From NCBI GenBank assembly GCA_963764975.1, contig CAVXUF010000002.1:467809-531808 (forward strand): a stretch of DNA of 64,000 nt, in the 5' to 3' direction. The notes below the pieces were generated by a model. It was not told the origin of the DNA. It saw only the letters and a list, made by a program, of their open reading frames with translations, and made no database searches. Shown here piece after piece: positions 1-64,000 of the stretch; positions within the stretch are counted from its first letter, which is position 1; each line of letters begins with the position of its first letter. A program made the translations under genes and the position numbers. The stretch is from an uncultured Chloroflexia bacterium. Its GTDB lineage: Bacteria > Chloroflexota > Limnocylindria > Limnocylindrales > CSP1-4.

Positions 1-29
1 AAGAGCAAGCACGAGCCGCAGCGACGGAA

Positions 30-410
30 ATGGAATGGCGGCGGAGGCTCGCGGCGACTGGCTTCCAGGTCGGCGACTACGACCTCGATGTCGTGGGCGA
101 GTCGAACTACCTCGTCGAGTTGGCAGGTATCAGGGCGGCGCTAACGACCGACCCGCGGACCTTCGAATTGCGAACGTCTGGCGTCCTCGTCCGTGAGCCC
201 GATAACCCGTACGACCGGAATGCCATCAGTGTCTATCTGCTCGGCGTAAAGGTCGGCTATCTGCCACGCGAGGACGCCGAGAACTATCAGCGCGTAGTGC
301 GCCGAGTCACGGACAACTTCGTGGTCCAGGCGAAGATCTTGGGAGGACGTCCGGACGGCATGAATGTCAGTCCGATCGGCGTGCGGCTCGTCGATATCCC
401 TGAACCCTGA
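30..410 (+). CDS. HIRAN domain protein
   Basis: 126-aa ORF. The motif VGESNY...VLVREPDNPYDRNAISVYL...GYLPRE matches the HIRAN (DNA 3-prime-end binding) domain signature. Confidence 0.65.
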   Translation: MEWRRRLAATGFQVGDYDLDVVGESNYLVELAGIRAALTTDPRTFELRTSGVLVREPDNPYDRNAISVYLLGVKVGYLPREDAENYQRVVRRVTDNFVVQAKILGGRPDGMNVSPIGVRLVDIPEP

Positions 411-595
411 TATTCCCGCCCCGTGCGGCCAGCGGAGTCCGCGGCGACCGGGGCTGCAACACCCAACAAGTCACGACCCGCCGGTGAATCATCGACCCTG
501 GACCTGATTCAGTCCGCGCCGTCGGGCCGTAGACTCCATCCGTCCGGGCGCTAACGGCCCGGGTCGTCCGGCCGTACTCGTGGAGGGGATCTTCC

Positions 596-799
596 GTGTT
601 AGCGAAGGTCAGCGTCGCCCTGTTGATCGCGATCCTCGGTGTCGTCAGTTTGATTGCGGTTAGGCTGGAGTCAATCGCGGAGACGGCTGAGGCGACGTGT
701 CGAGTCGCCTTTGCCCATGCCAACCCTGATGGCCTGAGTTGGTCCGATATCAAGACCGGCAAAGCGATCAGCTGCCCGTATGTGAGTTTGACCCGATAA
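596..799 (+). CDS. hypothetical small membrane protein
   Basis: 67-aa ORF with an N-terminal hydrophobic helix (VALLIAILGVVSLIAV). It is followed by a hairpin terminator. No recognisable family. Confidence 0.3.
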   Translation: MLAKVSVALLIAILGVVSLIAVRLESIAETAEATCRVAFAHANPDGLSWSDIKTGKAISCPYVSLTR

Positions 800-818
800 G
801 GTGCACCACATAACAAGG

Positions 819-852
819 CCCACGACGCATGACGTCGTGGGCTTTGTCGTTC
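819..852. terminator. GC-rich hairpin followed by T-rich tract, likely an intrinsic terminator
   Basis: cccacgacg-catga-cgtcgtggg is a perfect 9-bp stem with a 5-nt loop, followed by ctttgtcgtt. It lies just 3-prime of ORF 596..799 and, read on the other strand, just 3-prime of the tRNA remnant. Confidence 0.45.
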
Positions 853-878
853 GGGAGCTACGCCGCAACTGGCTAGGC

Positions 879-919
879 GCATGTCAAGCAAGTGCTCTAA
901 CCAGCTGAGCTAGCCGCCC
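879..919 (-). tRNA. truncated tRNA-Val(GAC)-like 5-prime half (acceptor stem, D arm, anticodon stem 5-prime strand and anticodon loop TTGACAT), probably a non-functional remnant
   Basis: The minus-strand sequence GGGCGGCTAGCTCAGCTGGTTAGAGCACTTGCTTGACATGC matches the 5-prime about 41 nt of actinobacterial tRNA-Val(GAC). After the anticodon loop the sequence (GCGCC...) cannot pair with the stem. No T-arm (GGTTCGAATCC-like) or 3-prime acceptor strand follows. Confidence 0.5.
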
Positions 920-1102
920 GAACGTCGCCGGTCCCCCGAGCTCGAAGCCCCCGTCCCGTTGGCTCGCAGGGTGTTCCACATCCTGCGCCGGGGCGACGGC
1001 CGCGGGTCCGAGGAGCCAGCGGCGGCCCGCATCATACCCCGAGCCCGCGCGGACGGACAACGGCGGCGGACCTCCGGCGCCCGCGTCCCCGATGATGGGG
1101 CC

Positions 1103-1915
1103 ATGCGGGACTACGAGTTGCTGGACGTGGGTGGCGGCGCGCGCCTGGAACGGTTCGGCGACCGGGTCGTGGACCGGCCGGCGCCAGGAGCCCTCGGGTC
1201 GCGCGGCGATCACGAGGGTTGGCACGCCCCCGACCTTCGGTACGAGCGTGACCGAGGCTGGGACGGGCCGCGCCGCGGGGACGGTGCCTGGACCGTGGAG
1301 ATGGACGGCCTGCGGCTCGAGCTGCGGGCGACAGACGCCGGCCAGCTCGGGCTCTTCCCCGAGCACCTGGCACTCCGATCGTGGCTGCTGTCCCAGGGCG
1401 CGACGTCCGTCTTGAACTTGTTCGCCTATACCGGGGCGACGACGCTCGCCCTTGCGGCGGCAGGGACCGCGGTGACACATCTCGACGCCTCCCGTCCATC
1501 CGTGGCCTGGGCCCGACGGAACGCCGAACTGTCCGACCTCAGCGACCGTCCCATCCGCTGGATCGTTGACGATGCCGTCGCGTTCGTCGCGCGCGAAGCG
1601 CGCCGCGGCCATCGATACGACGGCCTGCTGCTCGACCCGCCGACGTACGGGCACGGTGGGCGCGGACACACGTGGCGCATGGAGACAGACCTTGACCCGC
1701 TCCTGGCCGCCTGCGGAAGCGTCCTCGCCCCCGATGGCTTCGCGCTCGTGACCGCCCATACACCGGGGTTCGGCGAGGATCGGCTCGCGACGACCATCTC
1801 GCGCGGCCTGCGGCGCCCGCCGGACCGGGTCGAGACGGGCGCGATGGGCCTCGCCACGGCGGACGGTCGACGGCTCGAGCTGGGGTCGTTCGCGCGCGTG
1901 CCGGCCGGCGCATGA
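1103..1915 (+). CDS. class I SAM-dependent RNA methyltransferase (RlmI/RlmK-like)
   Basis: Motif I FAYTGATTLALAAAG and motif IV LLLDPPTYG are typical of RlmI-family 23S rRNA m5C methyltransferases. The start was chosen at ATG 1103 (MRDYELL); the ORF track begins at 959 with an Arg-rich leader. Confidence 0.65.
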   Translation: MRDYELLDVGGGARLERFGDRVVDRPAPGALGSRGDHEGWHAPDLRYERDRGWDGPRRGDGAWTVEMDGLRLELRATDAGQLGLFPEHLALRSWLLSQGATSVLNLFAYTGATTLALAAAGTAVTHLDASRPSVAWARRNAELSDLSDRPIRWIVDDAVAFVAREARRGHRYDGLLLDPPTYGHGGRGHTWRMETDLDPLLAACGSVLAPDGFALVTAHTPGFGEDRLATTISRGLRRPPDRVETGAMGLATADGRRLELGSFARVPAGA

Positions 1916-1943
1916 TGTCGGGCATGCCAGGCCCTGTCGCACG

Positions 1944-2750
1944 ATGCTGACCAGCCGGACGAACCCGCGGGTCGTGGCCGTCGCCGCTCTCCGCCAGCGG
2001 CGCGAGCGCGACCGTCATGGCCTGACCGTGGTCGACGGCGCCCGCGAGGTCCGTCGGGCGGTCGAGTCGGGGGCCGCGGTGGTGGAGGCCTTCATCTGCG
2101 ACGCCCTGCTGGCCGGGGTGGATGCCAGGGCCGCCCTCGACGCCCTTCGCGCGGCGGGGACGCCGATCACGTCGGTCAGCGACACGGTCTTCGCCAAGCT
2201 CGCGTTCGGGGAGCGGACCGAAGGCGTGCTGGCGGTCGTCCGGATCCCGGACCTGCGACTCCCTGCGCTGGTGTTGCCCGTCGATCCCCTCGTCGTCGTC
2301 ATCGAGGGCGTGGAGAAGCCCGGCAACGTCGGCGCCGTGCTCCGTTCAGCGGATGGGGCCGGGGCAGACGCCCTTGTCGTCGCATCGCCCAGGACGGACC
2401 TCTACAACCCCAACGCGATCCGGGCCAGCGCGGGCACCATCTTCCGCGTGCCGCTGGGCGCGGATGCGTCCCCGGCCGTCGTGGCGTGGGCTCGATCGAA
2501 CGGCCTCCGGATCGTCGCGACACGAGTCGATGCCGAGCGCACCTACGCCGAGACCGATCTTCGCGGTCCGTTGGCGATCGTGCTCGGCGCCGAGACCGAC
2601 GGGCTGACCGAGACCTGGCGCGGCGACGACATCGAGTCCGTTCGGATCCCCATGCGCGGCATCGCCGACAGCCTGAACGTGTCGGTGAGCGCGGCGATCC
2701 TCCTCTACGAGGCCCGTCGACAGCGGGACGCGGAGCAGGCTCCAGGCTAG
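1944..2750 (+). CDS. TrmH/SpoU family RNA 2-prime-O-methyltransferase (RlmB-like)
   Basis: SPOUT motifs VVIEGVEKPGNVGAVLRSADGAG, ASAGTIFRVP and IVLGAETDGL, and a C-terminal SLNVSVSAAILLYE. Confidence 0.8.
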   Translation: MLTSRTNPRVVAVAALRQRRERDRHGLTVVDGAREVRRAVESGAAVVEAFICDALLAGVDARAALDALRAAGTPITSVSDTVFAKLAFGERTEGVLAVVRIPDLRLPALVLPVDPLVVVIEGVEKPGNVGAVLRSADGAGADALVVASPRTDLYNPNAIRASAGTIFRVPLGADASPAVVAWARSNGLRIVATRVDAERTYAETDLRGPLAIVLGAETDGLTETWRGDDIESVRIPMRGIADSLNVSVSAAILLYEARRQRDAEQAPG

Positions 2751-4396
2751 CGCTCGAAGACGACCTCGCCGTCCATCAGCACGATCGACGGGCGCGTCCC
2801 CGATAGCGGTCCGCCGGGCCTGACCGGCTCTTCGATCGAGGCCGCCGGGATGATCGCGATGTCCGCGCGATGGCCCGGGATCAGCCGCCCGCGGTCGTGC
2901 TCGCCGGCAGAAACGGCCGGATCAAGGCAGGCCGCTCGCAGGGCTCGCGCCAGAGTCAGAGCCTCGCCCGGGCCGAACGCCGGCGTCCCCGCTGGCCAGG
3001 CCGGATCCTCGCGCGTGACCGCGAGCGCGATCCCCGGCCACGGGTCGAACGGCTCGACGGGCGCGTCCGTCCCGAGTGGCAGCACGGCCCCGGTCGACGC
3101 CAGCGATGCCCAGGCGTAGCCGCGCGATTCTGCCCGGTCACCCCACAGGCGCCGCGCCTTCGCGGCATCCGACCCCAGGTGGACCGGCTGCACGCTGGCG
3201 GCGATCCCACCGGCGGCGAACCGCGCCCGGTCATCGGGATGGACCATCTGCGCGTGCTCGACGCGCGGCATGAGCGCGAGATCGCGCCGATGCGCCCTCA
3301 GCGTGTCGATCGCCGCGCGCACGGCCGCGTCCCCGATCGCGTGGACCTGGCTCGCGATCCCGGCGGCGGCCGCTCGTCCCACGACGCGATCGAGTTCGTC
3401 CGGCGGGGTCATCCAGACGCCGCGCCGCCGATCGGGTGGCAACGGCTGGTCCGCCTCCGGTTCGATGTCTTCGAGCAGCGCGGCCGTCCGGGACCCGAGT
3501 GATCCGTCCGCGAAGCACTTCTGCCAGCCGATCCGCGCTCGTCCCGCCGGATCCGAACCCAGGACCAAACCGCTCCGCAGTCCGCCGGCGATCGCGGTCT
3601 CCAGGGAGTCATCGCGCAGCGACGCGTGGACGCGGACGGGCAAGCGCCCGGCATCGGCCAGGTGCGCATAGGCCGGGAAGGCATACGTCAAGTCCGGATC
3701 CGGTGCGACGCCGCCCGGGTCGTGACACGCGACGACCCCGAGCGCGACCAGTTCCCGGCCCACCTCGGTGATGGCGAGCGCAAGGGCGATCGGGTCCATC
3801 GGCGGGACGTGGATGGTGACGAGCCGGCTCGCGGATTCGTAGAGCACGCCCTCGGGGCGTCCGTCGTCCGTCCGACGGATGACGCCGCCCGGTGGGTCGG
3901 CGGTGTCGTCGGCGATCGCGGCGGCCCGCAGCGCGGCGTGGCTGACGAGGAGCGCGTGGTGGTCGTGCGCCCAGACCGACACCCGCCGGCCGGGCGCGAC
4001 ACGCTCGACATCATCGGCCGTCGGCCAGCGGCCCCAGCGGTCGGCGTCCCAGCCATGCCCTTCGATCCAGGTGTCCGGGGCCGCTGCCCGCCCGTGAGCC
4101 GCTGCGATCATCGCCATCCCGTCGTCGAGCGTCGCCGCGGTCGTCAGGTCGACGTGATGGCGGGCCATCGCCGTCTGGACGAGGTGGAGGTGCGCGTCGG
4201 TCAGGCCCGGGATCGCGACCTCATCGTCCGCAAGGACGAGGCGCTGCGTGAACGGGTCCGCCCGGGTCTCGAGATCCACCTCGGAGCCGGCGAAGGCGAT
4301 GCGTCCGTCACGAACCCCGATGGCCTCGACCCAACCGAACCCCCCGGGGCCGGCGAGCGTGGCGATCCGACCCGTGATGAGCATGTCGAGGGGCAT
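2747..4396 (-). CDS. amidohydrolase family protein (metal-dependent hydrolase, YtcJ-like)
   Basis: 549 aa. N-terminal DAHLHLVQTA metal-binding motif and amidohydrolase_3-like organisation. It overlaps the TrmH stop by 4 nt (convergent). Confidence 0.65.
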   Translation of the reverse strand: MPLDMLITGRIATLAGPGGFGWVEAIGVRDGRIAFAGSEVDLETRADPFTQRLVLADDEVAIPGLTDAHLHLVQTAMARHHVDLTTAATLDDGMAMIAAAHGRAAAPDTWIEGHGWDADRWGRWPTADDVERVAPGRRVSVWAHDHHALLVSHAALRAAAIADDTADPPGGVIRRTDDGRPEGVLYESASRLVTIHVPPMDPIALALAITEVGRELVALGVVACHDPGGVAPDPDLTYAFPAYAHLADAGRLPVRVHASLRDDSLETAIAGGLRSGLVLGSDPAGRARIGWQKCFADGSLGSRTAALLEDIEPEADQPLPPDRRRGVWMTPPDELDRVVGRAAAAGIASQVHAIGDAAVRAAIDTLRAHRRDLALMPRVEHAQMVHPDDRARFAAGGIAASVQPVHLGSDAAKARRLWGDRAESRGYAWASLASTGAVLPLGTDAPVEPFDPWPGIALAVTREDPAWPAGTPAFGPGEALTLARALRAACLDPAVSAGEHDRGRLIPGHRADIAIIPAASIEEPVRPGGPLSGTRPSIVLMDGEVVFER

Positions 4397-4399
4397 CGG

Positions 4400-5914
4400 T
4401 CAGGCGGGCTCGATCGGCGGGTGCCATGCCTCGGAGTCCTCGGCTTCGTCGGCCCGCGTCCCTGCGGGGTGGACCGCGACGCGGACGGTCGGGTTGGCGT
4501 GGCGGTCCTCGTGCCAGGTGTCGCGGTCGGCGCCAAGGGCTGCGGCGATCGGATCCAGGGTGTGTGGGTCGGCCGATACGTGGGCATCAGCCGGCAACAT
4601 CGGCCCGCGCAGGAAGATCGACCCGACTCCGGCCACGAATACCGCGACGGCCACCGAGATGAGGACGGTGGTGGTCCCGATCAGGTCCGAGATCGGCCCG
4701 ACGATGATGATCGGCACGAAGCTGGCCACGGATACGAGCATGTTCAGGACCCCGAACACGCGCCCTCGGACATCCGGTGGCAGGTCCTCCTGGAGCTGCG
4801 TCTGGGATGGGATGGCGACGAGGCCGTACGCGATGCCAGCCAGCAAGGCGATCACGACCACGACAGCAAGGAGTGAGGTGATCCCCGACATGTCAACGCC
4901 ACCGGGGGCGTCCGCGCCCTGGAGGAGCCGGCTGATCGGGCCGGCGATCGACAGCAGGGCCAGGAGCACCCCGAGGGCGACGAGAGCGCCTTCGATCACG
5001 CGGCGTCGCGGGAGATACCGGCCATAGGCGTTGAGCAACAGGATCCCGGTCACGATGCCGAACCCAAGCGGCAGGACCACGACAGCGAAGTCCTTGGGCG
5101 CCAGGCCCAGCGTCTCGCTGGCGAAGTCCGGCCCAAGGACGCCGAGGACGCCGACCAGGGAGGCCGTGATCCCCAGGTAGAGGAGCGACCACCCGATCGT
5201 GCGGTGCCCGCGGATGAAGACCAGACCTTCGCGCAGCTGGGCGACGGTCGAGCTGACCGCGCGTTCTGCCGCATCGATCCCCACGTGGGCGTCGGCCGAG
5301 GCGCGCGCCGGTGGCGGCGACGACGGCAGCGCGAAACAGAACGCCGCGGCGATGAAGTAGAGGATGGCGACGACGAGGATCACGCCCTCAGGGGTGGCGA
5401 TGTTGACGACGAGCGGGCCGAGGAGCGCGAACCCCAGCGCGAACGCAGCGTTCAGGGTCAGGGTGAAGACCCCGTTCGCGGTCTGGAGATGCTCCCGCTT
5501 GACGACGGACGGGATCATCGCCGCCTCGGCCGGGGCGAAGAAGACGGTCACGGTCGAGATGAACGTATTAAGCAGGAGGATCAGAACGAGGTTGTCACCG
5601 ATCAGGAACAGGGCGATGAACGCCACGCCGCGGATCAGGTTCGTGGCGACCAGGATGTGGCGGCGGTCGATCCGGTCCACATAGACCCCCGCCACCGCCG
5701 AGAAGAGCACCGCGGGGACCAGGAAGGTGAGGATCAGGAGGCTGACGATGGTGTTCAGGCCCGTCGAACTCAGCACGATGACCGTCAGCCCGAACAGGAC
5801 CATGTTCCCGCCGATCTGGGTCGCGGCCTGCGACAGCCAGAGACGCATGAACGCGCCGTTGCGGAACAGCGACGAGGACCCCAGGGCGGGTGTCGCGGGA
5901 TCGACCACCGTCAC
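4400..5914 (-). CDS. MFS transporter
   Basis: 504 aa with about 12 predicted TM helices and major-facilitator-like repeats. Confidence 0.7.
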   Translation of the reverse strand: MTVVDPATPALGSSSLFRNGAFMRLWLSQAATQIGGNMVLFGLTVIVLSSTGLNTIVSLLILTFLVPAVLFSAVAGVYVDRIDRRHILVATNLIRGVAFIALFLIGDNLVLILLLNTFISTVTVFFAPAEAAMIPSVVKREHLQTANGVFTLTLNAAFALGFALLGPLVVNIATPEGVILVVAILYFIAAAFCFALPSSPPPARASADAHVGIDAAERAVSSTVAQLREGLVFIRGHRTIGWSLLYLGITASLVGVLGVLGPDFASETLGLAPKDFAVVVLPLGFGIVTGILLLNAYGRYLPRRRVIEGALVALGVLLALLSIAGPISRLLQGADAPGGVDMSGITSLLAVVVVIALLAGIAYGLVAIPSQTQLQEDLPPDVRGRVFGVLNMLVSVASFVPIIIVGPISDLIGTTTVLISVAVAVFVAGVGSIFLRGPMLPADAHVSADPHTLDPIAAALGADRDTWHEDRHANPTVRVAVHPAGTRADEAEDSEAWHPPIEPA

Positions 5915-6159
5915 GCGTGACGATCCGGCATCGGACCGAGGGCCGCGCTGATCGCAGGATCACCGCGACGCACGAAGGCGACGATCCGGCGCTCCAGGGC
6001 TCGGCGTTCCAGGAGCACGTGTCGACCGCATCCCTGGCACCGCAATCCGATGTCCGCGCCAAGGCGATCGACCAGCCATACATCCCCGCCACATGGGTGC
6101 CGCCGTCGCAATCGCACGATGTCGCCGACGAACAGCGTCTGGACGTCCTGATCGCTCAT
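5911..6159 (-). CDS. DUF951 family protein
   Basis: 82 aa. GDIVRLRRRHPCGGDVWLVDRLGADIGLRCQGCGRHV matches the DUF951 pattern (GDIV-LKK-HPCG...W-V-R-GADI-I-C--CG). It shares a 4-nt overlap with the MFS start. Confidence 0.6.
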   Translation of the reverse strand: MSDQDVQTLFVGDIVRLRRRHPCGGDVWLVDRLGADIGLRCQGCGRHVLLERRALERRIVAFVRRGDPAISAALGPMPDRHA

Positions 6160-6174
6160 TCGCCGGTCAGCCTA

Positions 6175-6849
6175 TCAAAGCGACGGCCGCCCGGCGGTCG
6201 GCACCAGGTTCCGTTCTGTGGCGGGGAGCTCCAGTCGGTCGAGTGGCGTGACGGTCAGGACGGCTTCCGGTCGGGTCGCCGCGAGCTGCGCGATGACCCC
6301 GCCCGCCCGCAACAGCGAACCCGTGAGTTGTTCGGATGACCCGATCGCCGACAGCTCGAACACCTCCCCGAGCGCGTCGCCGTCCACCGCCGCCTCCCCT
6401 GGCCCACCGGCGATCTCGGTGCCCGGGACGACACGCACGCGCTCGATCGCGATCGCCTCGGCTCCGGCGTTGCGAAGCTCGTTGACGAGGTCCTCGACCC
6501 CGGGGCCATCGATCGGCCCGGCGACCAGGATCGAGACCCCGGGCCCGACGACCGGATCAAGGCCGGCGAACGCCCGGACGCGGCGCAGGTCCGTGCGGAT
6601 CTCGTCGATCGACGCCTCGCCGCGGTCCTGGTTGCGAGTCAGCGCCGCCAGATTGCCCTCGAGCGTGGCGACCTCACGGCGCAACTGGTCGTTGCGGGCG
6701 TTGAGATTGGCGACGAGGACCGTCAGGTCCTGCGCCGAGAGGGCGGCGAGACCGGTGCCGCCCGCTTGCGCCCGGAGCTGAACGACGACGAGCAACCCGA
6801 GCACGAAGGCCACCGCCGCGATCGTGAGCTGGTTCCGACGTCGATGCAT
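6175..6849 (-). CDS. DUF881 domain protein (paralog 1)
   Basis: N-terminal TM helix then the DUF881 core (LEGNLAALTRNQ... GPGVSILVAGP... VEDLVNELRNAGAEAIAIE). The start is set at ATG 6849 (MHRRRNQLTIAAV) rather than the Arg-rich upstream extension. Confidence 0.6.
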   Translation of the reverse strand: MHRRRNQLTIAAVAFVLGLLVVVQLRAQAGGTGLAALSAQDLTVLVANLNARNDQLRREVATLEGNLAALTRNQDRGEASIDEIRTDLRRVRAFAGLDPVVGPGVSILVAGPIDGPGVEDLVNELRNAGAEAIAIERVRVVPGTEIAGGPGEAAVDGDALGEVFELSAIGSSEQLTGSLLRAGGVIAQLAATRPEAVLTVTPLDRLELPATERNLVPTAGRPSL

Positions 6850-6854
6850 GCGCG

Positions 6855-7652
6855 TCAGCTCGGCGCCGGGGTCGGGCTCGGTCCCGCCGGAGGCGCGGGC
6901 GTCGCGGTCGGTGTCGGCGCGGGGCGGGCGTAGCGGAGCGAGACCGTGCCCGCGAACGCCGGCATGTCGACCGATGGCGGTTCGGCGAAGGAGAGACGGA
7001 TCCCGTACCCCTGACCGCGCGCTCGCACGAAATCGACGAACCCGGCGGAGGCCAGGAGTCGGTCGTACATCCCGCTCGGCCCTAGGGCCGTGATCTGGTA
7101 GGGCGGGGCGAGGTAGGCGGAGTTGACGAGGACGGACTGGCCGATGTCGATGAACGACGATGTCGCGGTCACCCGCTCCCCGTTCACGGCGATCGCCTCG
7201 GCGCCCGCGAGCCACAGTTCGTCGATGACGGTCCGGATGTCTCGCGACGCCACCAGGTAGTCCGATTCGTTCGCGTCCGGGGCCACCGGCTGGAGCGAAT
7301 CCTCCAGACGAAGCACCATCCCGGTGCCGGCCAGGGGGATCAGTCCCGCGGCGATCCGCGCACCCTCCAGTTCATCGTTGAGGGCCTTCACGGCCGCAGC
7401 CGACCCCGCGCCGGCGCCCTCAACCACCACGATCTGCGCTCGCAGCTCGAGGATCCGGGTCTTGAGGGCGTCCTGCTGGGCCTGCAGCTCCGTCGCCGTC
7501 TCGAGCAACGGCGATCGCTGCTGCGTCGTGTATCGGACGCGCGGGCCTTCGCTCGCCAGCTGGGCGGCCACGAGGAACCCCATCCCGAGGAGGGCCGCAC
7601 CGAGGGTCAACTGCCAGCTGGGGATCCGCCGCACGCGTTCCGCGATGGTCAC
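6855..7652 (-). CDS. DUF881 domain protein (paralog 2)
   Basis: 265 aa with an N-terminal TM helix, a coiled-coil, and a DUF881-like C-terminal half. It shares a 4-nt overlap with the upstream gene. Confidence 0.6.
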   Translation of the reverse strand: MTIAERVRRIPSWQLTLGAALLGMGFLVAAQLASEGPRVRYTTQQRSPLLETATELQAQQDALKTRILELRAQIVVVEGAGAGSAAAVKALNDELEGARIAAGLIPLAGTGMVLRLEDSLQPVAPDANESDYLVASRDIRTVIDELWLAGAEAIAVNGERVTATSSFIDIGQSVLVNSAYLAPPYQITALGPSGMYDRLLASAGFVDFVRARGQGYGIRLSFAEPPSVDMPAFAGTVSLRYARPAPTPTATPAPPAGPSPTPAPS

Positions 7653-9004
7653 CTGTCCGCGTCCCGGCGGCGGTATGCCGCCACGAGACCGAAGCCGAAG
7701 ACGATCGCCACGATCGCGAGGAGCACGCCGACCACCACGCTCTGGTCGCCACTGGACGAGTCGGGCGTGCCGGGCTCGCCGCCCGTGGCGGATGGGGTCG
7801 CAGACGCGATCGCCCCGGGCTCCGTCGGCGCCGCACTCGGGCCGACGGACGGGGCACCGTTACCGGACCAGCCCGGCGGGAACGGACCCGTCGGCGCCGG
7901 CTGCGGCCCGAGCCGTTCGGGGATCGACGTCCCCAGGTCCGCCAGCCACGCGTCCGAGAAGGCCTCCATGTCCATCCCGATGGCCGCCTCGAACGCTTCG
8001 TCGTCGGTCAGGCCATTCGCGTAGGAGCGAACCAAGCCAACGAGCGCCGCCTTCGTATGCGTCCGGATGAGGAAGTCCACCGCCGAGACGCTCTCCGAGT
8101 AGGCCAGCCCGAAGCCGTCCGCCGTGGTCGGGAACTGGCCGGTCAGTCCGGTCAGTGGGACCAGCGTGCCGGCGTTCGCGGCTCGCTCCACGGCCCGTCG
8201 GTCCGAGGCCGGATAGCCACCTTCGCTCTCGTAGACCGCGAGTCCCTCGTTGAGCCAGCGTGGCGGGAAGTGGTACGGGTTGCGGACCGCGGTGTTGAAG
8301 ACCAGGTGCTGCAGTTCGTGCGGGATCACGATGCCGACCCAGGGTTGGTCGATCTCGGACGGCGTGATGAGCGCGAAGAGCGTCCGGATATCCGAGTTGG
8401 CCTGGCCGCCGACGTTCTCGCGCGTCCCGGGCCCGAGGGCATCACGGAAGTCGTTCTGGCGTGCGTAGACGAAGAAGTCGACCGGTTCGGTCTCGGTCAC
8501 GCCCAGGAGGTCGCTTGACGCCTTGATCGCATCCTCGCCGATCCGGAGGGCCCGCTCGCCGAACGCGGCATCGCCGTCGTACCAGTGCACCCGAACGAGA
8601 TCGCCGGCACGGGTACGCCACTCGAATCGGTCGTCCTGGACCAGGTACCGGGCGACGGGACCTTCGACGCCATCGACGCGCCAGCGGTAGCGCAGTGGCG
8701 TGTTCGGCAGCACGTGAGCGCCACCGCCGACCGGGAGCGAGTACGACAGCGTCTGGGCGCCACCTGCCGCCGGTGGGTCGATCGCGTACACGGTGGGGCC
8801 GAGCGCGTCGGCGAAGGTGATCAGCAACTCGACCGACGCCGGCGGACCGCTCAGGGTGACGGCCTGCGTGAAGTCCACGGACTGGCCGAACGACCCGACC
8901 GCCGAACCGCGACCGAAGGTGACATCGTCAACCGCCGTAACAGCCCCGGCTGCCAGCCCGCTCGCCAAGACGGCGACCACGAGGGCAACCCTCACTCGGC
9001 CCAT
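7649..9004 (-). CDS. membrane-anchored zinc metallopeptidase, peptidase MA-like (Peptidase_MA_2)
   Basis: Signal peptide, then HELQHLVFN...NEGLAVYESEG (HExxH plus downstream Glu). C-terminal Pro/Thr-rich linker and a TM helix. Confidence 0.55.
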   Translation of the reverse strand: MGRVRVALVVAVLASGLAAGAVTAVDDVTFGRGSAVGSFGQSVDFTQAVTLSGPPASVELLITFADALGPTVYAIDPPAAGGAQTLSYSLPVGGGAHVLPNTPLRYRWRVDGVEGPVARYLVQDDRFEWRTRAGDLVRVHWYDGDAAFGERALRIGEDAIKASSDLLGVTETEPVDFFVYARQNDFRDALGPGTRENVGGQANSDIRTLFALITPSEIDQPWVGIVIPHELQHLVFNTAVRNPYHFPPRWLNEGLAVYESEGGYPASDRRAVERAANAGTLVPLTGLTGQFPTTADGFGLAYSESVSAVDFLIRTHTKAALVGLVRSYANGLTDDEAFEAAIGMDMEAFSDAWLADLGTSIPERLGPQPAPTGPFPPGWSGNGAPSVGPSAAPTEPGAIASATPSATGGEPGTPDSSSGDQSVVVGVLLAIVAIVFGFGLVAAYRRRDADR

Positions 9005-10569
9005 GCCAGCCCCGCCATCCGGATGATGCCCATGCCGTTCTGTCCGGCACCCAGCAGGCCGTCACGCGAGAGCGCCCACCCGTCACCGCCGTACGCGATC
9101 GGGACGACCGGCGCGTCCCGGCGGACGATCGATTCGGCTCGGTCGTACGCCGCAGACGCGATCGCCGGATCGCTGGCTGCCGCGGCCTCCTCGATGGCCG
9201 CATCGAACTCCGCGGAGTCCCAGCGACCGTAGTCATTCGTGGAGTCGCGGCCCAGGAGGACGCCGAGATAGTCGTTCCGACCGGGATAATCGGCGACCCA
9301 GTTGGACGACCAGATGGCCGGAGGATCATTGTCCAGCCGGTCGATGTACAGGCCGAAGTCCATCGTCTCGTAGCCAAGCGTGATCCCCAGTTCGCGGCGG
9401 ACCTCGGCCAGGACGGCGGCATCGTGGGCACCGCCGTTGGTGACCATCGTGACGGTCGGGAACCCCTGCCCGCCCGGGAAACCGGCTTCCGCGAGCAGCG
9501 CGCGAGCGGCGACGGGGTCGTGGACGGGCACGAAGTCCTCGTCGGAGCGTCCGGGGATCCCCGGCGGGACCATCGAGGTGGCGACGTCGGTCTCGGGGTC
9601 GCCACCGGTCGAGGCTAGCTGGCCGATACGACGCCAGTCCACCGCCATCGCGAACGCCTGGCGGACACGGACGTCATCGAACGGCGGCTGGCCCGCATCG
9701 AACCCGTAATAGCTCGTGATCAGGGACTGGACCTGGCGAAGCTGCGGTCCGAGGTTGGCGTCGTAGGCGATCCAGGCGGCGTCCTGGTCGAAGACCGGCG
9801 TGTAGTCGAGGGATCCGTCCTCGAACATCTCGACGGGGCTTTGGCCACCGGTGTCCGTGACGAGCTCGATCGTGGTGATCGCGGGGGGACCGGCCCAGTA
9901 GTGCGGGTTCGCGGTCAGCGTGATCGATGTCGTGCCCTGCCCGGTCGGGGTGTACCCGCCGCTGCCCACGAACCCTGGTCCCGGGACGAACGCGCCAACC
10001 CCGTCCTCACGCGACACGACGCCGAAGTTGGGGCTCGTGACCACGTCGATGAAGTCCGACGATGGGCGGGCGAGGTCGACCGTCAGCGTGCGCGCGGCAT
10101 CGTCCGCGGTCAGGCCGACGCTCGCCACGTCACCGGATCCGCCGATGTAGTCCACGGCGCCGGCGACGACGAGCATCAGCGACGCCAGCGGCGAGGGCCG
10201 ATCCGGATCGATGAGCCGAAGCCAGCTGCGGGTCACGTCGCTCGCGCGAAGCGGCGAACCGTCCGAGAACACGAGGTCGGGTCGAAGCTGGAAGACGATC
10301 CGGGTCCCGCCCGGCTCCACGCGCCAGGACTCCGCAAGGGCGGGCTGCAACACGAGCTGCTGGTCGAAGGTGACAAGGGTCTCGAAGAACTGGGCCGTGA
10401 CGGCGGCACTGCCGGCATCACCCTGGCGGGCTGGGTCCAGGACCGCGGGCTCGCCCGTCAGGATGCGCACCGGACGAGGCGACGGGGCACCGCCGTCCCC
10501 GCAGGCCGCTGCGACCATCGCGAGCGTGGCGAGAGCGAGCAGGGCGACCCTGACGGACGGACGGCGCAT
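8992..10569 (-). CDS. ABC transporter substrate-binding lipoprotein (family 5, peptide/nickel type)
   Basis: Lipoprotein signal MRRPSVRVALLALATLAMVAAACG. The 525-aa size and sequence are typical of SBP_bac_5. The start was moved to ATG 10569. Confidence 0.65.
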   Translation of the reverse strand: MRRPSVRVALLALATLAMVAAACGDGGAPSPRPVRILTGEPAVLDPARQGDAGSAAVTAQFFETLVTFDQQLVLQPALAESWRVEPGGTRIVFQLRPDLVFSDGSPLRASDVTRSWLRLIDPDRPSPLASLMLVVAGAVDYIGGSGDVASVGLTADDAARTLTVDLARPSSDFIDVVTSPNFGVVSREDGVGAFVPGPGFVGSGGYTPTGQGTTSITLTANPHYWAGPPAITTIELVTDTGGQSPVEMFEDGSLDYTPVFDQDAAWIAYDANLGPQLRQVQSLITSYYGFDAGQPPFDDVRVRQAFAMAVDWRRIGQLASTGGDPETDVATSMVPPGIPGRSDEDFVPVHDPVAARALLAEAGFPGGQGFPTVTMVTNGGAHDAAVLAEVRRELGITLGYETMDFGLYIDRLDNDPPAIWSSNWVADYPGRNDYLGVLLGRDSTNDYGRWDSAEFDAAIEEAAAASDPAIASAAYDRAESIVRRDAPVVPIAYGGDGWALSRDGLLGAGQNGMGIIRMAGLAWAE

Positions 10570-10755
10570 CGGCGGGAGTATACGTTCGGACCGGCTCACT
10601 CCCCCGCGGCGCCGTCGGATGTGCCGGACATGGTCGGAGGCCTCGCAGATCCACACCGCCGGGGGAACGGTGCCAGGGAGCCGCGAGGCCTCTACTCCAA
10701 CAACGTCCCGGAACCAGGAACGTTAGGCCCGCGGCACCCGGGATACGATGCCGGG

Positions 10756-12345
10756 GTGACGCTGCGCCTCCGCGACACCCTGACCCGAAGCGTCCGGCCG
10801 GTCGAGCCGATCGCGGCTGGGCGGGTGACGATGTACACGTGCGGCCCCACGGTGTACCGCTACGCGCACGTCGGGAACCTGCGCAGCTATCTCCTCGCCG
10901 ACTGGATCCGGCGTGGGCTCCTCTACCACGGTCTCGAGGTCTTCCACGTCAAGAACATCACCGACGTGGGGCACCTGCGCGACGAGCGGTTCGACCGCGG
11001 CGAGGACCGGATGCTGGTCCAGGCCGGGCTGGAGCAGAAGAGCCCGACCGAGATCGCCGCCGCCTACGAGGCCGCGTTCCATGCGGACGAGGCGCTCGTG
11101 AACATCCTCCCCGCCCACGTCTTCCCGCGCGCCACCGAACACATCGCCGAGATGGTGACGCTCGCCGAACGGCTCGAGGATGCCGGGCACGCCTACGCCA
11201 CGGCGGACCGCAACGTCTACTACGCCGTGGGATCGTTCGCCGGGTATGGCCGGCTCTCGGGGAACTCCCTCGACCAGCTTCGAGCCGGCCATCGCGGAGA
11301 CGTGGAACCGGACAAGCGCGATCCCGCCGACTTCGCGCTGTGGAAGGCCGCCGGCGAGGGCCGGATCCTGCGCTGGCCCACGTCGCGTTGGGGCGATGGC
11401 TTCCCTGGCTGGCACCTGGAGTGTTCGGCCATGGCCATGCGCTACCTGGGTGACCGGTTCGACATCCACACCGGCGGCATCGACAACGCCTTCCCGCACC
11501 ACGAGGATGAGATCGCGCAGTCCGCGCCGCTCGTGGGCGGGCCACCGGCGAACCACTGGGTCCACGGCGAGTTCCTGCTCATGGACGGCCACAAGATGGC
11601 CAAGTCCGCGGGCAACTTCCAACGCGTGACCGAACTGGCGGACCGCGGCATCGACCCCCTTGCGCTCCGCTATCTGGCGATGACGGCACGGTACGGGCAC
11701 AAGCTCGACTACTCGGACCGCTCGATCAGCGCCGCGGCGTCGGCCCTTGAGTCGCTTCGGTCCCGTGTCCGGACGTTAGGACCGCCGCCCGATGACGGTC
11801 CGTGGTCCGCGCCCGAGCCGTGGGTGGCCGGATCCGCCGGCGATCGGCCGTCCGGGATCGCCTCCGGCCTCGCGGGCCATGGCGAGGGCCCCACCGTCAC
11901 GCCGACCGATCGAGCGCACGCCCCCTCGGCTCCCCTGTCGGACCCCGGCCGGGCATCTCATGCCCGGTTCGTCGATGCCATCGACGACGACCTGGACCTG
12001 CCGGTTGCGATCGCGATCGTTCGTGAGGTCCTCCGCTCGGATCTCGACCCGCACGAGCGACGCTGGCTCGTGCTCGATGCCGATCTCGTACTCGGTCTGG
12101 GGCTGCACGCCACCTGGGACGTCGGGGCAACGGCGCGGGACACCGTTTCCACCCACGTTCCCGACGACATCGCCGAGATGGCGAGGGCGAGGACCGCGGC
12201 GCGCGCGGCCCGGGACTACGAGCGAGCGGACGTCCTCCGAACGCAGATCGAGGCGGCCGGCTGGACCGTGGTCGACGGACCCGACGGGTCGGCACTCACC
12301 CGTGCCGGGTCAGCAGGTCCCGGCGCGAGCCGAACCGGTCGATGA
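10756..12345 (+). CDS. cysS: cysteine--tRNA ligase
   Basis: [16 protein letters not shown] (HIGN-type HIGH motif as in Gram-positive CysS) and the KMAKS motif. The C-terminal helical domain [30 protein letters not shown] is present. A GTG start at 10756 is proposed. A low-complexity insertion precedes the C-terminal domain. Confidence 0.85.
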
Positions 12346-13264
12346 TCCGGTAGAAGTTACGCTTCGACTGGCGGTCACGCTCCGCCTCAGGCAGGCTCGA
12401 CCAGCCGCGGTGCTCATGGCGGGTCGCGGGGAGATCCACGCGGACGGCCCGACGCGGGGCGACAGCGGGACCGTCGTCGGGTGCGTCGTCGGGTGCGTCG
12501 CGCAGCATCAGGCTCCACCAGATGTCGAGGTTCCGATAGAACTTGAAGTGCTCGTCGAGCGGCCCGCGCTCCTCGAAGTCGGCTCGCCGGAAGGCCTGAG
12601 CGTAGCCCTCGATCGCGTCGACATCGCCGACCGGAGCGTCCTCGAAGGATCGCAGGTCGTCGGACGCGATCCCCCACCCCCCGGCGACCGCCACGGTCGG
12701 ATCGGCGAGCGCCGTGACCAACGGCGTGACGATGTCCCCCACCGGTTCGATGCTGGGATCGAGCACGATCACGACGGCCCCGGTCGCGCGACGGATCCCC
12801 ATGTTGAGCGCGGTCGCGTGCCCCAGCCGATCACTGGTCCAGACGATCTCGAGGTCCTCACCTGCCCCGAGCGTCGACGTCGCCTGTTCGTCCGGGGGTT
12901 CGTTGGCGACGACGACGATGGAGACACCAGGCGGCGAGCCAGCGCGAAGGCCGGCAACCGCGCGAGCCACGTCATCCGGCCAGTCCGCGGCGATGAGCAC
13001 GACCGTCGCGAGCCCGGTGGCCGGCGAGTCGAGCCGCGACGGCACGTTCCGGCTCGCCCCATAGCGAACCCGCTCGCCCTCCTCGACGTCCGGTGGAGCG
13101 GCAGGCGAGAGCGCGAAATCCGTGCCCCGATCAACCACGCGCCACCCGGCGGCCTCGATCACCGTTCGCAACCGATCTGCCTCGGCCCAGTCTCGTTCGG
13201 CACGCGCTGCGGATCGCTGGTGGGCGGCTGACAGGACGTCCTCGGGGATGCGCGTACGGGGCAC
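12296..13264 (-). CDS. family 2 glycosyltransferase with N-terminal CysS-C-terminal-like helical domain
   Basis: N-terminal SAARAERDWAEADRLRTVIEAAGWRVVDRGTDFAL is paralogous to the CysS C-terminal domain. It is followed by a GT-A-like region (VVLIAADWPDD... IVVVANEPPD ... DxD-like VLDPS). It is convergent with cysS and overlaps it by 50 bp. Confidence 0.5.
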   Translation of the reverse strand: MPRTRIPEDVLSAAHQRSAARAERDWAEADRLRTVIEAAGWRVVDRGTDFALSPAAPPDVEEGERVRYGASRNVPSRLDSPATGLATVVLIAADWPDDVARAVAGLRAGSPPGVSIVVVANEPPDEQATSTLGAGEDLEIVWTSDRLGHATALNMGIRRATGAVVIVLDPSIEPVGDIVTPLVTALADPTVAVAGGWGIASDDLRSFEDAPVGDVDAIEGYAQAFRRADFEERGPLDEHFKFYRNLDIWWSLMLRDAPDDAPDDGPAVAPRRAVRVDLPATRHEHRGWSSLPEAERDRQSKRNFYRIIDRFGSRRDLLTRHG

Positions 13265-13268
13265 CGTG

Positions 13269-13688
13269 TCAGACGACCGTTCCGTGGACCAGCCGTCTGC
13301 CGTCGTTGATCGCCGCGTCCCGCACGATGTCGTCGATCACCGAGAGGTCGATGTCATCGATCCGCTTGAACCGGATGCAGCCCTTGCCGAGGTTCGCCTT
13401 CGGGAGACGTTTGGCGTACGCCTCCACGCCGATCGGGCTCGCGTAGAGCGAGATGTAGGCCTTGTTCGACGCGAGCGCAAGGATCATCCAATCGCCCTTG
13501 CGTCCGGACACGGACTCGTACTGGTAGTGCCCGTACGACAGCAATCCGCTCATCATGTGCCGCTCGAGGTTCGGGGCGACCGCCCGGATCCGGGCGTCGA
13601 GTTCGGCGATCTGGGGTCGTCGGACGTCGTCGAGCCCGTCGATATAGGCGTCAGGGTCGCTCGTCTTGGACTGGCCGTACATCCACAC
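13269..13688 (-). CDS. DUF1801 (YdhG-like) domain protein
   Basis: 139 aa. PDAYIDGLDDVRRPQIAELDARIRAVAPNLE...YGHYQY...GCIRFKRIDDIDL follows the DUF1801 pattern. Confidence 0.55.
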   Translation of the reverse strand: MWMYGQSKTSDPDAYIDGLDDVRRPQIAELDARIRAVAPNLERHMMSGLLSYGHYQYESVSGRKGDWMILALASNKAYISLYASPIGVEAYAKRLPKANLGKGCIRFKRIDDIDLSVIDDIVRDAAINDGRRLVHGTVV

Positions 13689-13820
13689 CTCCGATCAGTC
13701 GTACGCTCATGCCGCAGCGTATCCGACCCGGCTGGAGTCCGGGGACACGGGCGCGGTGATGTGGAGGTGAGATGCCGGTCCGGCGAGTGCGGCTTCTGGC
13801 GATGGTGATGGCCGGCGCGC

Positions 13821-14429
13821 ATGTTGGCGGCCGCGTGCGGAGGATCCGCGGGTAGTGCCGACCCGACGGGGTCCGGCGCGACGAGCGGGTCGATCGCGCC
13901 CGTCCCCGTGGCGTCCGACGCCGCGGGCTCGATGGTCGCGCTCCTGCGCGCCGACGCGCGCATCGCCTGCTCGCCATCCACCGCCGAGTTGCCGGCGTCG
14001 GCCGTCGCCGGGATCGAGTGCCTCGTCGCGACCGATCCCGTAGCGAGCGTCGAGGTCATCGCGTTCAGGAACATCCGCGACGCGGCCCGCGCGTATCTGC
14101 GCACCCTCGATGGCGCCGGGGTCCGTCCACGCTCGGGCACATGCGAGGCCGGCAAGGGCGGAGATGGCGCCTGGGCACCGGGCGACGACCCGCGCGACGT
14201 CACGGCCGACGATGGCGTCGCCTACAAGGGCTCGTACTTCATCCCACAGCGATACGGATGCTTCGTGGAGGACGGGGTCGCCCACGCGATCGCGACCTGC
14301 GGCAAGCACCTGGTCGAGATCATCTCGACCGGACGCCCGCTCGAACCCCTGCACACCTGGGTCTGGACGTACGCCGACGACACCGAGCGCGAGGAGCCGG
14401 TGCCGCCCGGCATCTGCACGGGCAGCTGA
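13821..14429 (+). CDS. putative lipoprotein; the signal peptide appears split by a frameshift (upstream part in another frame from ATG 13772)
   Basis: The ORF starts MLAAACGGSAGS (lipobox-like AAAC) without an n-region. The adjacent upstream frame encodes MPVRRVRLLAMVMAGA. Joining the two would give a canonical lipoprotein signal peptide. Confidence 0.45.
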   Translation: MLAAACGGSAGSADPTGSGATSGSIAPVPVASDAAGSMVALLRADARIACSPSTAELPASAVAGIECLVATDPVASVEVIAFRNIRDAARAYLRTLDGAGVRPRSGTCEAGKGGDGAWAPGDDPRDVTADDGVAYKGSYFIPQRYGCFVEDGVAHAIATCGKHLVEIISTGRPLEPLHTWVWTYADDTEREEPVPPGICTGS

Positions 14430-14494
14430 CGACGATCCGGGGCCGCGGCCTCCCCGTCGCCGCGGTCCGCGGCGGCGCCCCTCCGCGGAAGATC

Positions 14495-14983
14495 TCAGGG
14501 CCCCCGGAGCGCGTCCTCGAGCCGGGCCACGAACGGGATCTGGGACGACTTGATGCGGGTTCGTGCCTCGCCCGGATCGAACCAGTCCACCCGGTCGATC
14601 TCCGGGACGTCGATGACCACCCCCGAACCTGGCGGCCACATCATCTCGAACGTGTTCGACCGCGCCGTCGCCGGATCGAGATCACCTTCGACCGCCCAGG
14701 CGTGAACGATCTTGCCGCCCTTCTGGGTGATCGTGCCGAGGGCGAGTGCCGCCCCGCGCGGGACCGCGTGGCCGGTCTCCTCCTCGAACTCGCGACGGGC
14801 GACGGCCAGAAGATCCAGGTCCTCGCCGGCGGCCTCGCCCGGGTCCGGTTCACCCTTCGGGATCGACCAGGCGCCGGCGTCCCTGCGGACGAAGTACGGG
14901 CCGCCGGGGTGGCCCAGCAGGACCTCGAGCGCACCGCCGACCCGACGGTAGAGCAGGATCCCGGCGCTTTGACGTGGCGGCAT
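14495..14983 (-). CDS. NUDIX hydrolase
   Basis: Nudix box GEPDPGEAAGEDLDLLAVARREFEEETG. Confidence 0.75.
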   Translation of the reverse strand: MPPRQSAGILLYRRVGGALEVLLGHPGGPYFVRRDAGAWSIPKGEPDPGEAAGEDLDLLAVARREFEEETGHAVPRGAALALGTITQKGGKIVHAWAVEGDLDPATARSNTFEMMWPPGSGVVIDVPEIDRVDWFDPGEARTRIKSSQIPFVARLEDALRGP

Positions 14984-15059
14984 CGGCGCGATCGTACCCG
15001 TCGGCGCGACGTTGGTTCGCTAGACTCGGCACGCTGATGCGGGGATCGAGGAGGGCCGG

Positions 15060-15647
15060 GTGCGCAGGATCACGCCGTCGTGGGACATGGCGATGTGGAT
15101 CGTGGCCGTGGTCGCCCTGACGCTCTCGGTGCTCAACTGGGTGGAGGCGAATCGACCCGCGGAGGTCCGACTCGTCCTCGCCGATCAGGTCCGGCTGACG
15201 GTCGGGCCGGAGGCACAGGTCTACCTTCAGCCGGTCATCGTGAGCACTGGCGCGAACGCCCGAGCCGAGGTCATCGACGCGGCGACGGCCTCGATGCTGA
15301 CACCCGACGGGGCCACGGTCGACCTCGTCTGGACCCAGACCGGCGCCTTCGAGGTGGGCCCGTTCCCCGACTATGCGGTCAGTTGGAGGATCACGAGTCT
15401 TCGGCCGGAGCCCATCGTGGTCACGCCGGCGGATCCCCAGACGCCGGTCCTACGCTGGCGGACGAGCGGCGCGTTCACCTGGACGCCGGGGGCGTACCGC
15501 ATCGAGTTGCGGGCGAACCGACTCGTGTCGGTGGATCCCCTGATCGGCGTGCTGCTCTTCGATCTGAGCCCCGCCGACGTCGAGGAGCTGTCGACCGAAG
15601 GTCCGCAGCGGTTCGTCGCCTTCGACGCAACGAGCGGTGACCGCTGA
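15060..15647 (+). CDS. hypothetical membrane-anchored protein
   Basis: 195 aa with an N-terminal TM helix (MWIVAVVALTLSVL). No recognised family. Confidence 0.35.
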   Translation: MRRITPSWDMAMWIVAVVALTLSVLNWVEANRPAEVRLVLADQVRLTVGPEAQVYLQPVIVSTGANARAEVIDAATASMLTPDGATVDLVWTQTGAFEVGPFPDYAVSWRITSLRPEPIVVTPADPQTPVLRWRTSGAFTWTPGAYRIELRANRLVSVDPLIGVLLFDLSPADVEELSTEGPQRFVAFDATSGDR

Positions 15648-15649
15648 GG

Positions 15650-15716
15650 GTCGCGCGGTCGCGCGTGCGGCGCCACGGGTCGCGCGTGCGGCGCCACGGG
15701 TCGCGCGTGCGGCGCC
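15650..15716. repeat. tandem direct repeat, 21-bp unit gtcgcgcgtgcggcgccacgg, about 3 copies
   Basis: Copies at 15658-15678 and 15679-15699, plus partial copies on both sides. It is intergenic, between two plus-strand genes. Confidence 0.7.
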
Positions 15717-15800
15717 GTTCACGCTATCGGCCTACAGTGGACATGGCACGACACGTCCGGACGCGACGGCCGTGGCCAATGATCGTTCGGAGGACCACCG

Positions 15801-16151
15801 ATGACCGAGAAGACGCTTGACGACATGGGCATGGACACGGACACCGAACTGGACGGTAACGGGATCATGGACGTCGCGGAAGCGATCGTCGCGCGCGGGC
15901 GGGCCGTCGCGGAGCGCGTGCCGGCCGTCGCCGACGGCGCTCGCGGCGCCCTGGCCGGCGCACAGGGCCAGGTGAACCAGCTCTCCGACACCGGGCTTGT
16001 CGGCGCGATCGGCTTCACGGTCGGGCTGACGAGTGGCCTCTTCGTGGCTGGTGCGCCCCGGATCCTGCTCGCGCTGTCGGCGATCCCAGTCGCCATCACC
16101 GTGCGTGCCGCCGTCGCCCGTGGGGTTGGCCCCGACCGCTTGATGAACTAG
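15801..16151 (+). CDS. hypothetical small protein with C-terminal TM helices
   Basis: 116 aa. Acidic N-terminus, then Gly/Ala-rich hydrophobic segments. Confidence 0.35.
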   Translation: MTEKTLDDMGMDTDTELDGNGIMDVAEAIVARGRAVAERVPAVADGARGALAGAQGQVNQLSDTGLVGAIGFTVGLTSGLFVAGAPRILLALSAIPVAITVRAAVARGVGPDRLMN

Positions 16152-16872
16152 ATCGCCCGCCGGTACTCGGATCGCCGTAGAGGTTCAACCGGCCGGCACG
16201 GCCGATCCGAGTGACGGCCCCGGATCGTTCGAGGCAGTAGACGGCTCGCATCGCCAGCCGTTTCGACCGGCCCGTCGCGGCCACGATGTCCGCCGTCGTG
16301 AACGGTTCCGGCAGACCGTCCGGAAGCAGGCGCAGGAGGTCGGCCGGCGAGTCGAGTCGCCGTGTTTCGATCACGTCGAGGAGGCGGCGGTCCACGCGAC
16401 GCCACGCGCGCGGGTAGCGGTACCTGACGCCGTCGGGGACCGGACCTCGGATCTCCTCTTCGTGGATGAACGCCAGATCGATCCGGGCGTCGGGGTGCAC
16501 GATGAACGTCATGGCATGCACGAGTTCATCGAACACGTCGAGGGGCAGGCCGCGTTTGGGCGAGCGACGCCGCGACACGACGACCCCATCGGCATCGACT
16601 CGGACCAGCCACTTCACGACCGCGATGGGGTAGACGAGCACGACGCGATGCGACTCGAGGAGCCGCTCGAGCTTGCGCCGGATCGAGGCGAAGCTGCCGG
16701 TCTGGATCTCCACCAGTTCGTCGTGCCCGACGACGTCGACGACGAAGCCGTCCACCTCGGCCTCGACCCGCGCGCCGTCGATGGCCGTTGCGTAGCGCGC
16801 CTTGAGGGCGGCATGCAGCGAACCCTCCCGAAACGTCGTGAAGGCAGTCCGGTCCCGCGGCTTGGGCGTCAC
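16096..16872 (-). CDS. hypothetical protein with PD-(D/E)xK-like motif and C-terminal winged-helix-like segment
   Basis: GARVEAEVDGFVVDVVGHDELVEIQT resembles an E...D...E-x-Q/K nuclease-fold core. The C-terminal LAMRAVYCLERSGAVTRIG is wHTH-like. Confidence 0.35.
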   Translation of the reverse strand: MTPKPRDRTAFTTFREGSLHAALKARYATAIDGARVEAEVDGFVVDVVGHDELVEIQTGSFASIRRKLERLLESHRVVLVYPIAVVKWLVRVDADGVVVSRRRSPKRGLPLDVFDELVHAMTFIVHPDARIDLAFIHEEEIRGPVPDGVRYRYPRAWRRVDRRLLDVIETRRLDSPADLLRLLPDGLPEPFTTADIVAATGRSKRLAMRAVYCLERSGAVTRIGRAGRLNLYGDPSTGGRSSSSSGRGQPHGRRRHAR

Positions 16873-17140
16873 CGGGTCATCCTACGGGCGGGTGGCGCTC
16901 CCGGGCCGGGGCGCCTGCGGGCGGCGCCATTGGGCGCGTTTGCACCCCATGCACACAACGGGACGCGACGCGGGGCTTCCTGCTGGATTCGTGCATGCGG
17001 AGCAAAGATTCGGTCAGCAGGCCGCGGTTCGGCCCGACTCCCGGGCCCGTTTGGCCGGGGTGCACGGGAACGGAGCGATCCGGGGCCGATATTGCTCGTT
17101 GTGTGCCCGGGGTGCACACGTTGCACCCGGAGCACGAGAA

Positions 17141-17830
17141 TCAGCGCGTCGTCGTCCTCGGGATGACGATGATCGCACTCCCACCGGGATCCGCCCCGAC
17201 TCGGAGCAACTCCAACGCGCGAGCACCGGGGACCGGGAACGTCGAGCCCGCGACGGCCGCGATCTCACGCAGGAAGGCGCGCGTCTGACGGGTGTCGCGA
17301 ACGATCAACAGGACCCCATCAACGTGCCCGTCGCGCTGCTTCAGGGCGAGCCGACGGAGCGTCGCCTGCCCATCGTTCGGCGCGGTCTCCGCCTCCACGC
17401 CGTAGCGCCATCCGGACCCGCTGACGAGCCCGTCCCAGGCGCGCTGGTCGCCGAACCCTGGAAGCGGGACCTCAGCCGCCCACTCGATGGACGCGTGAAG
17501 GAGACGACGGAAGTCCCCGACCAGCTCCAGCTGGGCCGCATCACGGATCGGCGAGCCGCCCGGATACGTCTTCACTGAGAGATCCAGTCCTACCACGGCA
17601 CACGTTCGAGCCAGGAGCACAAGATCGACGTGCTCGAGGACCCCACGCTCGAGACGGCTCTCCGTGGATCCCGACACGCCCACGGCAGCACCGACCTCCG
17701 CCAGGGTCAGGCCTCGGTCGAGCCGAGCGGCACGGATATCCGCGCCGACACCGACCCGGAGCCGCCGACCACGCAGCGGTCCCTCGATCGACCGGTCGCT
17801 CACGGGTTCCCACGATCGCCATCGTGCCAC
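17141..17830 (-). CDS. XRE-family helix-turn-helix transcriptional regulator
   Basis: ADIRAARLDRGLTLAEVGAAVGVSGSTESRLERG is a canonical XRE HTH. An uncharacterised C-terminal domain follows. Confidence 0.55.
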   Translation of the reverse strand: MARWRSWEPVSDRSIEGPLRGRRLRVGVGADIRAARLDRGLTLAEVGAAVGVSGSTESRLERGVLEHVDLVLLARTCAVVGLDLSVKTYPGGSPIRDAAQLELVGDFRRLLHASIEWAAEVPLPGFGDQRAWDGLVSGSGWRYGVEAETAPNDGQATLRRLALKQRDGHVDGVLLIVRDTRQTRAFLREIAAVAGSTFPVPGARALELLRVGADPGGSAIIVIPRTTTR

Positions 17831-18423
17831 GCGCCACTTACCTGGGGATCATCGGCGGTCCACCTGCAGGGACCGCGGAGACCTAGCCGGTCGTCACGAC
17901 CGTCGTGATGGGCACGGCCCGTTCGAGCGGATCGCACGCCGGGCAATGCGGGACGCCCGATGCGAGCGACGTCCTCGATCGTCTGGCGATCGACTCACGC
18001 CGCACCAGGCGAACGACGACCCGGCCGCTCAGCGGGCCGGCCGGCACCGACTCGTCGACTCAAGAAGCATCTCGTCGTCCATTGTGACGACGGTGAACAT
18101 CGGCCGTCGAAGGCGATCTGTGCCTGGCCAAAGCCGCATCGTGCAGGGTCGCCCTTCACGTTGCTGAGCTTGCTCGCCGGCTGGGGGGGCTTCCCGGGGC
18201 CGATCTGACGCATCGAACCGGTCGGCAGAACCTGTCGGGCGCGGCTCGATGTCACCTGAATTCATCCCGGACCCGAATGGCCAACCCGTCCGCGATGAGG
18301 CCGACGCCGCCTGCGGGATGGCAGCGTCCTGGTTCGATGGCGGCAAATAGTCGCTGGCGGCAGTCGATGGCGAGGTCTGTCTCCTCGAGCACCCGACGGT
18401 CGGACCTGGCGGGTGCGCGGACG

Positions 18424-19443
18424 TCAGCCGAACAGCGACGCGTACGCGTTGATCGCCGGCTGACCGCCCAGATGCGCGTAGAGCACGTTGCTGTCCGCCC
18501 CGATCTCGCCGCGCGCCACCAGATCGATCATCCCCGCCATCGACTTCCCCTCGTAGACAGGGTCGGTGATCATCCCCTCGAGTCGCGCCGCTAGGCGCAT
18601 CGCCTCGAGCGTCGCCCCATCCGGGATCCCGTAGATGCCCGCGTGGTAGCGGTCATCGAGGATGATCTCGTCGGGCCGGAGGTCCCGCGCCAGTCCGATC
18701 GCGCCGGCCGTTCGTCGGGCGATCCGCGTGATCTGATCGAGCGTCTCGGCCGGCTTCGCGGAGCCATCGATGCCGACCACGCGTCGCGGTCGACCGCCCG
18801 CATCTTCGAGGACGGCGAACCCGGCGATCATCCCGGCCTGCGTGGACCCGGTGACCGAGCAGACGACGATCGTGTCGAAGAAGACGCCGAGCTCGCGCTC
18901 CTGGTCGGCGACCTCCATCGCCCAGCCGGCGAACCCGTGACCGCCAAGCGGATGATCCGACGCGCCGGCCGGGATCGGATACGGCTTGCCGCCGGCCGCC
19001 ACGACGTCCGCAAGCGCCTGCTCCCAGCTCTCCTTGAACCCGATCCCGAACCCGGCGGGGTGCAGTCGGACGTCGGCGCCCATGAGACGGGACATCAGGA
19101 TGTTGCCGACCCGGTCGTACGTCACGTCCGGCCAGTCCACCCAGTGCTCCTGGACGAGGACGCAGCCGAGGCCGGCATGCGCCGCGACGGCCGCCACCTG
19201 TCGGGTGTGGTTCGACTGCACGCCACCGATCGAGACGAGCGTGTCACAGCCCTGGGCGAGGGCGTCGGCCAGCAGGTACTCGAGCTTGCGGACCTTGTTC
19301 CCACCGAACGCCAGCCCGGAGTTGCAGTCCTCGCGCTTGGCCCACAGGGTCGCGCCACCGAGGTGCTTCGAAAGGCGGTCCAGTCGCTGGATCGGCGACG
19401 GACCGAAGAGGAGCGGCGCACGCGGGAAATCGGCGAGTGACAT
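18424..19443 (-). CDS. PLP-dependent 1-aminocyclopropane-1-carboxylate deaminase / D-cysteine desulfhydrase family protein
   Basis: [12 protein letters not shown] and [18 protein letters not shown] motifs. About 340 aa after moving the start to ATG 19443 ([11 protein letters not shown]). Confidence 0.8.
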
Positions 19444-19570
19444 GCAGGCTCCGCTGGGGCGAGTGCCACCGATTATGCGTCGCGCCCCACGGTGGTGACT
19501 CGTCCGGTCTGCCTCGCCGGCTCCGCGGCTCGAGATTGCCGCACTTTGGTCGGGCTGCCATGCTCCCGCG

Positions 19571-20035
19571 GTGGATCCCGTCACGTTCGTGCCGCCTGAC
19601 TTCGTCGTCCCGTCGTCCCTCGAGACGCCGCTGCTCCGCCTCGAACCGCTCGGGCCCCAGCACAACGAGCCCGACTACGCCGCCTGGACGTCGTCGATCG
19701 AGCACATCCGCCGAACGCCGGGCTGGGCCGATGAGAAATGGCCGGACGGGCGCTCCATCGAGGACAATCTGCGCGATCTCCGCCGTCACGCCGATGACTA
19801 CGAGCACCGGCGCGGGTTCACCTACACCGTGCTCGATCCTGCCACCGCCGACGTCATCGGCTGCGTCTACATCTACCCGATCCCGGATGCGCCGCGCCGC
19901 GCCGAAGTCCAGTCGTGGGTGCGCGCAAGCCGCGCCGAGCTCGACGTGCCGCTCTGGCGCGCCGTCAGCGATTGGCTCGACGCCGAGTGGCCCTTCGAGG
20001 ATGTGACGTACGCGGAGCGTCAGGACGCGTCATGA
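19571..20035 (+). CDS. putative GNAT-like N-acetyltransferase
   Basis: 154 aa. [18 protein letters not shown]... FTYTVLD...VIGCVYIYP resembles RimJ/RimL-type GNAT proteins. The assignment is tentative. Confidence 0.4.
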
Positions 20036-20182
20036 GGCGAAGGCACACTGCGGACGGACTCGAACTGCCAACGCGGGCCGTATGAGAGCCTCGGTGAGCT
20101 ACGGGGCCGTTCCCCGCCTCGACTCGCATACCCTTTCCGATACCGGGGTCGCGTTCGATCGCGGAAGTGCCTCGAGGTCGCC

Positions 20183-20734
20183 GTGCCACCGAAGTCGGCT
20201 GCATTCCACCGGATCGCGCGAGAGGTCCTCGGTCCACCACTGGCCGAGCTCGGCTTCAAGCGACCTCGCGACGTCGGGCTGGGTGGATGGCGCCGAGACG
20301 AACCGAGTGGCTCCTGCGTCCTCTGGACACAGCTAAGCCACAGCAACTACGGAGATGACCCGGCGGGCTATCAATTCGTCGTCGAGCTCCAATGGGGCCG
20401 GGCGCAGGTCGACGGATGGGGCCATCACCGCTCCCGGCTGTACCAACTCCTGACCGAGGTCGAGCGGGTCGAGCACCAGGAGATCCACAACGAGGTCATC
20501 GCCAAGACCCGTCCGAATCCCGATGTGCTCGCGTTTCTCGCGTCCCAGGACGTGTCGGTTGACGTCGAGAGGTATCGCGCTGGGTTCGAAGCGAGACCGC
20601 AGCCATTCGACCTCTCGGACGATGTCTGGTTTCCGTACACCGACGAATCCGACGTTCGAAGGTGGATGGCGTTCGTCGCGGCGGTGCTCCCAGGAACCAT
20701 CGAGCGCCTCCGGGCGATCGCCTCGGAGGGCTAG
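20183..20734 (+). CDS. hypothetical protein
   Basis: 183-aa ORF with coding-like composition. No recognised motif. Confidence 0.35.
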   Translation: MPPKSAAFHRIAREVLGPPLAELGFKRPRDVGLGGWRRDEPSGSCVLWTQLSHSNYGDDPAGYQFVVELQWGRAQVDGWGHHRSRLYQLLTEVERVEHQEIHNEVIAKTRPNPDVLAFLASQDVSVDVERYRAGFEARPQPFDLSDDVWFPYTDESDVRRWMAFVAAVLPGTIERLRAIASEG

Positions 20735-20772
20735 CGGGCGCCACGCCGATGGCCAGCCGCCGGGTCGCAAGG

Positions 20773-21303
20773 TCAAGCGGGCACGTAGGTCAACCTGATC
20801 ACGTCCTCGTCCATCTGATCATGCGCGATGAGGCGGAGCGGCGGACGTGGTCCGGCGAAATATGGCTGCCCACTGCCGAGCACGACGGGGTGCAGGTAGA
20901 TCCGATACTCATCGATCAGCCCGAGCTCGGTGAGGCTCCGCGCCAAGTTGGGTCCGGCGACTTCGATCTCCCCGTCCCGCTCCGCTTTCAGTTCGCGGAT
21001 CGTGCGCTCGAGATCGCCCTTCACAAGCGTGGCGTTGGCGCCGACCGACTCCAGCGTGCGCGAAACGACCCATTTCGGCATGTTCCGCCACGCCGCCGCG
21101 AAGGCGCGCTCGTCGTCGCTGAATTCCGGTTGATCGTCGTCCCAATACCGCATGACCTCGTACATCACGCGACCGTACACGCTGCCCGCCTGTCCCTGCG
21201 CCTCCTCGATGAAGTGGCGGAAGAGCGTCGGGCTCGGCCCGAACGCCGTGTGGTCGACGTAGCCATCCAATGACTGGTTCATCCCGAACACGAGCTTGGC
21301 CAT
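20773..21303 (-). CDS. dihydrofolate reductase family protein (RibD C-terminal domain-like)
   Basis: MAKLVFGMNQSLDGYV... YRIYLHPVVLGSGQPYF is typical of the RibD_C/YwjB family. Confidence 0.7.
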   Translation of the reverse strand: MAKLVFGMNQSLDGYVDHTAFGPSPTLFRHFIEEAQGQAGSVYGRVMYEVMRYWDDDQPEFSDDERAFAAAWRNMPKWVVSRTLESVGANATLVKGDLERTIRELKAERDGEIEVAGPNLARSLTELGLIDEYRIYLHPVVLGSGQPYFAGPRPPLRLIAHDQMDEDVIRLTYVPA

Positions 21304-21632
21304 CCCGCATCCTTCCTACCGCGTCTGCGCGGCCTGAGCTCCCTTGCTCCGACGGTGGCCGCAAGGCGCCTTCGGTGCCACGAGCAACGCTTCCGAGCCT
21401 TGGGCATCGCCGGCCATCAACAACGACGGCGTAGCCTAGTACGCTGGCCTGGTTGGTGCGTACGACCGTCAGCGGTGTTTCGCAGTGCGGGCACCAGCGG
21501 ATCGCGATGAACCATTGATTCGCGGGGCCAGAACTCGTATCGGACGTCGTGGCGTGGCCGAATACGACCTGCGCGTTCGCGACGATCGCCCCTACTCTTG
21601 CTCCACCGCATGCCGATCGCTGGAGATGGCCG

Positions 21633-22223
21633 ATGACGCTCGTCGATCTCGCGCCGCTGCTCGCCGCGGCCTTCGCGGTGCCCCAGTTCGTGCCGCAGGT
21701 CCGCAAGGTCCTTCGCACTGGCGACACCTCCGGCGTCTCGTGGAGCTGGGCAGCCCTCGCGAGCGTCAATAACGCGGCCTGGTTCGCGTACTTCTTCCTG
21801 TCCGGATACTGGACCGCGTTGGTGCCGGTGGCGTCGGCGTCATCCTTGGCCGGAGTGCTCGCCGTGATCCTGGCTCGCCGCGGCAAGGCCAGCGTGCGCT
21901 CAGGAGTCGCCGTAGCCGCATGGGCGACAACGGTGTTGCTCGCCCTCGCGGCCGGGGGCCTCGCCGGGCTCGGTACGCTCCTCACCGTCGCCTTCCTGCT
22001 CCAGATGGCGCCGTCGCTGTGGACCGGCTACCGAACGACGAATCCCAGTGGGATCTCCCGTGGCACCTGGCTACTCGTTCTCGGGGAGCTCTCGTGCTGG
22101 CTCACCTACGGTCTGTACCAGGGCGACCAACGGCTGATCGTCCTCGGCGTCAGCGGCATCCTTGCGAGTTCGTTGATGCTCGCTCGCACGGTGCGGGTCG
22201 CGAGGCTCCTGCCCACCGCGTGA
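21633..22223 (+). CDS. PQ-loop repeat membrane protein (two PQ-loop-like motifs)
   Basis: AVPQFVPQVRKVLRTGDTSGVS and LQMAPSLWTGYRTTNPSGIS each precede TM helices. The start was chosen at ATG 21633. Confidence 0.45.
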   Translation: MTLVDLAPLLAAAFAVPQFVPQVRKVLRTGDTSGVSWSWAALASVNNAAWFAYFFLSGYWTALVPVASASSLAGVLAVILARRGKASVRSGVAVAAWATTVLLALAAGGLAGLGTLLTVAFLLQMAPSLWTGYRTTNPSGISRGTWLLVLGELSCWLTYGLYQGDQRLIVLGVSGILASSLMLARTVRVARLLPTA

Positions 22224-22392
22224 TCGCTCCTCTGACGCTCGGGTCGCGCGACGTGGCGGCGCCTTGACACCCACCCCGACGAGCACGTTCGCTGACGTCG
22301 GCTGGAACTGGCGCCCCCGGACGGCCAAAGGGGCTCGACGGTGCCGGTGTCAGACCCCCTCGCATGGTACATGGGGGTCGCAGCCTGACAGG

Positions 22393-23589
22393 CTAGGCGC
22401 CGTTGTCGAACGTCTCCGACAGCGCCTCGACGAATTCCTCCGGCTTGACCACCCGCACGTAGTTGCCAAGACGGGCGGCATCCTCACGCAGACGCGAGAA
22501 CGAGATATACCGGCAACTTCGCGCGAGAGGCTTGCGCAGTGCCTTGGCGAACGTGGGTCGGTTGATTTCCTCGCGCACCTTCGCGCGCCTCTCGTCCGGC
22601 GCGACGATATACAGCGGGATGTTGAGGTTCGGCGACAGGGCGAGCAGGTCGGCCATGCGCAGCAAGCCCGAGTAGACGGCCGTCGTCGCCTCCACCTCAA
22701 ACGCCGCGATGATGGCTTCGTCCCGGAGCCACAGCACGTCGATCCGCTCGATGCGCCTCACCATCTCAGGAGCGAATTGCACCGGCAGGTCGTCGACCAC
22801 GCCCAGCGTGTCACCGAGGCGCTGGCCTCTATAGACGCGCCCTCGGTCGCCACGATCGACCCAAAGCTGGAGGCCCATCGCGCTGCCCAATTCGAGGAGG
22901 AGCCCCTCGATTTCCGTATGCGCTTTGACCTCGACGACGCTGCGCCCCTCCTCGTCACCCACAATCGGGGCGACCGCCGCCGGAAGCTCCGGCTCGGTTG
23001 CTCCGGCATCGTCGCTGGGCGCATCGGTCGGTTCCAGCGCCAGGGGCTCCTCGCGCGCGGCCCGAGGCGGCTCCTCCTTCCCCAGCCGCGTGCTCCGGGT
23101 CAGGTGGGCCTTGTTGTACGGACGCTCGACAGGGTTGGCCGCCGCATCGCGAATGGCCTCGATGATCATCTCCGCGTCAACGGGCGCAATGTGCTGGGGG
23201 GACCCAAAGAAGTGCCCCTCCCAGCCCCGCGGAGGATTCTTCAACTTCTCGTACCAGCTGAAGCGCGTCACGAGCGACTCGACGGGGATTGCGGTCTCCG
23301 GCTTCAACTGCACTACGACACGGGACCGAACACGAGCGGGAAAGGCCTCCGCCGACCAGACCACCGTCTTGTCGTCTTGGTACGGGGCTGACGTGACCTC
23401 CAAGATCCCGATGAAGCGGGAGATCCCGGTCAGGTAGCAGAGCATGTAGTCGCCGGGCTTCATCTGCTTGACGTAGCCCCACCGGCTGAGGCGAAACCCG
23501 GAGATGCTCGCCCCGGCGGCCAAGAACTCCTGCCACGTCTTCCACGTGAACAGGTCCAGCCAATACGACCGTTCGTTCCCTTCGGTCAT
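22393..23589 (-). CDS. EVE (PUA-like) domain protein fused to a C-terminal restriction-endonuclease-like domain; candidate modification-dependent nuclease
   Basis: N-terminus SYWLDLFTWKTWQEF...MKPGDYMLCYLTG...IGILEV matches the EVE-domain pattern. The C-terminal half has HTEIEGLLLELG...IDVLWL...AFEVE, a candidate PD-(D/E)xK-like core. Confidence 0.5.
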   Translation of the reverse strand: MTEGNERSYWLDLFTWKTWQEFLAAGASISGFRLSRWGYVKQMKPGDYMLCYLTGISRFIGILEVTSAPYQDDKTVVWSAEAFPARVRSRVVVQLKPETAIPVESLVTRFSWYEKLKNPPRGWEGHFFGSPQHIAPVDAEMIIEAIRDAAANPVERPYNKAHLTRSTRLGKEEPPRAAREEPLALEPTDAPSDDAGATEPELPAAVAPIVGDEEGRSVVEVKAHTEIEGLLLELGSAMGLQLWVDRGDRGRVYRGQRLGDTLGVVDDLPVQFAPEMVRRIERIDVLWLRDEAIIAAFEVEATTAVYSGLLRMADLLALSPNLNIPLYIVAPDERRAKVREEINRPTFAKALRKPLARSCRYISFSRLREDAARLGNYVRVVKPEEFVEALSETFDNGA

Positions 23590-23690
23590 GGCCGAAGCAT
23601 ACCGGGCACCGATGCGCCGCGACGCTCTTCTCGTAGGGCGACCTCAGCGAGGCCGACTGCCGCAAGCAGAAGCGGGAAACCGAGGCGGCG

Positions 23691-23921
23691 ATGGCGGCGA
23701 TCCCGCAGGAGCCCGACAAGGTGGTCCTGTTCGACCAGCGCCGGGCCGTCGTCCAGTCGCTCGGGGACGAAATCGCCCAAATGACCCCCGAGGGCATCCA
23801 GCAGGTCGACGCCCTCCTCGTCGAGAGGGTGGAGACGTCCGACCGGCACGTGACGCGGGTCATCTGGGCGGGAGCGGCGCGGCCGTTTGTTGGACCAGTC
23901 TTGGCCACCGAACTTCGATAG
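23691..23921 (+). CDS. small hypothetical ORF in a divergent intergenic region
   Basis: 76 aa with coding-like sequence (VVLFDQRRAVVQSLGDEIAQMTPEGIQQVDALLVERVE). The open frame extends upstream to 23637 without a start codon. Confidence 0.25.
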   Translation: MAAIPQEPDKVVLFDQRRAVVQSLGDEIAQMTPEGIQQVDALLVERVETSDRHVTRVIWAGAARPFVGPVLATELR

Positions 23922-24063
23922 CCTCGGTCGCCGAGTGGCGGTCTGGCTGTCAATCATGAGCGTTGCCTAACCAATCCCGAAAATGGGCTTCCGGGACCGA
24001 ATGTTCAGATTCCGACAAGCGTAGGTCGCCGAATGTTTGTCACGGGTTACAACATGAGGATCG

Positions 24064-24642
24064 GTGACCGACTTGGCTTGTCAACTGTTGGCCCAAGCCT
24101 GGTTGCATACCTGTTTTGAACCTCGTGATCGTACCCATAGCTGGACCGCCGGAGGTGAAGCCGGGGAATGTATTGGTCTTTGGGGTCTTTTTACCGCCGG
24201 AGTATCGTCCACCGATGGCCGCCGACACATGGGTCGCCCCTTGACTTCTCCGGCCAGCAAACGCTGTTCGTGCGGCGGCGGCTGCCGGCGCGCGCTCACA
24301 GCCGATCTCGTTTCGCTACTCGATGGCGCCGCCGACGGCTACGAGGCCACCACCGGGACCCGCCCTCGTGGTTTCTGCTGTCCACTCTGCCTTCGTCTGC
24401 TTGATCGCGGCTGCGCCTCGCGTGCACACTACCCGGCCGAGCAGGTGGGCGGTCGTCGCTGGACCCTGCTATGCACGGCCTGCAACAGCTTCCTGGGCAC
24501 CGCTTACGAGTCCGACGCGCACCGTCATTGGACCGCAGCCGAACCCGAGGTGCGTGTCGCCTCATCGACCGTGCGAGGTGCGTGTCGCCTCATCGACCGT
24601 GCAATCTCTGCGCGTCGATGCGAAATGAAAGCGATTGGATGA
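24064..24642 (+). CDS. HNH endonuclease domain protein
   Basis: CCPLC...AHYPAEQVGGRRWTLLCTACNSFLG matches the HNH layout (CxxC, H-x-x-P, GG, LLC-x2-CN). The C-terminal tail is encoded by a duplicated 28-bp unit. Confidence 0.5.
   Translation: MTDLACQLLAQAWLHTCFEPRDRTHSWTAGGEAGECIGLWGLFTAGVSSTDGRRHMGRPLTSPASKRCSCGGGCRRALTADLVSLLDGAADGYEATTGTRPRGFCCPLCLRLLDRGCASRAHYPAEQVGGRRWTLLCTACNSFLGTAYESDAHRHWTAAEPEVRVASSTVRGACRLIDRAISARRCEMKAIG
24557..24612. repeat. perfect tandem duplication, 2 x 28 bp (gaggtgcgtgtcgcctcatcgaccgtgc)
   Basis: Positions 24557-24584 and 24585-24612 are identical. The duplication lies in the last codons of the HNH ORF, about 25 bp upstream of the next ORF. Confidence 0.9.
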
Positions 24643-25759
24643 CGCCGAACAGCCAGGCCTCGACATCCGGTCCATAACTGGTCGTGACGACCCAGGCCTG
24701 CGACGCTTTGTCGAGGGTCTTGCGGCATCAGATCGGCGAATCCGGCTGACTGTCCAGTGGCCAGTGCCTGACCACGTCAGGCTCGCCGCAATGAGCTGGG
24801 CGTACCTGCATGCATTCGCTCGCCTCGGCTACGGCTACATCCTGACGCCGGCTCTTGATCCGGTGAGGCGCGCTCTGATTGAGCCGAGTACGTCGGGCCC
24901 CGTCCCCCCAACGATCGCTCTATTTGGCGAAGGGAGGGTGCTTTCCGCCGGCGATCTATCGCTCGTGATGGCCGTTCGTCGATCGCCGTTCAACTACGGG
25001 CTCGTCGGTCTTGGTGTCGACTTCGGAAGCGTTACCGGCGTGCTCCCGATATCGGCCGATCGCGAGGCGGCCTGCTATCCGAACCTTGAGCGGCTCCTAG
25101 CCGTCGGCAGTCCGTGGATCGTGGACATCGCGCCCATCGAGAGGATCATTCCGGCGGCCGTCGGCACCCATTTGAAGGAGCACTTCACTCTCACGACCGG
25201 ACCGTATGACGTGGCGGTGACAACTCGCGAGATGGCAGCCGAGGTGGTAATGGACTCGGCGATCACGCCAGAGCGTCGGCGCGTCAGGCGTCAGTCTCGT
25301 TTCCCACCCGAAGAGCCTCCGGGTCGAGCCCCCGACCACCTAACGAGCCAGGAGTGGCGGGGCCTGCTGGAGGCTGCCGTCACAGACTTCTCGCCGGCGA
25401 GTCCCGTTCCCTCGCAGGCGCGCGGAGTAGCCTCGCTCCTGCGCCTCCTGCCGTCAGCACGTCGGCGCCACTTTGTCGATCTCCGCCACGTCCTCGTCGA
25501 GGAAGGGTCGAGCGCCCGGATCGAAACGGTCAATGGCGACCAGATCCTGGCGGGAATGCGACGTCTTGAGCAACAATTCAAGCTCGTCGATCGCCCGCGG
25601 ATCGTGCATCGCGAAATGGAGATCGGCACTCCTCCTCGTCCCTGGTATTGGGCCCGCATCACGTGGCCTGACGAGACCGTCGAGGACGTTGGCCCGTGCC
25701 TATCCCGTGGGACGCTGCTCGTGCAACTTAGTGAGCACCTGCTCCTGTCGAAACGATAG
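24635..25759 (+). CDS. hypothetical protein, partner of HNH gene
   Basis: 374-aa ORF overlapping the HNH stop by 8 nt (TTG start in the ORF track; an internal GTG/ATG is also possible). No recognised domain. Confidence 0.4.
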   Translation: MDDAEQPGLDIRSITGRDDPGLRRFVEGLAASDRRIRLTVQWPVPDHVRLAAMSWAYLHAFARLGYGYILTPALDPVRRALIEPSTSGPVPPTIALFGEGRVLSAGDLSLVMAVRRSPFNYGLVGLGVDFGSVTGVLPISADREAACYPNLERLLAVGSPWIVDIAPIERIIPAAVGTHLKEHFTLTTGPYDVAVTTREMAAEVVMDSAITPERRRVRRQSRFPPEEPPGRAPDHLTSQEWRGLLEAAVTDFSPASPVPSQARGVASLLRLLPSARRRHFVDLRHVLVEEGSSARIETVNGDQILAGMRRLEQQFKLVDRPRIVHREMEIGTPPRPWYWARITWPDETVEDVGPCLSRGTLLVQLSEHLLLSKR

Positions 25760-25982
25760 GCTCACCCTCGCACTGACACGGCCAGGATGATCAGGTCACC
25801 CTCGTCTCGCTGGTAGCCGAGGCGCTCCATCTCCAGGGGCCATTTCTGCCGGAGGCTCGGCTCCCAGAGACTGACCCAGCCTGGCAGGCGGCGGTGTATG
25901 GGCGAGGGTCGCCAAGGCTTCCGCACGGCGACCAGCGCAGAAGAGGCTATGCCTCCTGCACTGCGTCATCGACAATGGCAAC

Positions 25983-27593
25983 GTGCACGCGCCCGTTCGG
26001 CCTGACGACCCTGCGCAGAACGAGGCCCAAGCTTGGTTTCTCGGTCTCGGCGCCGACGCACGACTGCCGTTGGCAACGCGCTTCTACGAAGAAGGCAGGC
26101 ACAGCGGAACGTTCTGCGCTCTTGCCCCCACGTCGTACCGGGCAAAGGCCCTAAGCGCACCGGGGTGGGACATTGGTCACGGATCGCACGGCCCAGGCTT
26201 CATGATCGAGCGAGCCGGGGACGAGGAAGTCACCACCTACGTGAGCAACTCGTCGGCGCCGGTGGAGCCCCTGGTACTGGATCGGGACTTTCACGGAGTT
26301 GGGGCTTCCTATCGAGAACTGGCTCAGGAGTTCCGGCTGTTCCATCGACTCTACAGTGACCCTGGATCTGGTCGCCTATTCCAGTTCGACGATGCCGGGA
26401 ACGAGACGCTAGCCGGCGAACTCGCAGCAGATCATGTTTGGGTTTTGACCTCGCTGGTTCGGCAATACCAAGCGGCAAGGCAGCTCGATCTGCTCCTGTT
26501 CATCGACAGTGGCGTCTACTACGACGCGTCACTCACAACTCCGGCCGAGCGGGAGTGGGTCACGCCGGACCTGAATGCGCGGCTCAGCGTCGGAACCGCC
26601 GGTGGACGGCCTTTGAGCAAATTCCTCGCCACCCGAGTCCTGCCTCCCCCACCAATCGAGGCCTCCGGCATCTGGCCCTTCGAAGCGGCCGATACCTACT
26701 TTCCGGACTACATCATCGGCACGAACGACGTTGGGGACCCCATTCGCTTTACCTGTGATCCCGACAAGCTCGCTAACTACTTCGGCGCTAACCCAGGCGC
26801 ACCGAACTACCTGACGCCAGTGCACTTTCGACGCGAAGTTCTCGTGAAGTACTTCGGTCGCCCTGATCTCTACCGGGTCGAGGATGGGTACCTCCGGTGC
26901 CGAGCCTTGTGGGGCCTGAGGATGGACAACGACTCACCCGACACCGTCATCGTCTGGCTTGGCGATCTCGGCCTGTACCTACCGGCGGCGGAGCGGGACT
27001 ACTGGCGCGCATTCAATGTCGCCCCAGCTCGGCCGATCAGTGACTCCACGTATCAGCGCGCGATCCTGGGGCAGTTCGCTGACTCGACGTCGGAGGACCT
27101 GCGTTTTCGAGCGATCTACCGTCGCATTGGCAAGGCGTGGCTGGACCGATTTGGGTGGGCACTGTTCTTGGAGCCCGAGCCGGGCGACGCACACCTGCTC
27201 GACTCCGTGCGTCTCCCGCTGCACGACACCGACGCAGAGCTTGAGGAGACGACCCGAACCTTGGCGAAGTTGCTTGTGGACTCGCTCAACGAGGCGGCCA
27301 TCGCGCGCTCATTGCCGGAGGGCCCTGAGGGCGAGAAGGGCATCTCCAAGCTCGACCGCTGGTTCACCGAGTTCGGATACCCAAGCCGCGAGCGTGACAT
27401 CGCCTTTCTGCGAAGTCTCCAGCTCGTGCGCTCCAAGGGAGCGGCCCACCGAAAAGGCAGGGACTACGAGAAGGCCCTGGAACGCGCATTTGGAACCAAA
27501 CGCAAGGGCGACGCCGCGGGTGACCTCCTCCAGAGATCGGTCCTCATGTTGCAGGACCTGATGACCTTCGTGGCTCCGGAAGCCGGGACGTAG
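25983..27593 (+). CDS. large hypothetical protein
   Basis: 536 aa with no family recognised by eye. Its C-terminal region LVRSKGAAHRKG fits an R-x5-H HEPN-like motif, but this is weak. Confidence 0.45.
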   Translation: MHAPVRPDDPAQNEAQAWFLGLGADARLPLATRFYEEGRHSGTFCALAPTSYRAKALSAPGWDIGHGSHGPGFMIERAGDEEVTTYVSNSSAPVEPLVLDRDFHGVGASYRELAQEFRLFHRLYSDPGSGRLFQFDDAGNETLAGELAADHVWVLTSLVRQYQAARQLDLLLFIDSGVYYDASLTTPAEREWVTPDLNARLSVGTAGGRPLSKFLATRVLPPPPIEASGIWPFEAADTYFPDYIIGTNDVGDPIRFTCDPDKLANYFGANPGAPNYLTPVHFRREVLVKYFGRPDLYRVEDGYLRCRALWGLRMDNDSPDTVIVWLGDLGLYLPAAERDYWRAFNVAPARPISDSTYQRAILGQFADSTSEDLRFRAIYRRIGKAWLDRFGWALFLEPEPGDAHLLDSVRLPLHDTDAELEETTRTLAKLLVDSLNEAAIARSLPEGPEGEKGISKLDRWFTEFGYPSRERDIAFLRSLQLVRSKGAAHRKGRDYEKALERAFGTKRKGDAAGDLLQRSVLMLQDLMTFVAPEAGT

Positions 27594-27661
27594 CGCCGAA
27601 CCGCGTGACAATTCATCGCTGAGCTGTCGGGCGATCCCGTTCTCCTCTCTGCCACGATGAG

Positions 27662-29119
27662 CTAGGCGACGAGGTTGCCACGACGAGGCTTGTCGGGCCT
27701 CGGATAGCCGAGCCGAACGAGTTCGTCCTTCCACAGTCGATTGAGGATGGCCTGTCGAAGGCTGACGTTCCGCGGCAACAACTTGCTGACCTGATGTCGG
27801 CTCGGATATCTGCCCTCAGCGTGGATTGACCGAATCGCCGCCAGGATTAGGTCCTGCCGATGCCGTTGAGCTTCCATGGATTGGTCCTCGACTAATTGAA
27901 GATGGCGCTCTCGAATGAGCCGGCATTCGTCGGGATACAGCCGACTGAGCTGACGGGCGTCGACACGAAGGTCCCTTCGCACCGACCGAAGCGACGGTGG
28001 GACCTCCTGGCCGACGGCCGCGCGAAGCTTCCTTCTTACTCGGTTCCAGTCGAGGACGCGGTGTGTCTCCGTCGACTTCGGGATGTATGGGACCAGGGTC
28101 GGGCCCATGGTCAATTCAAGAAGCGTTACGCGACCAGCGAGGAAGTCGGGAAGGCGAAAGCCTGACGCGGCACAGATCCTGAGTGCGCCACCGATCGTCG
28201 GCCTGCGACGTCCGTCCTTCCACAGGCTGACGGTCCCCGCGCTCATCTGGATCATGTCCGCAAAGCGGATGTACTTGCCACCGGTACTGCGCTCGACCGC
28301 AAGTTGAACAGCGGCCGACGTTGCCACCGGGCTAACCACTTCGCCCGCGGCGGGAGGGTTCGCGATGAGATCGCAGAGGGCCGCCGTGACGTACTCCTGC
28401 CAGTTCAAGACGCGCTCATCGAGGTCCCCTTCGACGGCCTTCACGGCCTCCCATGCGACGCCGAGGAAGCGTCCGCATTCGCAGTAACCGGGCCGTGCCC
28501 ACGCTGCTAACGTCCCCCGCTTGGCTCGACAGCTCGGATCTGAGCAGGCCGACCTGAGCTTGACCCCGTGTCGGATGCATACCTCGAGTTCGGTGAACTG
28601 CCAGAGCAGCGGCTCATAGATGCCGGCAGGCGGTTGTGCGGCGGCGCCAATGGCGGGGCTGGGGACTGGATGGCTCCATTCGAAGTAGCAGCAAGGGCAG
28701 TAGGCGCGGTGGATGCGAAAGGCTCGCTTGGTCGGGAGGACGGGCGCCCAACCAAGGAGCGTCGTCGACCGGATGTCCTCTCGTCCCGTGAGCCGGCCCA
28801 AAGCCTCCGCGATGATCTCGCCGGTGTTCCATGGCCCGATCAGCGTTGAGCGGGGTTTGCGCAGGAGGTCTCGAGTGACGGCCTCGTAGTCAGCCCGAGT
28901 ACGACCTGGCCGCGTCGCGTCACTTCCGGCGTCGGCGATCCAATGCAGGAGCTCGACTGGCGGGATGCGGTGGTCCCAAGCGAGTCCGATGACGTAGCCA
29001 GCGAGGCTGACGACCATGCCGGTTCCCGTGTACTCGGGCGCTCGTCCTTGGAGGACGCTGCGTTCCGGCCACTTCTCAGCGCTGAAGTCCCAGCCCGCGG
29101 GATTCTGTTTGTCAGACAT
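27662..29119 (-). CDS. TniQ/TnsD family target-selection protein
   Basis: HRAYCPCCYFEW ... CIRHGVKLRSACSDPSCR ... YCECG is the TniQ zinc-binding-like pattern. The start is at ATG 29119, overlapping the upstream stop in ATGTCTGA. Confidence 0.55.
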   Translation of the reverse strand: MSDKQNPAGWDFSAEKWPERSVLQGRAPEYTGTGMVVSLAGYVIGLAWDHRIPPVELLHWIADAGSDATRPGRTRADYEAVTRDLLRKPRSTLIGPWNTGEIIAEALGRLTGREDIRSTTLLGWAPVLPTKRAFRIHRAYCPCCYFEWSHPVPSPAIGAAAQPPAGIYEPLLWQFTELEVCIRHGVKLRSACSDPSCRAKRGTLAAWARPGYCECGRFLGVAWEAVKAVEGDLDERVLNWQEYVTAALCDLIANPPAAGEVVSPVATSAAVQLAVERSTGGKYIRFADMIQMSAGTVSLWKDGRRRPTIGGALRICAASGFRLPDFLAGRVTLLELTMGPTLVPYIPKSTETHRVLDWNRVRRKLRAAVGQEVPPSLRSVRRDLRVDARQLSRLYPDECRLIRERHLQLVEDQSMEAQRHRQDLILAAIRSIHAEGRYPSRHQVSKLLPRNVSLRQAILNRLWKDELVRLGYPRPDKPRRGNLVA

Positions 29120-30263
29120 CGTCTGGCTCCGCTTCGCCAACGGGGTCATCCTCGAGGCCACGTTCACCCGGTCTCAGGGTGCGAGGGTCGTCGTAGTTGA
29201 CCGTGGGACGTGGAGGTGCAATGTCTTCCTGGACCGTCGATGGCGCGGTGCCCTCGAGGATCGCGATCACGTCGTCGATGGTCACACTCGCCTCCTCGGC
29301 AATGCGCTTCTCGAAGGCAACGAACCGATGCGCCAGCGACCGGAGTTGATGCGGCTGGAGAGGCACCCGCTCCCCCAACACGTCCTCAGCCGTGTACTTG
29401 GCTGGACGCTCGGCAAGAAGCCTGTTCGCACTGGCGATCCAACGATGCAACCTGGCCACCGAACCGACGCTGTAGGCCATCAGGAAGCTGAGCACGTCAT
29501 CACTTGCTGCAGGGGCCTTGGCGCCCATTACGGCAAGTTCGAGCGCAGCGATACGAGCGAACTCGAGTCGGTCTTTGTGCCCGCGGGTCGATTGATAGCG
29601 CGGAAGGTAGACCTCTGCAACGGCTGTTGACGTCGTGCGGTATTCGAGGACCTCGAAACCTCCGCTGAGGACCAGAATGACCCCGGCAGCCGCGGCGAAC
29701 TGGGCGAGCATCTCGGCCCCATCACCCGGCACGGCGACCGGGATTCGTCGTCCTCGCCGCTCGAAGCGGGTCACGACGACCACCTTGACCTTCCGATGCT
29801 CGCATTCGCTCGCGGCCGCGATCAGCTGGTCGGCGCATTCCTTCAGCTGTGCCCGTCGCCCCAGCACCCAACCTGCCGAAACGGATCGAAGCTCGCTGGA
29901 CGGGACCTGTACATCGGACCGGGCCGCTCCGAGCTTGCCCTGGATCTCCGCGAAAAGCGTGCGGAGGTCGAGCACGCCCTTACGATCGAAGGTCGCCAAG
30001 ACTGGGACCACTGGCGAAAACGATGGGTCGCGAAGCATCTCGAGACGGTGTCCGTAGGCAAACATGTTCGCGCCAATCAGCGTCGCGGCGTCGCAGTCTT
30101 CCCCGGTCGGTCCGTACACGAGAATCAGGGAACCTGCCTGCTCGGTTGAGAGGAGGGATCCGAGACGGTCCACGGCGACCTTTTGGAGCCGGTGCGCCGC
30201 GGGAGTCGCTTCCGCGTTGTCTGAGTCCGGCGCAGGCAGACCACGGGCGATCGCAAGGGTCAC
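29112..30263 (-). CDS. TnsC/TniB-position AAA+-like protein with degenerate Walker A (LILVYGPTGEDCDAATL, no Lys-Ser/Thr)
   Basis: It sits between the transposase and tniQ with GTGA/ATGA overlaps, and is about 383 aa. Its P-loop-like segment lacks the conserved GK[ST]. Confidence 0.4.
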   Translation of the reverse strand: MTLAIARGLPAPDSDNAEATPAAHRLQKVAVDRLGSLLSTEQAGSLILVYGPTGEDCDAATLIGANMFAYGHRLEMLRDPSFSPVVPVLATFDRKGVLDLRTLFAEIQGKLGAARSDVQVPSSELRSVSAGWVLGRRAQLKECADQLIAAASECEHRKVKVVVVTRFERRGRRIPVAVPGDGAEMLAQFAAAAGVILVLSGGFEVLEYRTTSTAVAEVYLPRYQSTRGHKDRLEFARIAALELAVMGAKAPAASDDVLSFLMAYSVGSVARLHRWIASANRLLAERPAKYTAEDVLGERVPLQPHQLRSLAHRFVAFEKRIAEEASVTIDDVIAILEGTAPSTVQEDIAPPRPTVNYDDPRTLRPGERGLEDDPVGEAEPDDV

Positions 30264-33148
30264 GGTGCGCCATCCTTGCCCGTGAATGGGATGACGTTGC
30301 CTCCGGATCCGACCTCCTCGAAGTCGTCAGCGCGATGACGGATCTTCGAACCAAAGATGAGTGCTGATCGAGCGTCGGAGGAAACCCGTGCGGCGGCCAG
30401 CTTGGGTGCTCGAGAAGACCTCGCCACGGCTGTGTGCTCGTCCTCAGGCACGACTGGGGCAGCCCACAGGGGTTCACGCGCCGCGCCGAGAACATCGCCA
30501 CGAGGCAGGTCGAGGCGCTTCGCGGCCGTTCGGCCACTCGCCTTCCTCGCCGCCGCCTGTTCGGCGATCAGGTCTCCTTCCCGCTCCAGCATTTCGACGA
30601 GCAGGTCCCCGAGCTTGCCGTCCTCGACCTGCTTGCGCCGGTAGTGGCCCTCGTTGAAGGCCAGGACTACCTTGGTGAAGAAGGAGAGTTCCAGGTAGGT
30701 CAGGTGGAAGCGAGCGATGGGCGAGCGTAGGACGCATCGAACCCAGCGAGCGGCGACAAATTCTCCATCGTCCGTGTGACGTGGGACGAACACCCACACG
30801 GCACCGATGTCGCCACGAATGATCCTCACCGTCACCTGAACGCCTTCGAGCCGAGGGTGCGTGAGGGCCTCATCCCAGTAGTAGAGACGGTTCACCCAGA
30901 TCCCATTGCTGTTGGAGACCTTCGGACGCCATGCATGTCGAACGGCCATCTCACGCTCGATGTGCGCACTCCAGCGGACGAGGCGCGACTGGCGCATACC
31001 GTGTTCGAAACGCGCATCCCAAGCTTCGTCTGTCGTCTGGCGGAGTGCCTGGATGACTCGCTCGTGCTCGACAAGCGCGTCCCGTTTGTCAACGAGCGCG
31101 ATGGCCTCCGCAAGGGGCCAGATCGCGTGGTTCCGGGGATCAAGCTCACGGTCCATGGCGCGCGCATTCTTGGAAATCTGGGTATTGGCCATCATCGCGT
31201 TGAACAAGTCGGTATTGATCGCCCCGAACCTCCGTTCGACCGGTAGACCGCCCCGGCCACTCGATTTCAGGCGGTACTTCACCTCAGAGCCGTGAAGCGC
31301 TAGGAACTTTTGGACTCGAGTGGTCTTGTGGACAAGCGCGTTGTCGAGAACGTAGACCTCGGACAGGAAGCCGAACTTTCGGATCTGGTCAGCGAGGGCC
31401 TCGAGGACGACACCCTCGTCGACCTCGCCGAAGTGCCAAGCCTGCCCGAGCTTCTTCCCCGAGAAGCCATCGACAAGTCGGAAGAGGCTCGGGCGCAGCG
31501 CGCCGTCCCGGGTGAAGCGCTCGCATACCCAGATGTCGGTGACGGTCGCGTCCCCATGAGCGATCTGGCCAGGGTATTGGCCGTTCGGCGACTCTGAGTC
31601 CGGATCGAACATGACCCACGGCTTCTTGGAGGCAGCACCCTTGTGCCCGACGCTCTTGAGCAGCGACTCGTAGATCGGACGTCCTCGGAGCCAGGTCAGG
31701 ATGGCCGGATAGCTCGGTGCTTTGATGCCTTGCTTGTTGGCGCGGGATAACACGTCGCGATAGAACGCTTTGGCCGACGGTTTTCGCCCAGGCGTGTCGA
31801 AGAACGCCGCTGCGCGGACGACCAGGAAGTCGTTCACCGGTTCGGCGAGGTGGCTGCCAGGTCTACCTGCATTCGGACGTTCGAGCAGGCCCGCGAACCC
31901 GCAGCCGATCTCAGCCCATTCCCAGTAACGCGTCTGCCATTCCCGGACAGTGGCCAGGGCTGGGTTCTTGCCCGCCACGACGGGAAACGCAATGCGCTCG
32001 CGCGCCCAATACTCCTGTAGAGCGACAAGTCGCTCCTCGGCAAGTTCGACCGCGTCAGGTCCTGCTCCATCGAACCGCGCCTCGATCAGGGCGAGGTTCG
32101 CTCGATCCTCATCGTCCGCGGGGCCGAGTCCACTCATCGCTCCAGATCTGATTGCTTGGTCGACGTCTGAGCGAGAGACCACTTTCGTCCTGCGTCCATC
32201 GGGACCGTCGATTTGCTTGAACGAGATGCTGCCCGCCGACGTTCGGACAATCTCGTACCGAGCATCGAGCCAGAGGACCATCTCGCCGGCCTTGAGATTG
32301 ACCGGTCCCGGCCGTCCTCCACCGACCGCGACCACCACTGGTGACGGCATCTGCGCGGCGACGACAGGCGAGAGGTAGGCGAAGGCCGCGTCCTCATACT
32401 CGAGTTCGTACGCCAACAGGTCGACATAGATCAGGCCGCTCAGGATGGCGATGCAGATGTCGTCCTTAGAGAACCCGCGACGACGCAGTTCGCCGACCGG
32501 GATACCTGGATGGTCTGCGACGCACGACCAAATCGCGGATGCGATCCCCTCCGGAACAGCGCATCCGATGAAGCTCGCAAGGTATTTGGCGTTGCTGATC
32601 TCCTTCTTGCTGAGCGACTCGATGACGATGACCGTGTAGGTGAGACCCCATTCGGCGGCGTAGTCGTCGCCGCTTGGACAGCGCCAGAGTCCGTCGACCT
32701 TGACGTAGAACCCTGGGTGCGCGTCGATCTGGTCGTCTACCGCCTTCTGCGTCTTGATGTCGACCCAGCCGGGAGCCTTGTCGCCCCAGAAGACGAAAGC
32801 GTCCATGGTTCCCCACTGCGATGGGAACCTGACCTTTCCGTCGTCGCCGAGCGTGGCAAAGACCCGCTTCACCTGCTCCTTGGGCTGCGCCGCGTACCAG
32901 AGGACTCGCGTCCAATACTCGAACAGCTTGTAAACGTTGTACTCACTGAACAATTCAGCTTCCCTCGTGCGACCCGCCTTCTTGCTCGCGATCCTCGCGC
33001 TGCCGTGGTAGCGATCGGGGCGGGTCTTTCGTGACGCACCGATTGCCGCCCAGACCCGCCGACAGATGGCTTCCCCGCCGGCCGATAGAGCTGGCGACAG
33101 TCCAGACCGGTAGGTTTCGAAATCCTCTGCCTCGAATCTGCGTTTCAT
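30260..33148 (-). CDS. fused TnsA-TnsB transposase (TnsA endonuclease-like N-domain + DDE/rve transposase)
   Basis: The N-terminal region aligns to the Tn7 TnsA catalytic core: SKKAGRTREAELFSEY.. (E), TMDAFVFWGD (D), VDIKTQ (K). The DDE domain has DATVTD ... VLDNA ... VERRF. The start is ATG 33148 (MKRRFEAEDFETY). Confidence 0.7.
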   Translation of the reverse strand: MKRRFEAEDFETYRSGLSPALSAGGEAICRRVWAAIGASRKTRPDRYHGSARIASKKAGRTREAELFSEYNVYKLFEYWTRVLWYAAQPKEQVKRVFATLGDDGKVRFPSQWGTMDAFVFWGDKAPGWVDIKTQKAVDDQIDAHPGFYVKVDGLWRCPSGDDYAAEWGLTYTVIVIESLSKKEISNAKYLASFIGCAVPEGIASAIWSCVADHPGIPVGELRRRGFSKDDICIAILSGLIYVDLLAYELEYEDAAFAYLSPVVAAQMPSPVVVAVGGGRPGPVNLKAGEMVLWLDARYEIVRTSAGSISFKQIDGPDGRRTKVVSRSDVDQAIRSGAMSGLGPADDEDRANLALIEARFDGAGPDAVELAEERLVALQEYWARERIAFPVVAGKNPALATVREWQTRYWEWAEIGCGFAGLLERPNAGRPGSHLAEPVNDFLVVRAAAFFDTPGRKPSAKAFYRDVLSRANKQGIKAPSYPAILTWLRGRPIYESLLKSVGHKGAASKKPWVMFDPDSESPNGQYPGQIAHGDATVTDIWVCERFTRDGALRPSLFRLVDGFSGKKLGQAWHFGEVDEGVVLEALADQIRKFGFLSEVYVLDNALVHKTTRVQKFLALHGSEVKYRLKSSGRGGLPVERRFGAINTDLFNAMMANTQISKNARAMDRELDPRNHAIWPLAEAIALVDKRDALVEHERVIQALRQTTDEAWDARFEHGMRQSRLVRWSAHIEREMAVRHAWRPKVSNSNGIWVNRLYYWDEALTHPRLEGVQVTVRIIRGDIGAVWVFVPRHTDDGEFVAARWVRCVLRSPIARFHLTYLELSFFTKVVLAFNEGHYRRKQVEDGKLGDLLVEMLEREGDLIAEQAAARKASGRTAAKRLDLPRGDVLGAAREPLWAAPVVPEDEHTAVARSSRAPKLAAARVSSDARSALIFGSKIRHRADDFEEVGSGGNVIPFTGKDGAP

Positions 33149-33660
33149 GTCGATGACCTGGCGGCGATGGGCACGGCTACGCAGATTGCACACAGTCCGC
33201 CTTCACGCGTGGCCTGACGGCGCAGACGCTCCGCTCGACGCAGTAGCGCCAAGTCCGGGTCACCCGAGTCGTGCCAGATCGCGCGATCGAGCAGCGCCAT
33301 CGGGACGACTCGCCCGACGCCGGCCAATGCCCGATGCGCTGCCCCGAAGTCACAGGCGTGTCGGATCGTCGTTCGGTCTGCCTGGCTCAGGGCGACATCA
33401 GAGCCAGCCCGCTCGTGTGACTGCAGGAACTCCGCATATCGGGTCTCGAGCGATCGCGCCGACACGCCGAGCGTGAGGCGAACTCGGTCGAGCACATGCC
33501 ATGGCATGTCAGCGTGCTTCGTATGCATTTCGAGAAGCACCTGGAAGGCTTCGTGCCATTGGGCGCCGGTGGGTCGCTGGCGGGCGGGACCGCGAGAAGG
33601 CGTGGCGACCGGAGTCGGCGAGTTCGCGTGATGGTGTGCATCGGAAGGCATGCCCACCAC
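33145..33660 (-). CDS. hypothetical protein translationally coupled upstream of tnsAB
   Basis: Its TGA stop overlaps the tnsAB ATG (ATGA). 171 aa as listed; the true start is uncertain (internal Met at MHTKHAD or MPWHVL). Confidence 0.35.
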   Translation of the reverse strand: MVGMPSDAHHHANSPTPVATPSRGPARQRPTGAQWHEAFQVLLEMHTKHADMPWHVLDRVRLTLGVSARSLETRYAEFLQSHERAGSDVALSQADRTTIRHACDFGAAHRALAGVGRVVPMALLDRAIWHDSGDPDLALLRRAERLRRQATREGGLCAICVAVPIAARSST

Positions 33661-33840
33661 AGAAGCAGCAGATGGCGCCGATAGCTATGGCGCGCCGGCT
33701 CGCGAATGCGGGCTTTGCGGGATTGTGAGGCGAATTCCGCCGACCGGAGGTGCGTTTGGGCAACGCCATCGCACCATGAGCGGAGCGTTGAGCTTGTTCG
33801 TCAGTCAGACAACGCGCGTCGATCCTCTGTTGACGAGGGT

Positions 33841-34383
33841 ATGGAAACCCTTGAAATGAGCGTGCCGGAAGCGGCACGACGCCTCGGTCGTAATGAGAGC
33901 ACCGTCCGTCGAATGATCGACGACGGCCGCCTGCCTGGTACACCCAAAAGGAAGCCGGGCGCCCATGCCAAGGTCTTGCGTGCGGCTGTCGAGGCGATGG
34001 CTGCCACCTCTCGCCAGTACTCCTCGATCTCGGCACGACTAGCGAACCTTCCCACGAGGGTTTGGAGCGGCCGCATGGGGCCGGCTCTGTTCATCCTCGA
34101 CCACGAAGCTATCCGCCGCGAGGTCTACCGGCACGTTTACCTTGGGCCAGATCGAATCGACTTCGACGTCATCTACTCGGAGTTCCTGGCCGACGAGGAC
34201 GTTGCGCTGGTGGAGGCGGCGCACGTCTTGTACGACGCTGCTGTCGACGTCAGCTTTACGCGACTCGTAGAGACGCTTCGGGGCGAGCGTCTCCTGCGTG
34301 TGGGTCTCGCCATTGAACTGCGCGAGGGTTCGATCGACCGATGGGAGGCTTTTCGCATCATCGGCCGGCACAGTCGCAGGTGA
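33841..34383 (+). CDS. helix-turn-helix (excisionase/AlpA/MerR-like) DNA-binding protein
   Basis: METLEMSVPEAARRLGRNESTVRRMIDDGRLPG is an HTH_17-like motif. Third-codon positions are GC-rich in this frame. It overlaps the antisense ORF 34039..34860. Confidence 0.45.
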   Translation: METLEMSVPEAARRLGRNESTVRRMIDDGRLPGTPKRKPGAHAKVLRAAVEAMAATSRQYSSISARLANLPTRVWSGRMGPALFILDHEAIRREVYRHVYLGPDRIDFDVIYSEFLADEDVALVEAAHVLYDAAVDVSFTRLVETLRGERLLRVGLAIELREGSIDRWEAFRIIGRHSRR

Positions 34384-34860
34384 GGTGAAAAGGCTCGGAC
34401 CCAGAATCCGGAGTTCCTGTGGACTTCCGGATGGCGCGGCTGCGGTCTCCGCGACGATGGTCGCGACCAACTGGCGTCGGACGCTTCGGAGGGCGACGAC
34501 AGGGTTACGGCTCCCCCGCCCAAGACGGAGCCGGGACCGCTTCGGCAGACCAATCAGGTCCGCGTAGAAGCGTTCGTTCTCGGGAACCAACGCGACTCGC
34601 AGGCCGGTGGCTCGACCGAGGATCGTCATGTCGGCAGCGAGCTGCGCGTCCGCCCAAGCCAGGTCGATGAGGTTGTCGGCGATCGACGTCGGCGGGAGCA
34701 GCGGTGTCACATGGTCGATACCACGGGGATCCTCGAGCATCGTCCGCAACAAGATGACGCGCCCTGAGCCGCGGCCTGTCTCTGGACAAGGGCGTTCCCA
34801 TTGCTCTCGCAGCTCTTCGGCCGTCGTGCCTTCGGGATGGACGCGCGTTCGGAGGCTCAT
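34039..34860 (-). CDS. hypothetical protein downstream of, and 4-nt overlapped with, the FtsH-like AAA+ protease gene
   Basis: 273-aa ORF. The N-terminal about 150 aa look protein-like. The 3-prime part overlaps the plus-strand HTH gene, so its extent is uncertain. Confidence 0.35.
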   Translation of the reverse strand: MSLRTRVHPEGTTAEELREQWERPCPETGRGSGRVILLRTMLEDPRGIDHVTPLLPPTSIADNLIDLAWADAQLAADMTILGRATGLRVALVPENERFYADLIGLPKRSRLRLGRGSRNPVVALRSVRRQLVATIVAETAAAPSGSPQELRILGPSLFTSPATVPADDAKSLPSVDRTLAQFNGETHTQETLAPKRLYESRKADVDSSVVQDVRRLHQRNVLVGQELRVDDVEVDSIWPKVNVPVDLAADSFVVEDEQSRPHAAAPNPRGKVR

Positions 34861-36236
34861 GCCGCCTCCGGCGTCATGAAGGCCGCCGCCTCGATCGCGG
34901 CCATCAGCTCGTCGCCCGTGAGTTCGGTCGCAGCATCGAGGGCTTTGGCGAATGTGGTGATCGGGCCGAAATTTGCCGCGACGATCCGCTCGGCCGCGGC
35001 GCGTGCCGAGACGAGCGTGGCCGCGACCACGGAGCCCAGACTGTCCTTCAGGTTTTCGGGCACATTGAGGCCGAACTCGGCGAGGGCCACCGGTGGGTGA
35101 CCAGCCTCCCAGCCCTGCTCCACGCGCTGGACCGCTCGATTCGTGGCCATCTCCAGATCCGCACCCGCCAATGAGGGCTCGCCGAGGATGGCGGCCTCTG
35201 AACAGGTTCCGCAGAACACGCTGATCAGGAAGTCGCGGTGCTCGTCATCAGGCAGGTCGTTGGGACTGATGCCTTCAAGGCCGAAATTCGTTTTCCCGCC
35301 GCCGTCGTTGTCGATCGAGACGGCGTGAACCCACGACGCGCCGTCGCCGCCACGGCCGGCGGCACGAGCCAGGATGACCAGGCCGGCGACATGACCGGCC
35401 TCATGGACGGCTGTCCGCCAGCGCGATGGGGAGTTCGTCTGCTCGGGCAGGATGTTGCCGGCGCGGCGCAGCGCCTCGACCAGGTCGGCGTCGACAAGGA
35501 CCGAACGTCCGGCGACCAGGGCCAGTCCGGCGGCGTCCTCGACGAACGCCTGGATGTCGGCCGGTGATCGGTCGCGACTGAGTCGGGCGGCCCGTCGGAG
35601 GTCGAGGGTGCCATCGGTCGGCCGAGACCGCGAGTACAGGGCGAACAGCTCGGCGCGCTCGTCCTCGTTGGGCAGGTCGAAGAAGATGTGCGTCCCCAGC
35701 CGACCGCTGCGGATGAGGGCGGGGTCCAGCTCCGCGGGGTGGCGATTCGTCGCCACGACGACGATCGGACCCTCGGAGGGGACCAACCCGGACAAGGTCG
35801 ACAGGGCCGAGGTCAGCAAAAGTCTGGTCGCCGGAGTATGGGTCCCGAATGCGCGCTGAACCGCCCAGGAGTCTGCCTCGTCGATGAAGACAACACTTTT
35901 CTGAGGAGCAGAAGCGAGCGAGCGGATGGCTCCCCGTAATCGGTCCGGGCTCAACTCGTCCGATGGGATCTCGTAGAGGTCCACCCCATCGCCCAATTGC
36001 GAGGCGAGGTAACGGGCGAGATGGGTCTTGCCTGTGCCGGGCGATCCGTAGAAGAGGATGCCCCGTGGTGGGACGGCGCCGAGGAGTGCGACTCGTTCGG
36101 GATCGCGGAGGCGAGCAAGGAGGGAGTCGACTTCGGCCATCGCGTGACCGATACCGACGACCTGCGATCGGTCGAACCGGGCCATCTCGACTCGGTGGGC
36201 ATCGAGCCAGGCTTGGGTGAATCGCGCCTTGAGCAT
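34857..36236 (-). CDS. soluble FtsH-like AAA+ ATPase fused to M41-type zinc peptidase (no TM domain)
   Basis: Walker A GSPGTGKT, Walker B VVFIDEAD and SRH SGRLG. The peptidase part has TAVHEAGHVAGL (HEXXH) and LAGADLEMATN, like the FtsH protease domain. No N-terminal TM helices. Confidence 0.7.
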   Translation of the reverse strand: MLKARFTQAWLDAHRVEMARFDRSQVVGIGHAMAEVDSLLARLRDPERVALLGAVPPRGILFYGSPGTGKTHLARYLASQLGDGVDLYEIPSDELSPDRLRGAIRSLASAPQKSVVFIDEADSWAVQRAFGTHTPATRLLLTSALSTLSGLVPSEGPIVVVATNRHPAELDPALIRSGRLGTHIFFDLPNEDERAELFALYSRSRPTDGTLDLRRAARLSRDRSPADIQAFVEDAAGLALVAGRSVLVDADLVEALRRAGNILPEQTNSPSRWRTAVHEAGHVAGLVILARAAGRGGDGASWVHAVSIDNDGGGKTNFGLEGISPNDLPDDEHRDFLISVFCGTCSEAAILGEPSLAGADLEMATNRAVQRVEQGWEAGHPPVALAEFGLNVPENLKDSLGSVVAATLVSARAAAERIVAANFGPITTFAKALDAATELTGDELMAAIEAAAFMTPEAA

Positions 36237-36401
36237 CTGTTGGACTCCGGGTGACGGGGTGTGTCATCCGAGGAGACCAGCTATGGGGCGCTAGGGGAAG
36301 CACGTCGGGAGGCTCTAGAGGCCGGGGTGCGGTCATTGCGATCTTTGGGACCGCGAATGGGCCCTTCCTTGACAGCGCCAGTGTCCCAACCATCGTCTGA
36401 C

Positions 36402-36608
36402 ATGAAGAGCCAGCGGTTCATGGGCACGGAAGAGGTGGGGCGCCGACTCGGTATGAGTTCCGAGTGGGTGCGGCGGCAGTGCATTGCCATGAAGATGCCG
36501 GCGATCGTCTACCGCACAGGTTCGCGATCGGTGTACCGGATCACCGAGGAAGGGCTCGCTGAGTTCCAGCGGCGATATGCGGGCACCGCTGACGATGTTC
36601 AGGACTAA
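36402..36608 (+). CDS. excisionase/AlpA-like HTH protein
   Basis: 68 aa from ATG 36402: MKSQRFMGTEEVGRRLGMSSEWVRRQ...IVYRTGSRSVYRITEEGL. Confidence 0.5.
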   Translation: MKSQRFMGTEEVGRRLGMSSEWVRRQCIAMKMPAIVYRTGSRSVYRITEEGLAEFQRRYAGTADDVQD

Positions 36609-36898
36609 GCGCGATCCGAGTACGGCAGCGAATGGACCCGATGGGTTGGTTTGCCTGTTCCTCGCGGGTAGGCGTCGTCGGCCGGCCGAACAGTAAGACT
36701 CTTACAGTGTCGTTGCGCTACACCATCTCGAGGAGCCACCTTGAGCCAGGGCGGCGTGGTCGCGTCTCTCGCATCGGCGCAGATCCGCGCCACTTGAAGC
36801 GAACGCCTAAGGCCACTTGCTGCCGTACTGGGCGCGATCCCATGCGGGCGTCAGGCCGAACAGGACACCAACGGACTGGCGCGCGGAGGCTGCGAGCT

Positions 36899-39112
36899 CT
36901 AGAGGTTGTCGGCACCCATGTCAGCCCAACCAGGGGGCCACAGCTCCATGTGATCCTCACCCTGCGGCGCTTGCGCGGCACTCTCGGGCCGACGAGGTGA
37001 GGAAGCCGTGGCCGCCTCCGAGAGCAACTCGTCGAAGCGAGCAGCGAGCTCCAGATCGGGACTCGCTGGAATCTCCCGGATCCCGTCGATCTGATCGAGT
37101 CGGTACTCGCTGATCCGTCCGACCAGGACCAGGTCTCCACGAGACCTGGTCAGACCGACGTAGACCAAGCCGGCCGTCTGCGCCGGCGCCGACCTGAACG
37201 GGAGGATCAGGATCACCCGTCCAGCCTCCCAACCCTTGAAGGAATGGACGGTGGAGACCTTGAGGCGGGCGTCCCCGAATGCGAATGTCTTCTTGTTCGC
37301 CTGCGCGATCCGCCATGGCGCGTCCTGTTCCCGACCCGTCGACCGTTCCATCATCGCCCCAGTGCGGGTGACGGGAAAGACGTGGTTCGTGCTCACACCC
37401 TGCTCGGCGAGGAGCCGGACAAGCGCCTGGCCCAGCGGCTTATCTGGGACCACGATCGCGACGTCGCGCGCTCGATAGTCTGGTTCGGCCTGCCACGATC
37501 GAAGCACGCCAATCACCTCCGCAGCGGCATCGGCCGGCCTGTGCGCCCTGATCGTCGAGACGGTGGCATCTGGAGGCAGGAGTCCATCCTCAGCCGCTTG
37601 AAGCGGAGGCGTCTTCAGAGACCACTCAGCGGCGAAAGTGGTGGCAAGAAGGACACTTGATGCCGGCAGCCTGATGGCCTTGCCGAGCCGATGGACGCGG
37701 CCCGTCGTTCCTCCAAACAGCCGGGCAATATCGCCGCGCGTCATGGCCGACTCACGCTCATACAGGCGCTGGGCCGCGTCGTATGCCAGGACGACCTCAG
37801 AAGCCCCAAGACGCTGGACTAGCTCGAACCAGGCGGGACTGAAATCCTGCGCCTCATCGATGAACACGGCGTCAAACTGGAGCGTATCGGGTACTCCACG
37901 CTGTTCGAGAAGGCGGATCGCAGACGCCGGCCAGTCAGCTTCGAGCGCCTGTTGATCGGCCGCCTCGTCGTCCCACGGTCCCGCCTCGACGGGGCGCGTG
38001 GCTCCGATCGGTGGAAGTGGCTCGCGGTAGTAGTCGTGGACGCGGCGGCACAGTTCGTGGAGGTGCAGGACGGTTACACGGTCTGGCCGGTACGCGACAG
38101 GGACGAGCCGGAGCATCCCTCGCACGTAGTTGGTCAACGTCCTGTTGAAGGTCAGAATCAGGGACCTCCTCCCACGCTGGGCCGACACGCCGGCCCGCTG
38201 TGCGAGGACAAGGGTTTTACCGCTGCCTGCCACGCCTTCGAGGCCCGTGTAGCCGTCACGAGGAACGGCGAAGTCCCGCTGCTCCTTGTTGAGGGTGATG
38301 GTCGCAAGCGCATCGGGCATTCGGCGTTCGTGGGTCAGCGCTTGGTCGAGGGCCTCGAACCACTGGTCCTCAAGAACCGCGGCTCGACCCAGGATCGGCA
38401 CCACGCGCAGTGGGTCGCTCACGACGAGGCCGTCGTGTCCGAATGCATCGACGTGGCGCGCGTCTGGATCCTGGGATGCCAGGCGTCGGGCATCGGCCGT
38501 CGATGACTGGGAAAAGAACAGACCCGCCCTCAGGACCCCGAATCGCCGCGAGTCGTCGTTGATCGCCTCGCCGATCTCCGGAGCGTAGACGCCATACACG
38601 CGCGAGCGGACGGCATTGAGGAACCTGAACGGCGAAGCGAAGCGCCCTTCGATCGGGCCCTCGCCAACCCAGACCCCTCGTTCGACCCGGAAATACTTCA
38701 GGTCCCAGTCGACGACATCCCAGAACATGCCGCCCGCGGTGCGGTGCAGCGCGGCGATCAGCGGGCGGTCCGCATCCAGGTGTGGGCGGACGTAGATGTT
38801 CCAATCGTGGGGAAGGACGTCATCAAGAAACCGGGCCAGACGACGTTCGCCGTCCGTCAACGGAGGGATGAACCTGTCGGGATCATTGATCTCCGCCCAT
38901 GCCGGACTGATCCGACCTTCATCCGCGGCGGTCAGGCGACGGAGCCCTGGATGGTGCTCCAGAAAATCACGGGTCTCGCCGTCGTCGAAGCGAGCCGAGA
39001 TGATCCCGGACCGGACAGCCAGAACCGTCGCATTGCCCAATTGCGGATGCCGGACACGCTCGCCGGGGCCGAGCGGGGTCCGTTCGTCAGGTCCTTCGCC
39101 CGCGAGCGTCAT
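36899..39112 (-). CDS. NERD domain + UvrD-like superfamily I helicase
   Basis: The N-terminal NERD-like region has HDWNIYVRPHLD. The helicase has motif I GVAGSGKT, motif II FIDEAQDF, and the C-terminal VHSFKGWEAGRVILILP. Confidence 0.7.
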   Translation of the reverse strand: MTLAGEGPDERTPLGPGERVRHPQLGNATVLAVRSGIISARFDDGETRDFLEHHPGLRRLTAADEGRISPAWAEINDPDRFIPPLTDGERRLARFLDDVLPHDWNIYVRPHLDADRPLIAALHRTAGGMFWDVVDWDLKYFRVERGVWVGEGPIEGRFASPFRFLNAVRSRVYGVYAPEIGEAINDDSRRFGVLRAGLFFSQSSTADARRLASQDPDARHVDAFGHDGLVVSDPLRVVPILGRAAVLEDQWFEALDQALTHERRMPDALATITLNKEQRDFAVPRDGYTGLEGVAGSGKTLVLAQRAGVSAQRGRRSLILTFNRTLTNYVRGMLRLVPVAYRPDRVTVLHLHELCRRVHDYYREPLPPIGATRPVEAGPWDDEAADQQALEADWPASAIRLLEQRGVPDTLQFDAVFIDEAQDFSPAWFELVQRLGASEVVLAYDAAQRLYERESAMTRGDIARLFGGTTGRVHRLGKAIRLPASSVLLATTFAAEWSLKTPPLQAAEDGLLPPDATVSTIRAHRPADAAAEVIGVLRSWQAEPDYRARDVAIVVPDKPLGQALVRLLAEQGVSTNHVFPVTRTGAMMERSTGREQDAPWRIAQANKKTFAFGDARLKVSTVHSFKGWEAGRVILILPFRSAPAQTAGLVYVGLTRSRGDLVLVGRISEYRLDQIDGIREIPASPDLELAARFDELLSEAATASSPRRPESAAQAPQGEDHMELWPPGWADMGADNL

Positions 39113-39308
39113 GTGGAGAGCCTACGGGACCCCCGTCGCAGCGACTCAACCAATGCACGACCAGGTCCACGGCCTGACTCATCCGGGCTCCGCGCAGTCG
39201 AGAGCCCTACAGCCGCCAAGGACCGCGTGCTCGGTGTCGAAAGATGACTTGACGCCAACCGCAACCCGCCCATGACTAGGGTCCACTCACCACATCGAGG
39301 ACAGACCC

Positions 39309-39551
39309 ATGGGCAAGCGAGTCAAATGCGTTCTCCTGGCCACCTACACGAACGACAGCGGCGACCGGATGGAATGGGTACTGCCCGAAGTGTCGACGCC
39401 CGAAGTCGAGGTCATCGGGGCGTTCCTTCGCCACGCCTATCCAGGAGGTGGAGCGCTCGTGTCCGTCGTTCCCATCGAAGCGCTGAGCGACTTCACGGGT
39501 GGTTTCGATGGCGAGTTCGAGGCATTCCTAGCCCGCGCCTGGACGCGATAG
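39309..39551 (+). CDS. small hypothetical protein; its 3-prime end lies in direct repeat A
   Basis: 80 aa. The C-terminal coding part (...VVPIEALSDFTGGFDGEFEAF) recurs in frame at 58.83 kb. Confidence 0.35.
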   Translation: MGKRVKCVLLATYTNDSGDRMEWVLPEVSTPEVEVIGAFLRHAYPGGGALVSVVPIEALSDFTGGFDGEFEAFLARAWTR

Positions 39552-39594
39552 CGGGCCGCGATGCGCGCGATAGGCGGCAGTCAGGACATCGGTC
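39463..39594. repeat. direct repeat copy A (about 50-bp block + 21-bp block), homologous to 58828..58913
   Basis: The block ccgtcgt..atcga.gcgctgagcgacttcacgg(g)tggtttcgatggc and the block gcggca.tcaggacatcggtc each differ from copy B at a few positions only. Confidence 0.7.
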
Positions 39595-39710
39595 GATTTG
39601 TTGCCCTGAGGAATGGCCGCACTTCGATCGCTTCGACTGAGGCTTCTGGGCGATACTGAATGACTCGGTGGACGTCATAGGTCGACGCGCCGTCAAGTCG
39701 TCGTGCGCAG

Positions 39711-42700
39711 ATGCTGGCGGTCCCTTCGCATGAGGGGCCTCGATTTGGTCGCATTGGAGCGAACATGCGCGAGGGAACGAACGTGCGAGCGGCCTCCGGC
39801 TGGCCAGATCCGGGGCGAGAGGCCCTGACAATCCTCCGGGACCAGCTGGCGCCATTCGCGGAGGAGCATCTCTCGAGAGCCTACCCAGACTCGTATCGTC
39901 GAATCCTCGGGCTGGAGCGGCGTCCGGGAGCAACCATTGGGCAGGGTGGCCGCAAGGCCGTCGACGACCCCGACGAGCTCCTTGGCATCTTGTTGAACCA
40001 GCAGTACTGGTCCCGAGCTTTTGAGCCTGCGTTCGGTGGCGATACGAATGCCGCCTACCGGGTCAAGAACCTGTGCCGCGACATCCGCGAACTCCGAGCC
40101 GCGTTCGCGATGCACCAGCGCGATTTCACCCCCGCCGATGCGTGGCGGCTCGTGGATTCGACGATGAGGCTTCTCACCCTGCTTGACCTCCTCGATCAGA
40201 AGACCAAGGACTCGTTGGAGGAGATCCGACGAGAACTTCTGACGGCCAGCGAGAGCCCGGACACGGTTCGGCTGCGCCAGAAGCACCTTGCGCACGTCGC
40301 ATCGCGATTTGAATACGTCGATGTGGGGGCTATTGCGCCTTCGGTAGGTGGCGCTGTTGTACGTCTCAGGCTGGATGAAATCTACCGCTCCCCGCGGTTC
40401 GAGGCCATCAGCGTATCGATGGCACCCGTAGAGAGCGATGACACGGTTGTGGCACAGCCAGCTGGCACCCGGCCCCCGGAGACCGTTGGGCCAGCGGAAA
40501 TCCTCGGCGAGCGGCGCTTGTTGATCGTCGCCGGACCCGGCGCCGGCAAGAGCACGTTCATGCGATCCGTCGCTCGGGACCTCGCCCTTGGCCGAGACGT
40601 GCCGGGGATCGCCGCTGCACTCACGCCGATCCTGGTGGCCGCCAGTGCACTTGGAGAGGCGTTGGCCAATGGATCCGCGTCGTCGCTCGAGGACTACATC
40701 GAGACCCAACTCGCAGGCGATGCGGGACCTGCCCTGGGATCCGACATCCGCGCTGGTCGAGCGATGGTTCTGGTGGACGGTGTCGACGAGGTCGGTGCCC
40801 AGGGGGCTCAAATCAGAGTGGCCCAAGCTCTCGAACACTTCGGGGCGGCGCACCCCAGCGTCCGCATGGTTGTGTCCGCACGACCCATGGGCTACCGCGA
40901 AGTACGCCTTGGCGCAGACTTCACCGCATATCGGCTTTCGCCGCTCGGCTCGGGCGAGATCGAGGCGTTCATCGGCGGCTGGTTCGGGGCCGCCTTCCCG
41001 CAAGACGAGGCGGAGGCCAATCGGCGACGCAGCCTCGGCGTGAACGCGCTGATTTCCTCCTCAGCCGAGTTGCGCGACCTCGCGGGCACCCCCCTGTTGC
41101 TCACCGTGATCTGCCTGCTCGCGATGCGGGGAGGCACACTTCCTGAGCGCCGGGTGGAGCTCTTCAGGGTGGCAACGAACACCCTCCTGCATCAATGGCC
41201 AAGGACCCACGGATTCAATCTCGACGATTACGAGTTGCGGCTGCTCATGGGCAGGGTCGCCGCGAGAATTCTCGAGCGCCGTGAGCGCCTACTCCGGGCA
41301 TCGGAGCTCGAGGGGTTGCTCGAGAACGCGCTTGAGGACTTGCGCGGACTCGCCCGGCCCCAGGCCAGACAAGCGGCAGCAAGCATGTTGCGAATGATCG
41401 AGCAGCAGACCGGCTTCCTTGTCGAGCAAGGCGTCGACGCGGGTGAGCCGGTCTACGGATTCATCCATCGGAACTTCGCCGAATACCTGGCGGCGATTGA
41501 CCTGTTCGAGCGGCACGCCGCAGGCACGATCACCCTCAGCGACATCGTCTTCGATCCCCGCTATGGGGAGGCGATCCCCCTCTTCTTCCTACACGTGAGC
41601 GAGACCGGACTGGAGCTGTCATCCAGGCTCGTCGATGAAGTGCTGTCGCTTGACTCCCCGTTTCGAATCTATGCGTGCTTGGGCGAGCGTCTTGTCGTAG
41701 ACCTGTTGACCCAGGGCGTGCGCGTCAAGCCGATGGTGCGTGAGCGTGCTGTTCTGCTGGCAATTGAGGCGGCGATCTCTGTGAAGTCGTCGTATGTCGC
41801 GGACATGCTGATGACGGGACTCCACCGGCTGGCCACCGAAGACCGGCTCGGCCCCCAAGGCGACCTCCTGATGGAACGTATCGACGCGGCCCCATTCTCG
41901 CGAGGGAGACGGGCGCGGGTCGTATGGAAACTGCGGCCCGAGCCGTACACGGGCCCCGACGTGAGGTGGCTTCTCGACGAGGCGCGCGCCATCGCGGATG
42001 TCGAACCTGGCGAGGCGAACATGCTCCTGAAGCTCGCCTCAGCGGCCACCGGGTCGGAGGCTGCGGAGGTCGACGCTGCCCTGGATCGCCCCGCGGGAAC
42101 GCGGGCGGTGCTTCTCGCTTTTGCAACCGGCCCCGCCGCCACCGACCGGATTCCCATTACCGAGTCCCAGGCAGTTGGACTCGCCGACGCGGGGTTACTG
42201 CGATTATCGGCCGGGGACCTCGTCGCTCATCACGGCGTCCCACCTGGTTTTGATGCGGGGCCGTTCCTTCTGGACGTCGCGGATGTCGACCTCATTGACG
42301 TCGAAGGACTCTTGACACTCAACCAAGAGGGGCTCCCAATGTGGGTAGTCCTCCTGATCTCCGGACTGCGGTCATGGAGTCCGGCCGAGTCAGATGAAGC
42401 CGCAGCACGCTTCGTTCAGCTTCCTGAGCCGGCCGAAGACGCAACCGGATTCGCGCCCACCGTGCTGCTCGCGATCGTGGCCGCCGGGCGCATCGCCCAA
42501 CTGAGCGAGGCGGCGGAGATGCCGGACTGGCTACGGCGGGCGATCGATGCGGAGAATGCGGACGACGGCCTCGACATCGCGCTGGCTTTCCACTTTGTCG
42601 CCACGGCCGTGTCCACGGTCACGTCATGGGGCACTCCCCTGTTGGTGGGACTCCTAACGCATCGCGAGGGCTCCATCCGGAGGGGCGTGTGCCGGCGCAT

Positions 42701-43511
42701 CGGAGAGCGACAAGCCGAGGAAGCGTGGGCTAGCGGTCAGCATTTCCAGCTCGACGAGGATGTCCTGGTCGCGCTGGAGCTGCTCCGGGACGACCCAGAT
42801 CCCGAGGTCAGGAGCGAGGCTTGGCGCACCGCAGCCGTTCTTGGCACGATCCCGACCAAACTCGTGTCCGCGCTCGGCACGGGAGGTGCGACCGTGGAGC
42901 CCAAGGAACCAGTCACACTGCCCGTCTTCGCGGCCCTTGTCTGGTCGCTCATGGCGTCGGCCGCGCATTCGAAGCACGTAGCCGATGGGCACCTACTCGC
43001 GGGGCAGCTCGGTCAGCTGCTCGACTGGCGCGTAAAACCAGTTCCGACGCCCGACGACCTGTGGCGCTTCTGGCCTGGGGCGATCGAACACCATCGACTG
43101 CCGACTGAGGTCCGGGATTCCGCATGGTCCCGAACCGACAGTGCTGATCCCGCGACCAGAGCTTGGGCAGCGGCGTCGTGGGCAACCTGCCTTCGCGGCT
43201 CCGACGGAAGAAACCAAGTCGAGATCCTTCTCAGTGACACTGACCCGTCTGTGAGCCTGGCGGGACTCGTAGGCATGCAGTCGCCCGACATCGGTGATGC
43301 CCTATGGATCCCAGCAGCTGTTGAGCCTCTGCTTCGGGCCGACATCGACATATGGGAGTTCATCATCGGGCCCGCCGGGATTGACATGTCTCCGGAGTAC
43401 CACCGTGAGCTCGGCCGAACGCTTTTGCGCGCATTGGACACTGCGGCAACGACCGAGAACAACTTCGATCTGCTTTGGTCATTTGCGATCGAGTCCTACT
43501 CCAGCCCTTAG
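39711..43511 (+). CDS. STAND-class (NACHT-like) NTPase with N-terminal helical domain and C-terminal HEAT/ARM-like repeats
   Basis: Walker A LLIVAGPGAGKSTF and Walker B MVLVDGVDEV, followed by about 800 aa of helical repeats including DPDPEVRSEAWRTAAVLG (HEAT-like). The N-terminal about 270 aa are uncharacterised (R-x4-H at RLRQKH). An alternative start at ATG 39765 is possible. Confidence 0.65.
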   Translation: MLAVPSHEGPRFGRIGANMREGTNVRAASGWPDPGREALTILRDQLAPFAEEHLSRAYPDSYRRILGLERRPGATIGQGGRKAVDDPDELLGILLNQQYWSRAFEPAFGGDTNAAYRVKNLCRDIRELRAAFAMHQRDFTPADAWRLVDSTMRLLTLLDLLDQKTKDSLEEIRRELLTASESPDTVRLRQKHLAHVASRFEYVDVGAIAPSVGGAVVRLRLDEIYRSPRFEAISVSMAPVESDDTVVAQPAGTRPPETVGPAEILGERRLLIVAGPGAGKSTFMRSVARDLALGRDVPGIAAALTPILVAASALGEALANGSASSLEDYIETQLAGDAGPALGSDIRAGRAMVLVDGVDEVGAQGAQIRVAQALEHFGAAHPSVRMVVSARPMGYREVRLGADFTAYRLSPLGSGEIEAFIGGWFGAAFPQDEAEANRRRSLGVNALISSSAELRDLAGTPLLLTVICLLAMRGGTLPERRVELFRVATNTLLHQWPRTHGFNLDDYELRLLMGRVAARILERRERLLRASELEGLLENALEDLRGLARPQARQAAASMLRMIEQQTGFLVEQGVDAGEPVYGFIHRNFAEYLAAIDLFERHAAGTITLSDIVFDPRYGEAIPLFFLHVSETGLELSSRLVDEVLSLDSPFRIYACLGERLVVDLLTQGVRVKPMVRERAVLLAIEAAISVKSSYVADMLMTGLHRLATEDRLGPQGDLLMERIDAAPFSRGRRARVVWKLRPEPYTGPDVRWLLDEARAIADVEPGEANMLLKLASAATGSEAAEVDAALDRPAGTRAVLLAFATGPAATDRIPITESQAVGLADAGLLRLSAGDLVAHHGVPPGFDAGPFLLDVADVDLIDVEGLLTLNQEGLPMWVVLLISGLRSWSPAESDEAAARFVQLPEPAEDATGFAPTVLLAIVAAGRIAQLSEAAEMPDWLRRAIDAENADDGLDIALAFHFVATAVSTVTSWGTPLLVGLLTHREGSIRRGVCRRIGERQAEEAWASGQHFQLDEDVLVALELLRDDPDPEVRSEAWRTAAVLGTIPTKLVSALGTGGATVEPKEPVTLPVFAALVWSLMASAAHSKHVADGHLLAGQLGQLLDWRVKPVPTPDDLWRFWPGAIEHHRLPTEVRDSAWSRTDSADPATRAWAAASWATCLRGSDGRNQVEILLSDTDPSVSLAGLVGMQSPDIGDALWIPAAVEPLLRADIDIWEFIIGPAGIDMSPEYHRELGRTLLRALDTAATTENNFDLLWSFAIESYSSP

Positions 43512-43600
43512 GTCCTGCGCGGCCCGAGGATGGTCGTTCCCGGATTGGGAGTCGCATCGTGGCGGCGCCCATCTCGGCGGGCGCGCGGAGTTGCCGGGGA

Positions 43601-44908
43601 CTAGCCGAGAATCTCGCCGTCGGCCCTGCCGAAGCTCACCCGCGTCCCGGCCGCCAGCTGGAGGGCCTTACCCGGCTCGACCTCCCGTTGGACCCCGGCA
43701 GTTGAACTCGTCCATGCCTGCTGGGTGAGGTTCCGTAGGCCCCACCTAGAGGGGTCCGACGGGTGGCGGGTGACCTCCGCGACCGGGTTGCGGTAGTCGA
43801 GCCCCGCGGTCTCGTCCAAGTGGTGCGCGTAGAGCTGTGCATCGTGGTTGAGGACGACCAGAGACTTCCCGACCCGGATCCGCATGGGGAGCACTAGCGG
43901 CCGCGCACACTTCCAGCATGACCCCGGCGAGCCGTCCTGCCGGCTCGGGTCGTAGAAGTTCTCGGCGCCGCACGAGCAATAGACGATCGAATCACGGAGT
44001 CGCGCCATCGCCGCGCGCCAAACCGACTCGCGGACCCTGCCGTGGGCGAAGTCCCTCAGCCCGACGGTGAAGGACTGCGTGAACAGGTCGCGCAGGAATG
44101 CCGGGTAGATCGGCCAGAAGGCGATCGCGTTGTCCTGGTACCCGGCCACCGGCTCGTTCGAGGCGTCCTGCGGGTCGAAGATGAACAGCGGGTCCGTGCC
44201 GTACAGGCGAGTCATGGCGGGGAGGTCGAAACAGTGGATGCTCGCCTCCCGGCGGCCCTCAAGCGGGTGGTGGTTGACCAGGAGCAGGAACAGCAGAACA
44301 GCGAGTGAGAATAGGTCCGTCTGGGTCGACGGCAGGGCTTCGCCGCGCACAACCTCGGGGGCCATGAAGCGCGGCGTGCCCAGGACGCCGCCCTTGGCTT
44401 GGTCCAGGCCGACATTGTCGTTGTCGCAGATGAGGACGTCGCCCGTGGCCGGGTCAAAGAAGACGTTCCCATGGGAAATGTCGCGGTAGCAGAGCCCGCG
44501 CGCATGCAGCTGGTAGAAACCGTCGGCGAGAAAGGCTCCAGCCGTGGCGAGGCTGCGGAATGATGGCGACACGCGTCGACTCAGCAGGTCGGGAATGCCC
44601 TTGTAATTGGGCGGGCGAAGGGCCATCAGGTACCCGAAACTCGGGTTCCCCGGAATGGTGGCGAGAGCCACGGGCCACAGGAAGCGCTCGGCTGGGGAGC
44701 CGGCATCAACGAGTGTCTTCAATGCGGCTCGCTGGTCAGCCGTCGCCGTCTGGGCGTAGTACCACTTTAGGGCGAACTTGGATCCACCCAGAGATACCTC
44801 ATAGACCTCCCCCTGGCCTCCGGCGCCCAAAAGGCGCTCCACGCGTCCGGCAGGTCCACCCGGAGAAGCCCGGAACTCCTCGCCCTTGCCGAGAACGCTC
44901 GAAGCCAT
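43601..44908 (-). CDS. Ser/Thr protein kinase with C-terminal FHA-like domain
   Basis: Gly-loop LGAGGQGEVYEV, VAIK-like FALKW, catalytic YRDISHGNVF and DNDNVG (DFG-like). The C-terminal ...VLNHDAQLYAHHLD...ALQLAAGTRVSFGRADGEI resembles an FHA core. The start is set at ATG 44908. Confidence 0.6.
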   Translation of the reverse strand: MASSVLGKGEEFRASPGGPAGRVERLLGAGGQGEVYEVSLGGSKFALKWYYAQTATADQRAALKTLVDAGSPAERFLWPVALATIPGNPSFGYLMALRPPNYKGIPDLLSRRVSPSFRSLATAGAFLADGFYQLHARGLCYRDISHGNVFFDPATGDVLICDNDNVGLDQAKGGVLGTPRFMAPEVVRGEALPSTQTDLFSLAVLLFLLLVNHHPLEGRREASIHCFDLPAMTRLYGTDPLFIFDPQDASNEPVAGYQDNAIAFWPIYPAFLRDLFTQSFTVGLRDFAHGRVRESVWRAAMARLRDSIVYCSCGAENFYDPSRQDGSPGSCWKCARPLVLPMRIRVGKSLVVLNHDAQLYAHHLDETAGLDYRNPVAEVTRHPSDPSRWGLRNLTQQAWTSSTAGVQREVEPGKALQLAAGTRVSFGRADGEILG

Positions 44909-44980
44909 TACATCCTCCCTCGGGCGCCTGCCACGTGCGCCGGAACGGCCAACGCGGAAGGATCTACCACGACCCAATCG

Positions 44981-45898
44981 TCACAGCGATCGAGCCTCCG
45001 CCTCCTCGGCGGATTGTCGAGTCACCGGCGGCGCGGGGGACCACAATAGTCCCAACGAAATGTCATCACCGCTTCCTGAAGCGGTGAGTTCCTCGAGCCA
45101 GCCGGGCACGCGCGAAACAACTTCGTCGAAACCGTCCTGCTGGATCAGGCTGGCGATGTCGGTTGCGAACCGAAGCATGCCTGTGTCGTCGACAAATGAG
45201 TTGACGAGTCCATCGGTTGACAGGAGGACGAGGGGCATGTGCTCGCGAAGGAGAGCCACCCGGAACAGACTCCAAGCGTCTTTCGAGCAGAGCGATGTGG
45301 TCTCGTTTGCGATGAGTCGGTCATCAGAAGGGATCGGTCTCGAGACCTTCCCGTCTGCTGAGACGCTTACAAGGTCCCCGTCGCCGACCTGCCAGGAGGC
45401 AAGAAACTCGGTTGTCGCGACTGCTGTCACAAGGGTCGTGCCATAGGCCACGTATGGATCGAGGTTTAGCGCATCAACGCTCCCTTCGCGGGTGCGCACT
45501 CCATCAAGCTCGACATCTGTGAATGGATTCGCCGCCAGATCGTCGTCTACCGCCTTTCGCCAGTCGCGGACCAACCGCCTTGGCAGGTCTTCGGTCAACC
45601 TTCCCCGGAGCATCCCTGGGCTGGCCGCCGCGATATCAATCTCGAGCAACTCGCCCGCCAGTGACATTGCGACCTGGTTGGCGAGGCGGGAGCCGTCTGC
45701 GCTACGGAATGACCGGGCGCTGCCGTGGCCGTCCGCCACGGAGAGCGCTACTGAGGAGCCATGCCCCACGCTAGGTAGCCATGCGATGGCATCCTGGTTC
45801 GGCATCCCACTCCGAATGTGAGATGCGCCCCTTACTGAAGCGCCCGATACACGCCAGCCACCACTATTCGGAGCTGCCCTCTCCGTCGGGCTGGCCAT
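44981..45898 (-). CDS. PP2C-family Ser/Thr phosphatase
   Basis: GASVRGASHIRSGMPNQDA..., VADGHGS, and the conserved Asp-rich C-terminal motifs (LSTDGL). The start is set at ATG 45898. Confidence 0.65.
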   Translation of the reverse strand: MASPTERAAPNSGGWRVSGASVRGASHIRSGMPNQDAIAWLPSVGHGSSVALSVADGHGSARSFRSADGSRLANQVAMSLAGELLEIDIAAASPGMLRGRLTEDLPRRLVRDWRKAVDDDLAANPFTDVELDGVRTREGSVDALNLDPYVAYGTTLVTAVATTEFLASWQVGDGDLVSVSADGKVSRPIPSDDRLIANETTSLCSKDAWSLFRVALLREHMPLVLLSTDGLVNSFVDDTGMLRFATDIASLIQQDGFDEVVSRVPGWLEELTASGSGDDISLGLLWSPAPPVTRQSAEEAEARSL

Positions 45899-45902
45899 CC
45901 GA

Positions 45903-46607
45903 TTACCAGACGAAGTCGACGTCTGTGGAGTCATCCGGGGCGACGGGTATTGGGACGTTGCCGCCAACTTGCGCGTCGTCTACGGCGCGGCTGGCAGGCG
46001 AGGATGCCGCCTTGAGCACGGCCGTCGAAGCCCACTTGATGTAAGTCACGAGGGCGGGCGCGTTCTTCGCCAGAAGGGGCTTCAGTTCCCCCGTGCCGAT
46101 GAACTTCGACAAGACGTCCAGATCAGCATCGCCCCCAACGGCGATCCCGATTCGAACGGCTCGCTTGCCCCAAGGCTCAGACATGAGCCGCTGGAGTCCC
46201 CCGCCGAAGTCGTCGGTCGGCTGCCCGTCGCTGATCAGCACGAGGACCGGCGGGAGAGATCTGTCGGGCATCGGTGGGGTCTGGAGTTGCTCAGCAACGA
46301 GTTCCATGGCGTGACCCATGTCCGTGACTCCCCCCGCAGTCACGTTGGTCCACTTGAAGTCCTCGATCGAAATGGGCGTTGCGACATGCCACCTCGCGCC
46401 ATCCGAGAAGGTCACGACCCGCACCAGGACCTCCGCATTGGGGTTCTCCCGGGCTGTGTCCAGCATCGCCGGGATCGCCTCGTGGATCGCGAAGTTGAGC
46501 ATGCCGATCTTCTCGCCATCCATGGAACCTGATGTGTCGAGAATCCAGATGAAGTGCAAGGGCCGAGTTGCAATCGGCCCTCCGGGCAAAGCGCTCATGA
46601 CGCGCAT
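45903..46607 (-). CDS. von Willebrand factor A (vWA) domain protein
   Basis: MIDAS motif FIWILDTSGSMDG...T...D. Confidence 0.75.
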   Translation of the reverse strand: MRVMSALPGGPIATRPLHFIWILDTSGSMDGEKIGMLNFAIHEAIPAMLDTARENPNAEVLVRVVTFSDGARWHVATPISIEDFKWTNVTAGGVTDMGHAMELVAEQLQTPPMPDRSLPPVLVLISDGQPTDDFGGGLQRLMSEPWGKRAVRIGIAVGGDADLDVLSKFIGTGELKPLLAKNAPALVTYIKWASTAVLKAASSPASRAVDDAQVGGNVPIPVAPDDSTDVDFVW

Positions 46608-46744
46608 CCTACAGCGTGCTCACCTGTGAAGTTACACGAATCTCTTATCGCGGCCGCCATTTCTCTGTCTCGGTGGAGTAATGTCGAAGCAACCGTCGGA
46701 CGCTCGTCGCCGACCGTGCGCAGTGAGGGGAAATTGGTGGCTGC
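46608..46744. promoter_or_regulatory. divergent intergenic region between the vWA operon (-) and the 46745 gene (+), lower GC
   Basis: 137-bp AT-richer spacer between divergently transcribed genes. No specific -35/-10 boxes assigned. Confidence 0.3.
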
Positions 46745-49318
46745 GTGAACGACTCCGTCTCGGCGGTCTTGACCGCGATCCTCGATAGGTACGGCAGGGA
46801 GGTCTCATTCGACCCGCCTCGGGTAGAAGGCCTCCTGCGGGACTTGGCCGGCCAGCACAAGCGCGAGATCGCCGTCCTAGTCGTGGCGTGTCGGGCTGGC
46901 GTCCCCGGGGCACTGATTGGTGCGGCAAGTTCCGAGGAAGCCGACCTGCTCGCAAACCGCCTCGCAGCCCAGCTCGAACGAGACCTTGGATTGGCGCAGG
47001 GTCCATCGGCCTGGGCCGTAACAACATGGGCGGCGGCCCTCGGCGTTGAGGTTGGGCCATCTCTCAAGGCGGCCGCGATAGATCCGTCGACACCGGTGCC
47101 TGCGGTTGACCCCACAGTGGGCTCCACCCCTGCATCCCCCTCCCCCGTGAACTGGACGAACGTACCGCCGCCTGTGCCCGTGCTACTGCCCGACTGGCGA
47201 GCGGCCCTCGCCGCAATCGCCATTCGCTGGCGAACGGCCCTCGACGCAATCGCCGTTCGTTGGCCAGCTTGGAAGGCGAACGCTCGCGTAGCGGCGGGCA
47301 ACGTCCCACGCCGAGGGTGGGCGATCGGCGGTGGGGCGCTCGCTCTTGTCATCGTGGTGCTTGCCCTGTCGAGACCGTCGCCGCCGTCGAGTTCAGCGGC
47401 CAATCTAGCGGTCAGCCCAACCGCTCGACCAACTCCGACGAGCACCATCGTGCCGCCAACGCCGTCCAATGAGCCGTCGTTGACGACCGCCCCAACCGAC
47501 ACGGCCACCGGCTCGACCCCCGCTCCGACGCCGACGCCGTCCGCGGCGGCCTTTTCCGCGTGCCCGACGCCCGGCGCGCCGGGCAAGGCGTTCTCGGTCA
47601 CGACAGGGCTGGCGTACTCGGGCACCTCGGGGATGGGGGCTGTCGAAGTCGTGGTCCTCGGCCCGGGCGGGTCCCGGACTGGCGTGTACACGGAGGTCCA
47701 CAAGGCGAAGGCCGACGTGCTTGGCAAGCCGATCGTCGGCGACCGGGTGGCCAATGCGAACTCCGACTCTAGCGGCGCTGCCCTGATGGAGGTCAAGCCC
47801 GGCACGTACTCAGTGACCACGGACCTGCCTGGCTACAACTGGGGAGACCTGCAGGACGGCAAGGGGCAGAGCGGGATCACCGTCAGGTCCGGACGCAGGA
47901 CCCGCGTGACCATCAGCCTGGGTTCGATCACCTTCGTCCCGACGAAGGTCGACGGCGTCATCACAGGCAAATACGCCGAGATCCACCTGCAGAAGACCGA
48001 CAGCCAGGGCGGCGTCGTCACCGGCGATCGCGTGGGGGACGGCAACACCGACAACACGGGCGCGTTGACGATCCTCGTGACGCCCGGCTCCTACGTCCTC
48101 ACCTCGGACTTCGACGGCCACAACTGGGGCGACCTGTCCGACGGCAAGGGCTGCTCGGGCGTCAGCGTGGGCCCGAGGGACGATACCAAGGTCGAGCTCC
48201 CGCTCGGCCGCCTCCGGGTCGCGATTCCCGCGGGCAAGTACGCCGAGGTACACCTCGGCACAGCGGCGGCGCCGGGTGACCGCGTCGCGTCCGGGAACGC
48301 CGACAACACCGGCTACTGGGCCACCGACCTCGTTCCCGGCGCGTACGTCCTCGTCGTCGACGACCACGCCAGCGAGGTGACCGTCGAGGCCGGCCAGGTC
48401 ACCGACACGGCCACCGGCTCGACCCCCGCTCCGACGCCGACGCCGTCCGCGGCGGCCTTTTCCGCGTGCCCGACGCCCGGCGCGCCGGGCAAGGCGTTCT
48501 CGGTCACGACAGGGCTGGCGTACTCGGGCACCTCGGGGATGGGGGCTGTCGAAGTCGTGGTCCTCGGCCCGGGCGGGTCCCGGACTGGCGTGTACACGGA
48601 GGTCCACAAGGCGAAGGCCGACGTGCTTGGCAAGCCGATCGTCGGCGACCGGGTGGCCAATGCGAACTCCGACTCTAGCGGCGCTGCCCTGATGGAGGTC
48701 AAGCCCGGCACGTACTCAGTGACCACGGACCTGCCTGGCTACAACTGGGGAGACCTGCAGGACGGCAAGGGGCAGAGCGGGATCACCGTCAGGTCCGGAC
48801 GCAGGACCCGCGTGACCATCAGCCTGGGTTCGATCACCTTCGTCCCGACGAAGGTCGACGGCGTCATCACAGGCAAATACGCCGAGATCCACCTGCAGAA
48901 GACCGACAGCCAGGGCGGCGTCGTCACCGGCGATCGCGTGGGGGACGGCAACACCGACAACACGGGCGCGTTGACGATCCTTGTGACGCCCGGCTCCTAC
49001 GTCCTCACCTCGGACTTCGACGGCCACAACTGGGGCGACCTGTCCGACGGCAAGGGCTGCTCGGGCGTCAGCGTGGGCCCGAGGGACGATACCAAGGTCG
49101 AGCTCCCGCTCGGCCGCCTCCGGGTCGCGATTCCCGCGGGCAAGTACGCCGAGGTACACCTCGGCACAGCGGCGGCGCCGGGTGACCGCGTCGCGTCCGG
49201 GAACGCCGACAACACCGGCTACTGGGCCACCGACCTCGTTCCCGGCGCGTACGTCCTCGTCGTCGACGACCACGCCAGCGAGGTGACCGTCGAGGCCGGC
49301 CAGGTCACCGACAGCTAG
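46745..49318 (+). CDS. membrane protein: conserved N-terminal helical module + Pro/Thr linker + TM helix + six carboxypeptidase-regulatory/Ig-like extracellular repeats
   Basis: The N-terminal about 100 aa are shared with three other ORFs. TM helix GWAIGGGALALVIVVLALS. Repeated about 100-aa units have G-V-D...G...TD.TG...V.PG.Y. The gene contains a perfect 906-bp tandem duplication. Confidence 0.55.
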   Translation: MNDSVSAVLTAILDRYGREVSFDPPRVEGLLRDLAGQHKREIAVLVVACRAGVPGALIGAASSEEADLLANRLAAQLERDLGLAQGPSAWAVTTWAAALGVEVGPSLKAAAIDPSTPVPAVDPTVGSTPASPSPVNWTNVPPPVPVLLPDWRAALAAIAIRWRTALDAIAVRWPAWKANARVAAGNVPRRGWAIGGGALALVIVVLALSRPSPPSSSAANLAVSPTARPTPTSTIVPPTPSNEPSLTTAPTDTATGSTPAPTPTPSAAAFSACPTPGAPGKAFSVTTGLAYSGTSGMGAVEVVVLGPGGSRTGVYTEVHKAKADVLGKPIVGDRVANANSDSSGAALMEVKPGTYSVTTDLPGYNWGDLQDGKGQSGITVRSGRRTRVTISLGSITFVPTKVDGVITGKYAEIHLQKTDSQGGVVTGDRVGDGNTDNTGALTILVTPGSYVLTSDFDGHNWGDLSDGKGCSGVSVGPRDDTKVELPLGRLRVAIPAGKYAEVHLGTAAAPGDRVASGNADNTGYWATDLVPGAYVLVVDDHASEVTVEAGQVTDTATGSTPAPTPTPSAAAFSACPTPGAPGKAFSVTTGLAYSGTSGMGAVEVVVLGPGGSRTGVYTEVHKAKADVLGKPIVGDRVANANSDSSGAALMEVKPGTYSVTTDLPGYNWGDLQDGKGQSGITVRSGRRTRVTISLGSITFVPTKVDGVITGKYAEIHLQKTDSQGGVVTGDRVGDGNTDNTGALTILVTPGSYVLTSDFDGHNWGDLSDGKGCSGVSVGPRDDTKVELPLGRLRVAIPAGKYAEVHLGTAAAPGDRVASGNADNTGYWATDLVPGAYVLVVDDHASEVTVEAGQVTDS
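47495..49313. repeat. perfect tandem duplication, 906-bp unit x 2 (302 codons, in frame) inside the 46745..49318 gene
   Basis: Identical ORF translations are offset by exactly 906 bp (for example 47560..47772 = 48466..48678). Copy 1 is 47495-48400 and copy 2 is 48401-49306. Confidence 0.85.
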
Positions 49319-49394
49319 ACAGGTCGGCGACATCCGTCGAGGCCAGGCGACGTCAAAGACACCAGACGCCTCCGATGTCGCATCCTCGGGGACC

Positions 49395-49862
49395 TCAGGG
49401 CGGCAGCCCGATCTTACGGCGCACACGCGCCTCGATCGTCAGTCGTGCCTTCTGGACCTCGTCGGCCGCGTGCTGCAGGTCTGCAATCGCCGAGTTGATT
49501 TCGCCCACAACGGCATTCATCCCCGCGCCGTTCTGCCGACGGGTCCTCGATCTGGGCGACGCCGGCAGAGGCACTCCGAGGCTACCGAGGAGCGCCACGG
49601 AATCGCGCTCGATCTGGTCCAGTTCGCCGAGCAGTCTGGCGACGTCGGCGTCAGTGCGACGCTGCTTGTCCTGGCTGGCTTGCATGGCGGCCCGACTCCG
49701 GGCCTCTGTTGCGTCGCACCGTGAGACGTGCTCATTCTGTGAGGCAGCCTCGGAGCGACCCAGGTCCGCCTCAATTCGTGCCAGCTCCGTCAAGGTCCTC
49801 GCGACAGCGGCACGACCTGAGTAACCCGGGTCACCCGGACGGAGTTTCGGAGCGACCATCAA
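49395..49862 (-). CDS. hypothetical coiled-coil protein
   Basis: 155-aa helical ORF with a 4-nt overlap to the upstream small ORF. Confidence 0.3.
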   Translation of the reverse strand: MMVAPKLRPGDPGYSGRAAVARTLTELARIEADLGRSEAASQNEHVSRCDATEARSRAAMQASQDKQRRTDADVARLLGELDQIERDSVALLGSLGVPLPASPRSRTRRQNGAGMNAVVGEINSAIADLQHAADEVQKARLTIEARVRRKIGLPP

Positions 49863-50074
49863 GGGACCGAGCTGCGGATGCTCTCCAGCACGGCGTCGAG
49901 TTCCCGCATCTGATCGAGGAACGCGGACGCCGCGCGAGTGAGCGGACCCCAGTAGTCGCCTTCGAATTCACTTCGGACCCTGTCGCTCCAGACCTCACCG
50001 GTGAGAGCCCACTCAGCATTCAGCCATTGGCAGGCCTGCTCGAACTCGGCTACAAATGTCGACCCCGCCATCAC
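49859..50074 (-). CDS. WXG100-like small helical protein (W-x-D variant), paralog 3
   Basis: EVWSDRVRSEFEGDYW aligns with the central motif of the other two paralogs. Confidence 0.35.
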   Translation of the reverse strand: MMAGSTFVAEFEQACQWLNAEWALTGEVWSDRVRSEFEGDYWGPLTRAASAFLDQMRELDAVLESIRSSVP

Positions 50075-50346
50075 GGGACGCCCAGATAGGCTTTGAGCGC
50101 TGCGGCCTTGTCCTGAAGGAACGAGATGCCGTCGGCCGACCGAGCCATGTAGCGGCTGATGGCGTCATCGACCTCGCTCCACTCCTCGGAGAACTGTTGG
50201 TAGCGCGAATCCTGCCAGCCTTCGCCCAGCCGTGCGAATTCCGTGTTGCACCGCTCCATGCTCTCGGCTAGTTCCATGTTGAACACGCGGACCTCGCGGA
50301 GGAACGCCTCGAGTAGCTCGAGATCCACATCAATCCCGCCCGACAT
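50071..50346 (-). CDS. WXG100-like small helical protein (W-x-D variant), paralog 2
   Basis: 91 aa from ATG 50346 (MSGGIDVDLELLEAF...). The central motif is GEGWQDSRYQQFSEEW. Confidence 0.4.
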   Translation of the reverse strand: MSGGIDVDLELLEAFLREVRVFNMELAESMERCNTEFARLGEGWQDSRYQQFSEEWSEVDDAISRYMARSADGISFLQDKAAALKAYLGVP

Positions 50347-50456
50347 ACCGCCTCCTCTAACTGTCGTCCCGCGCCTACCGTTCCCACCACCCGACTTGGC
50401 CGGCCTTCTCCTGAAGCTGTGCGCGGGCGCCGGGACACGTTGCATGGAGCTCCTGC

Positions 50457-50807
50457 TCAAATCGACTGGACGACGTGGCGAGGCCATCGGAAGCCGCATA
50501 GGCTCGCCGCTCGAGCGACGTTGCGATATCGAGAATTCGTCTGAGCCTCGTCGCGCGCGGCAACCAGCGCGTAGCAATCCACCTCGCCCCCGCTCGCGAT
50601 TGCTGCCGCCTCGCATTGGCGGAGCTCAAGCTGACGCGCCTCGACCTCTCGCAGCCAGTAGGCGCGCCGCTCTCCCGTGAGTTGGACCACGGCTCCGACT
50701 GCCTCCCGTGCCTCTGCGACGGCACCGGCGGATCGTTCTTCGAACCGGCCGATCGAACCGGCAAGGTCTCGCGCGACTTCGCCACCCGAGATGCGTCCAT
50801 TCCACAT
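50457..50807 (-). CDS. small helical hypothetical protein
   Basis: 117 aa from ATG 50807, lying between WXG-like genes. Confidence 0.3.
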   Translation of the reverse strand: MWNGRISGGEVARDLAGSIGRFEERSAGAVAEAREAVGAVVQLTGERRAYWLREVEARQLELRQCEAAAIASGGEVDCYALVAARDEAQTNSRYRNVARAASLCGFRWPRHVVQSI

Positions 50808-50811
50808 CAGA

Positions 50812-51084
50812 CTATGCCTCGTAGTCTCGGGCCTCGGCGAGGCGCGAACGGAGGTACTCGACATAGCGCTCGGATCGCGCGAGGTAGTGCTCGATAACAG
50901 GGTACGTCTCGTCCCAGTCGCTCAAGAACCGCATCGCCTGCGGATCGCGCCAGGCCGACAGAAGCTCGGCCCACGCCCCGTTCAGGTTCGAGGCACGCGC
51001 CTGAAGATCCGTGTTGTAGGAAACGAGGGTCGAGATGAACGCACTCAGCGCGTCGGGATCCCTCAGGGTCCCCCTTGTGCTCAT
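50812..51084 (-). CDS. WXG100-like small helical protein (W-x-D variant), paralog 1
   Basis: 90 aa. Central GAWAELLSAWRDPQAMRFLSDW, a predicted helix-turn-helix hairpin. Confidence 0.4.
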   Translation of the reverse strand: MSTRGTLRDPDALSAFISTLVSYNTDLQARASNLNGAWAELLSAWRDPQAMRFLSDWDETYPVIEHYLARSERYVEYLRSRLAEARDYEA

Positions 51085-53598
51085 GTCACTTCCCTTTCTG
51101 TAGCTGCTTGACGATTGTCCACCGCGTCAGGCTGTCGTCGCCCTCTGAGCCGCGTTGCGATCCTCGCCCACGTTTCCGAGTCTGGCAGTTCATAAGGCTT
51201 GAACTTCACCGGTCGATGGGCACGGACATCGTCTTTGAAGAGTGCCCGCTCAGCCCCGAGGCGACCGGCTGCCGGGATCTGGAGATAGGCGTTCGACTCA
51301 GAATCTGGCATCGGCAGGGCGACGCGCAACCCGAAGGCCAGGGTGGCCTGCCTCTGGACAAGACGCTCGAGGTTCGTGAAGACGGCCGACCATGCGAATA
51401 TGTGAACGCCAACACCCGGCCCATCGTTCACCACGTCTAGGAATGCCGCGGCAGCTCCGGCGGCCTTGCCAAACCGATCCGTCTCTCGCAAGGCGTCGAG
51501 CCTGTCAAGGCCCGGGATGACCACGATCTTCGAGCGCCCTGCCGCGCCGGTCCTTCGGCTGGCGACAACCTCGGCCAGGTCGCCGAACAGGTCGCCGACT
51601 CCTGACATGGGCAGTGTCGCCACCTCGTGCGGCACAGTCTGGCCGAGCTCGTCGAAGATCTTGCTCCATGCGTGACCTCCCGTGCTCGCCTGCACAATGG
51701 CCAGGTCCAGCTCGTCGACGCCGCCGTCTGCGCACGCGCCGATAAGCGCCGAGCACAAGATCGCATGGGCAAGGCGCTCATCTTGCCCAGCGATCAGAAG
51801 ATTCTCCCTTGGCATCCTGGCGAGAGTCGCGGCGAGGTGTGGGCCGATCTCGATAGGCTCGCCGAGCCAGAGGCGGGCGCCATCGATTCCGTACCCAGAG
51901 TCGCTGGCAAGAGACTTCCCGAGGTCTACGTTCTCGCGAAGTCGCGCGGGGGCGCTGGAGGAGAAGACGTATGGTGCCCAGGATCGCGCGGCGCCGGCCT
52001 TTCCTAGCTGCCGAATCTGAGCGATCCGCTGTCGCCGTTCCTCCGGTTCAAGCATGGCCACCCGCAACATGACATTGCGGGTGGCATCTCCACCGGCGTC
52101 GTTGTACACGGCCTCGCCCGACTTCTCGAGCGACGCAGCAGCCGCGTTGTTGTCGCCCAGGATGAGGCGAGCGTCGGCATCAGCGATGGACAGGGCGATA
52201 CGGAGGCTCACGGAGATTCATGGCCGAGCGGTTGCTGGTGAAACTGCTCGCTGGTGTCTGGCTGCTCAGAAGCACGTGGATACCGAAGCCCCGCCCGCGC
52301 TTGATGAGGTCGGCGAGCTGCGTGGTCGCCGCGGCCGTCAGGGTCGGATCGCCCCCGTCGCCGAACAGGATCTGATACTCGTCGAGGACCAGGAGCACGC
52401 GCGCCATCGGCTGGCCCGTCGAAGCCCGGTAGGCCTTGATCGTCTGTGTCTGAGCCTGCCGGAAGAGCACCCCGCGACGCGCCAGCTCCTGCCCGATCGC
52501 GTTGAGAACGCTCAGACCCTGCTCGGGATCGCTTTCCAGGCCGATGGCGCGGGCGTGCGGGAGCCCTCCGCGCGCATAGTCCTGAAACTCGACTCCTTCC
52601 TTGAAGTCGAGCAGGTAGACCTCCAATTCATCTGGGGAGTAGGCGGCCGCCAACTGGACCAGTAGTACATGAAGGAGGTTGGTCTTGCCCGAACCCGGGA
52701 GACCACCGATGAGTCCGTGGTGCACGAGGCCCGAGCCGATGACGAATTCGTGGGGCTGACCTCTGGCGTCCGTGCCGATGACGGCCCGAAGCCCATCGCT
52801 TGAGTCCGATTTCCACAACTGGTCTGGCGGGATCGCCACCCTCGCAAACGGGACCGTCTCGTCGGCCTGGGCGTCAGCTCCGTGCCCGGCGACGTCAAGC
52901 AGACGATCCAGCACGGCATCGCTTGGCGACTCATCCAGGCGCACGCGATATCGGCCCAAGTCCGGCTCGTTCCAGGAAGCCATCCCTCCACTGTCAACCC
53001 GCAGCGTCCAACATCTTGCCGATGCCGCCGCGAGGTCGAGAGACCGAGGCAGCTGACCACCGGTCTGGTGCACGGTCGCGAGGACGATCGTTCCAGTGCG
53101 AGGCCCATTCTCTATAAGTCGGAACAGCGACGCCGCGGACGTCTCAGAGAAGCCCGCCGGGTAACCGACGACCGCCACAAACTCGTACCTAACGCGCTGC
53201 ACGCCGGGTTTCCGGTTGTGGTCCTCGATCGATGCGCTGTTCAGCAGCTGGTTTTGCGTCACTGCCTCAACGTGGGACAGAAGGCGGCTGAGCTCGGACT
53301 CCAGCTCACGTGCGTCCGAGTAGACCTTGTCGCGACGAACTTGGGTGGGCAGGCGTAGGTAGGTCTTCAAATTCTGGCCAAGGCCCGCGGGGTCAATCAG
53401 GGTCAGCCGGTAACTCCCCGGCGGCACAGTCCCCACGATCCGAGCGAGGACGCTCTTGAGCGACTGGGCGGCGAAATCGGAAGCATTGGCGTCGGCAAGC
53501 CAAAGGATGGGCCGGCTCGCAAACAGCGGCAGGAGCGCCGGTGCAGGCGACCCGACCCGGGGCACATCTATGGCGCCGACGCGGATCGAAGCCGGCAA
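51081..53598 (-). pseudogene. FtsK/SpoIIIE-family (EccCb/EssC-like) ATPase, frameshifted around 52180-52211 and apparently 5-prime truncated
   Basis: ORF 52180..53598 has Walker A GLIGGLPGSGKT and Walker B VLLVLDEYQ. ORF 51081..52211 continues the same domain in another frame (SLRIALSIADADARLILG, equivalent to the FtsK RIAF...DSRTIL region), then a degenerate third domain. The upstream frame is open to about 53874 but has no start other than TTG 53598. Confidence 0.55.
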
Positions 53599-54114
53599 GC
53601 GACCGGGCTGGGAGCCGCCGGACAGCGGCCACTGCGACGACCAGGGTTCTGCGATTGCCCCGAGGAACGCGATGGCCTCCCTTATCGGTCTGACGACGTC
53701 GCGATCGATCAGACCCTGGGCTCGCTGACGCTCCTGATCAACCTCCTGCTTGGCCTGCTGCTCGCTCGCCGCGATCGCTCGTCTTGCCGCATCGCGGCTG
53801 CGGGTCGAATTCCTGCTGAACGTCCCGAGCTGCCGCTTGCCGCTCTGTGGCCGCCTCAGCTCTGGCGAGGTCGATCAGCGTTTGGAGGTGAAGGTATCGA
53901 TCGAGTAGAGCATCGATAGCCCTGCGTTCAGTGCCCATTGCCTCGCGGTGCCCCTCCGCTCGATCGAGGCGTGTCGCACGAGGACAGGATCATCGTCTGT
54001 CCGCCGGTCAGCGCGCGTGCAGCCATCCTACTAAATCGGGGCCGAGTCAATTGCTCTGACCGGCTGGTCCGCGCATCACGCCTGCCCGTCATGCGGCGCC
54101 TGAACCGACCCACG

Positions 54115-55653
54115 TCAGGGCATGCCGTTGTTCGTCCACCACGTCGTGAGGGCCTTGATCGAGTAGCCCTTCTTGGCGTTCAGCACGCCGTACACCAGTC
54201 TCCGCTCATCGGTCCACCGGATGGCTGCGTTCCCATCGAGCTTCTTCAGGTAGCAGATGGCGCGCCCGCCCGCCCAGGCCGTTTCCCCAGTACCACCGGC
54301 AATACAGGAACCCGAGTCCTGTTCGACGCCAGACTGCGCAGCGATTGTCTTTGATCGGAACGCATACCACGCAGATAGGGCTTCGGTGCTTGTGAACTGG
54401 AAGAAGGCGATGTCCTCCAGCTTTGAGGTCGGGTTCGCGCAATCGATCACGGCGACGTCCCCAACAGGGTCGTTGACGCTCTCGTCCTTCGCATGATCGA
54501 CCGTGGGGTCATTGGGGCTACACGCTGCGCGCCATGCCGGTGCCGCCAGCTCAAGGAGAGCCTGCTGTTCGGGCGACATTAGTGGCCCGTCGCCGGACTC
54601 GAGATAGAGCGTGTGGTTCCACCAAAGATCGACAACCGACGCAAGTGATGTGGCCGTCGAGCCGGACGCGGTACCGACGACGCTCGACCGCGAGTCGAGC
54701 CACGACACGCGTGCCGGCTGCCCTGCTGCGCACGAGACGCGCCCGTAGGAATACTCGACTTCGCCGGGCTGCCCGTTCCAGCAGCCAGCCGTGCCGACGG
54801 CCACGCCGGCCGCGGACTGCAGGGTTTCGTAGCGGGCCTGTGCCTTTGTGGCGTCCGGGAAAAGCTCAATGACGAAGGCGACGTGAGACTTCGAGCATCT
54901 GACCGCGACCACAGCACTTTCGGCTACGTCCGTCGCATCGCCAGGCGCTACCGGGACACAATCGGCGGGTCCCATTCGGGCTGACAGGGCGCTCATCAAA
55001 GTCGCGACAAGAGCTGGCGCTCGGGATGAAGAGGGGGTTGCGACGGCCACCTCGCCGGGCGCGCCTGAGGAGGGTGCCGCCGCTGCGCTGCCACCACCCG
55101 AGGACGTAGGCGGAGATCCGTTTGCCGAACTCGGAGCAGCCTGCGGGCGGATCGTGACAGCAGCCAAGATCGCGACTATCGCGATCGATGCGCCGACCGG
55201 GACGACGAGCCGTCGTGACGGCCGGCGTGGTTCATCCGTTGTAGCAGTCGTGGAGTTTGCGCCGGCGACACTCGCGACACGCGCAGCTGAGACATGGGAC
55301 GGCTCCGCGGTCAGCGAGGAGGAGGGCAGCGTACGGGCGTTGAATGACGTGTCGATCCCAAGCGCCGCGGCCCATGCCCCGACGGCCCAGCTGGCGGGAC
55401 CTGGAGCTATGCCCTCAGCATCTTCGAGCCTGCCCGACAGGGCTGGCACAAGGACGTGGATTTCGGCTCCGGAAGCCTCGAGTAAAGCGCGAGGAATGCC
55501 CTCTCGAGCTGCCGCTACCAGGACCGCAACTTCCTTGCGGTGCCCGGTGGCGAGGTCGCGGAGGAGAGCCTCGAGTCGACGAGGATCGTCTGACACCTCT
55601 GTCCCGAAACGCTCCACTAGGATTGCTAGGACATCTGTGGCCGCATCGTTCAC
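54115..55653 (-). CDS. membrane protein: conserved N-terminal helical module + TM helix + duplicated Cys-containing extracellular domain
   Basis: N-terminal MNDAATDVLAILVERFGTEVSDDPRRLEALLRDL... is paralogous to the 46745, 56036 and 57409 genes. TM helix VPVGASIAIVAILAAVTI. Confidence 0.5.
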   Translation of the reverse strand: MNDAATDVLAILVERFGTEVSDDPRRLEALLRDLATGHRKEVAVLVAAAREGIPRALLEASGAEIHVLVPALSGRLEDAEGIAPGPASWAVGAWAAALGIDTSFNARTLPSSSLTAEPSHVSAARVASVAGANSTTATTDEPRRPSRRLVVPVGASIAIVAILAAVTIRPQAAPSSANGSPPTSSGGGSAAAAPSSGAPGEVAVATPSSSRAPALVATLMSALSARMGPADCVPVAPGDATDVAESAVVAVRCSKSHVAFVIELFPDATKAQARYETLQSAAGVAVGTAGCWNGQPGEVEYSYGRVSCAAGQPARVSWLDSRSSVVGTASGSTATSLASVVDLWWNHTLYLESGDGPLMSPEQQALLELAAPAWRAACSPNDPTVDHAKDESVNDPVGDVAVIDCANPTSKLEDIAFFQFTSTEALSAWYAFRSKTIAAQSGVEQDSGSCIAGGTGETAWAGGRAICYLKKLDGNAAIRWTDERRLVYGVLNAKKGYSIKALTTWWTNNGMP

Positions 55654-56035
55654 CCATCCCTCCGGTCAACCGGGCACCCGGCGGGTGCGACGACCGGGGG
55701 CTCCTGCCGCACGGCGATCTGGCAACCCTTCAGGATTGTCCGAGATTATGCCACCGCGGAGTGTCATCGTGACATGGCCTCGTGGCCCGACCGCTAGCCA
55801 CACCACCTGACGTCTTCGGACTGTGACTTGCCGCAGCCGTTGGTTCCATGCGCTCCAATTCAGCTTGGTCCGCGCCGAAGGTAGGAAGGTTCCACCCGCG
55901 TCGACAGCCGCCAACTTGCCCGACATCATCATGCGCAGGGCTGACGCGAAGTCATTCGGCCGGACCTCCAGCAGCAGCCCCGCAGTGATGACTCCATGGG
56001 GGCGGCAGCAGCTTGTGCTCCCTTGGGAATCCGAC

Positions 56036-56848
56036 TCAGGCGGCGATGATCTGCAACGGTACCGCTGTCACTGTGCCCTCTTGGATCAGCCAACCCGACA
56101 ATCCCGGCACAGGCGCCAATGTCGCGAAAATGCGAAGGGCATCGGGGTAATGGTGGAGACTGATGTCCATGGAGCTGGGTCGGGACCAGGTTCCTATCGG
56201 ATCAGTTGAGTAGATGGCCCAGAACACCTCATCCCGATCGTCTATTTCGATCGACGCGGCTAGCAGAATTTCGGGATCAATTTCAAAACGGCTCGGGCTC
56301 ATGGCCCTATTCCTTGACGGGTAGATGCGCGTCGCGATTCCACCCGTCTGGTATGGAGCATTGCCGATGACCAAGCCACACGCGGCGTTGGGGAACGCCT
56401 GTCTTCCCGCATCGAGAATTGCTTGGGCAAGGTGTCCGGGAAGGTAAGCCGCCCCCACGGCAATGGACCTTGAGGCTGTTTGGTCCGAGTGGCCGCCCTT
56501 CGAGTCTGCTGGCGCGGGTGTCAGGCTCGCGGGCCCCCCAACGAAATCTAGGCCGAGGGCAAAGGCCCATGTGTCGATCGCCCAGCTGGCCGGTTGCTCG
56601 GCAACTCCTGCCTCATCCCGCAGACGTCGCGTGAGCCGCGCGATGAGAAGCCGATCTCCCCGGCCACCCGCCATCGTGAATTCCGCCACCACGCCTTGCC
56701 GAACTGCGGTGACGAGAACCGCTATCTCGAGCCGGTCCCTGCCAGACAAATCCCGCAGAATCGCCTCGACGAGGCGCGGGTTATTGACGAAGTCCGTCCC
56801 GCGGTCGACAACGATCCTTCGCAGGACTTCCCGGACCTCGTCGTTCAT
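56036..56848 (-). CDS. conserved N-terminal helical module fused to a JAB/MPN (Mec+/JAMM-like) domain with substituted metal ligands
   Basis: ACGLVIGN...RIYPSRNRAMSPSRFEIDPE...VFWAIYSTDP....PSSMD aligns with the JAMM core (..YHSHP...S-x2-D), with H replaced by S and H replaced by D. The start is ATG 56848 (MNDEVREVL). Confidence 0.5.
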   Translation of the reverse strand: MNDEVREVLRRIVVDRGTDFVNNPRLVEAILRDLSGRDRLEIAVLVTAVRQGVVAEFTMAGGRGDRLLIARLTRRLRDEAGVAEQPASWAIDTWAFALGLDFVGGPASLTPAPADSKGGHSDQTASRSIAVGAAYLPGHLAQAILDAGRQAFPNAACGLVIGNAPYQTGGIATRIYPSRNRAMSPSRFEIDPEILLAASIEIDDRDEVFWAIYSTDPIGTWSRPSSMDISLHHYPDALRIFATLAPVPGLSGWLIQEGTVTAVPLQIIAA

Positions 56849-57083
56849 CTTCGCGATGCCCGAGAGCGAGTCAGTTCGTGCGCCGTCGATGCGAGTTGCC
56901 GAAGTTTGGGGTCGGATCGAGGCATCGGGAGGGCGGCCAACGAGGGGCACCAGGCTGCCAGGCTGTCGACTGGGCAAGATGACGACGAAGATGCCGGTTG
57001 CGGCGTGCTCGGCCTAAAGCCACTCGTTTCGAAACGGGCCACGTCTCGCCCGAGCAAGCGTCGTCGAGGGAAGCACCGCACCG

Positions 57084-57377
57084 TCACTTCTGCTTGATCT
57101 CGCGCTTGATCGGAACGCAATACTGGTCGACGCGAACGGTGTTGCGACGGAAGCCCACAACCTGGAAGCTGATGCGATTCTCGCGAAGTAGCCCTGATTC
57201 ACTCGTATCGCAATCGGCAACCCAGCCATCACGCCTGCGATCGATTAGTTCCTTCTCCACCTCAAGGTGGATGTCACTTGCGGCCAGAAACAGCGCCGTG
57301 GCCGCATCCCGACCCCCGTAGTCGGTCTGCAATCGCTTGAGGATGGTGCCGTATTCCCAGAAGTTCTCCCGTTCCAT
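57084..57377 (-). CDS. small hypothetical protein in a lower-GC patch
   Basis: 97 aa (MERENFWEYGTILKRLQ...). Local GC is noticeably below its surroundings. It sits immediately downstream of 57409..58485. Confidence 0.4.
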   Translation of the reverse strand: MERENFWEYGTILKRLQTDYGGRDAATALFLAASDIHLEVEKELIDRRRDGWVADCDTSESGLLRENRISFQVVGFRRNTVRVDQYCVPIKREIKQK

Positions 57378-57408
57378 CGGCGAACACTCCTACGCCATGT
57401 CTCACAAC

Positions 57409-58485
57409 CTACTTCTTCTTGAAGTCAACCATGCTCGCAAGCGAGCGCCCATACTTTTCGAGCCGCTCGAACCGAGATGCCCCAAGGCGACCGATCAGCA
57501 ACTGGCGCTCTTGATCCGCAATCTGATATCCGCGTCGAACAAGGACGAGCTTGGTCATCAGTGAATCCAGAAGCCGGTCCTCGAGCTTGGCTTCGAGCAT
57601 GGGCGATCCGAGGACTCTCTGGACCTTCGCTGGGCTCATCACGTCGCAGAAGCCGAGCAGCTGTCCCAAGCCGCCCATGCAGTAGGCCGCCAGGTCACCG
57701 GTGATGAGCTCGCCATCGCGGTAACGCGCCCACCGCGAGAGTCTGAAGTACTCGGCGACCATCTCGATGTCGGCGTAGGCAGAAAGCAGCTCGCGGTCTT
57801 CGGCCGTGAGCATCTCCCACGACGATGCGTTGGAGTAAAGGTTGCTGAACAGTCTCTTTGCGATTGCCTCGGCCTCGTCGGTGACCTCGGCGCGCGCGGC
57901 GGTCCGGAGTGTCTCGAACTCGGCCTCGAGGCCAGGCGGATAGGAGGCCGACGGCTTAGCGATCGGCGGTTGAGCGCCCGCAGTCGCGGGTGGCTGGCGC
58001 ATTCCGGCCACGCTTTCCGCGGCTCCAGCAGCCACGCCGCACCGCACGCAGAACCGAGCTCTGGCCGGGAGTGGTGCCCCGCACTGTGAACAGAAGGCTG
58101 CGTCGCCCGATGGACCGCCGGCCGAGGCCGGAGCAGGGGGCGCAGAGGCATCGGCTATCGCGCCGGGACCCGCCGCAGAAACGGGGATGCCCAACGCCTG
58201 ACCCCACGAACGTACCGCCCAGACTGCGGCCTCATTCGTAAGGGCGTAATGCTCCTCGAGGCGACTCGCGAGCGCCGCAACGAAGACGCCGCCGGCATTG
58301 GCCGAGCGCGCCGCGAGGTCGGTCGGGATGCCGGCCCGGGCCGCTGTCACTAGGACGGAGATTTCGCGGCGATGCTCGCTGGCTAGGTCCCGCAGCAGAC
58401 CCTCCAGGCGGGGCGGGTCGTCACCGATCTCACGTCCGTAGCGGGAGACGATGGTGCCGAGGACACCTACGATGGCGGCGTTCAT
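57409..58485 (-). CDS. conserved N-terminal helical module + zinc-ribbon (CSQCG...CVRCG) + uncharacterised C-terminal domain
   Basis: N-terminal MNAAIVGVLGTIVSRYGREIGDDPPRLEGLLRDL... is paralogous. It has two CxxC pairs. Confidence 0.5.
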   Translation of the reverse strand: MNAAIVGVLGTIVSRYGREIGDDPPRLEGLLRDLASEHRREISVLVTAARAGIPTDLAARSANAGGVFVAALASRLEEHYALTNEAAVWAVRSWGQALGIPVSAAGPGAIADASAPPAPASAGGPSGDAAFCSQCGAPLPARARFCVRCGVAAGAAESVAGMRQPPATAGAQPPIAKPSASYPPGLEAEFETLRTAARAEVTDEAEAIAKRLFSNLYSNASSWEMLTAEDRELLSAYADIEMVAEYFRLSRWARYRDGELITGDLAAYCMGGLGQLLGFCDVMSPAKVQRVLGSPMLEAKLEDRLLDSLMTKLVLVRRGYQIADQERQLLIGRLGASRFERLEKYGRSLASMVDFKKK

Positions 58486-58827
58486 CGTTTCAGCCTAGCC
58501 CCCTGAGCAGCCGGATCTGCGGGTGCCGATGATTTCGAGATGCCCCGCGCAACTGATGCCCCGCCGCAACTCTGGGCCCGAGCGGCCCGCACGCAGATGG
58601 CCCGCCCAGGTCCGACTGAGGATGTCATCAGGCCGGAGATCGATCACGCGTACCATGCTAGTCCCGGCTCCTCCTGGGAGGGCTCGCCTAGCGTTTCCGG
58701 GCGATTCTCTCGGACGCTGGAGGCCGGTGCAACAGTCGCGCCGGTAGGGCAGCTCCAGCTCAGCGACCTGAAGAGGAGGATCCAGAGACGGTCCTCGACT
58801 GCGATCCAGGGGGCGGAGTGCGCGTAG

Positions 58828-58913
58828 CCGTCGTACACATCGAGGCGCTGAGCGACTTCACGGTGGTTTCGATGGCACCGCGCTCACGCCGTGCGGCAAT
58901 CAGGACATCGGTC
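58828..58913. repeat. direct repeat copy B, homologous to 39463..39594
   Basis: See copy A. The inter-block spacer is 16 bp here versus 61 bp in A. Confidence 0.7.
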
Positions 58914-59267
58914 CATGGTCGCCTGAAAGGTCGCCATGTCGGGCCGGCGAGCCGACCAGAGCGCCTGGACGAAGGGACCGAATGGCGGCAAGTTCCGGCC
59001 GGCCAGGCGGAGTTGATCGAAGGCTTTGGACGAGGATGGGGTCCCTGCGATCAAGGCGAGATCGAGCGGCGTGAGCCGGTAGCTCGAATGCGCCATGTTC
59101 TCGCGCTTGAGGTCGTTCGTGAATCGGCTCCGAACCGAGTTCGGCTTGATCCCCAGGCGAGGCGCCCACTTGCGTTCCGCGTGATGGGGCAGGTACCCGT
59201 CGTGGGCCGCGTAGTCCCGGTCTAGCTCGTCCCTGACGGCCTGCCAGGTCATTCGAAACGGTGTCAT
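58884..59267 (-). CDS. hypothetical protein
   Basis: 128 aa from ATG 59267 (MTPFRMTWQAVRDELDRDYAAHDGY...). Its C-terminal end overlaps repeat B. Confidence 0.3.
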   Translation of the reverse strand: MTPFRMTWQAVRDELDRDYAAHDGYLPHHAERKWAPRLGIKPNSVRSRFTNDLKRENMAHSSYRLTPLDLALIAGTPSSSKAFDQLRLAGRNLPPFGPFVQALWSARRPDMATFQATMDRCPDCRTA

Positions 59268-59289
59268 CGGATCTGTCTCCAAGGCTTCG

Positions 59290-62200
59290 GTGTCCCGAGC
59301 CAAGCAGCTCCGGATCCCCTCCAACGTCCATCCCTTTCCCAGAGGACGCAAGGGGGTCTGCTCAAATCCCCAAGCCCAAGACGACTTCCGGGGCCGGCCA
59401 GGACGAGGGGTGCTCATACTTGCCCCTGTGTTTTCCCTTCTCCCGGATGCCGACGACCTGAACCTCTGGGCCCAGTCCCTCGCCGCGGAGTCCGAGCTGG
59501 GACGTCTCGTCCAGAAGCTCATCCTTCAGACGGCGAGCCCGACCGGGCTACGTGTCCCGGTGGGCAAGGCCGGTAACACGCCGGGTTGGGACGGCGTTGT
59601 CAACGTGGCCGAGGGCAACTTCCGCGTGCCGACGGGCCAGTCGTTCTGGGAGTGGGGCGCAGGACCCGCTGCCGACAAGGCCCAGCGCGACTACAAGAAG
59701 CGGTTCGACGGGACAGACGAAGCTGTCCGCCAGGCATCGACGTTCGTGTTCGTGACGCCGCGCCACTGGGACTACGCCGTCTGGCTGGAGGAGAAGCGCG
59801 CCTCCGGCGACTGGGCGGGAGTCGAGGTCTGGAATGCGAGCGACCTCGAGAGTTGGCTCGAGAAAGCCCCGGTCGCCCGCCTGTGGCTCGCCGAAGTCAT
59901 GAACAAGGCCGGCCTGGGCGAGGCTCAAACCCTGGAAGCGTGGTGGGACGATTGGTGCGGCACCTACTGGCGTTTCACTGGAACGACGCATCTCGCCCTC
60001 GGAGGTCGAGAAGAGCAGGCCGCGATTGTCAGGGGTTGGGTCGAGATTCCCGCCGACTACCACGCGATCCAGGCGAACGCGACCGACGAGGGCATCGCGT
60101 TCGTCTCGGCCGCCCTCCTCAGCAGCGACGCGCACGAGTCGGCGGTCCAGCGCGCCGTGGTCGTGCACGGGCCCGGCGCCTGGAATGAGCTAGCGGCGAT
60201 CGAGGATCCGCCCATGATCCTGATGCCGACATTTCTGGGTCCGGCGCATACGAAAGCCCTTCGTCGCGGCCACACGGTCATCGAACCGGTCGTTCCGGAC
60301 CAACCCGGCCCAGTTCACCTCGAGCTTCCGGGGGCGGTCGATGCCGACCTCATGGTCGCCCTCGACGAGATGGGCGTCGAGTTCTCCCGCGCTGAGGCCG
60401 CCGTTCGAGCCGCCGGCGGTCGTCTCGGGGCGGTGAGAAGGCGGATTTCGGACGCGCCGTCTGTCGCGGACTGGGCTAATGCTGAACAGGCGCGCTTCCT
60501 CGTCCCAGCGCTTTTTGCCGGACGTTGGGACGAAGACGCGCCGGAGGACCAACTCGTGCTAGCGCGGCTCGCGGACATACCGTATGCCGAGCTGCGGGCC
60601 GGCTTGCTGCGGCTGACGCGCATGGGCGAAGCCCCGGTTCGGCTCACGAACACGAAGTGGTCGGTGCGGGCACCGCTGGACGCCTGGAGTCAGATCGTCC
60701 ACCTGGTCCATCACGATCAATGGACGGCGTTCATCGACGTGGCCGGGGACGTGCTCGGCGCGCGAGATCCAGCGCTAGATCTGCCCCCCGATGAACGCTG
60801 GCTCGCGCTCGTGAAGGGCAAGCGGCGACCTCATTCGGACGAGCTTCGCCGCGCCGTCGCCCAGAACCTCGCGATCATCGGCTCGCAGCCCGAGTTCGGG
60901 GCACTGCCGCGCGGGCGAAGCGGAGCGGAGGTGGCATCGGTCGTGGTCGGTCGACTTCTCCGCGACGCGAACGGGGACCCATCAGGCGAAAAGTGGTCGA
61001 CTCTCGAGGATGAACTCCCGTGGCTCGCTGAGGCTGCCCCGACCACCTTCCTCGACGGTGTTTCGAGCGGGCTCGAGGGTCAGACGCCTGTCCTTGGTGA
61101 GCTGTTCGTCGAGGAACGCTCGATGATCACCTCGAGGACCCACCTGCCCGGCCTCCTGTGGGCACTCGAGCGGCTTGCTTGGGCGCCCGACTACCTGTCG
61201 GACGTTGCCGTCATCCTGACGCGGCTGGCGTCACTCGACCCTGGGATCAAATCGGGCAACAACCCCTCGAGCTCCCTTGCTGAGATCTTCAAGCCGTGGC
61301 ATCCGCAAACGAGCGCCGACACTGACCGGAAACTCGCGGCCCTCGACGCGGCTCGACAAGCAGACTTGGCGACTGCCTGGCGGGTGATGCGCACCCTGCT
61401 ACCGACAAACCGCGGGATCGCGATGCCCACCTCGCGGCCCGACTGGAGGACCTGGGCTCCCCCTAGCGACATCACCGTGACGCGGGGCGAGTACTGGGCG
61501 ATGGTAGGGGCGATCTTGAGCCGATTGCTCGCCGATGCCGATGCCGATCCCTCGCGCTGGGACAGCCTCATCGAGGCGTTCGATGACCTGAGCGAGGAAC
61601 TCGGGGATCAGATCCTCACCGGCCTTCAGGGCCTCGACCTCGAACGCTTGACGCCAGAGGGCAGCCGCACTCTCAGCACGCGCATCCGCGAGGTCGTGGC
61701 TCATCACAGGACCTATGCCACGGCCGACTGGGCTCTGGGGGCCGAACGAGTTACGAAGCTGGAAGCAGCCGGGGCCCGGTTCATGCCGACCGATCCTGTG
61801 GTCGAACACGCCTGGTTGTTCGAGTGGCACCCGAGTATGGAGCGGGTCAGCGGTCAGAACTACAAGGACTACGAGACCCTCCTGGCCGAGCAACGGGTCG
61901 AGGCCGTGAAGGCGGTATTCGACCGGAAGGGATGGGAAGGCATCGAGGAGCTCGTGGCCGTTGCGACGAACCCATACACGGTCGGCTTAGCGATCGCGAA
62001 CATCGAGGACGAGACGGTGGAGCCCGCAGTGCTGGAGTGGGGCTCGGCGGAACCGCCACGCCTCGAAGCCCTTCAGGGCTACTTCTTCGCGCGAAGTCGC
62101 GCCCTCGGTTCAATGTGGGCGGAGGACCAGGTGCGATCTCATGGTGAGTCGTGGGGCCCAGAACGCGTGGGACGAATCTTGCTGGCGGCATCGGAACAAG

Positions 62201-63177
62201 CGAAAGCATGGACGCTCGCCGCTGAGCTCGGCCCCGAGGTGGAGGCGAGCCTCTGGGACAACTTCCGTGGATTCGCTCGAGGAGATGACGTGTGGATGGC
62301 CGCGAGGAAGCTCATCGAACGCGACCGGCCGTTCACCGCGGTCCGTGTGATCGGAACACCCGCGAGCCTCAAAGCCGAGTCCTTCGACCCTGACTTGGCC
62401 TACCTCGTCCTCGACGCGGCGGCGCAAGCAAAGTCGCCGCCGCTGCCTGAGGAGGCATCCCTCCTCGACTACAACATCGCACAGATCTTGGCAGCTCTAG
62501 ACGCGGCCGGCTTCGACGAAGCCAAGCTCGCAAGCCTCGAATGGGTGTTCGTTCGGATCCTCGAGCGTCAACCTGAGGGGCTCAAGCACCTCTACCGGCG
62601 GTTGGCCCGCGATCCAGCGTTCTTCAGCGAGTTGATCATGCTGATCTTCCGAGCGCAAACCGACGAAGCGCCGGCTGATCCCGACCCCGAGCTCGTCCGC
62701 TACGCCGAGCACGCGCTCAACCTCTTGTGGCACTGGAAAGGCCCCATCCCGGGCGCGACGACAGACAACGATGTCGATGCCGCGAGCCTGGCTGAGTGGG
62801 TCACGGCCGTTCGGACAAAGCTCGCGGCCGAAGGCCGAAAGGAGATTGGCGACCAGCGGATCGGCCACATCCTCTGGTATGCCCCCGTGGGTTCGGATGG
62901 CGTTCATCCCCATGAGGCCGTTCGCGAGGTGATCGAGCGTGAGGCGAGCAGCGATATCGATACCGGTTTTCAGATCGAGGCCGTGAACAGTCGCGGCGCT
63001 GTCTTCCGGGGCAAGGGCGGCGACCAGGAGCGCGAAATCGCGGCACAGTTTCGGATGCGGTCCGAAGCCCTTGCGGCATCATCGCCTCGAACGTCGCGGA
63101 TATTCGCGAACCTCGCCGAGAGATACGAGGCAGAAGCCCGCCGCGAGGACGAGCGCGACGAGGACCAAGACGACTGA
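59290..63177 (+). CDS. very large hypothetical helical protein (about 1295 aa)
   Basis: Long ORF with coding-like composition. No P-loop or known catalytic motif found by eye. Acidic C-terminal tail (EDERDEDQDD). The start is uncertain. Confidence 0.45.
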   Translation: MSRAKQLRIPSNVHPFPRGRKGVCSNPQAQDDFRGRPGRGVLILAPVFSLLPDADDLNLWAQSLAAESELGRLVQKLILQTASPTGLRVPVGKAGNTPGWDGVVNVAEGNFRVPTGQSFWEWGAGPAADKAQRDYKKRFDGTDEAVRQASTFVFVTPRHWDYAVWLEEKRASGDWAGVEVWNASDLESWLEKAPVARLWLAEVMNKAGLGEAQTLEAWWDDWCGTYWRFTGTTHLALGGREEQAAIVRGWVEIPADYHAIQANATDEGIAFVSAALLSSDAHESAVQRAVVVHGPGAWNELAAIEDPPMILMPTFLGPAHTKALRRGHTVIEPVVPDQPGPVHLELPGAVDADLMVALDEMGVEFSRAEAAVRAAGGRLGAVRRRISDAPSVADWANAEQARFLVPALFAGRWDEDAPEDQLVLARLADIPYAELRAGLLRLTRMGEAPVRLTNTKWSVRAPLDAWSQIVHLVHHDQWTAFIDVAGDVLGARDPALDLPPDERWLALVKGKRRPHSDELRRAVAQNLAIIGSQPEFGALPRGRSGAEVASVVVGRLLRDANGDPSGEKWSTLEDELPWLAEAAPTTFLDGVSSGLEGQTPVLGELFVEERSMITSRTHLPGLLWALERLAWAPDYLSDVAVILTRLASLDPGIKSGNNPSSSLAEIFKPWHPQTSADTDRKLAALDAARQADLATAWRVMRTLLPTNRGIAMPTSRPDWRTWAPPSDITVTRGEYWAMVGAILSRLLADADADPSRWDSLIEAFDDLSEELGDQILTGLQGLDLERLTPEGSRTLSTRIREVVAHHRTYATADWALGAERVTKLEAAGARFMPTDPVVEHAWLFEWHPSMERVSGQNYKDYETLLAEQRVEAVKAVFDRKGWEGIEELVAVATNPYTVGLAIANIEDETVEPAVLEWGSAEPPRLEALQGYFFARSRALGSMWAEDQVRSHGESWGPERVGRILLAASEQAKAWTLAAELGPEVEASLWDNFRGFARGDDVWMAARKLIERDRPFTAVRVIGTPASLKAESFDPDLAYLVLDAAAQAKSPPLPEEASLLDYNIAQILAALDAAGFDEAKLASLEWVFVRILERQPEGLKHLYRRLARDPAFFSELIMLIFRAQTDEAPADPDPELVRYAEHALNLLWHWKGPIPGATTDNDVDAASLAEWVTAVRTKLAAEGRKEIGDQRIGHILWYAPVGSDGVHPHEAVREVIEREASSDIDTGFQIEAVNSRGAVFRGKGGDQEREIAAQFRMRSEALAASSPRTSRIFANLAERYEAEARREDERDEDQDD

Positions 63178-63207
63178 TTGGCAGCTCCCGGCTCAGTGTT
63201 CTCGATT

Positions 63208-63534
63208 TCACTCGGGCAGCGTCGTCACCGCACCCGCGAACTCGCCGAGCCAGAAGCCGTACGGTCGAGACATCTCCTCGAATTTCGTCACTTCGGCCCG
63301 GAGCTCCTCGTACGTCAGGCCATCGACACGGTAGACCTCCTCGTCCGAAGGGCGTACGAGAAAGAGGAACCGATGGCTGGCATCAGCGCAAACGATGTCG
63401 AGCATCCGTACCTCGCCGATGCCGCTGCGGCCGATCCAAGTCTGGTTGATCCACTCGCCTGGCCCCAGCGACTCACCGAACCACGCAATCGCAACGCCGG
63501 CTTGAACGTCATCCTGAGGCGTATCTGCGATCAC
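63208..63534 (-). CDS. hypothetical small protein
   Basis: 108-aa ORF with no recognised motif. Confidence 0.3.
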   Translation of the reverse strand: MIADTPQDDVQAGVAIAWFGESLGPGEWINQTWIGRSGIGEVRMLDIVCADASHRFLFLVRPSDEEVYRVDGLTYEELRAEVTKFEEMSRPYGFWLGEFAGAVTTLPE

Positions 63535-63762
63535 GGCGCACCCGACTTCAGATTGCTACCAATTCGAACGGTCTTTGGGTCCGCCCGACCACGGTGCTGG
63601 AACCCGACATGCCAATGGTGATCGTGCAAGGGACGACGCGATATCGCCCATAGGTCCCCGGAGGGCTGCGGGAGACGCGTCGCGAGCGGGCGGCGGTTGC
63701 CACGACGCTGACCATCCCGCCAACTTCGCTGGGGCGGGTCTCACTTACGCGTTGATCCGGAA

Positions 63763-64000
63763 GTAGGTCCGGCTTCCGATGTCCCTGCCCTCGACCTGGT
63801 ACCGGCCCGACCCCCAAGGCTCGGGGCGGTTCATGATCGTGTACCAGACGAGCTGCCCAAAGAACATGGCGGAGCGGTTGAAGTCGCTGCGGGCTGCCTT
63901 GGTGTAGATCGGCTCGAACGGCGTCCCGGTCCAGTCGCTCCCCGGAAGCCACCCTGCCGTTGCGATCTCGGCGCCGGACTCGTCGATGAGGTCGTTGATC
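63763..64000 (-). CDS. partial CDS (C-terminal end only; gene continues beyond the window)
   Basis: The minus-strand frame is open from the window edge to TAA at 63760-63762. It encodes ...FNRSAMFFGQLVWYTIMNRPEPWGSGRYQVEGRDIGSRTYFRINA. Confidence 0.4.

Follow-up and report, generated by a model that had tools for sequence, protein, structure and literature searches.

An imperfect direct repeat of a small-gene 3′ part around 19.4 kb of composite cargo in a defence island

The small gene, the bracketed DNA and its flanks

The window analysed here, a 64-kb stretch of a 2.14-Mb source contig, includes a low-GC island spanning 44 kb or more, within which two direct repeat copies, A and B, bracket 19.4 kb of cargo with a GC content of 64-65% versus ~70% in the core genome. 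Copy A comprises the 3′ part of an intact small gene, the anchor (39309..39551, plus strand), and DNA just past it. The open reading frame (ORF) of this gene translates into a protein of 80 aa, and its divergent neighbour encodes a UvrD/SF1-like helicase (36899..39112, minus strand; Pfam UvrD-helicase and UvrD_C_2). To the right of copy B, the first gene (59410..63177, plus strand) encodes a 1255-aa protein with no known domain; we place its start at 59410 rather than at 59290 because homologues of 1250-1254 aa cover 96% of the long ORF.

The family of the small gene is extremely rare in public data, with only 6 homologues of the protein among 5.8 billion protein clusters, a single locus in 185,579 species genomes, and no member in the plasmid and phage collections. 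Its members share 33 invariant residues, including a C-terminal EFEAFLAxAWxR motif. The protein has no match in Pfam, PHROGs or NCBIfam, and its AF2 model (pLDDT 80) displays an alpha/beta fold with no significant match in the PDB.

The first cargo gene encodes a STAND NTPase of HEPN(Swt1-like)-NACHT-HEAT architecture (39711..43511, plus strand; Pfam), for which the gene call of the source begins 18 codons later. It is followed by a three-gene operon for a Ser/Thr kinase, a PP2C phosphatase and a vWA protein (43601..46607, minus strand; Pfam Pkinase, PP2C_2 and VWA_2), whose kinase matches the PD-T4-6 and mad6 kinase models of PADLOC, and by an FtsK/WXG-like cluster on mixed strands (46745..58485). 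The latter includes four proteins with a common N-terminal domain of ~105 aa (starting at 46745 on the plus strand and at 55653, 56848 and 58485 on the minus strand), two WXG100-like ORFs (50071-50616 and 50812-51084, minus strand), an FtsK/SpoIIIE-like ATPase (52180-53598, minus strand) a JAB-like C-terminus and a zinc-ribbon protein. An earlier note, made from the sequence of this DNA, had described the bracket as holding STAND, vWA, PP2C and kinase genes, four module-sharing proteins and a T7SS-like remnant, with no integrase between the copies. The gene content is correct, and so is the absence: Pfam, PADLOC, PHROGs and NCBIfam detected no recombinase domain of the tyrosine, serine or DDE type in any ORF between 39552 and 58766. 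Given that the 512-aa, 376-aa and 149-aa proteins of the bracket have zero matches in these libraries, a novel recombinase is formally possible. A near-perfect tandem duplication of 906 bp occupies 47495-49306, and one of 28 bp lies elsewhere in the island, at 24546-24601.

The bracket is a composite of independent systems, not one element. The closest homologues of the HEPN-NACHT protein (38-42% identity) are encoded by single genes in unrelated defence islands, alongside BrxL, TIR, SLATT, GmrSD and SIR2, and the vWA/PP2C/kinase and FtsK/WXG clusters form separate operons. The right-flank gene behaves similarly: its DNA is homologous to L007 (90%) and to a related contig, L009 (80%), only from 59403/59412 to 63178/63156, and its homologues sit in unrelated contexts. 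As this homology ends at the borders of the gene itself, the context differs in each genome, and the 1255-aa gene is a single-gene cassette. The cargo of the bracket is itself a patchwork, in which three or more conflict systems of independent origin can be told apart.

Extent and decay of the repeat

The direct repeat lies where the earlier note had placed it, with both copies in the same orientation, but is longer than the ~50 + 21 bp given there. Gapped local alignment (2 kb x 2 kb) pairs block 1 of copy A (39399..39512, plus strand; codons ~31-68 of the small gene) with block 1 of copy B (58767..58876, plus strand), 90 of 116 columns being identical (78%, E=4e-18), and the non-coding block 2 of copy A (39556..39597, plus strand), which begins 5 bp past the small-gene stop, with block 2 of copy B (58878..58916, plus strand; 33 of 42 columns identical). 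The best stretch consists of 60 ungapped nucleotides at 85% identity (39439-39498 versus 58804-58863) and contains an exact 19-bp run, GCGCTGAGCGACTTCACGG, at 39480 in A and 58845 in B. Around this run the homology reaches ~80 bp upstream and ~50 bp downstream, interrupted by indels and with an identity of ~70-80% that is lowest towards the left edge. Aligning the copies, which the earlier note had proposed as a means of defining a core, yields a degenerate paralogy of ~150-200 bp with indels and apparently no sharp identical core.

On either strand of the 64-kb window, GCGCTGAGCGACTTCACGG has 2 matches at up to 3 mismatches versus 0.10 expected by chance, and the downstream 19-bp block GGCARTCAGGACATCGGTC, located just past the small-gene stop, has only two occurrences, differing by one mismatch, versus 0.03 expected. 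Self-BLAST of the whole window recovered this single pair as the sole long-range repeat, leaving aside the N-terminal domains shared by paralogues and a tandem duplication within one gene; further copies may lie in the source genome outside these 64 kb.

Copy B is a disrupted gene fragment. It aligns codon by codon with the small gene, bearing out the suggestion that the repeat consists of a gene 3′ part and a partial copy, and aligns in the same way with orthologues from other samples. It lacks codons 1-30 as well as 43 bp carrying the last 12 codons and the stop, so that its block 2 directly follows its block 1. The reading frame, described earlier as that of A, is the same up to ...VVHIEALSDFT, after which a 1-bp deletion (GGG -> GG) shifts it; several further indels affect the 5′ part. 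Copy B is 78% identical to copy A and 71-74% identical to other family members, a divergence from A comparable to that of orthologues from other samples (72-78%), which suggests a different allele rather than a fresh duplication. In the ungapped blocks, third codon positions account for 5 of the 9 substitutions, a bias that is not statistically significant, and the best-conserved run spans the most conserved residues of the family (IEAxSDF); such a pattern would be expected had the sequence once been under coding constraint, and is compatible with that history. Taken together, these features make it reasonably probable that copy B is the decayed, 5′-truncated relic of a second copy, or allele, of the small gene.

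The same data bear on two other origins. If the two copies were a shared functional non-coding element, such as a regulatory site, an RNA or a member of a dispersed repeat family, rather than fragments of common descent, the retention of the 19-bp block past the stop in both would be explained. The codon-by-codon alignment of B speaks against such an element, as do the lack of any Rfam match in the window and of promoter or terminator consensus sequences at either copy, the occurrence of just two copies in 64 kb and the rarity of the family, and we attach almost no weight to it. In-situ duplication of the small gene or its segment, followed by truncation of one paralogue through unrelated indels and piecemeal accrual of the 19.4 kb in between, is in line with ~40 bp of downstream sequence common to A and B and present in no other family member (in none of the relatives does block 2 of A follow the small gene), with the two other, recent duplications in the island and with the patchwork nature of the interval. 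However, the 22% divergence between A and B, about that of orthologues from different samples, is far above that of the other duplications in the window, and neither the helicase, the leader nor other DNA flanking A has a duplicate near B; such a history is, in our assessment, improbable.

The junction behind the small gene in related DNA

In five independent relatives (L002, L003, L004/L005, L017 and L018), homology to the window ends at the small-gene stop or within ~20 bp of it, and four different downstream contents follow. L002 carries a tyrosine integrase gene (Phage_integrase) 354 bp downstream of the small gene; L003 has a DUF429 relic and then other genes; and L004/L005 contain DUF429, UDG and a Tn-like module, sharing with L003 the first 50 codons of the DUF429 gene. 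The closest relative, L017 (a 1.9-kb contig), is homologous to the window from 38863 to the stop at 39551 (77.7%), including the conserved left flank of helicase and small gene, and unrelated beyond, where a minus-strand gene of 72 aa precedes a further ORF, both without annotation. In L018, homology extends 8 bp beyond the stop, and the contig, 1.1 kb long, is too short to reach a downstream gene. Thus, with a conserved flanking gene and adjacent DNA that differs between relatives, the site downstream of the small gene behaves as a hot spot, a recurrent junction that bears out part of the interpretation in the earlier note.

Scars of the same kind mark other junctions in related DNA. In L009, three direct partial copies of the 3′ part of a PALP gene, starting at residues 178, 251 and 195, enclose single defence genes, namely an AAA_16 gene and a homologue (80% identity) of the 1255-aa gene of the window. 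Each fragment begins 6-15 bp past the stop codon of the gene before it; the first and second share 85-87% identity, the third is decayed and contains stop codons, and two of the three were confirmed in separate assemblies (L010 and L011). The flanking gene involved is a different one, so that all this array shows is the frequency of such scars in a contig with an 80% homologue of the neighbouring gene. In L004/L005, a 351-bp direct repeat (85%) surrounds an M41-peptidase gene, and its copies overlap small HTH_17-like ORFs.

A repeat of this kind could be the attL/attR scar of an old site-specific integration, in which an element entered by means of an attP resembling the small-gene 3′ part and the integrase was later lost or acts in trans, leaving the island immobile. 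The direct orientation and the derivation of the boundary repeats from the 3′ end of a target gene, as a 3′ part plus a partial copy, are those of att-flanked islands; the exact 19-bp run and the second 19-bp motif past the stop can be read as att cores; and the conserved/variable junction in relatives lies at or just past the stop, and the L002 integrase, right beside the small gene, shows that site-specific recombinases do operate here or close by in members of the family. Elements that integrate at the 3′ ends of genes and form tandem islands between direct repeats are moreover well documented, for example, the ssrA islands of Dehalococcoides (PMC3146451). Against this stand the absence of a recombinase from the 19.4 kb and the mosaic of independently distributed systems that makes up the cargo. 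Simple B-O-P′/P-O-B′ geometry predicts homology extending from the core, whereas the observed homology lies on both sides of the exact run and is degenerate. In L002-L004, no second partial copy of the small gene occurs within 10 kb downstream of it, and the L009 fragments, with their three different starts and no common core, argue against a fixed crossover site. We therefore regard the att scar as rather unlikely, and the assignment of A as the reconstituted gene end and B as the displaced original end as equally doubtful.

Origin of the arrangement and its known counterparts

Of the two explanations offered by the earlier note, recombination between duplicated cassettes fits these observations better than the classic att footprint, given the missing recombinase, the apparent lack of a sharp core, the composite cargo and the variable L009 starts. 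On balance, we favour the interpretation of the repeat as a scar of defence-cassette stacking at a hot spot, via illegitimate or one-sided recombination. Under this scenario, the DNA just downstream of the small gene would be the hot spot, receiving different cargo in each lineage, and the present arrangement would have arisen through the tandem joining of two alleles of this hot spot. The left allele would have consisted of the small gene, ~45 bp and the genes from HEPN-NACHT to the zinc-ribbon gene; the right one, of the small gene, ~45 bp, ~490 bp and the 1255-aa gene. Illegitimate or one-ended homologous recombination near codon 31 of the small gene in the right allele would have joined them, and the truncated, functionless copy would then have gained the frameshift, the indels and the 43-bp deletion. 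The 19.4 kb between the copies would thus be the cargo of the left allele and not a discrete excisable element. Since the collections searched yielded no relative with both flanks, and none in which an unoccupied or singly occupied site joins the small gene to the 1255-aa gene, we infer both the mechanism of recombination and the order of events.

Islands at gene 3′ ends that grow by tandem accretion include the Dehalococcoides ssrA islands (PMC3146451) and the Streptomyces PAISt at the bacA 3′ end (PMC4057263). As in these islands, the cargo of the window has an intact gene on one side and, on the other, a partial copy of the 3′ end of that gene in direct orientation; what follows the anchor is hypervariable between strains, and the cargo composition is unlike that of the core genome. 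The known islands, however, have near-identical repeats of 8-20 bp, always at the same position, with an integration module beside attL. By contrast, the repeat of the window is a much longer, degenerate gene fragment unaccompanied by a recombinase, and the analogous repeats of L009 begin at varying positions.

Defence islands and integration hot spots typically have conserved flanking genes, and cassettes are exchanged by recombination in these flanks. The window resembles them in its left flank, shared with L017, in the different cargo of each relative, in the stand-alone conflict systems that it carries and in breakpoints at gene borders. Unlike theirs, the anchor is no core housekeeping gene but a tiny and very rare one inside mobile-element-like DNA (with integrases, HTH_17 and Tn-like modules nearby), and the two alleles have apparently been stacked, with neither replaced. 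Campbell-type (single-crossover) or homology-facilitated illegitimate insertion also leaves intact and truncated direct copies around the insert, as observed here, and needs no recombinase encoded by the element. If the insertion was of the Campbell type, the 78% identity of A and B is below what a recent RecA-dependent crossover would require, implying that the copies decayed afterwards or that the donor had already diverged.

Defence genes are a known cargo of Tn7-like elements, and the low-GC island around the bracket also contains a TniQ gene together with a weak match of Mu-transposase-like type (27662-33193). Transposon ends, however, are inverted repeats with several sites for the transposase and a 5-bp duplication of the target. 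A and B form only one pair, in direct orientation, of a gene fragment, and clustered end-like repeats were not found at 19.5-39.7 kb.

Flanking-gene fragments might themselves be active substrates of an unrecognised, integrase-free form of cassette stacking, a loose functional analogue of integron attC sites. We leave this reading open because in both the window and L009 partial copies of a flanking gene, in direct orientation, lie between single defence cassettes, the same 1250-aa gene among them, and because the L009 fragments begin so close to the preceding stops; we give it a slim chance. The rare 80-aa protein, or the 1250-aa protein found beside such scars in two genomes, might take part in the stacking.

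The phenomenon is not surprising in itself, and the main value of the analysis is a correct reading of the island. The 19.4 kb would not be a discrete mobile element expected to excise, but cargo accrued downstream of a very rare small gene, and the repeat would be a dated junction inside a defence island, useful for delimiting cassettes, with the pair of helicase and small gene recognisable as a hot-spot anchor. Together with the L009 array, it suggests that islands can grow by stacking alternative hot-spot alleles, with partial copies of flanking genes left behind as scars.

The direct repeat and its second copy

Our gapped alignment confirmed both copies of the repeat at the positions and in the direct orientation reported in the earlier note, with wider coordinates: copy A spans 39399-39597 and copy B 58767-58916, so that 19.4 kb are bracketed; GCGCTGAGCGACTTCACGG and GGCARTCAGGACATCGGTC are both sequences within the repeat. 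Two blocks align, 39399-39512 with 58767-58876 (90/116 columns, E=4e-18) and 39556-39597 with 58878-58916 (33/42), and a core of 60 nt is 85% identical when aligned ungapped. An exact 19-bp run inside this core occurs twice in the window versus 0.1 occurrences expected by chance, and a 19-bp block located 3′ of the stop codon occurs twice versus 0.03 expected. When the full window was compared with itself, no long-range repeat other than A/B emerged, leaving aside paralogous protein domains and a single tandem duplication within a gene.

Copy A is located within, and runs a little past the end of, an intact small gene of 80 codons (39309-39551, +). Copy B matches codons ~31-68 of this gene codon by codon, and does so also for orthologues from other samples, but lacks codons 1-30 and carries several indels in its 5′ part. 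The reading frame of A, which the earlier note had regarded as kept in B, is indeed followed up to ...SDFT and is lost thereafter through a 1-bp deletion. A further 43 bp, corresponding to the last 12 codons and the stop, are missing from B, and beyond this gap ~40 bp are homologous to the DNA after the stop codon of A. Truncated, interrupted by indels, frameshifted, and then continuing into A-like downstream DNA, copy B is a pseudogene fragment derived from a second copy of the small gene plus ~45 bp downstream. It is nearest to A (78%), and the orthologues from other samples are about equally diverged from A (72-78%). Five of the 9 A/B substitutions in ungapped blocks fall at third codon positions, a share that is not significant and is at most suggestive of past coding constraint. 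That the repeat is instead a functional non-coding element appears very improbable.

Several other accounts of the repeat failed. Duplication of a cassette consisting of the small gene and a large NTPase gene was rejected because the 1266-aa protein encoded after A and the 1295-aa protein encoded after B are unrelated. Likewise, the repeat is not the end of a converging minus-strand gene, given that ORFs 39493-39933 (-) and 58884-59522 (-) share only 8 residues, namely those specified by the 19-bp block; weak tblastn matches to 36632-37000 and 33145-33660 were not borne out. The 95-aa ORF upstream of B (58540-58827) is distinct from the 95-aa gene found ahead of the small gene in two relatives (L002 and L004). 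Apart from B, tblastn with all island proteins found no further pseudogene fragments in the window.

A rare gene family at a variable junction

In 5.8 billion clusters, the family of the small gene numbers 6 proteins; 33 residues are invariant across them, and their C-terminus is conserved. A scan of 185,579 species genomes with the small protein yielded 1 further locus, on a short Chloroflexota MAG contig. The protein had no match in plasmid and phage collections, nor in Pfam, PHROGs, or NCBIfam, and a fold search with its confident AF2 model (pLDDT 80) gave no significant match to a solved fold (best E=0.15). The model weakly and non-significantly resembles phage p56 uracil-DNA-glycosylase inhibitors (Foldseek probability 0.9, E about 0.5), and a UDG-family gene lies 1.4 kb 3′ of the small gene in the related contigs L004 (11454-12059) and L005 (2134-2739); this conjunction is possibly a coincidence.

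A first tblastx comparison returned only noise in the GC-rich DNA. A 99.95% identical sequence, L001, came from ERR11593397, and 5 independent contexts of the small gene were recovered (L017, L002, L003, L018, and L004/L005, the latter two counted as one). In the closest relative, L017 from SRR28401819 (78% protein identity), homology to the window begins within the helicase gene, at 38863, and reaches as far as the small gene's stop codon (39551), beyond which the sequences are unrelated, L017 carrying a small unannotated gene on the opposite strand followed by another unannotated ORF. In L002, a 45-kb contig of which 20 kb were covered, homology likewise ends at the stop codon, and a gene for a tyrosine integrase (Phage_integrase; 10597-11637) follows 354 bp further; a 13-bp direct repeat, GAGGATCGACGCC, around this integrase gene and a 325-aa gene (10258 and 12706) is at chance level. 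The small gene of L004/L005 is followed by a DUF429 gene, the UDG gene, and then a transposition-like module (rve, AAA_22, and a 517-aa protein), of which arrangement L003 retains just the first 50 codons of the DUF429 gene before other DNA begins. In L018, window homology stops 8 bp past the stop codon; this contig, 1.1 kb long, does not reach a downstream gene. Thus, with homology lost at or near the stop codon in all five contexts, conserved DNA recurrently gives way to variable DNA at the site immediately 3′ of the small gene. No second partial copy of the small gene was found within +/-10 kb in L002-L005.

The bracketed genes and their island

GC content is about 70% up to 20 kb and 62-69% from there to the end of the window, and the composition of the bracket is that of its surroundings; therefore, the bracket is part of an island which measures at least 44 kb and extends past the window end. 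A PALP-family gene (18424-19665, -) is located at the island edge (~20000). Neither tRNA nor tmRNA was found in the island or at its ~20-kb boundary, and no Rfam family was found in the island. Besides an AAA ATPase, an HTH_17 protein, and a UvrD-like helicase, the island encodes a possible Tn7/Tn5053-like transposition module (27662-33193, -) consisting of a 501-aa protein with a TniQ domain, one of 383 aa that matched nothing, and one of 977 aa whose sole match, a weak one, is to the Mu-transposase C-terminal domain; small ORFs and an AAA ATPase lie upstream (33145-36236, -), and no terminal or transposon-end-like repeats were recognised around the module. A perfect 28-bp tandem duplication (24546-24601) is found inside ORF 24064-24642, which has only sub-threshold Pfam matches, to HNH_5 and TRASH.

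The bracket opens with a HEPN(Swt1)-NACHT-HEAT STAND NTPase (39711-43511), whose nearest homologues, at 38-42% identity, occur as isolated genes in other defence islands. A three-gene kinase-PP2C-vWA operon follows (43601-46607, -), in which the kinase matches the PADLOC PD-T4-6 and mad6 kinase models and the vWA and PP2C proteins have no PADLOC match; the domain composition of the operon matches that of the TerY-P triad. The next gene (46745-49318) encodes a repeat protein with a near-perfect (about 98-100%) internal tandem duplication of 906 bp (47495-48400 and 48401-49306), 581 bp of which are exactly identical, reflecting either a very recent event or an assembly artefact. An N-terminal domain of ~105 aa is shared by 4 proteins (46745-47060, +; 55339-55653, 56534-56848, and 58171-58485, all -) at 34-51% identity (consensus MNDxxxxVLxxIVxRxGxE...DPxRxEGLLRDLA...EIAVLV), has no match in Pfam, NCBIfam, or PADLOC, and is fused to C-termini comprising CarboxypepD_reg repeats, an unknown region, a JAB-like domain, and a zinc ribbon. 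These proteins adjoin two WXG100-like ORFs and an FtsK/SpoIIIE-like ATPase, also inside the bracket, and the shared domain looks like a common adaptor or secretion-targeting module. For the right-hand genes, no relatives were recovered, a metagenome scan with the zinc-ribbon protein returning only weak partial matches. Elsewhere, the contents of the bracket do not form one coherent unit.

The first gene after B (59410-63177, +) encodes a 1255-aa protein, the GTG at 59290 in the ORF list being about 40 codons too early. The protein has no match in Pfam, NCBIfam, or PADLOC; of its roughly 50 homologues, some have an XRE-type HTH fused at the N-terminus. In contigs with homologues 90% (L007/L008) or 80% (L009-L011) identical in DNA, the gene itself is the only part common to the window. 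It is a single-gene cassette of varied contexts, with REase-ARP, PIN toxins, and STAND genes as neighbours, and is a candidate uncharacterised defence gene. Among the relatives recovered, no genome joins the small gene directly to it.

Comparable scars and the origin of the repeat

In contig L009, the 3′ part of a PALP-family gene recurs as three partial copies in direct orientation (6253-6972, 9371-9870, and 13759-14289), starting at residues 178, 251, and 195, respectively; the second and third were independently confirmed in L010 and L011. Copies 1 and 2 have open frames and share 85-87% identity, and copy 3 is decayed, with stop codons. Each starts 6-15 bp past the stop codon of the preceding gene, and no common motif is visible at the junctions. 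The copies bracket an AAA_16 gene and a homologue of the 1255-aa gene, lying like spacers between single defence genes (VapC-like, AAA_16, 1250-aa). In L004 (12117-12467 and 13232-13582) and L005 (2797-3147 and 3912-4262), an M41-peptidase gene is bracketed by a 351-bp, 85% direct repeat overlapping small HTH_17-like ORFs, another cassette-bracketing scar. Therefore, partial direct repeats of flanking genes are common scars in these mosaic islands, and the variation in where they start speaks against a single fixed crossover site.

The most economical reading, which we hold to be somewhat more probable than all others together, is that the hot spot 3′ of the small gene existed as two alternative alleles, which became linked in tandem. 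An illegitimate or one-ended homologous event inside a second copy of the small gene would have linked them, leaving B as a functionless relic that subsequently decayed. Old site-specific integration by a recombinase since lost, or acting in trans, would account for the geometry of the repeat and the 19-bp exact run, draws on the integrase adjoining the small gene in L002, and has a broad likeness in known islands that target gene 3′ ends (PMC3146451). However, in line with the earlier note, four HMM libraries detected no integrase, serine recombinase, or transposase domain between A and B; moreover, the cargo is composite, the homology is long and degenerate on either side of the 19-bp run, and no common core is seen in the L009 analogue, so that we deem this scenario unlikely. 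Duplication in situ, independent of cargo gain, is less likely again. Of the two readings offered in the earlier note, recombination between duplicated cassettes thus fits better than a classic att footprint, given the degenerate homology and the missing recombinase. With tandem joining of hot-spot alleles as the preferred origin, the A/B pair is an ordinary kind of island scar, and the small gene is a newly recognised hot-spot anchor.

Follow-up and report, generated by a model that had tools for sequence, protein, structure and literature searches.

A common N-terminal helical module on unrelated payloads, linked to a TerY-P-like vWA, PP2C and kinase gene trio in many bacterial phyla

The window analyzed here, i.e., the whole stretch of 64,000 nucleotides from an uncultured Chloroflexia bacterium, carries three adjacent genes on the minus strand that encode a standalone TerY/YegL-type vWA protein (45903-46607) with an intact MIDAS motif (DTSGS), a PP2C phosphatase (44981-45967) and a Ser/Thr kinase (43601-44908). 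The vWA gene matches Pfam VWA_2/VWA and its close homologues are labelled 'YegL' by JGI, while the PP2C ORF (PP2C_2, E 1.4e-37), which overlaps the vWA ORF by 65 nt when called from its first TTG, retains the DGHG and C-terminal Asp motifs. The kinase (Pkinase, E 1.9e-16) contains a Cys4 Zn-ribbon at 43907-43981 and ends in a conserved beta-rich domain, for which a PDB profile search returned no FHA-like relative; its residues C311/C313/C331/C334 and the catalytic D143/N148/D162 are invariant in 14 orthologues. By these motifs, the trio is catalytically intact and of the TerY-P type. PADLOC gave no match for the vWA or PP2C protein and only generic matches for the kinase, in a library whose TerY-P content is uncertain.

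Near the trio lie four ORFs (A to D) that begin with one and the same module of ~100 aa, followed by four unrelated C-terminal parts that are as first described. Protein A (46745-49318, plus strand), the gene of which is divergent from the vWA gene with 137 bp between the two, consists of the N-module (46745-47044), a Pro-rich linker, a predicted transmembrane (TM) segment (47318-47371; aa 192-209) and six Ig/CarboxypepD_reg-like repeats (Pfam E 3.3e-12), i.e., three repeats doubled to six by a 906-bp tandem duplication (47495-49306, plus strand; copies 47495-48400 and 48401-49306) with a single mismatch. Protein B (54115-55653, minus strand) has its N-module at 55354-55653, a TM segment at 55150-55209 (aa 149-168) and a duplicated four-Cys extracytoplasmic domain, the two halves of which align at E 3e-8 with their Cys residues in register. 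Both A and B are predicted from sequence to have an N-in, single-TM, ectodomain topology, and the positive-inside rule together with the lack of a signal peptide would place their modules in the cytoplasm. The other two proteins are soluble. Protein C (56036-56848, minus strand; N-module 56549-56848), the longest ORF of which starts at 56977 with the module beginning at the ATG at 56848, carries a Prok-JAB-like domain that matches Pfam below the cutoff (E 3.6e-4, vs. 8e-11 for its homologue P0101); the preliminary description had called this domain inactivated, and indeed it lacks the JAMM motif's catalytic Glu and its two His residues. Protein D (57409-58485, minus strand; N-module 58186-58485) has a Zn-ribbon (58036-58095; Pfam E 4.5e-6) and a helical C-terminal region. 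The module start codons are GTG at 46745 and 55653, and ATG at 56848 and 58485.

That these four ORFs share a homologous N-terminal module, as had been claimed, is confirmed by both alignment and HMM. The modules show 33-50% pairwise identity (41-47% over ~100 aa when aligned against the first sequence, with 27 invariant columns), and a six-frame scan of the window with the module HMM matched exactly these four ORFs (E 1e-47 to 1e-48), with the best remaining match at E 0.38; within the window, no copy was detected on the kinase, PP2C, vWA, STAND or FtsK genes. It also holds in Pfam, NCBIfam, PADLOC and PDB that the module matches no named family. Scans of proteins A to D against Pfam, which includes models of the effector-associated domains (EADs), NCBIfam and PADLOC returned nothing over the module (in Pfam, nothing at E<=1), and PDB profile searches with 12- and 35-sequence module profiles gave no significant match (all at E>0.3, in part over HTH regions).

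Other neighbors in the window include a small WXG100-like protein (50071-50346, minus strand) and a split FtsK/EssC-like ATPase, encoded by the ORFs 52180-53598 and 51081-52211 (minus strand), all of which are placed between the module genes and are possibly associated with them, and a HEPN-NACHT STAND gene 3 kb away. A 1295-aa neighbor (59290-63177) was compared with the long module proteins as a payload that might have become separated from them, and showed no similarity.

Beyond the window, an exhaustive search (E<=1e-3) recovered a module family of 5,231 clusters at 50% identity, compared to which the 11 relatives found by a word-indexed homology search were misleadingly sparse; no relatives were found among 2.9 million viral contigs in IMG/VR. 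Of the 150 best module proteins, 149 have the module at their N-terminus and 22 have it as two tandem copies. The non-module remainders, nearly all C-terminal, amount to 146 segments that fall into 87 unrelated clusters, and no Pfam family is common to the 123 members assessed. Payloads include WD40, TPR/HEAT-like, beta-helix, FGE-sulfatase, DUF1566, inactive JAB, HSP70, and single- or multi-TM regions, with at least one TM segment following the module in about half of the family and several in 27/147. The module is predicted to fold confidently into seven helices (pLDDT 93.4, pTM 0.86), and the AF2 model of a natural tandem-module protein (pTM 0.84 over 251 aa) would imply confident packing of one module against another. 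These observations support the module as a genuine common N-terminal domain on unrelated payloads.

The check proposed at the outset, i.e., whether the module is linked to vWA, PP2C and kinase genes in other genomes, revealed tight linkage. Specifically, the trio lies beside module genes in 22 of 27 genome loci and in 5 of 7 further annotated contexts. In metagenome loci, which come from a different sub-branch, a triad gene was present in 19/21 loci of at least 8 kb and in 26/30 of at least 5 kb, with all three genes in 14 of the 21 loci of at least 8 kb. The module is linked to the trio across many bacterial phyla, in a set of over a hundred loci. One Methylomonas plasmid, from a cultured strain, encodes kinase-vWA-PP2C followed by five module genes; more generally, there are one to five module proteins per trio, and in a recurrent five-gene form vWA-PP2C is flanked by a tail-anchored short module protein paired with a soluble module protein of the beta-helix type. 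Overlap of PP2C and module genes is common. The module, vWA, PP2C and kinase families are the only ones that recur across loci; no further recurrent neighbor family was found, and the flanks are heterogeneous. Some module genes lie apart from any trio, such as those of loci L011, L012 and L088 and that of P0101, for which the 11.4-kb stretch from the contig end 2.5 kb upstream to 8 kb downstream has none. No triad ORF of the related genome and metagenome loci carries a module copy, and neither the 150 best module proteins nor the 120 closest vWA homologues include a fusion of the module to vWA, kinase or PP2C; the long vWA homologues are tandem vWA duplications. The window kinase shares 55-71% identity with most of the aligned module-linked kinases of other phyla, and 39-45% with those of Magnetococcales and three other lineages. 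Kinases that are nearly identical turn up in different phyla, implying horizontal transfer, and the cassette is probably horizontally mobile.

Based on these results, we favor, at a probability of roughly one half, the reading of the module as a docking or adaptor domain by which one to five variable proteins are joined to the trio, these proteins being the variable layer of a TerY-P-like cassette. The cassette would comprise a TerY/YegL-type vWA protein, PP2C, a soluble kinase (with its Zn-ribbon and beta-rich domain) and one to five 'module-X' proteins, and the module, an apparently autonomously folding, cytoplasmic, all-alpha N-terminal domain, would be the hallmark of this variable fourth component. 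It would bring interchangeable X parts to the trio, from membrane-anchored extracytoplasmic binders and cytoplasmic ones of the repeat or lectin-like type to HSP70, a Zn-ribbon domain and an inactive JAB. We infer that the module probably docks onto the vWA protein and probably also pairs with other modules, in which case the kinase/PP2C pair could read out, or gate, what the module proteins bind, and one trio would serve an array of module-tagged sensors or effectors as its specificity-determining layer. Since the payloads are mostly binding and repeat domains, not toxic enzymes, the term 'effector-associated' perhaps has the wrong polarity, and the module proteins may be sensors rather than effectors. 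Several observations count against the docking reading, namely the module genes found apart from any trio, the lack of module-trio fusions in the protein sets above, the missing PADLOC matches for vWA and PP2C, the Pro-rich linker without an obvious phospho-acceptor signature and, as to a role in defence, the mixed neighbors of the cassette.

An alternative reading is that the module proteins serve mainly as substrates of the kinase/PP2C pair or as effectors under its phospho-regulation, with the module as a phospho-switch and payloads that execute a response rather than sense. The TM segments behind the module in much of the family, the existence of enzymatic or chaperone payloads (JAB and HSP70) and the frequent PP2C-module gene overlaps are consistent with such a role, but no invariant Ser/Thr occurs inside the module in our alignments, the Pro-rich linker that follows it shows a modest Ser and no Thr excess, so that a phospho-acceptor signature is not obvious, and the payloads are mostly non-catalytic binders (WD40, TPR, beta-helix, FGE-sulfatase, DUF1566), the JAB itself being inactive. 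We consider this reading unlikely. Alternatively, the same docking could serve ordinary environmental signaling, as a 'split receptor kinase' with module-TM-ectodomain receptors for a soluble kinase, rather than conflict or defence. The topology of A and B, the absence of viral relatives and the mostly housekeeping or mixed flanks of other loci all point this way; indeed, because the genes that flank the cassette vary and are often housekeeping ones, a defence role is not established. Nonetheless, the extreme turnover of payloads, the arrays of three to five paralogues, the implied horizontal transfer of the kinases, the phage protection conferred by related TerY-P modules (PMC10542128) and the presence, in this window and several other loci, of defence genes (HEPN-NACHT, NERD/UvrD, IetA-like, AbiEii, PIN, AAA_15/21+HNH) argue against it, and we regard it as quite improbable.

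The reading that follows from the preliminary description is a homotypic adaptor, effector-associated or Death-like, through which effectors would be coupled to the neighboring STAND NTPase. A short helical N-domain on many payloads, multiple paralogues, the STAND gene nearby and the homotypic packing suggested by the tandem-module model fit this reading, but none of the more than 100 other loci links the module to a STAND gene; the reading is largely refuted, and we give it little credence. Even less probable is a secretion or targeting domain akin to LXG/WXG N-domains and recognized by the adjacent FtsK/EssC-like ATPase. The genes in question do lie among the module genes of the window, and TerY-P clusters together with WxG+FtsK have been reported (PMC4978471), but FtsK and WXG genes were absent from all other module loci searched (27 genome, 80 metagenome and 11 exact-protein look-up loci, and the Methylomonas plasmid), and the FtsK-like gene of the window is split; furthermore, the predicted N-in topology of A and B is incompatible with export of the N-terminus. 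Finally, a helical N-terminal domain followed by a TM segment and an ectodomain, as in A and B, is also the layout expected of an anti-sigma-factor-like or other housekeeping domain, which had been named as the finding that would overturn the first reading. No sigma factor or other family recurs besides the trio, however, and no anti-sigma family of Pfam or NCBIfam matches, so that genomic context refutes this last reading and leaves it a negligible probability.

If the module is indeed a docking domain, a further and more tentative step, which we consider possible but rather doubtful, is that a swappable sensor array on one core represents a horizontally mobile, innate-immune-like 'split receptor kinase' found in many phyla. 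Such a system would combine TM receptors bearing extracytoplasmic lectin- or Ig-like domains with cytoplasmic repeat proteins, and would explain how TerY-P-type triads gain specificity. These triads are widespread and a related form is antiphage; the module would provide a handle on what they sense and act on. A family of >5,000 clusters that is missing from Pfam and NCBIfam would also help predict specificity-carrying proteins, and it suggests candidate interactions of the module with the vWA protein, with another module, and with the kinase C-terminal domain. The Methylomonas cassette, being a complete example in a cultured strain, makes experiments feasible.

Among known systems, the closest likeness appears to be to the TerY-P triad, described as vWA, PP2C and a Ser/Thr kinase with a C-terminal Zn-ribbon (Anantharaman, Iyer & Aravind 2012, via PMC10542128, PMC4978471), an OB-fold variant of which is an antiphage system (Gao et al. 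2020, via PMC10542128). The three adjacent genes are the same, i.e., a TerY/YegL-type vWA with MIDAS, an active-type PP2C and a kinase with a Cys4 Zn-ribbon, and the window has WXG-like and FtsK-like genes nearby, as do some TerY-P clusters. The differences are the variable fourth component with the N-module, nearly always present here in one to five copies, and the vWA and PP2C proteins left unmatched by PADLOC models (with the above caveat on library content). We found no description of such a fourth component in TerY-P literature that did not include the original 2012 account, and an earlier mention is thus possible. An actinobacterial theme in which a kinase (Zn-ribbon plus beta-rich domain or TM), PP2C and a standalone vWA lie near GAP1-N2 (Kaur et al. 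2020) has the same kinase architecture and PP2C/vWA partners, but the GAP1 GTPase is absent here and in related loci, and module proteins are unmentioned there.

Two further systems resemble the module itself. The EADs (EAD1-11) work by homotypic pairing of a copy on a core component with copies on effectors (Kaur et al. 2020, PMC7159879). What stands of the architecture proposed in the preliminary description is the short adaptor module on many payloads, with several paralogues per locus and, as in EAD and bacterial Death-like systems, vWA-containing cores; what does not is a copy on the core, since the module is absent from every core component scanned in the window and the related loci and the defining feature of EADs is hence lacking, nor is there a Pfam EAD match. 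Membership in the Death-like superfamily was rejected, given that the module does not show the six-helix Death fold and had no Death-like fold match. The vWA-L domain, the linker of MoxR-vWA ternary systems (Kaur et al. 2021, PMC8195603), is a helical domain either fused to vWA or N-terminal on separate effectors near a standalone vWA gene, e.g., 'vWA-L+TM+CASPASE <- VWA' (PMC8195603, supplement file 1). The likeness, a published precedent for the logic of the docking reading, is one of layout, namely an alpha-helical domain that precedes variable domains and is encoded beside a standalone vWA gene; on the other hand, the MoxR AAA+ and VMAP/iSTAND/TERNS3 components of those systems are absent here, and no MoxR-type family occurs among the neighbors at module loci. 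Membership of the module in the vWA-L or EAD family is therefore not shown; rather, it is in principle that the arrangement described here appears to resemble both.

The N-terminal ~100 residues of four proteins of the window, A (46745..49318, +), B (54115..55653, -), C (56036..56848, -) and D (57409..58485, -), form a common helical module, and the translations of the four ORFs match what the preliminary description had said of them. Over this region, A-D show 41-47% identity to the first sequence of the alignment, with 27 invariant columns that include the LLRDL, E41, VLV and WA..W..ALG positions. An HMM of the module, run against the six-frame translation of the whole window, recovered exactly four copies (E 1e-47 to 1e-48), the next-best match having an E of 0.38; that is, the similarity of the four copies is far beyond chance. 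No Pfam, NCBIfam or PADLOC model matched the module in scans of the window proteins, and no Pfam family over the module was common to any of 123 homologues.

A word-indexed search returned 11 matches only, hinting at a rare family, an impression corrected when 1.84 billion cluster representatives were scanned exhaustively with HMMER: at E<=1e-3 the family comprises 5,231 clusters, of which 2,708 remain at E<=1e-10. Among the 150 best-scoring proteins, the module is N-terminal in 149 and doubled in tandem in 22; a Pro-rich linker comes next (14% Pro vs. 6% elsewhere in the protein), and the non-module remainders (146 segments) fall into 87 unrelated clusters. About half of the best module proteins have at least one predicted TM segment downstream of the module. 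The payloads of the homologues include WD40, FGE-sulfatase, beta-helix/NosD, TPR, HEAT-like repeats, DUF1566/Lcl_C, Prok-JAB, FG-GAP and HSP70, and module-only proteins of 117-175 aa exist as well. One locus (L101:7983-10292) encodes a fusion of a module and a full-length HSP70 (Pfam E 3e-136) beside vWA-PP2C-kinase genes, and the same arrangement, with this chaperone as payload, was found at a second locus (L103).

The earlier account of the downstream parts of A-D (Ig-like repeats, Cys domain, inactive JAB and Zn-ribbon) holds. Protein A carries a TM segment followed by Ig/CarboxypepD_reg-like extracellular repeats, six in number because a 906-bp tandem duplication (47495-48400 / 48401-49306, sole mismatch 48076 vs. 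48982) has doubled a set of three; the duplication arose very recently unless it is an artefact of assembly. The cytoplasmic linker of A also contains a 33-bp tandem repeat (47194-47264, 2.2 copies, 89% matches) encoding a repeated WR(T/A)AL(D/A)AIA(I/V)RW. In protein B, a TM segment is accompanied by a Cys-containing domain that is duplicated internally, and D has a Zn-ribbon and a helical region. The payload of C is a JAB-like domain whose relatives exceed the Pfam threshold (e.g., the homologue P0101, E 8e-11) and in which substitutions have removed the Glu and the two His of the JAMM motif. A 97-aa ORF (57084-57377, -) lies between D and C and was predicted as a gene on an identical Logan contig (L001) too. 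Since basic residues precede the TM segments and there is no signal peptide, the module of the window proteins is predicted to be cytoplasmic. Non-catalytic binding or repeat domains and ectodomains make up the overwhelming majority of payloads across the family, and the JAB domain is inactive; the payloads seem closer to sensors or receptors than to toxins.

The decisive result for the module is its genomic context. In the window, gene A is divergent from a vWA gene (45903..46607, -), which is followed by PP2C (44981..45967, -) and Ser/Thr kinase (43601..44908, -) genes. When 27 loci from species-representative genomes of Acidobacteriota, Chloroflexota, Riflebacteria, Magnetococcales, other Proteobacteria and Actinomycetota were searched with the window proteins, homologues of all three were found directly beside a module gene in 22 (kinase up to 620 bits, PP2C 200-320, vWA ~290); at least three of the five loci without the triad are truncated contigs. 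An independent sample of 80 metagenome loci, representing a different sub-branch of the module (consensus DPRRCEALLRDLCG), gave a similar picture: at least one triad gene was present in 19 of the 21 loci of at least 8 kb (all three in 14) and in 26/30 of those of at least 5 kb. Exact protein look-up added seven further contexts, five of them with the triad. Finally, all-vs-all clustering of ORFs from the right half of the window and from the first 30 related loci (genome loci and the earliest exact look-ups) yielded only module proteins, PP2C, kinase and vWA as recurrent families, the other neighbours being a heterogeneous mix of housekeeping, mobile and defence genes. PrsW-family protease genes, one of them fused to FHA, adjoin module/triad genes in two unrelated contigs (L036:2485-3786 and L038:9331-10695) and may represent an occasional extra component.

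The window layout, with one triad and four module genes, is typical, given that arrays of module genes are common at other loci (e.g., five in L079, with L041 and L106 having three apiece). In Methylomonas sp. AM2-LC, a complete plasmid (CP157007.1) carries kinase-vWA-PP2C followed by five consecutive module genes (L120:13499-20943); the record is without annotation and the strain is cultured, and this cassette would make a convenient experimental model. A five-gene form recurs at 12 loci and consists, in this order, of a short, tail-anchored module protein (single C-terminal TM), vWA, PP2C, a long module protein that is a soluble beta-helix protein, and a kinase, the last seen downstream in 9 of the 12, i.e., wherever the contig reaches that far.

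The window is GC-rich, with a GC content of ~70% up to 20 kb and of 62-69% (mostly 63-66%) beyond, and the drop from ~20 kb onward is consistent with an acquired island. This part includes an EVE-domain ORF (22393-23589, -), a Tn7-like transposition set of TniQ (27662-29167, -), a 383-aa ORF (29112-30263, -) and a Mu/TnsB-like transposase (30260-33193, -), and then an HTH gene (33706-34383, +). Defence-type neighbours follow, namely an IetA-like AAA ATPase (34857-36236) with an accompanying ORF (34039-34860), a NERD+UvrD-like helicase (36899-39112; PADLOC C3a187, 1e-53) and a HEPN_Swt1-NACHT-HEAT STAND gene (39711-43511); these neighbours (34039-43511) do not co-occur with the module at the other loci searched. 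An FtsK/EssC-like ATPase gene (51081-53598, -) appears to be split, with ORF 52180-53598 stopping within the ATPase domain and ORF 51081-52211 carrying on FtsK-like sequence in a different frame, the cause being a frameshift, pseudogene formation or a sequencing error. Downstream of it lies a WXG100-like protein of ~91 aa (50071-50346, -; Pfam E 0.003, below cutoff). A 1295-aa ORF (59290-63177, +) has good coding statistics and no Pfam/NCBIfam match, and it does not resemble P0160 or P0074, which are long module proteins. Homologues of the window STAND, FtsK-like and WXG-like genes were absent from every other module locus searched, and those of the UvrD-like, AAA, 376-aa and 1295-aa genes from the 27 genome loci; the suggested link of the module to the STAND gene thus finds no counterpart elsewhere.

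The cassette's only variable proteins have no conserved part other than the module, and the module folds alone; from this, we infer that it is a docking domain coupling variable proteins to the triad. The vWA protein would be its likely partner, by analogy with the architectural logic of MoxR-vWA ternary systems, in which an alpha-helical vWA-L domain is fused after vWA or is N-terminal on separate effectors (PMC8195603); the latter are encoded beside a standalone vWA, including 'vWA-L+TM+CASPASE <- VWA' (PMC8195603). Among the 150 best module proteins and 120 vWA homologues, none fuses the module to a triad protein. A natural tandem-module protein was predicted with a pTM of 0.84 over 251 residues, despite a 20-residue linker, indicating confident packing of module on module. 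This model and the occurrence of short and long module proteins as pairs suggest that modules may associate mutually, e.g., tethering a soluble partner to a membrane-anchored one.

What such a docking system is for may be read in two ways. The cassette may be a defence or conflict system, for which payload turnover, arrays of paralogues, transfer across phyla and the presence of defence genes in the window and at some other loci would speak; however, the flanks are mixed and the PADLOC models do not hit its vWA or PP2C, which calls for caution. Alternatively, it may be a general "split receptor kinase". The initial interpretation is therefore only partly retained: an adaptor-like domain with diverse payloads and linkage to vWA, PP2C and kinase stands, whereas the STAND link and a recognized effector-associated (EAD) or Death-like domain do not, and the module may tag sensors rather than effectors.

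Regarding known systems, the module fails the Death-fold test, and it does not show the defining EAD feature, a copy on a core component. It shares the architectural feature of vWA-L, but the MoxR context of that family is absent. The closer match concerns the triad. In TerY-P triads, a TerY-like vWA is combined with a PP2C phosphatase and a Ser/Thr kinase that bears a zinc ribbon at its C-terminus; such triads are predicted to be a phosphorylation switch, an OB-fold variant being an antiphage system (PMC10542128). The window triad shares this make-up (PMC10542128): its vWA has an intact MIDAS motif (DTSGS) and close homologues labelled YegL, i.e., TerY-type; its PP2C keeps the metal-binding motifs; and its kinase keeps the catalytic Asp/Asn and DxD and features an invariant Cys4 Zn-ribbon together with, at its C-terminus, a conserved beta-rich domain. 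Some triad-type vWA proteins of ~400 aa (P0162-P0172) are tandem vWA duplications, not fusions to other domains. The window kinase is 55-71% identical to most aligned module-linked kinases of other phyla, which argues for horizontal spread, and 39-45% identical to those of Magnetococcales and three other lineages. The triad also fits the actinobacterial theme of kinase, PP2C and standalone vWA (PMC7159879), and the WXG-like and split FtsK/EssC-like genes of the window agree with TerY-P clusters, which can contain WxG and FtsK genes (PMC4978471). The extending component seems new, although the original 2012 TerY-P description might already mention it. The cassette has the tested defining features of a TerY-P-type triad, and we classify it as such a triad extended by arrays of proteins tagged with an unnamed domain.

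Follow-up and report, generated by a model that had tools for sequence, protein, structure and literature searches.

We found two almost identical 906-bp units lying head to tail within one gene of a Chloroflexota-like bacterium, and they probably represent a genuine and very recent in-frame tandem duplication, by which a single-pass membrane protein had its entire ectodomain cassette doubled. That repeat proteins grow by recent in-frame duplication of domain modules is textbook knowledge, and as an event of a known kind this one matters little on its own. It is a clean and fresh example from a poorly known phylum, in which the founding 7-bp microhomology is still visible, and it would, if real, present a receptor-type ectodomain captured at the moment of its doubling.

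Anatomy of the repeat and its junctions

A repeat scan of the window, i.e., of the whole 64-kb stretch of DNA that was analysed, revealed a direct repeat spaced by 906 nt, the first base of which is 47495. Since 906 bp exceeds the longest period of TRF (500), the exact extent was taken from direct comparison at an offset of 906, where the sequence is identical across 47495-48075 and 48077-48407. This delimits two head-to-tail units with zero intervening sequence (Table 1), and the shared heptamer ACCGACA adds 7 bp past copy 2, which reproduces the extent of 47495-49313 given in a preliminary description of this DNA. That description had called the copies 100% identical; the two units stand as described, but they differ by one C/T mismatch (905/906), which is synonymous (CTC versus CTT, both Leu) and leaves the 302-aa products identical. 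Chance cannot be the source of this identity. As 906 equals 3 x 302, the repeat is in frame with the open reading frame 46745-49318, and translation and domain mapping bore out the earlier count of 302 residues and three repeats per copy. The 64-kb window holds no other long repeats and no runs of N.

Table 1. Coordinates of the duplicated gene, its parts and neighbouring genes within the window.
Feature	Position	Strand	Basis or remark
Whole gene, 857 aa counted from first GTG	46745-49318	+	ORF list, translation, GC3, alignment of relatives
N-terminal ~103-aa conserved domain, presumably cytoplasmic	46745-47053	+	tblastn, phmmer
Older small in-frame tandem repeat, 33 bp x 2.2, 30/33 identical	47194-47264	+	TRF
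Predicted single TM helix, residues 191-209	47315-47371	+	Hydropathy scan
Pro/Thr/Ser/Ala-rich linker, residues 214-281	47384-47587	+	Left duplication breakpoint inside
Copy 1 of the 906-bp unit	47495-48400	+	Repeat scan, offset comparison, domain mapping
ACCGACA, left-edge microhomology	47495-47501	+	
Copy 1, domain 1	47588-47917	+	Preceded by 31-aa linker
Copy 1, domain 2	47918-48202	+	
Copy 1, domain 3	48203-48400	+	
Only difference between the copies	48076 C (T at 48982)	+	Offset comparison
Copy 2 of the 906-bp unit	48401-49306	+	Parts of copy 1 shifted by +906
ACCGACA, novel junction (copy 1 end/copy 2 start)	48401-48407	+	
ACCGACA, right-edge microhomology	49307-49313	+	Then GC and TAG stop, 49316-49318
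Kinase-PP2C-vWA triad, divergently transcribed	43601-46607	-	Pfam, translation
Ser/Thr kinase, zinc ribbon (CxC...CxxC) and beta-rich tail	43601-44977	-	Pfam, translation
PP2C	44981-45967	-	Pfam
vWA	45903-46607	-	Pfam
Three further N-domain genes	54115-58485	-	tblastn
N-domain, TM, other ectodomain	54115-55653	-	
N-domain and JAB-like	56036-56848	-	
N-domain and zinc ribbon	57409-58485	-	

The heptamer ACCGACA begins at all three boundaries (47495, 48401 and 49307), and its presence at both edges and at the junction is, as far as sequence can tell, the mark left by short direct repeats that have undergone illegitimate recombination or slippage. At a random junction, a microhomology of at least 7 nt would be expected with a chance of about 1.3e-4. 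In the reconstructed single-copy gene the heptamer occurs four times, and the total of such 7-mer pairs in that gene is 291. The in-frame status of the duplication is weak evidence, because 63% of the gene's 7-mer repeat pairs are in phase.

From this scar we infer an ancestral gene that would have encoded the N-terminal domain, the transmembrane (TM) helix, the Pro/Thr linker, three CnaB/transthyretin-like domains and a final 'TDS' before the stop, with one ACCGACA inside the linker (47495) and a second one 906 nt further on, shortly ahead of the stop codon. The interval was probably duplicated by RecA-independent illegitimate recombination, with the two heptamers serving as sites of replication slippage, template switching or unequal sister-strand exchange. 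The same codon phase of both heptamers and a breakpoint in a flexible linker would have allowed a well-formed protein in which two identical modules, each a linker plus three domains, follow one another, and one synonymous C-to-T change would have followed, although an error of consensus or polishing, not a mutation, could underlie this SNP. The likely effect is that a module for binding or sensing outside the cytoplasm has doubled in length and valency; in relatives this module forms the ectodomain of transmembrane Ser/Thr kinases. The 906-bp near-identity could furthermore serve as a substrate for RecA-dependent homologous gain or loss of units.

In Salmonella chemostat cultures, duplications that arose spontaneously have been documented to carry short direct repeats at their junctions (PMC3411829); in that study 7 bp was the detection cut-off and duplications were experimentally verified only at microhomologies of at least 11 bp. 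The duplication described here shares with them the head-to-tail copies and the short direct repeat, here of 7 bp, that marks the junction and either end, but it is intragenic, in frame and fixed in the assembly consensus, and its mechanism is read from the scar only.

Protein architecture and fold of the repeated domains

The encoded protein consists of an all-alpha N-terminal domain, one TM helix, a Pro/Thr linker and two modules, each with a linker and three beta-sandwich domains; 9 nt separate copy 2 from the stop codon. The public gene call (P0001) begins at GTG 47450, 235 codons too late, and thereby omits the N-terminal domain and the TM helix, whereas relatives can be aligned through both regions, which argues for the upstream start. 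GC3 is 0.86 gene-wide and 0.92 inside the repeat and hence identifies the plus frame as the coding frame; antisense open reading frames within the repeat (e.g. 47810-48607) were rejected as genes, since their high GC3 mirrors this frame. Both the late public gene start and the copy number deserve the attention of genome curators. No sigma-70-like promoter or intrinsic terminator was matched around the gene, no tRNA or Rfam family in the 64-kb window, and neither NCBIfam nor PADLOC returned anything for the duplicated-module gene. The older 33-bp repeat upstream of the TM helix encodes WRAALAAIAIR/WRTALDAIAVR.

Three Lys/Arg residues flank the TM helix on its N-terminal side and none follow it, and an N-in/C-out topology is therefore predicted. 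In the sense of this single-pass topology the earlier term 'surface-repeat protein' is right; the protein has no signal peptide, S-layer features or LPXTG sorting signal (no LP.[TSA]G motif; the stop lies 3 codons past the last domain).

Each unit comprises a Pro/Thr-rich linker of ~31 aa and three beta-sandwich domains (110, 95 and 66 aa) that are homologous to one another. The full protein matches the Pfam family CarboxypepD_reg (PF13620) with 47 bits (cut-off 32.3), a single module alone scores 29.7 bits, under this cut-off, and 30 of 81 relatives match the family (best 1.6e-19). While AF2, run on the whole module as a single sequence, reached a pLDDT of only 34, the fold could be read from a domain-level model of domain 2 (31-sequence alignment; pLDDT 90.9), which has 7 strands. 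Foldseek placed this model closest to GBS52 pilin, TIE, CnaB2 and transthyretin, and also matched UafA and BcpA, with a probability of 1.00 and TM scores of 0.58-0.66 to 3phs, 6fwv, 8bdw and transthyretins. A search of PDB sequences with the domain profile gave one marginal match, the TIE collagen-adhesin protein (E 0.0066), and the fold assignment therefore rests on Pfam and Foldseek. According to these matches, the repeated domains are CnaB/transthyretin-like beta-sandwiches, closest to CnaB-type pilin and adhesin domains and to transthyretin; the label 'Ig-like' used before holds only loosely.

Tandem extracellular beta-sandwich domains of a CnaB/prealbumin-like fold are shared with Cna, CnaB-repeat MSCRAMMs and pilins. 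In Cna of Staphylococcus aureus, the B-repeat units, each of several domains, recur as wholes, in a number that varies from strain to strain (PMC5080380). Unlike Cna, our protein has no signal peptide, ligand-binding A region or LPXTG motif, has an N-terminal TM helix as its anchor, and comes from a Chloroflexota-like bacterium and not from a Firmicute. Its N-terminus is a conserved helical domain followed by the TM helix, the repeats make up the whole ectodomain, and nothing lies distal to them where an MSCRAMM-type ligand-binding region would be sought.

Homologues and the origin of the duplication

A search of 5.8e9 proteins returned only the record from the same assembly (P0001) and relatives of at most 63% identity, with no single-copy or other allele of the gene among them; GTDB species representatives contained no relative at all, and a metagenome scan yielded relatives of at most 56% identity. 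The near relatives P0002 (61-63% identity), P0003 and P0004 stop 3-7 residues past one module and share a '...GQVTD' C-terminus behind this single three-domain module, an arrangement also seen in most of the 94 homologues. Three domains are present in 70 of 94 homologues, the module is C-terminal in 66 of 67 (tail of 0-12 aa), and only 3 of 94 family members carry a module duplication. As all close relatives end after one three-domain module, the 906-bp event appears to be lineage-specific and recent. A Pkinase domain precedes the module in 22 of 81 relatives, and transmembrane Ser/Thr kinases such as P0004 and P0016-P0020 resemble our protein in the order of TM helix, linker and three-domain module at the extreme C-terminus; our protein differs in having no kinase domain, but the ~103-aa N-terminal domain and two modules instead.

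Two further family members from one distant lineage, L006 (Ga0194126_10063162, 938 aa) and P0015, contain a duplication of a four-domain module (2 x 4). They are only ~23-33% identical to our protein and share with it the domain family and the tandem duplication of a whole multi-domain module behind a TM helix and a PT-rich linker, but their modules have four domains and their copies have diverged (67% identity between the halves of L006, 87.5% for P0015), so these events are older or have been homogenised. Since they carry an independent, older duplication, module duplications seem to survive in this family, which would, if these duplications are real, grow by whole-module steps and not by single domains.

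The claim that the duplication is very recent is thus upheld by one synonymous difference in 906 bp, by the single-module relatives and by the 7-bp junction microhomology. An artefact of assembly or a wrong copy number, whereby the organism would have one unit or more than two and the repeat was mis-resolved or strain variants were mixed, is unlikely but has points in its favour: near-perfect tandem repeats are a classic site of assembly error, the genome is from an uncultured lineage and probably from a strain-heterogeneous metagenome, the C/T difference could reflect two strain alleles, and the databases searched hold no independent record of the gene. A single-copy template, however, gives no reason for an in-phase join at a 7-bp microhomology (P ~1e-4), the SNP tells the copies apart, the window is free of other long repeats and N gaps, and with a de Bruijn assembler a repeat of 906 bp would come out collapsed and not expanded. 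The array furthermore lies mid-contig in a parent contig of 2,140,877 bp and the closest genomes, Limnocylindria-like Chloroflexota MAGs, come from Nanopore long reads, so single reads probably spanned the 1.8-kb array. Distinctly less probable is an older duplication held near-identical by gene conversion (concerted evolution). The halves of P0015 and L006 (87.5% and 67%) are more alike than the orthologues (62%), which would fit homogenisation, and GC-biased conversion could produce the raised GC3 of the repeat (0.92 versus 0.71 upstream), which is missing in single-module relatives. The former pattern is equally explained by independent duplications, though, and to keep 906 bp 99.9% identical, all synonymous sites included, conversion would have to be very frequent; the nearest relatives are all single-module, and the founding microhomology is intact at the outer edges and the junction, with identity ending exactly there.

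The suggestion of active expansion and contraction, with antigenic or stalk-length variation, found no support here. A programmed or selected contingency locus, at which, as in the repeat adhesins of Gram-positive bacteria, high-frequency changes of module number vary antigenicity or surface length, could draw on the CnaB fold, known from adhesins with strain-dependent B-repeat number (PMC5080380), on the second, small in-frame tandem repeat in the same gene and on the location in a low-GC island rich in conflict-type genes. We nevertheless regard it as most unlikely, as the locus combines only two copies with a 906-bp unit instead of many copies of a short SSR-type unit, duplication occurs in so few family members, and the repeats, being the entire ectodomain, have no distal ligand-binding domain to project and no sorting signal.

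The N-terminal domain, gene neighbourhood and GC3 step

The duplicated gene sits in a low-GC island rich in conflict-type genes. According to tblastn, four genes of the window start with the ~103-aa N-terminal domain (N-domain), at 41-50% identity, and phmmer found it at residues 1-100 of many proteins. In relatives it is likewise N-terminal and fused to FGE-sulfatase, TPR, WD40, beta-helix, GUN4 or Zn ribbon domains. No Pfam family covers it in the window proteins or in 68 relatives. One small non-enzymatic terminal domain on several nearby proteins recalls the EAD-coupled conflict systems (Kaur et al. 2020, PMC7159879); a Pfam search matched the N-domain to no described EAD family, and tblastn, which finds four genes only, detected it neither in the HEPN-NACHT, AAA, FtsK, kinase, PP2C and vWA genes of the window nor fused to a core component of an NTPase system (VMAP, iSTAND, GAP1, Ubl).

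[quoted passage not shown] No GAP1-N2 GTPase was identified in the window, and NCBIfam and PADLOC gave only generic kinase, helicase or FtsK matches for the neighbours. Two genes of ~1,270-1,295 aa that follow a 60-74-nt repeat were considered as paralogues and rejected after comparison.

Near the left breakpoint GC3 rises sharply, from 0.71 to 0.92, a step that a simple duplication leaves unexplained. Raised GC3 as a general property of the module was rejected, as single-module relatives show no step. A speculative and very unlikely reading would have the module as an exchangeable ectodomain cassette, which recently recombined from a core-genome receptor-kinase paralogue, leaving the GC3 step, and is now amplifying, while the ~103-aa N-domain is an adaptor that couples membrane and soluble partners on four proteins to the kinase-PP2C-vWA triad. 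If true, the sensing end of an undescribed signalling or conflict system would diversify by cassette capture and duplication. The occurrence of four N-domain genes beside such a triad is probably more interesting than the duplication itself.

The duplicated ectodomain unit

The window gene, whose coding frame is clear from its GC content by codon position (0.66/0.57/0.86), encodes a membrane protein with a duplicated 906-bp ectodomain unit. A repeat search of the window returned a direct repeat starting at 47495 with a spacing of 906 nt, and in the offset-906 self-comparison 47495-48075 and 48077-48407 were identical to the sequence 906 nt further on. Two complete units lie head to tail, as the preliminary description had it, and are followed by seven more bases common to both, which reproduces its end coordinate of 49313. 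The repeat was called perfect there, but the units differ in one base, C at 48076 and T at 48982. This sole mismatch, at a third codon position, is synonymous (Leu, CTC/CTT); the two products are thus identical and comprise the 302 residues originally reported. Runs of N are absent from the window, and its single long repeat is the 906-bp array, which lies outside the range of TRF (longest period 500).

The public protein record of this gene (P0001, NCBI/ENA; 622 aa, 100% identical, parent contig 2,140,877 bp) begins at GTG 47450, inside the ORF, and thereby leaves out the N-terminal domain (N-domain) and the transmembrane (TM) helix. We regard the 857-aa ORF as the better gene model, supported by the upstream open frame and by relatives whose alignments cover the TM helix and continue N-terminal to it. 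The Lys/Arg bias around this helix indicates an N-in/C-out topology; no LPXTG-like motif was found in the protein. A shorter tandem repeat in the cytoplasmic juxtamembrane segment encodes WRAALAAIAIR/WRTALDAIAVR and is older than the 906-bp duplication.

Features of the window gene, its duplication and its surroundings (window positions)
Feature	Position	Strand	Description
Window gene	46745-49318	+	ORF, 857 aa from first GTG
N-domain	residues 1-103		conserved, helical
N-domain copy, window gene	46745-47053	+	tblastn; rest of gene TM and CnaB-like modules
Second tandem repeat	47194-47264 (residues 150-171)		33 bp x 2.2 (11 aa x 2), 30/33 identical, in frame (TRF)
TM helix	residues 191-209		single hydrophobic helix; 3 K/R before, 0 after
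Linker	C-terminal to TM helix		Pro/Thr/Ser/Ala-rich
Ectodomain			2 x (31-aa linker + beta-sandwich domains of 110, 95 and 66 aa)
Unit 1	47495-48400	+	offset-906 self-comparison
Unit 2	48401-49306	+	offset-906 self-comparison
Left edge			...CGCCCCA/ACCGACA/CGGCC...
Junction			...CCAGGTC/ACCGACA/CGGCC...
Right edge			...CCAGGTC/ACCGACA/GCTAG...
C-terminal end			TDS, then stop codon
TniQ	27662-29167		low-GC part
Mu-transposase-like gene	30260-33193		low-GC part
AAA ATPase	34857-36236		low-GC part
NERD/UvrD-like helicase	36899-39112		low-GC part
HEPN_Swt1-NACHT	39711-43511		low-GC part
vWA, PP2C, Ser/Thr kinase triad	43601-46607	-	divergent from window gene; kinase: zinc ribbon, beta-rich tail
FtsK/SpoIIIE-like ATPase	52180-53598		low-GC part
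Gene with N-domain at 55345-55653	54115-55653	-	TM helix and different, Cys-containing ectodomain
Gene with N-domain at 56540-56848	56036-56848	-	JAB-like domain
Gene with N-domain at 58177-58485	57409-58485	-	zinc ribbon

Origin and age of the duplication

The presence of ACCGACA at both edges and at the junction implies an ancestral gene with two such heptamers, spaced by 906 nt and sharing one codon phase. The first would have lain in the linker and the second two codons ahead of the stop, and the whole stretch between them would have been copied. Domain boundaries were kept intact, since the left breakpoint falls within the linker and the right breakpoint at the C-terminus. Microhomology of at least 7 nt at a random junction has a probability of ~1.3e-4. 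The reconstructed single-copy gene contains ACCGACA four times, and of its 291 identical 7-mer pairs 63% share the codon phase; substrates were thus plentiful and the in-frame outcome is unremarkable. Spontaneous RecA-independent rearrangements in bacteria are known to be marked by short direct repeats at duplication junctions (PMC3411829), as with ACCGACA here. As assembled, the window gene carries a cleanly delimited and very young tandem duplication, probably mediated by microhomology, that repeats one whole ectodomain module in frame; it is a fresh instance of a well-known type of event.

A word-indexed search of 5.8e9 proteins matched only the same assembly and three relatives (38-63% identity), each with one module and ending 3-7 residues past '...GQ(V/L)T(D/E)'. 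Exhaustive phmmer searching of 1.84e9 representatives yielded 2,075 relatives, 54 at E<=1e-30. By domain HMM, 70 of 94 module-bearing sequences have three domains and eight have four, one diverged protein has seven, the window protein six, and two distant family members eight (protein P0015 and locus L006, Ga0194126_10063162, 125-2941). The module occupies the extreme C-terminus in 66 of 67 three-domain proteins. This single C-terminal module in the relatives marks the two-module state as derived and unique among near relatives, which, together with one synonymous difference between the units, supports the very recent duplication proposed at the outset. In L006 and P0015, both arranged as 2 x 4 domains, the halves are 67% and 87.5% identical, respectively, and the two proteins 62% identical to each other. 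Halves more alike than orthologues point to either independent duplication or homogenisation (concerted evolution); whichever holds, the family has repeatedly undergone, and tolerates, the duplication of whole modules.

An assembly artefact or a wrong copy number, as the preliminary description had cautioned, appears unlikely: a phased 7-bp microhomology is nothing that assembly software should be expected to generate, the 48076/48982 difference tells the copies apart, and the array lies mid-contig in a 2.14-Mb parent contig. A housekeeping gene at 18424-19665 is 84-89% identical to genes of 'Candidatus Limnocylindrales' and uncultured Chloroflexia MAGs, many of which belong to the Microflora Danica set, for which deep Nanopore sequencing was assembled using Flye and Medaka (PMC12313526). 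If the source is such a Nanopore-type MAG, as these matches suggest, the 1.8-kb array would be covered end to end by individual reads. The duplication might also be read as an active antigenic or length-variation locus, as was likewise put forward, but we found no support for this beyond analogy.

The GC3 of the window gene, ~0.71 over codons 20-240, steps up sharply to 0.92 within codons 230-250 (47435-47495), coinciding with or slightly preceding the left breakpoint (codon 251), and remains elevated as far as the stop codon; the single-module relatives lack this step. GC3 is 0.68-0.78 in neighbouring island genes versus 0.85-0.90 in the core part of the window. The ectodomain could have recombined in from a core-genome paralogue (mosaic origin), or the step could reflect GC-biased conversion on a recombining repeat.

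Fold and possible role of the module

The three repeats per copy noted initially are indeed three mutually alignable domains, but their fold is of the CnaB/transthyretin type. Pfam CarboxypepD_reg (cut-off 32.3 bits) matched the full protein with 47 bits and 30 of 81 relatives (best E-value 1.6e-19), whereas a single module by itself stayed below the cut-off at 29.7 bits; among the relatives SpaA, MG4 and Big_1 were also matched. The AlphaFold model of domain 2 (31-sequence alignment; pLDDT 90.9) is confident, has seven strands and, among solved structures, comes closest to transthyretin and to CnaB-type domains from the pilins and adhesins of Gram-positive bacteria (GBS52, TIE, CnaB2, UafA, BcpA). 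On these matches, 'Ig-like' fits only in a loose sense. The CnaB fold has been likened to the IgG fold, to which it is nevertheless inverse (PMC5080380).

In 22 of the 81 relatives the TM-linker-module unit forms the ectodomain of a Ser/Thr kinase, an architecture suggesting that the module is probably a binding or sensing unit rather than a passive stalk. No part of the window protein lies distal to it, and the kinase position is taken by the ~103-aa N-domain.

The putative genomic island and the N-domain family

G+C is 0.62-0.67 over 20-64 kb versus 0.69-0.73 over 1-20 kb, and with its transposition, HEPN-NACHT, NERD/UvrD-like and FtsK-like genes the 20-64 kb part resembles a mobile element or a defence island; no tRNA was found in the window. 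A ~74-nt segment occurs at 39439-39512 and 58804-58876 (86% identity, 19.4 kb apart), each time preceding a gene of ~1,270-1,295 aa by a few hundred nt; these two genes are not paralogous. The kinase-PP2C-vWA triad corresponds to a neighbourhood theme that Kaur et al. 2020 (PMC7159879) reported for GAP1-N2 systems, but the window showed no recognisable GTPase of the GAP1 type. We consider the triad and the N-domain neighbourhood a more promising lead than the duplication itself.

The N-domain opens four genes within 12 kb (tblastn, 41-50% identity). No Pfam model matched it in the window proteins or in 68 database relatives, where it again forms the N-terminus, joined to FGE-sulfatase, TPR, WD40, beta-helix, GUN4 or zinc ribbon domains. 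This fits the adaptor-like architectural logic of 'effector-associated domains' (EADs; Kaur et al. 2020). However, the N-domain was found on no core NTPase of the window and fits none of the described EAD models, and we therefore do not claim EAD membership. At the database locus Ga0307373_10060173 (L002), two adjacent genes (287-1822 and 2023-2634) both open with the N-domain, fused to right-handed beta-helix repeats in one and to a double zinc ribbon in the other.

What the first reader, a model, noticed from the sequence alone, without database searches (positions are those of the whole stretch)
49395..53598. Type VII-secretion-like remnant: W-x-D variant WXG100-like paralogs beside a degraded EccCb-like FtsK ATPase
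At least three small helical proteins share the central motif W-[SQR]-D-x5-F-x2-[DE]-W in place of WxG (SAWRDPQAMRFLSDW, EGWQDSRYQQFSEEW, EVWSDRVRSEFEGDYW). They lie directly downstream of an FtsK/SpoIIIE-family ATPase. The ATPase has one canonical P-loop domain, one degenerate P-loop domain and no TM segment, like the soluble EccCb part of ESX systems. That gene is frameshifted and lacks a proper start. No EccB/D/E, mycosin or membrane EccCa is in the window. This may be a decaying ESX-like export module or an unusual WXG-like toxin/substrate cluster.
Basis: partly seen in the sequence, partly recalled or inferred. Interest (0 to 1): 0.6.

Follow-up and report, generated by a model that had tools for sequence, protein, structure and literature searches.

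The report
Decayed mobile type-VII-like ATPase/WXG module
This is a broken copy of an already described, widespread "mobile mini type VII secretion" gene set: a three-domain EssC-like ATPase plus small ESAT-6-like hairpin proteins that carry W-x-D in place of W-x-G, beside a TerY-P signalling triad on a defence island; it is ordinary as a kind, and dead as a copy.

Summary
On the minus strand at 53938-49395 lie an FtsK/SpoIIIE-family ATPase gene and five small helical genes. Three of them (A, C, D) carry W-x-D-x5-F-x2-[DE]-(x)-W. That pattern occurs three times in the window's six frames, against 0.005 expected.

The ATPase is closer to EccC/EssC than to DNA translocases. It has three FtsK-like domains, not two, and only the middle one keeps Walker A and B. 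It starts with a coiled coil and has no TM segment. It is broken by two frameshifts, and gene B by a third.

This is not the remnant of an ESX locus. It belongs to a separate family found in at least 585 species genomes, with a conserved A-B-D triplet beside the ATPase.

The family is already in the literature:
- Zhang et al. 2012: solo WXG proteins with a YueA-like ATPase of three FtsK domains, middle one active, called "mobile versions of T7SS".
- H. pylori HP0062, which has WRD in place of WXG and a solved hairpin structure.
- The WXG100/FtsK insert next to TerY-P triads in CoCoNuT loci.

Verdict: a new, degraded member of a known kind. Interest is low.

The parts
51081..53938 (-). EssC/YueA-like ATPase pseudogene, reconstructed at about 953 aa. 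It has an N-terminal coiled coil, a degenerate FtsK-like domain, an active FtsK domain and a second degenerate FtsK-like domain. It has no TM segment. It is split over three reading frames.
   Evidence: Three-frame translation. The reconstruction aligns end to end with 19 intact homologues of about 940 aa and has 40% identity over 98% coverage to P0001. PDB profile search: T. curvata EccC 3e-59, against 1e-17 for FtsK. The AF2 model of P0001 has a helix at 2-95 and three alpha/beta domains, and its best Foldseek match is 4NH0 at 2e-33 over 950 columns. No hydrophobic segment was found.
53738..53874 (-). Zone holding frameshift 1. The ATG-initiated N-terminal ORF (53938-53738) overlaps the main open frame, which is open from 53874 but has no start codon before 53598.
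   Evidence: The conserved W104, R120 and G122 of the family lie upstream of the first start codon at 53598.
52681..52695 (-). Walker A (GSGKT) of the only active ATPase domain. Walker B (VLDEYQ) is at 52389-52372.
   Evidence: The G, K, D and E are invariant in alignment A1.
52211..52216 (-). Frameshift 2. It lies inside the active FtsK domain, between ...SNRSAMNL and (V)SLRIALSIADADARLILG.
   Evidence: tblastn with P0001 and P0080 switches frame here. The close relative P0002 reads straight through as AMNLINLRITL. The DNA context ATGAATCTCCGTGAGC is not a long homopolymer.
50812..51084 (-). A: an HP0062-like WXG100 hairpin protein of 90 aa, with W45-R-D47. It overlaps the ATPase stop by 4 nt.
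   Evidence: Pfam WXG100 E 1.5e-3. W and D are invariant in family alignment A2. The A2 profile hits HP0062 (2GTS/3FX7) at 1e-15.
50375..50807 (-). B: a long helical-hairpin protein with a Cys-containing loop. It is broken by frameshift 3 near 50535. This copy has no C-terminal effector domain.
   Evidence: The B family HMM matches positions 13-106 in one frame and 109-150 in the next. The fused sequence scores 30.6 bits against 22.8 unfused. The intact 144-aa orthologue in L087 spans both parts. AF2 of family member P0152 gives two helices of about 70 aa, pLDDT 87.
50071..50346 (-). C: a second A-type WXG100-like paralogue of 91 aa, with W44-Q-D46.
   Evidence: Pfam WXG100 E 3e-3. It aligns in A2. 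An orthologue is present in L087.
49859..50074 (-). D: a short WXG-like hairpin of 71 aa, with W29-S-D31. It overlaps the stop of C by 4 nt.
   Evidence: jackhmmer from A, C or D converges on one family. W and D are invariant in A3. hhalign of A2 against A3 gives 94% probability, E 1.4e-7.
49395..49862 (-). E: a 155-aa coiled-coil protein, the last gene of the operon. It overlaps the stop of D by 4 nt.
   Evidence: A full-length orthologue with the same C-terminus (…GLPP) is in L087. The positional counterpart in Chloroflexi locus L002 has a C-terminal hydrophobic stretch, seen by inspection of its sequence. The window copy has no TM segment.
43601..46607 (-). TerY-P triad. It consists of a vWA protein (46607-45903, MIDAS motif DTSGS), a PP2C phosphatase (45967-44981) and a Ser/Thr kinase with a C-terminal zinc ribbon (44977-43601).
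   Evidence: Pfam VWA_2, PP2C_2 and Pkinase. PADLOC TerY gives a weak hit. The motifs can be read in the sequence. The literature links this triad with WXG/FtsK modules (PMC4978471, PMC11090510).

Best explanation
The locus is a pseudogenised copy of a stand-alone, horizontally mobile T7SS-like module. Here it sits next to a TerY-P (vWA, PP2C, kinase) triad, near Tn7-like transposition genes and several defence-type genes.

How intact relatives most likely work. All of this paragraph is inference by analogy with EccC/EssC; nothing here was tested.
- The ATPase forms a hexamer, and only its middle domain hydrolyses ATP.
- The two degenerate domains act as regulatory or substrate-docking modules, as EccC D3 docks EsxB.
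- The small W-x-D hairpins A and D pair with each other, or pack along the roughly 100-angstrom hairpin of B.
- The resulting helical bundle is the ATPase's client.
- In about a third of relatives B carries a variable C-terminal domain, which would be the cargo or effector.

Shown rather than inferred: the long forms of the ATPase (about 1300 aa) have two hydrophobic, TM-like segments, like EssC. That fits export across the membrane. The short form, to which this window belongs, has none. It must either use a separate membrane partner or act in the cytoplasm under TerY-P phosphorylation control.

In this window the system cannot work as encoded. The ATPase has two frameshifts, one of them inside the active domain, and B has one.
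For: Family membership:
- The reconstructed ATPase aligns end to end with intact 940-aa homologues. Walker A and B are present only in the middle domain.
- PDB profile search gives EccC 3e-59, EccC5 7e-37 and YukB 2.5e-32, against 1e-17 for FtsK.
- The AF2 model of the 40%-identical P0001 (pLDDT 88) matches the three-ATPase EccC cytoplasmic domain over 950 columns.
- The A family profile hits HP0062 at 1e-15 and EsxB at 4e-9.
- The A-B-D triplet lies on the ATPase strand in 69 of 84 loci.
- At least 585 species genomes hold a relative.

Link to the published systems:
- The window ATPase matches the ATPase of Caballeronia plasmid pSBC2-5 at 34% identity, E 8e-39.
- That locus reads VWA, WXG100 (with TWQD), a coiled-coil REase protein, two small genes, FtsK, CARF, VWA, PP2C, STK. 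This is the CoCoNuT III-A arrangement (PMC11090510).
- PMC3482391 Table 1 note 6 describes the ATPase type. PMC3397514 describes WRD in HP0062.

Decay.

TM segments in the long forms only.

Variable B C-termini: 25 of 73 B proteins have one, in 8 sequence clusters. A Helicobacter plasmid has an HNH-annotated protein at the B position, followed by a SUKH (SMI1/KNR4) immunity gene.

Operon coupling: 4-nt overlaps join the ATPase to A, C to D and D to E.
Against: - No member of this family has been tested experimentally as far as the papers read here show. Secretion, client binding and hexamer formation are all inferred by analogy.
- The B hairpin has no specific structural match. Foldseek E-values are 0.1 or worse, and the TelA-LXG/Lap complex appears only among generic coiled coils.
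- The TerY-P neighbourhood is not general. Searches with this window's own vWA, PP2C and kinase proteins found it in none of the other 84 loci at phmmer sensitivity. Gene-call Pfam tables do show vWA genes in L002 and L088, and kinases in L002.
- NCBIfam EccCa, EccCb and EssC scores are far below their cutoffs (81 against 509 bits), so the ATPase is not an orthologue of those proteins.
- The frameshifts cannot be checked against reads.
Confidence: 0.85

Rival explanations
1. The genes are intact in the organism, and the three frameshifts are sequencing or assembly errors. The locus would then be a working short-form module.
For: All three breaks look like single-base frame changes. No reads are available. 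A, C, D and E are intact and translationally coupled.
Against: Long ORFs elsewhere in the island are unbroken: 1295, 1266, 977, 857 and 737 aa, more than 15 kb of coding sequence. That compares with three breaks in 4.5 kb here. At that local rate about ten breaks would be expected in those ORFs. Frameshift 2 is not in a long homopolymer. The closest relative, L087, also has a damaged ATPase, cut 5' at the Walker A motif, which suggests decay in this lineage.
Confidence: 0.12
2. This is the remnant of a canonical actinobacterial ESX (T7SSa) locus. Its EccB, EccD, EccE, MycP and membrane EccCa genes were deleted, leaving an EccCb-like gene and Esx paralogues.
For: The sequence has the high G+C typical of actinobacteria. 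The ATPase is EccC-like and lacks a TM segment. The top NCBIfam hits are EccCa and EccCb.
Against: Homologues in Chloroflexota, Planctomycetota, Verrucomicrobiota and proteobacterial plasmids have the same domain plan and the same A-B-D triplet, and ORF clustering found no other widely conserved gene. The protein spans three ATPase domains plus a coiled coil, not the two domains of EccCb. The small proteins are HP0062-type with an invariant W-x-D, not EsxA/EsxB.
Confidence: 0.03
3. It is a conjugative or chromosome-partition DNA translocase (TraB/FtsK/TcpA-like), and the small helical proteins are unrelated.
For: The Pfam family is FtsK_SpoIIIE. The locus lies in a region with Tn7-like transposition genes.
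Against: FtsK motors and TcpA match only one domain (about 285 columns, E 1e-13 to 1e-15), against 950 columns and 2e-33 for EccC. No TM segment was found, and a gamma (KOPS-binding) domain was neither looked for specifically nor seen in the Pfam scan or the model. Two of the three domains lack Walker motifs. WXG-like genes are conserved alongside.
Confidence: 0.02

Closest known systems
'Mobile versions of T7SS': solo WXG proteins with a YueA-like ATPase of three HerA/FtsK domains, only the middle one active (Zhang, de Souza, Anantharaman, Iyer, Aravind 2012, Biol Direct, PMC3482391, Table 1 note 6)
   Same: The ATPase plan is the same: three FtsK-like domains with only the middle one active. 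It is paired with small stand-alone WXG-like proteins, and the distribution is patchy and looks mobile.
   Different: [quoted passage not shown] This copy is in a high-G+C, actinobacterium-like genome. It has an extra A-type paralogue (C) and a coiled-coil gene E, and it is frameshifted.
H. pylori HP0062 (PDB 2GTS, 3FX7) and its FtsK/SpoIIIE neighbour HP0066
   Same: The A-type profile hits HP0062 at 1e-15 over its full length. HP0062 has WRD at the hairpin bend, forms a helix-hairpin dimer and clusters with an FtsK/SpoIIIE gene (PMC3397514).
   Different: Sequence identity is low. HP0066 itself could not be compared here. The Helicobacter plasmid locus fetched has an HNH-annotated protein at the B position plus a SUKH immunity gene. 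The window's B has no such domain.
EssC-like ATPase/WXG100 insert of Type III-A CoCoNuT and TerY-P loci (Bell et al. 2024, eLife, PMC11090510; Anantharaman et al. 2012 as cited there; H. pylori TerY-P island, PMC4978471)
   Same: It has an N-terminal coiled coil, no TM segment, three ATPase domains with the middle one active, two WXG100-like genes with a coiled-coil protein between them, and adjacency to vWA, PP2C and a Ser/Thr kinase with a zinc ribbon. The window ATPase is 34% identical to that of the Caballeronia plasmid locus, which has this exact arrangement.
   Different: No CnuB, CnuC, CnuH or CnuE (McrBC-type) genes are in the window. The module is not flanked by two vWA genes. B lacks the D-ExK nuclease domain. 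The gene order has the ATPase first.
Canonical T7SS ATPases EccC (T7SSa) and EssC/YukB (T7SSb) with EsxA/EsxB substrates
   Same: They are the best sequence and fold matches. They share tandem FtsK-like domains and WXG100-superfamily clients.
   Different: In EccC/EssC more than one domain keeps Walker motifs; for EssC these are D1 and D2 (PMC11090510). Here only the middle one does. There are no FHA or TM N-terminal regions in the short form. No EccB/D/E, MycP, EssA/B or EsaA families were hit in the ORFs scanned. W-x-D replaces W-x-G. NCBIfam equivalog cutoffs are missed by a wide margin.

Membership tests
Mobile T7SS-like module (three-domain YueA/EssC-like ATPase plus HP0062-type WXG proteins) | ATPase with three tandem HerA/FtsK-like domains | tested here: met
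   The AF2 model of the 40%-identical homologue P0001 has three alpha/beta domains at 118-357, 384-648 and 658-925. Foldseek aligns 950 columns to the three-ATPase EccC structure 4NH0. The window protein aligns with P0001 end to end.
Mobile T7SS-like module (three-domain YueA/EssC-like ATPase plus HP0062-type WXG proteins) | Only the middle domain keeps Walker A and Walker B | tested here: met
   GSGKT lies at 52695-52681 and VLDEYQ at 52389-52372. The equivalent positions of the first and third domains (…LIDPAGLG…/…AVVGYPAGF… and …LLIAGQDE…/…VVIPGLDRL…) have no GK[ST] or DE.
Mobile T7SS-like module (three-domain YueA/EssC-like ATPase plus HP0062-type WXG proteins) | Adjacent stand-alone WXG100-superfamily hairpin proteins | tested here: met
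   A, C and D. The A2 profile hits HP0062 at 1e-15, EsxB at 4e-9 and EsxA at 3e-5. D-type links to A-type by hhalign at 94%. The triplet is syntenic in 69 of 84 loci.
Mobile T7SS-like module (three-domain YueA/EssC-like ATPase plus HP0062-type WXG proteins) | Genes intact and able to encode a working system | tested here: not met
   There are two frameshifts in the ATPase and one in B. This bears on function, not on homology.
TerY-P-associated EssC-like/WXG100 insert (CoCoNuT III-A type) | N-terminal coiled coil and no TM segment on the ATPase | tested here: met
   The homologue model has a single helix at 2-95. The window N-terminus aligns to it. No hydrophobic segment was found.
TerY-P-associated EssC-like/WXG100 insert (CoCoNuT III-A type) | Adjacent TerY-like vWA, PP2C and Ser/Thr kinase with zinc ribbon | tested here: met
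   Located at 46607-43601. Pfam gives VWA_2, PP2C_2 and Pkinase. The MIDAS motif DTSGS and the zinc-ribbon cysteines CSC…CWKC are in the sequence.
TerY-P-associated EssC-like/WXG100 insert (CoCoNuT III-A type) | Embedded in a CoCoNuT (CnuB/McrB, CnuC/McrC, CnuH, CnuE) operon, flanked by two vWA genes, with a coiled-coil protein carrying a D-ExK nuclease | tested here: not met
   No McrB, McrC or DUF2357 hits in the window ORFs scanned. There is only one vWA gene. The window's B is the hairpin only.
Pfam WXG100 (PF06013) / NCBIfam TIGR03930 | Score above the curated cutoff, and a W-x-G turn motif | tested here: not met
   Pfam gives 19.2 and 18.2 bits against a cutoff of 27.3. TIGR03930 gives about 13 bits against 44.85. 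The turn is W-x-D, with D invariant. Superfamily relationship is still supported by the profile search.
Canonical ESX/T7SSa | EccB, EccD, EccE, MycP and a membrane-anchored EccC | tested here: not met
   No such Pfam families were hit in 37 window ORFs. ORF clustering of the related loci found no conserved gene beyond the ATPase, A, B and D. The ATPase has no TM segment. The rest of the genome could not be searched.
EccC/EssC equivalogs (TIGR03924, TIGR03925, TIGR03928) | Whole-protein score above the curated cutoff | tested here: not met
   Scores are 80.7, 68.6 and 63.2 bits against cutoffs of 509, 347 and 778 (run on the 472-aa fragment).
FtsK/SpoIIIE/TraB DNA translocases | A single active motor domain with an N-terminal TM region (a gamma DNA-binding domain in FtsK), and best similarity to DNA pumps | tested here: not met
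   FtsK, TcpA and CedB are much weaker matches and cover one domain only. No TM segment was found.
LXG polymorphic toxin with Lap helper proteins (T7SSb) | An LXG domain (PF04740) on the long hairpin protein and DUF3130/DUF3958-type helpers | tested here: inconclusive
   No Pfam LXG or DUF3130 hit. The B hairpin model resembles many coiled coils, and 8GMH (TelA-LXG/LapA3/LapA4) appears at E 0.24. The B N-terminal helix matches the A-type profile at 77% probability. The architecture is analogous: a hairpin stem, a variable C-terminus and two small helper genes.

The most novel reading that the evidence does not exclude
The conserved A-B-D triplet may be an LXG/Lap-like targeting unit that has not been recognised as such.
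- B would be a long-hairpin stem that carries interchangeable C-terminal domains in about a third of loci. These include Imm33-like, ParB-like, REase-like, HNH with a SUKH immunity gene, HExxH and DUF2380 types.
- The two W-x-D hairpins A and D would be its obligate helper partners.
- TM-bearing long-form ATPases in Planctomycetota and Verrucomicrobiota would then form a minimal effector-export T7SS outside the Gram-positive phyla.
- The TM-less short forms next to TerY-P would be a phosphorylation-gated cytoplasmic variant used in defence.

This window would be only a dead example, but the family would deserve experiments.
Probability: 0.3. Interest if true: 0.6.

Novelty: new member of a known kind. 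Interest (0 to 1): 0.25.

Why it matters
For this window it matters little. The copy is broken, and the kind has been in the comparative-genomics literature since 2009-2012. Three points are useful.
- The case gives a clean rule for annotators. A TM-less FtsK-like gene with a degenerate-active-degenerate domain plan, next to W-x-D hairpin genes, is this mobile module and not a decayed ESX locus.
- It extends the TerY-P association to a high-G+C, actinobacterium-like genome, in a region with Tn7-like transposition genes and defence-type genes.
- The family is large, with at least 585 species genomes, and no experimental test of it was found in the papers read here. The split between long forms with TM segments and short forms without, together with the variable C-termini of B, gives concrete handles for deciding whether it exports proteins or acts inside the cell.

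Tried and rejected
- PADLOC models: only generic FtsK-domain hits (SspH, mad8). No system assignment was possible.
- Pfam and NCBIfam on B, D and E: nothing.
- B-family profile against PDB sequences: only coiled-coil noise.
- Foldseek with the B hairpin model: unspecific.
- Searching the 84 related loci with this window's vWA, PP2C, kinase, N-domain, HEPN-NACHT, UvrD and AAA proteins: essentially no hits. Only L002/L003 share the CarboxypepD_reg protein, so those neighbours are not part of the conserved core.
- jackhmmer with E: no hits in the loci. An HMM of the long-form ATPase N-termini matched E only weakly (8 bits), so 'E is a split-off N-terminal coiled coil' is not established.
- Exact-sequence look-ups of A and of the vWA protein: not on record, so the source genome and independent copies could not be found.
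- Word-indexed search with the shared N-terminal domain: only 2 hits. The exhaustive search was needed.
- Anantharaman et al. 2012 (PMC4104200) is not held. Its content is cited only through papers that quote it.

Full report
**What is in the sequence**

The region 53938-49395 is a single minus-strand gene string.
- It starts with an FtsK/SpoIIIE-family gene (PF01580, E 6e-25).
- Five small genes follow. I call them A (51084-50812, 90 aa), B (50807-50375), C (50346-50071, 91 aa), D (50074-49859, 71 aa) and E (49862-49395, 155 aa).
- The ATPase and A, C and D, and D and E overlap by 4 nt, as in a translationally coupled operon.
- A, C and D carry WRDPQAMRFLSDW, WQDSRYQQFSEEW and WSDRVRSEFEGDYW.
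- The pattern W.D.{5}F.{2}[DE].?W occurs only at these three places in all six frames of the window. Shuffled sequence gives 0.005 hits on average.

**The ATPase gene is broken twice**

- The open frame that holds the FtsK domain runs from 53874 to 52180 and has no start codon before 53598.
- It nevertheless encodes family-invariant residues upstream of that point (W104, R120 and G122 of alignment A1).
- A separate ATG-initiated ORF (53938-53738) in another frame supplies the N-terminal helix.
- At 52211-52216 the frame changes again, in the middle of the active domain. tblastn with intact homologues switches frame exactly there: P0001 residues 41-574, then 576-942.
- The closest relative reads straight through as AMNLINLRITL.
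- Joined across both breaks, the protein has 953 aa. It aligns end to end with intact proteins of about 940 aa, with 40% identity and 98% coverage to P0001.

**Gene B is broken once**

- The family HMM matches positions 13-106 in one frame and 109-150 in the next.
- Fusing the two raises the score from 22.8 to 30.6 bits.
- The orthologue in the closest related contig (L087) is one 144-aa ORF that covers both parts.
- The repaired B would end at 50375, 28 nt before C starts.

**Are the breaks real?**

Long ORFs elsewhere in the island (1295, 1266, 977, 857 and 737 aa) are unbroken. Three breaks in 4.5 kb is therefore not general sequence noise. I cannot check reads. I give 'assembly error' about 0.12.

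**What the ATPase is**

- The family profile finds T. curvata EccC (4NH0) at 3e-59, EccC5 at 7e-37 and B. subtilis YukB/EssC at 2.5e-32. FtsK motors score 1e-17 and the conjugative TcpA 4e-14.
- An AlphaFold model of P0001 (pLDDT 88) has one helix at 2-95 and then three alpha/beta domains.
- Foldseek aligns that model over 950 columns to the three-ATPase cytoplasmic part of EccC (E 2e-33). It aligns to only one domain of FtsK.
- Only the middle domain has Walker A (GSGKT) and Walker B (DE).
- No TM segment is present in the window protein or in other short forms. The 1300-aa forms common in Planctomycetota have two hydrophobic segments at about residues 220-290, as EssC and EccC have N-terminal TM helices.

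NCBIfam EccC and EssC equivalog cutoffs are missed by far. This is a relative of those proteins, not an orthologue.

**What the small proteins are**

- Single sequences hit Pfam WXG100 only below the cutoff.
- I collected homologues from 84 related loci and searched their ORFs iteratively.
- A, C and D converge on one family. In 69 of 84 loci the order is an A-type gene (about 86 aa), then B, then a D-type gene (about 67 aa), on the ATPase strand.
- W and D of W-x-D are invariant in both the A-type and D-type alignments.
- The A-type profile hits H. pylori HP0062 (2GTS/3FX7) at 1e-15 over its full length. It then hits B. anthracis EsxB at 4e-9 and S. aureus EsxA at 3e-5.
- D-type links to A-type by hhalign at 94% probability.
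- HP0062 is a solved helix-hairpin dimer. It is described as ESAT-6-like, with 'WRD' in place of WXG, and as clustered with an FtsK/SpoIIIE gene (PMC3397514).

**B and E**

- B is predicted with high confidence to be a hairpin of two 70-residue helices.
- That hairpin has no specific fold match.
- Of 73 B proteins, 25 carry a C-terminal extension of 110 aa or more. These fall into eight unrelated sequence clusters.
- Pfam names an Imm33-like domain for a member of the largest cluster and DUF2380 for one singleton. It gives only weak ParB_N hits for the second cluster. The TM-plus-REase-like and HExxH types rest on reading the sequences.
- The window's B is the hairpin alone.
- E is a coiled-coil protein conserved at full length in L087. 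Its role is open.

**This is a known kind**

- Zhang et al. [quoted passage not shown] - Bell et al. 2024 (PMC11090510) describe the same insert in Type III-A CoCoNuT loci. It has a coiled-coil N-terminus, no TM segment, three ATPase domains with the central one active, two WXG100 proteins (one without WxG), and a coiled-coil nuclease.
- I tied the window to these directly. Its ATPase fragment matches the ATPase of Caballeronia plasmid pSBC2-5 at 34% identity, E 8e-39.
- The annotated locus there is VWA, WXG100 (A-type, with TWQD), a 436-aa coiled-coil protein with a C-terminal extension, two small genes, FtsK, CARF, VWA, PP2C, STK.
- A Helicobacter plasmid has an A-type gene, an HNH-annotated protein at the B position, a SMI1/KNR4 (SUKH) immunity gene, a small gene and FtsK.

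**Context in the window**

- The cluster lies in a stretch with lower G+C (24-58 kb).
- That stretch holds Tn7-like genes (a TnsB-like protein and TniQ), an IetA-like AAA ATPase, a NERD/UvrD helicase, a HEPN-NACHT protein and a TerY-P triad at 46607-43601.
- The triad has a vWA protein with a MIDAS motif, a PP2C phosphatase, and a kinase with a zinc ribbon.
- vWA genes also flank the module in L002 and L088, and kinases in L002. Searches with this window's own proteins found them in none of the other loci. The association is therefore facultative.
- No ESX core gene was hit in any ORF scanned.

**Mechanism**

Shown here:
- homology to EccC/EssC and to WXG100 proteins;
- the domain plan of the ATPase;
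- conserved A-B-D synteny;
- TM-like segments in the long forms only;
- variable C-termini on B;
- decay of this copy.

Inferred by analogy with EccC and EsxB:
- the ATPase forms a hexamer driven by its middle domain;
- a degenerate domain docks a hairpin client;
- A and D pair with each other or with B;
- long forms export the client;
- TM-less forms act in the cytoplasm or depend on a partner, possibly gated by TerY-P phosphorylation.

None of this can operate here as the genes are encoded.

**Verdict**

It is a new, degraded member of a known kind. Interest is 0.25.

Noticed in passing
window 46745-47050 (+), 55653-55350 (-), 56848-56540 (-), 58485-58180 (-): Four proteins flanking the cluster share a roughly 100-aa N-terminal domain (…DPRRxEALLRDLxGxHRxEIAVLVxAxRxGVP…PASWAVxTWAxALG). 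Their C-terminal parts differ: a TM segment plus CarboxypepD_reg repeats, a TM segment plus an unknown domain, Prok-JAB, and a double zinc ribbon. The domain has no Pfam model. An exhaustive HMM search finds 3912 representative clusters. In those, the domain is nearly always N-terminal and fused to beta-helix/NosD, FGE-sulfatase, WD40, NHL or TPR modules. It looks like an uncatalogued adaptor domain of the 'effector-associated domain' type.
   Followed up: partly
window 47495-49300 (within gene 46745-49318, +): There is an exact 906-bp tandem duplication: 47495-47794 equals 48401-48700 at 100% identity. It repeats a block of about 302 aa of CarboxypepD_reg-like domains. This is either a very recent duplication or an assembly artefact. 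A homologous protein sits upstream of the module in Chloroflexi locus L002.
   Followed up: partly
window 27662-46607: This stretch holds Tn7-like genes (a TnsB-like protein at 33193-30260 and TniQ at 29167-27662) and several defence-type genes. These are an IetA-like AAA ATPase (36236-34857), a NERD/UvrD helicase (39112-36899), a Swt1-HEPN-NACHT STAND protein (39711-43511) and a TerY-P triad (46607-43601). G+C is 0.63-0.66 here, against 0.69-0.73 in the first 20 kb.
   Followed up: partly
L087 (ENA ERZ27256921 k141_3720607) 197-3484: The closest relative of the window cluster also has a damaged ATPase. Its ORF starts at the Walker A motif, and homology ends about 25 codons upstream. Its gene order is different (A, C, E, B) and its B is intact. 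The ATPase may be decaying across this lineage while the small genes persist.
   Followed up: partly
loci L014, L007, L001, L009, L085 and others (B genes): The B hairpin protein is modular. 48 of 73 copies are the hairpin only. 25 carry C-terminal domains in eight unrelated sequence clusters. Locus L009 has two tandem B-D cassettes with different C-termini. A Helicobacter plasmid has an HNH-annotated protein at the B position, followed by a SUKH immunity gene. This is a polymorphic-effector pattern.
   Followed up: partly
P0070-P0119 (long-form ATPases, about 1300 aa): The long forms of the ATPase, common in Planctomycetota and Verrucomicrobiota, have about 215 aa of N-terminal coiled coil and then two hydrophobic helices at about residues 220-290. 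The short forms lack both. This is a split like that between membrane-bound and soluble EccC parts.
   Followed up: partly
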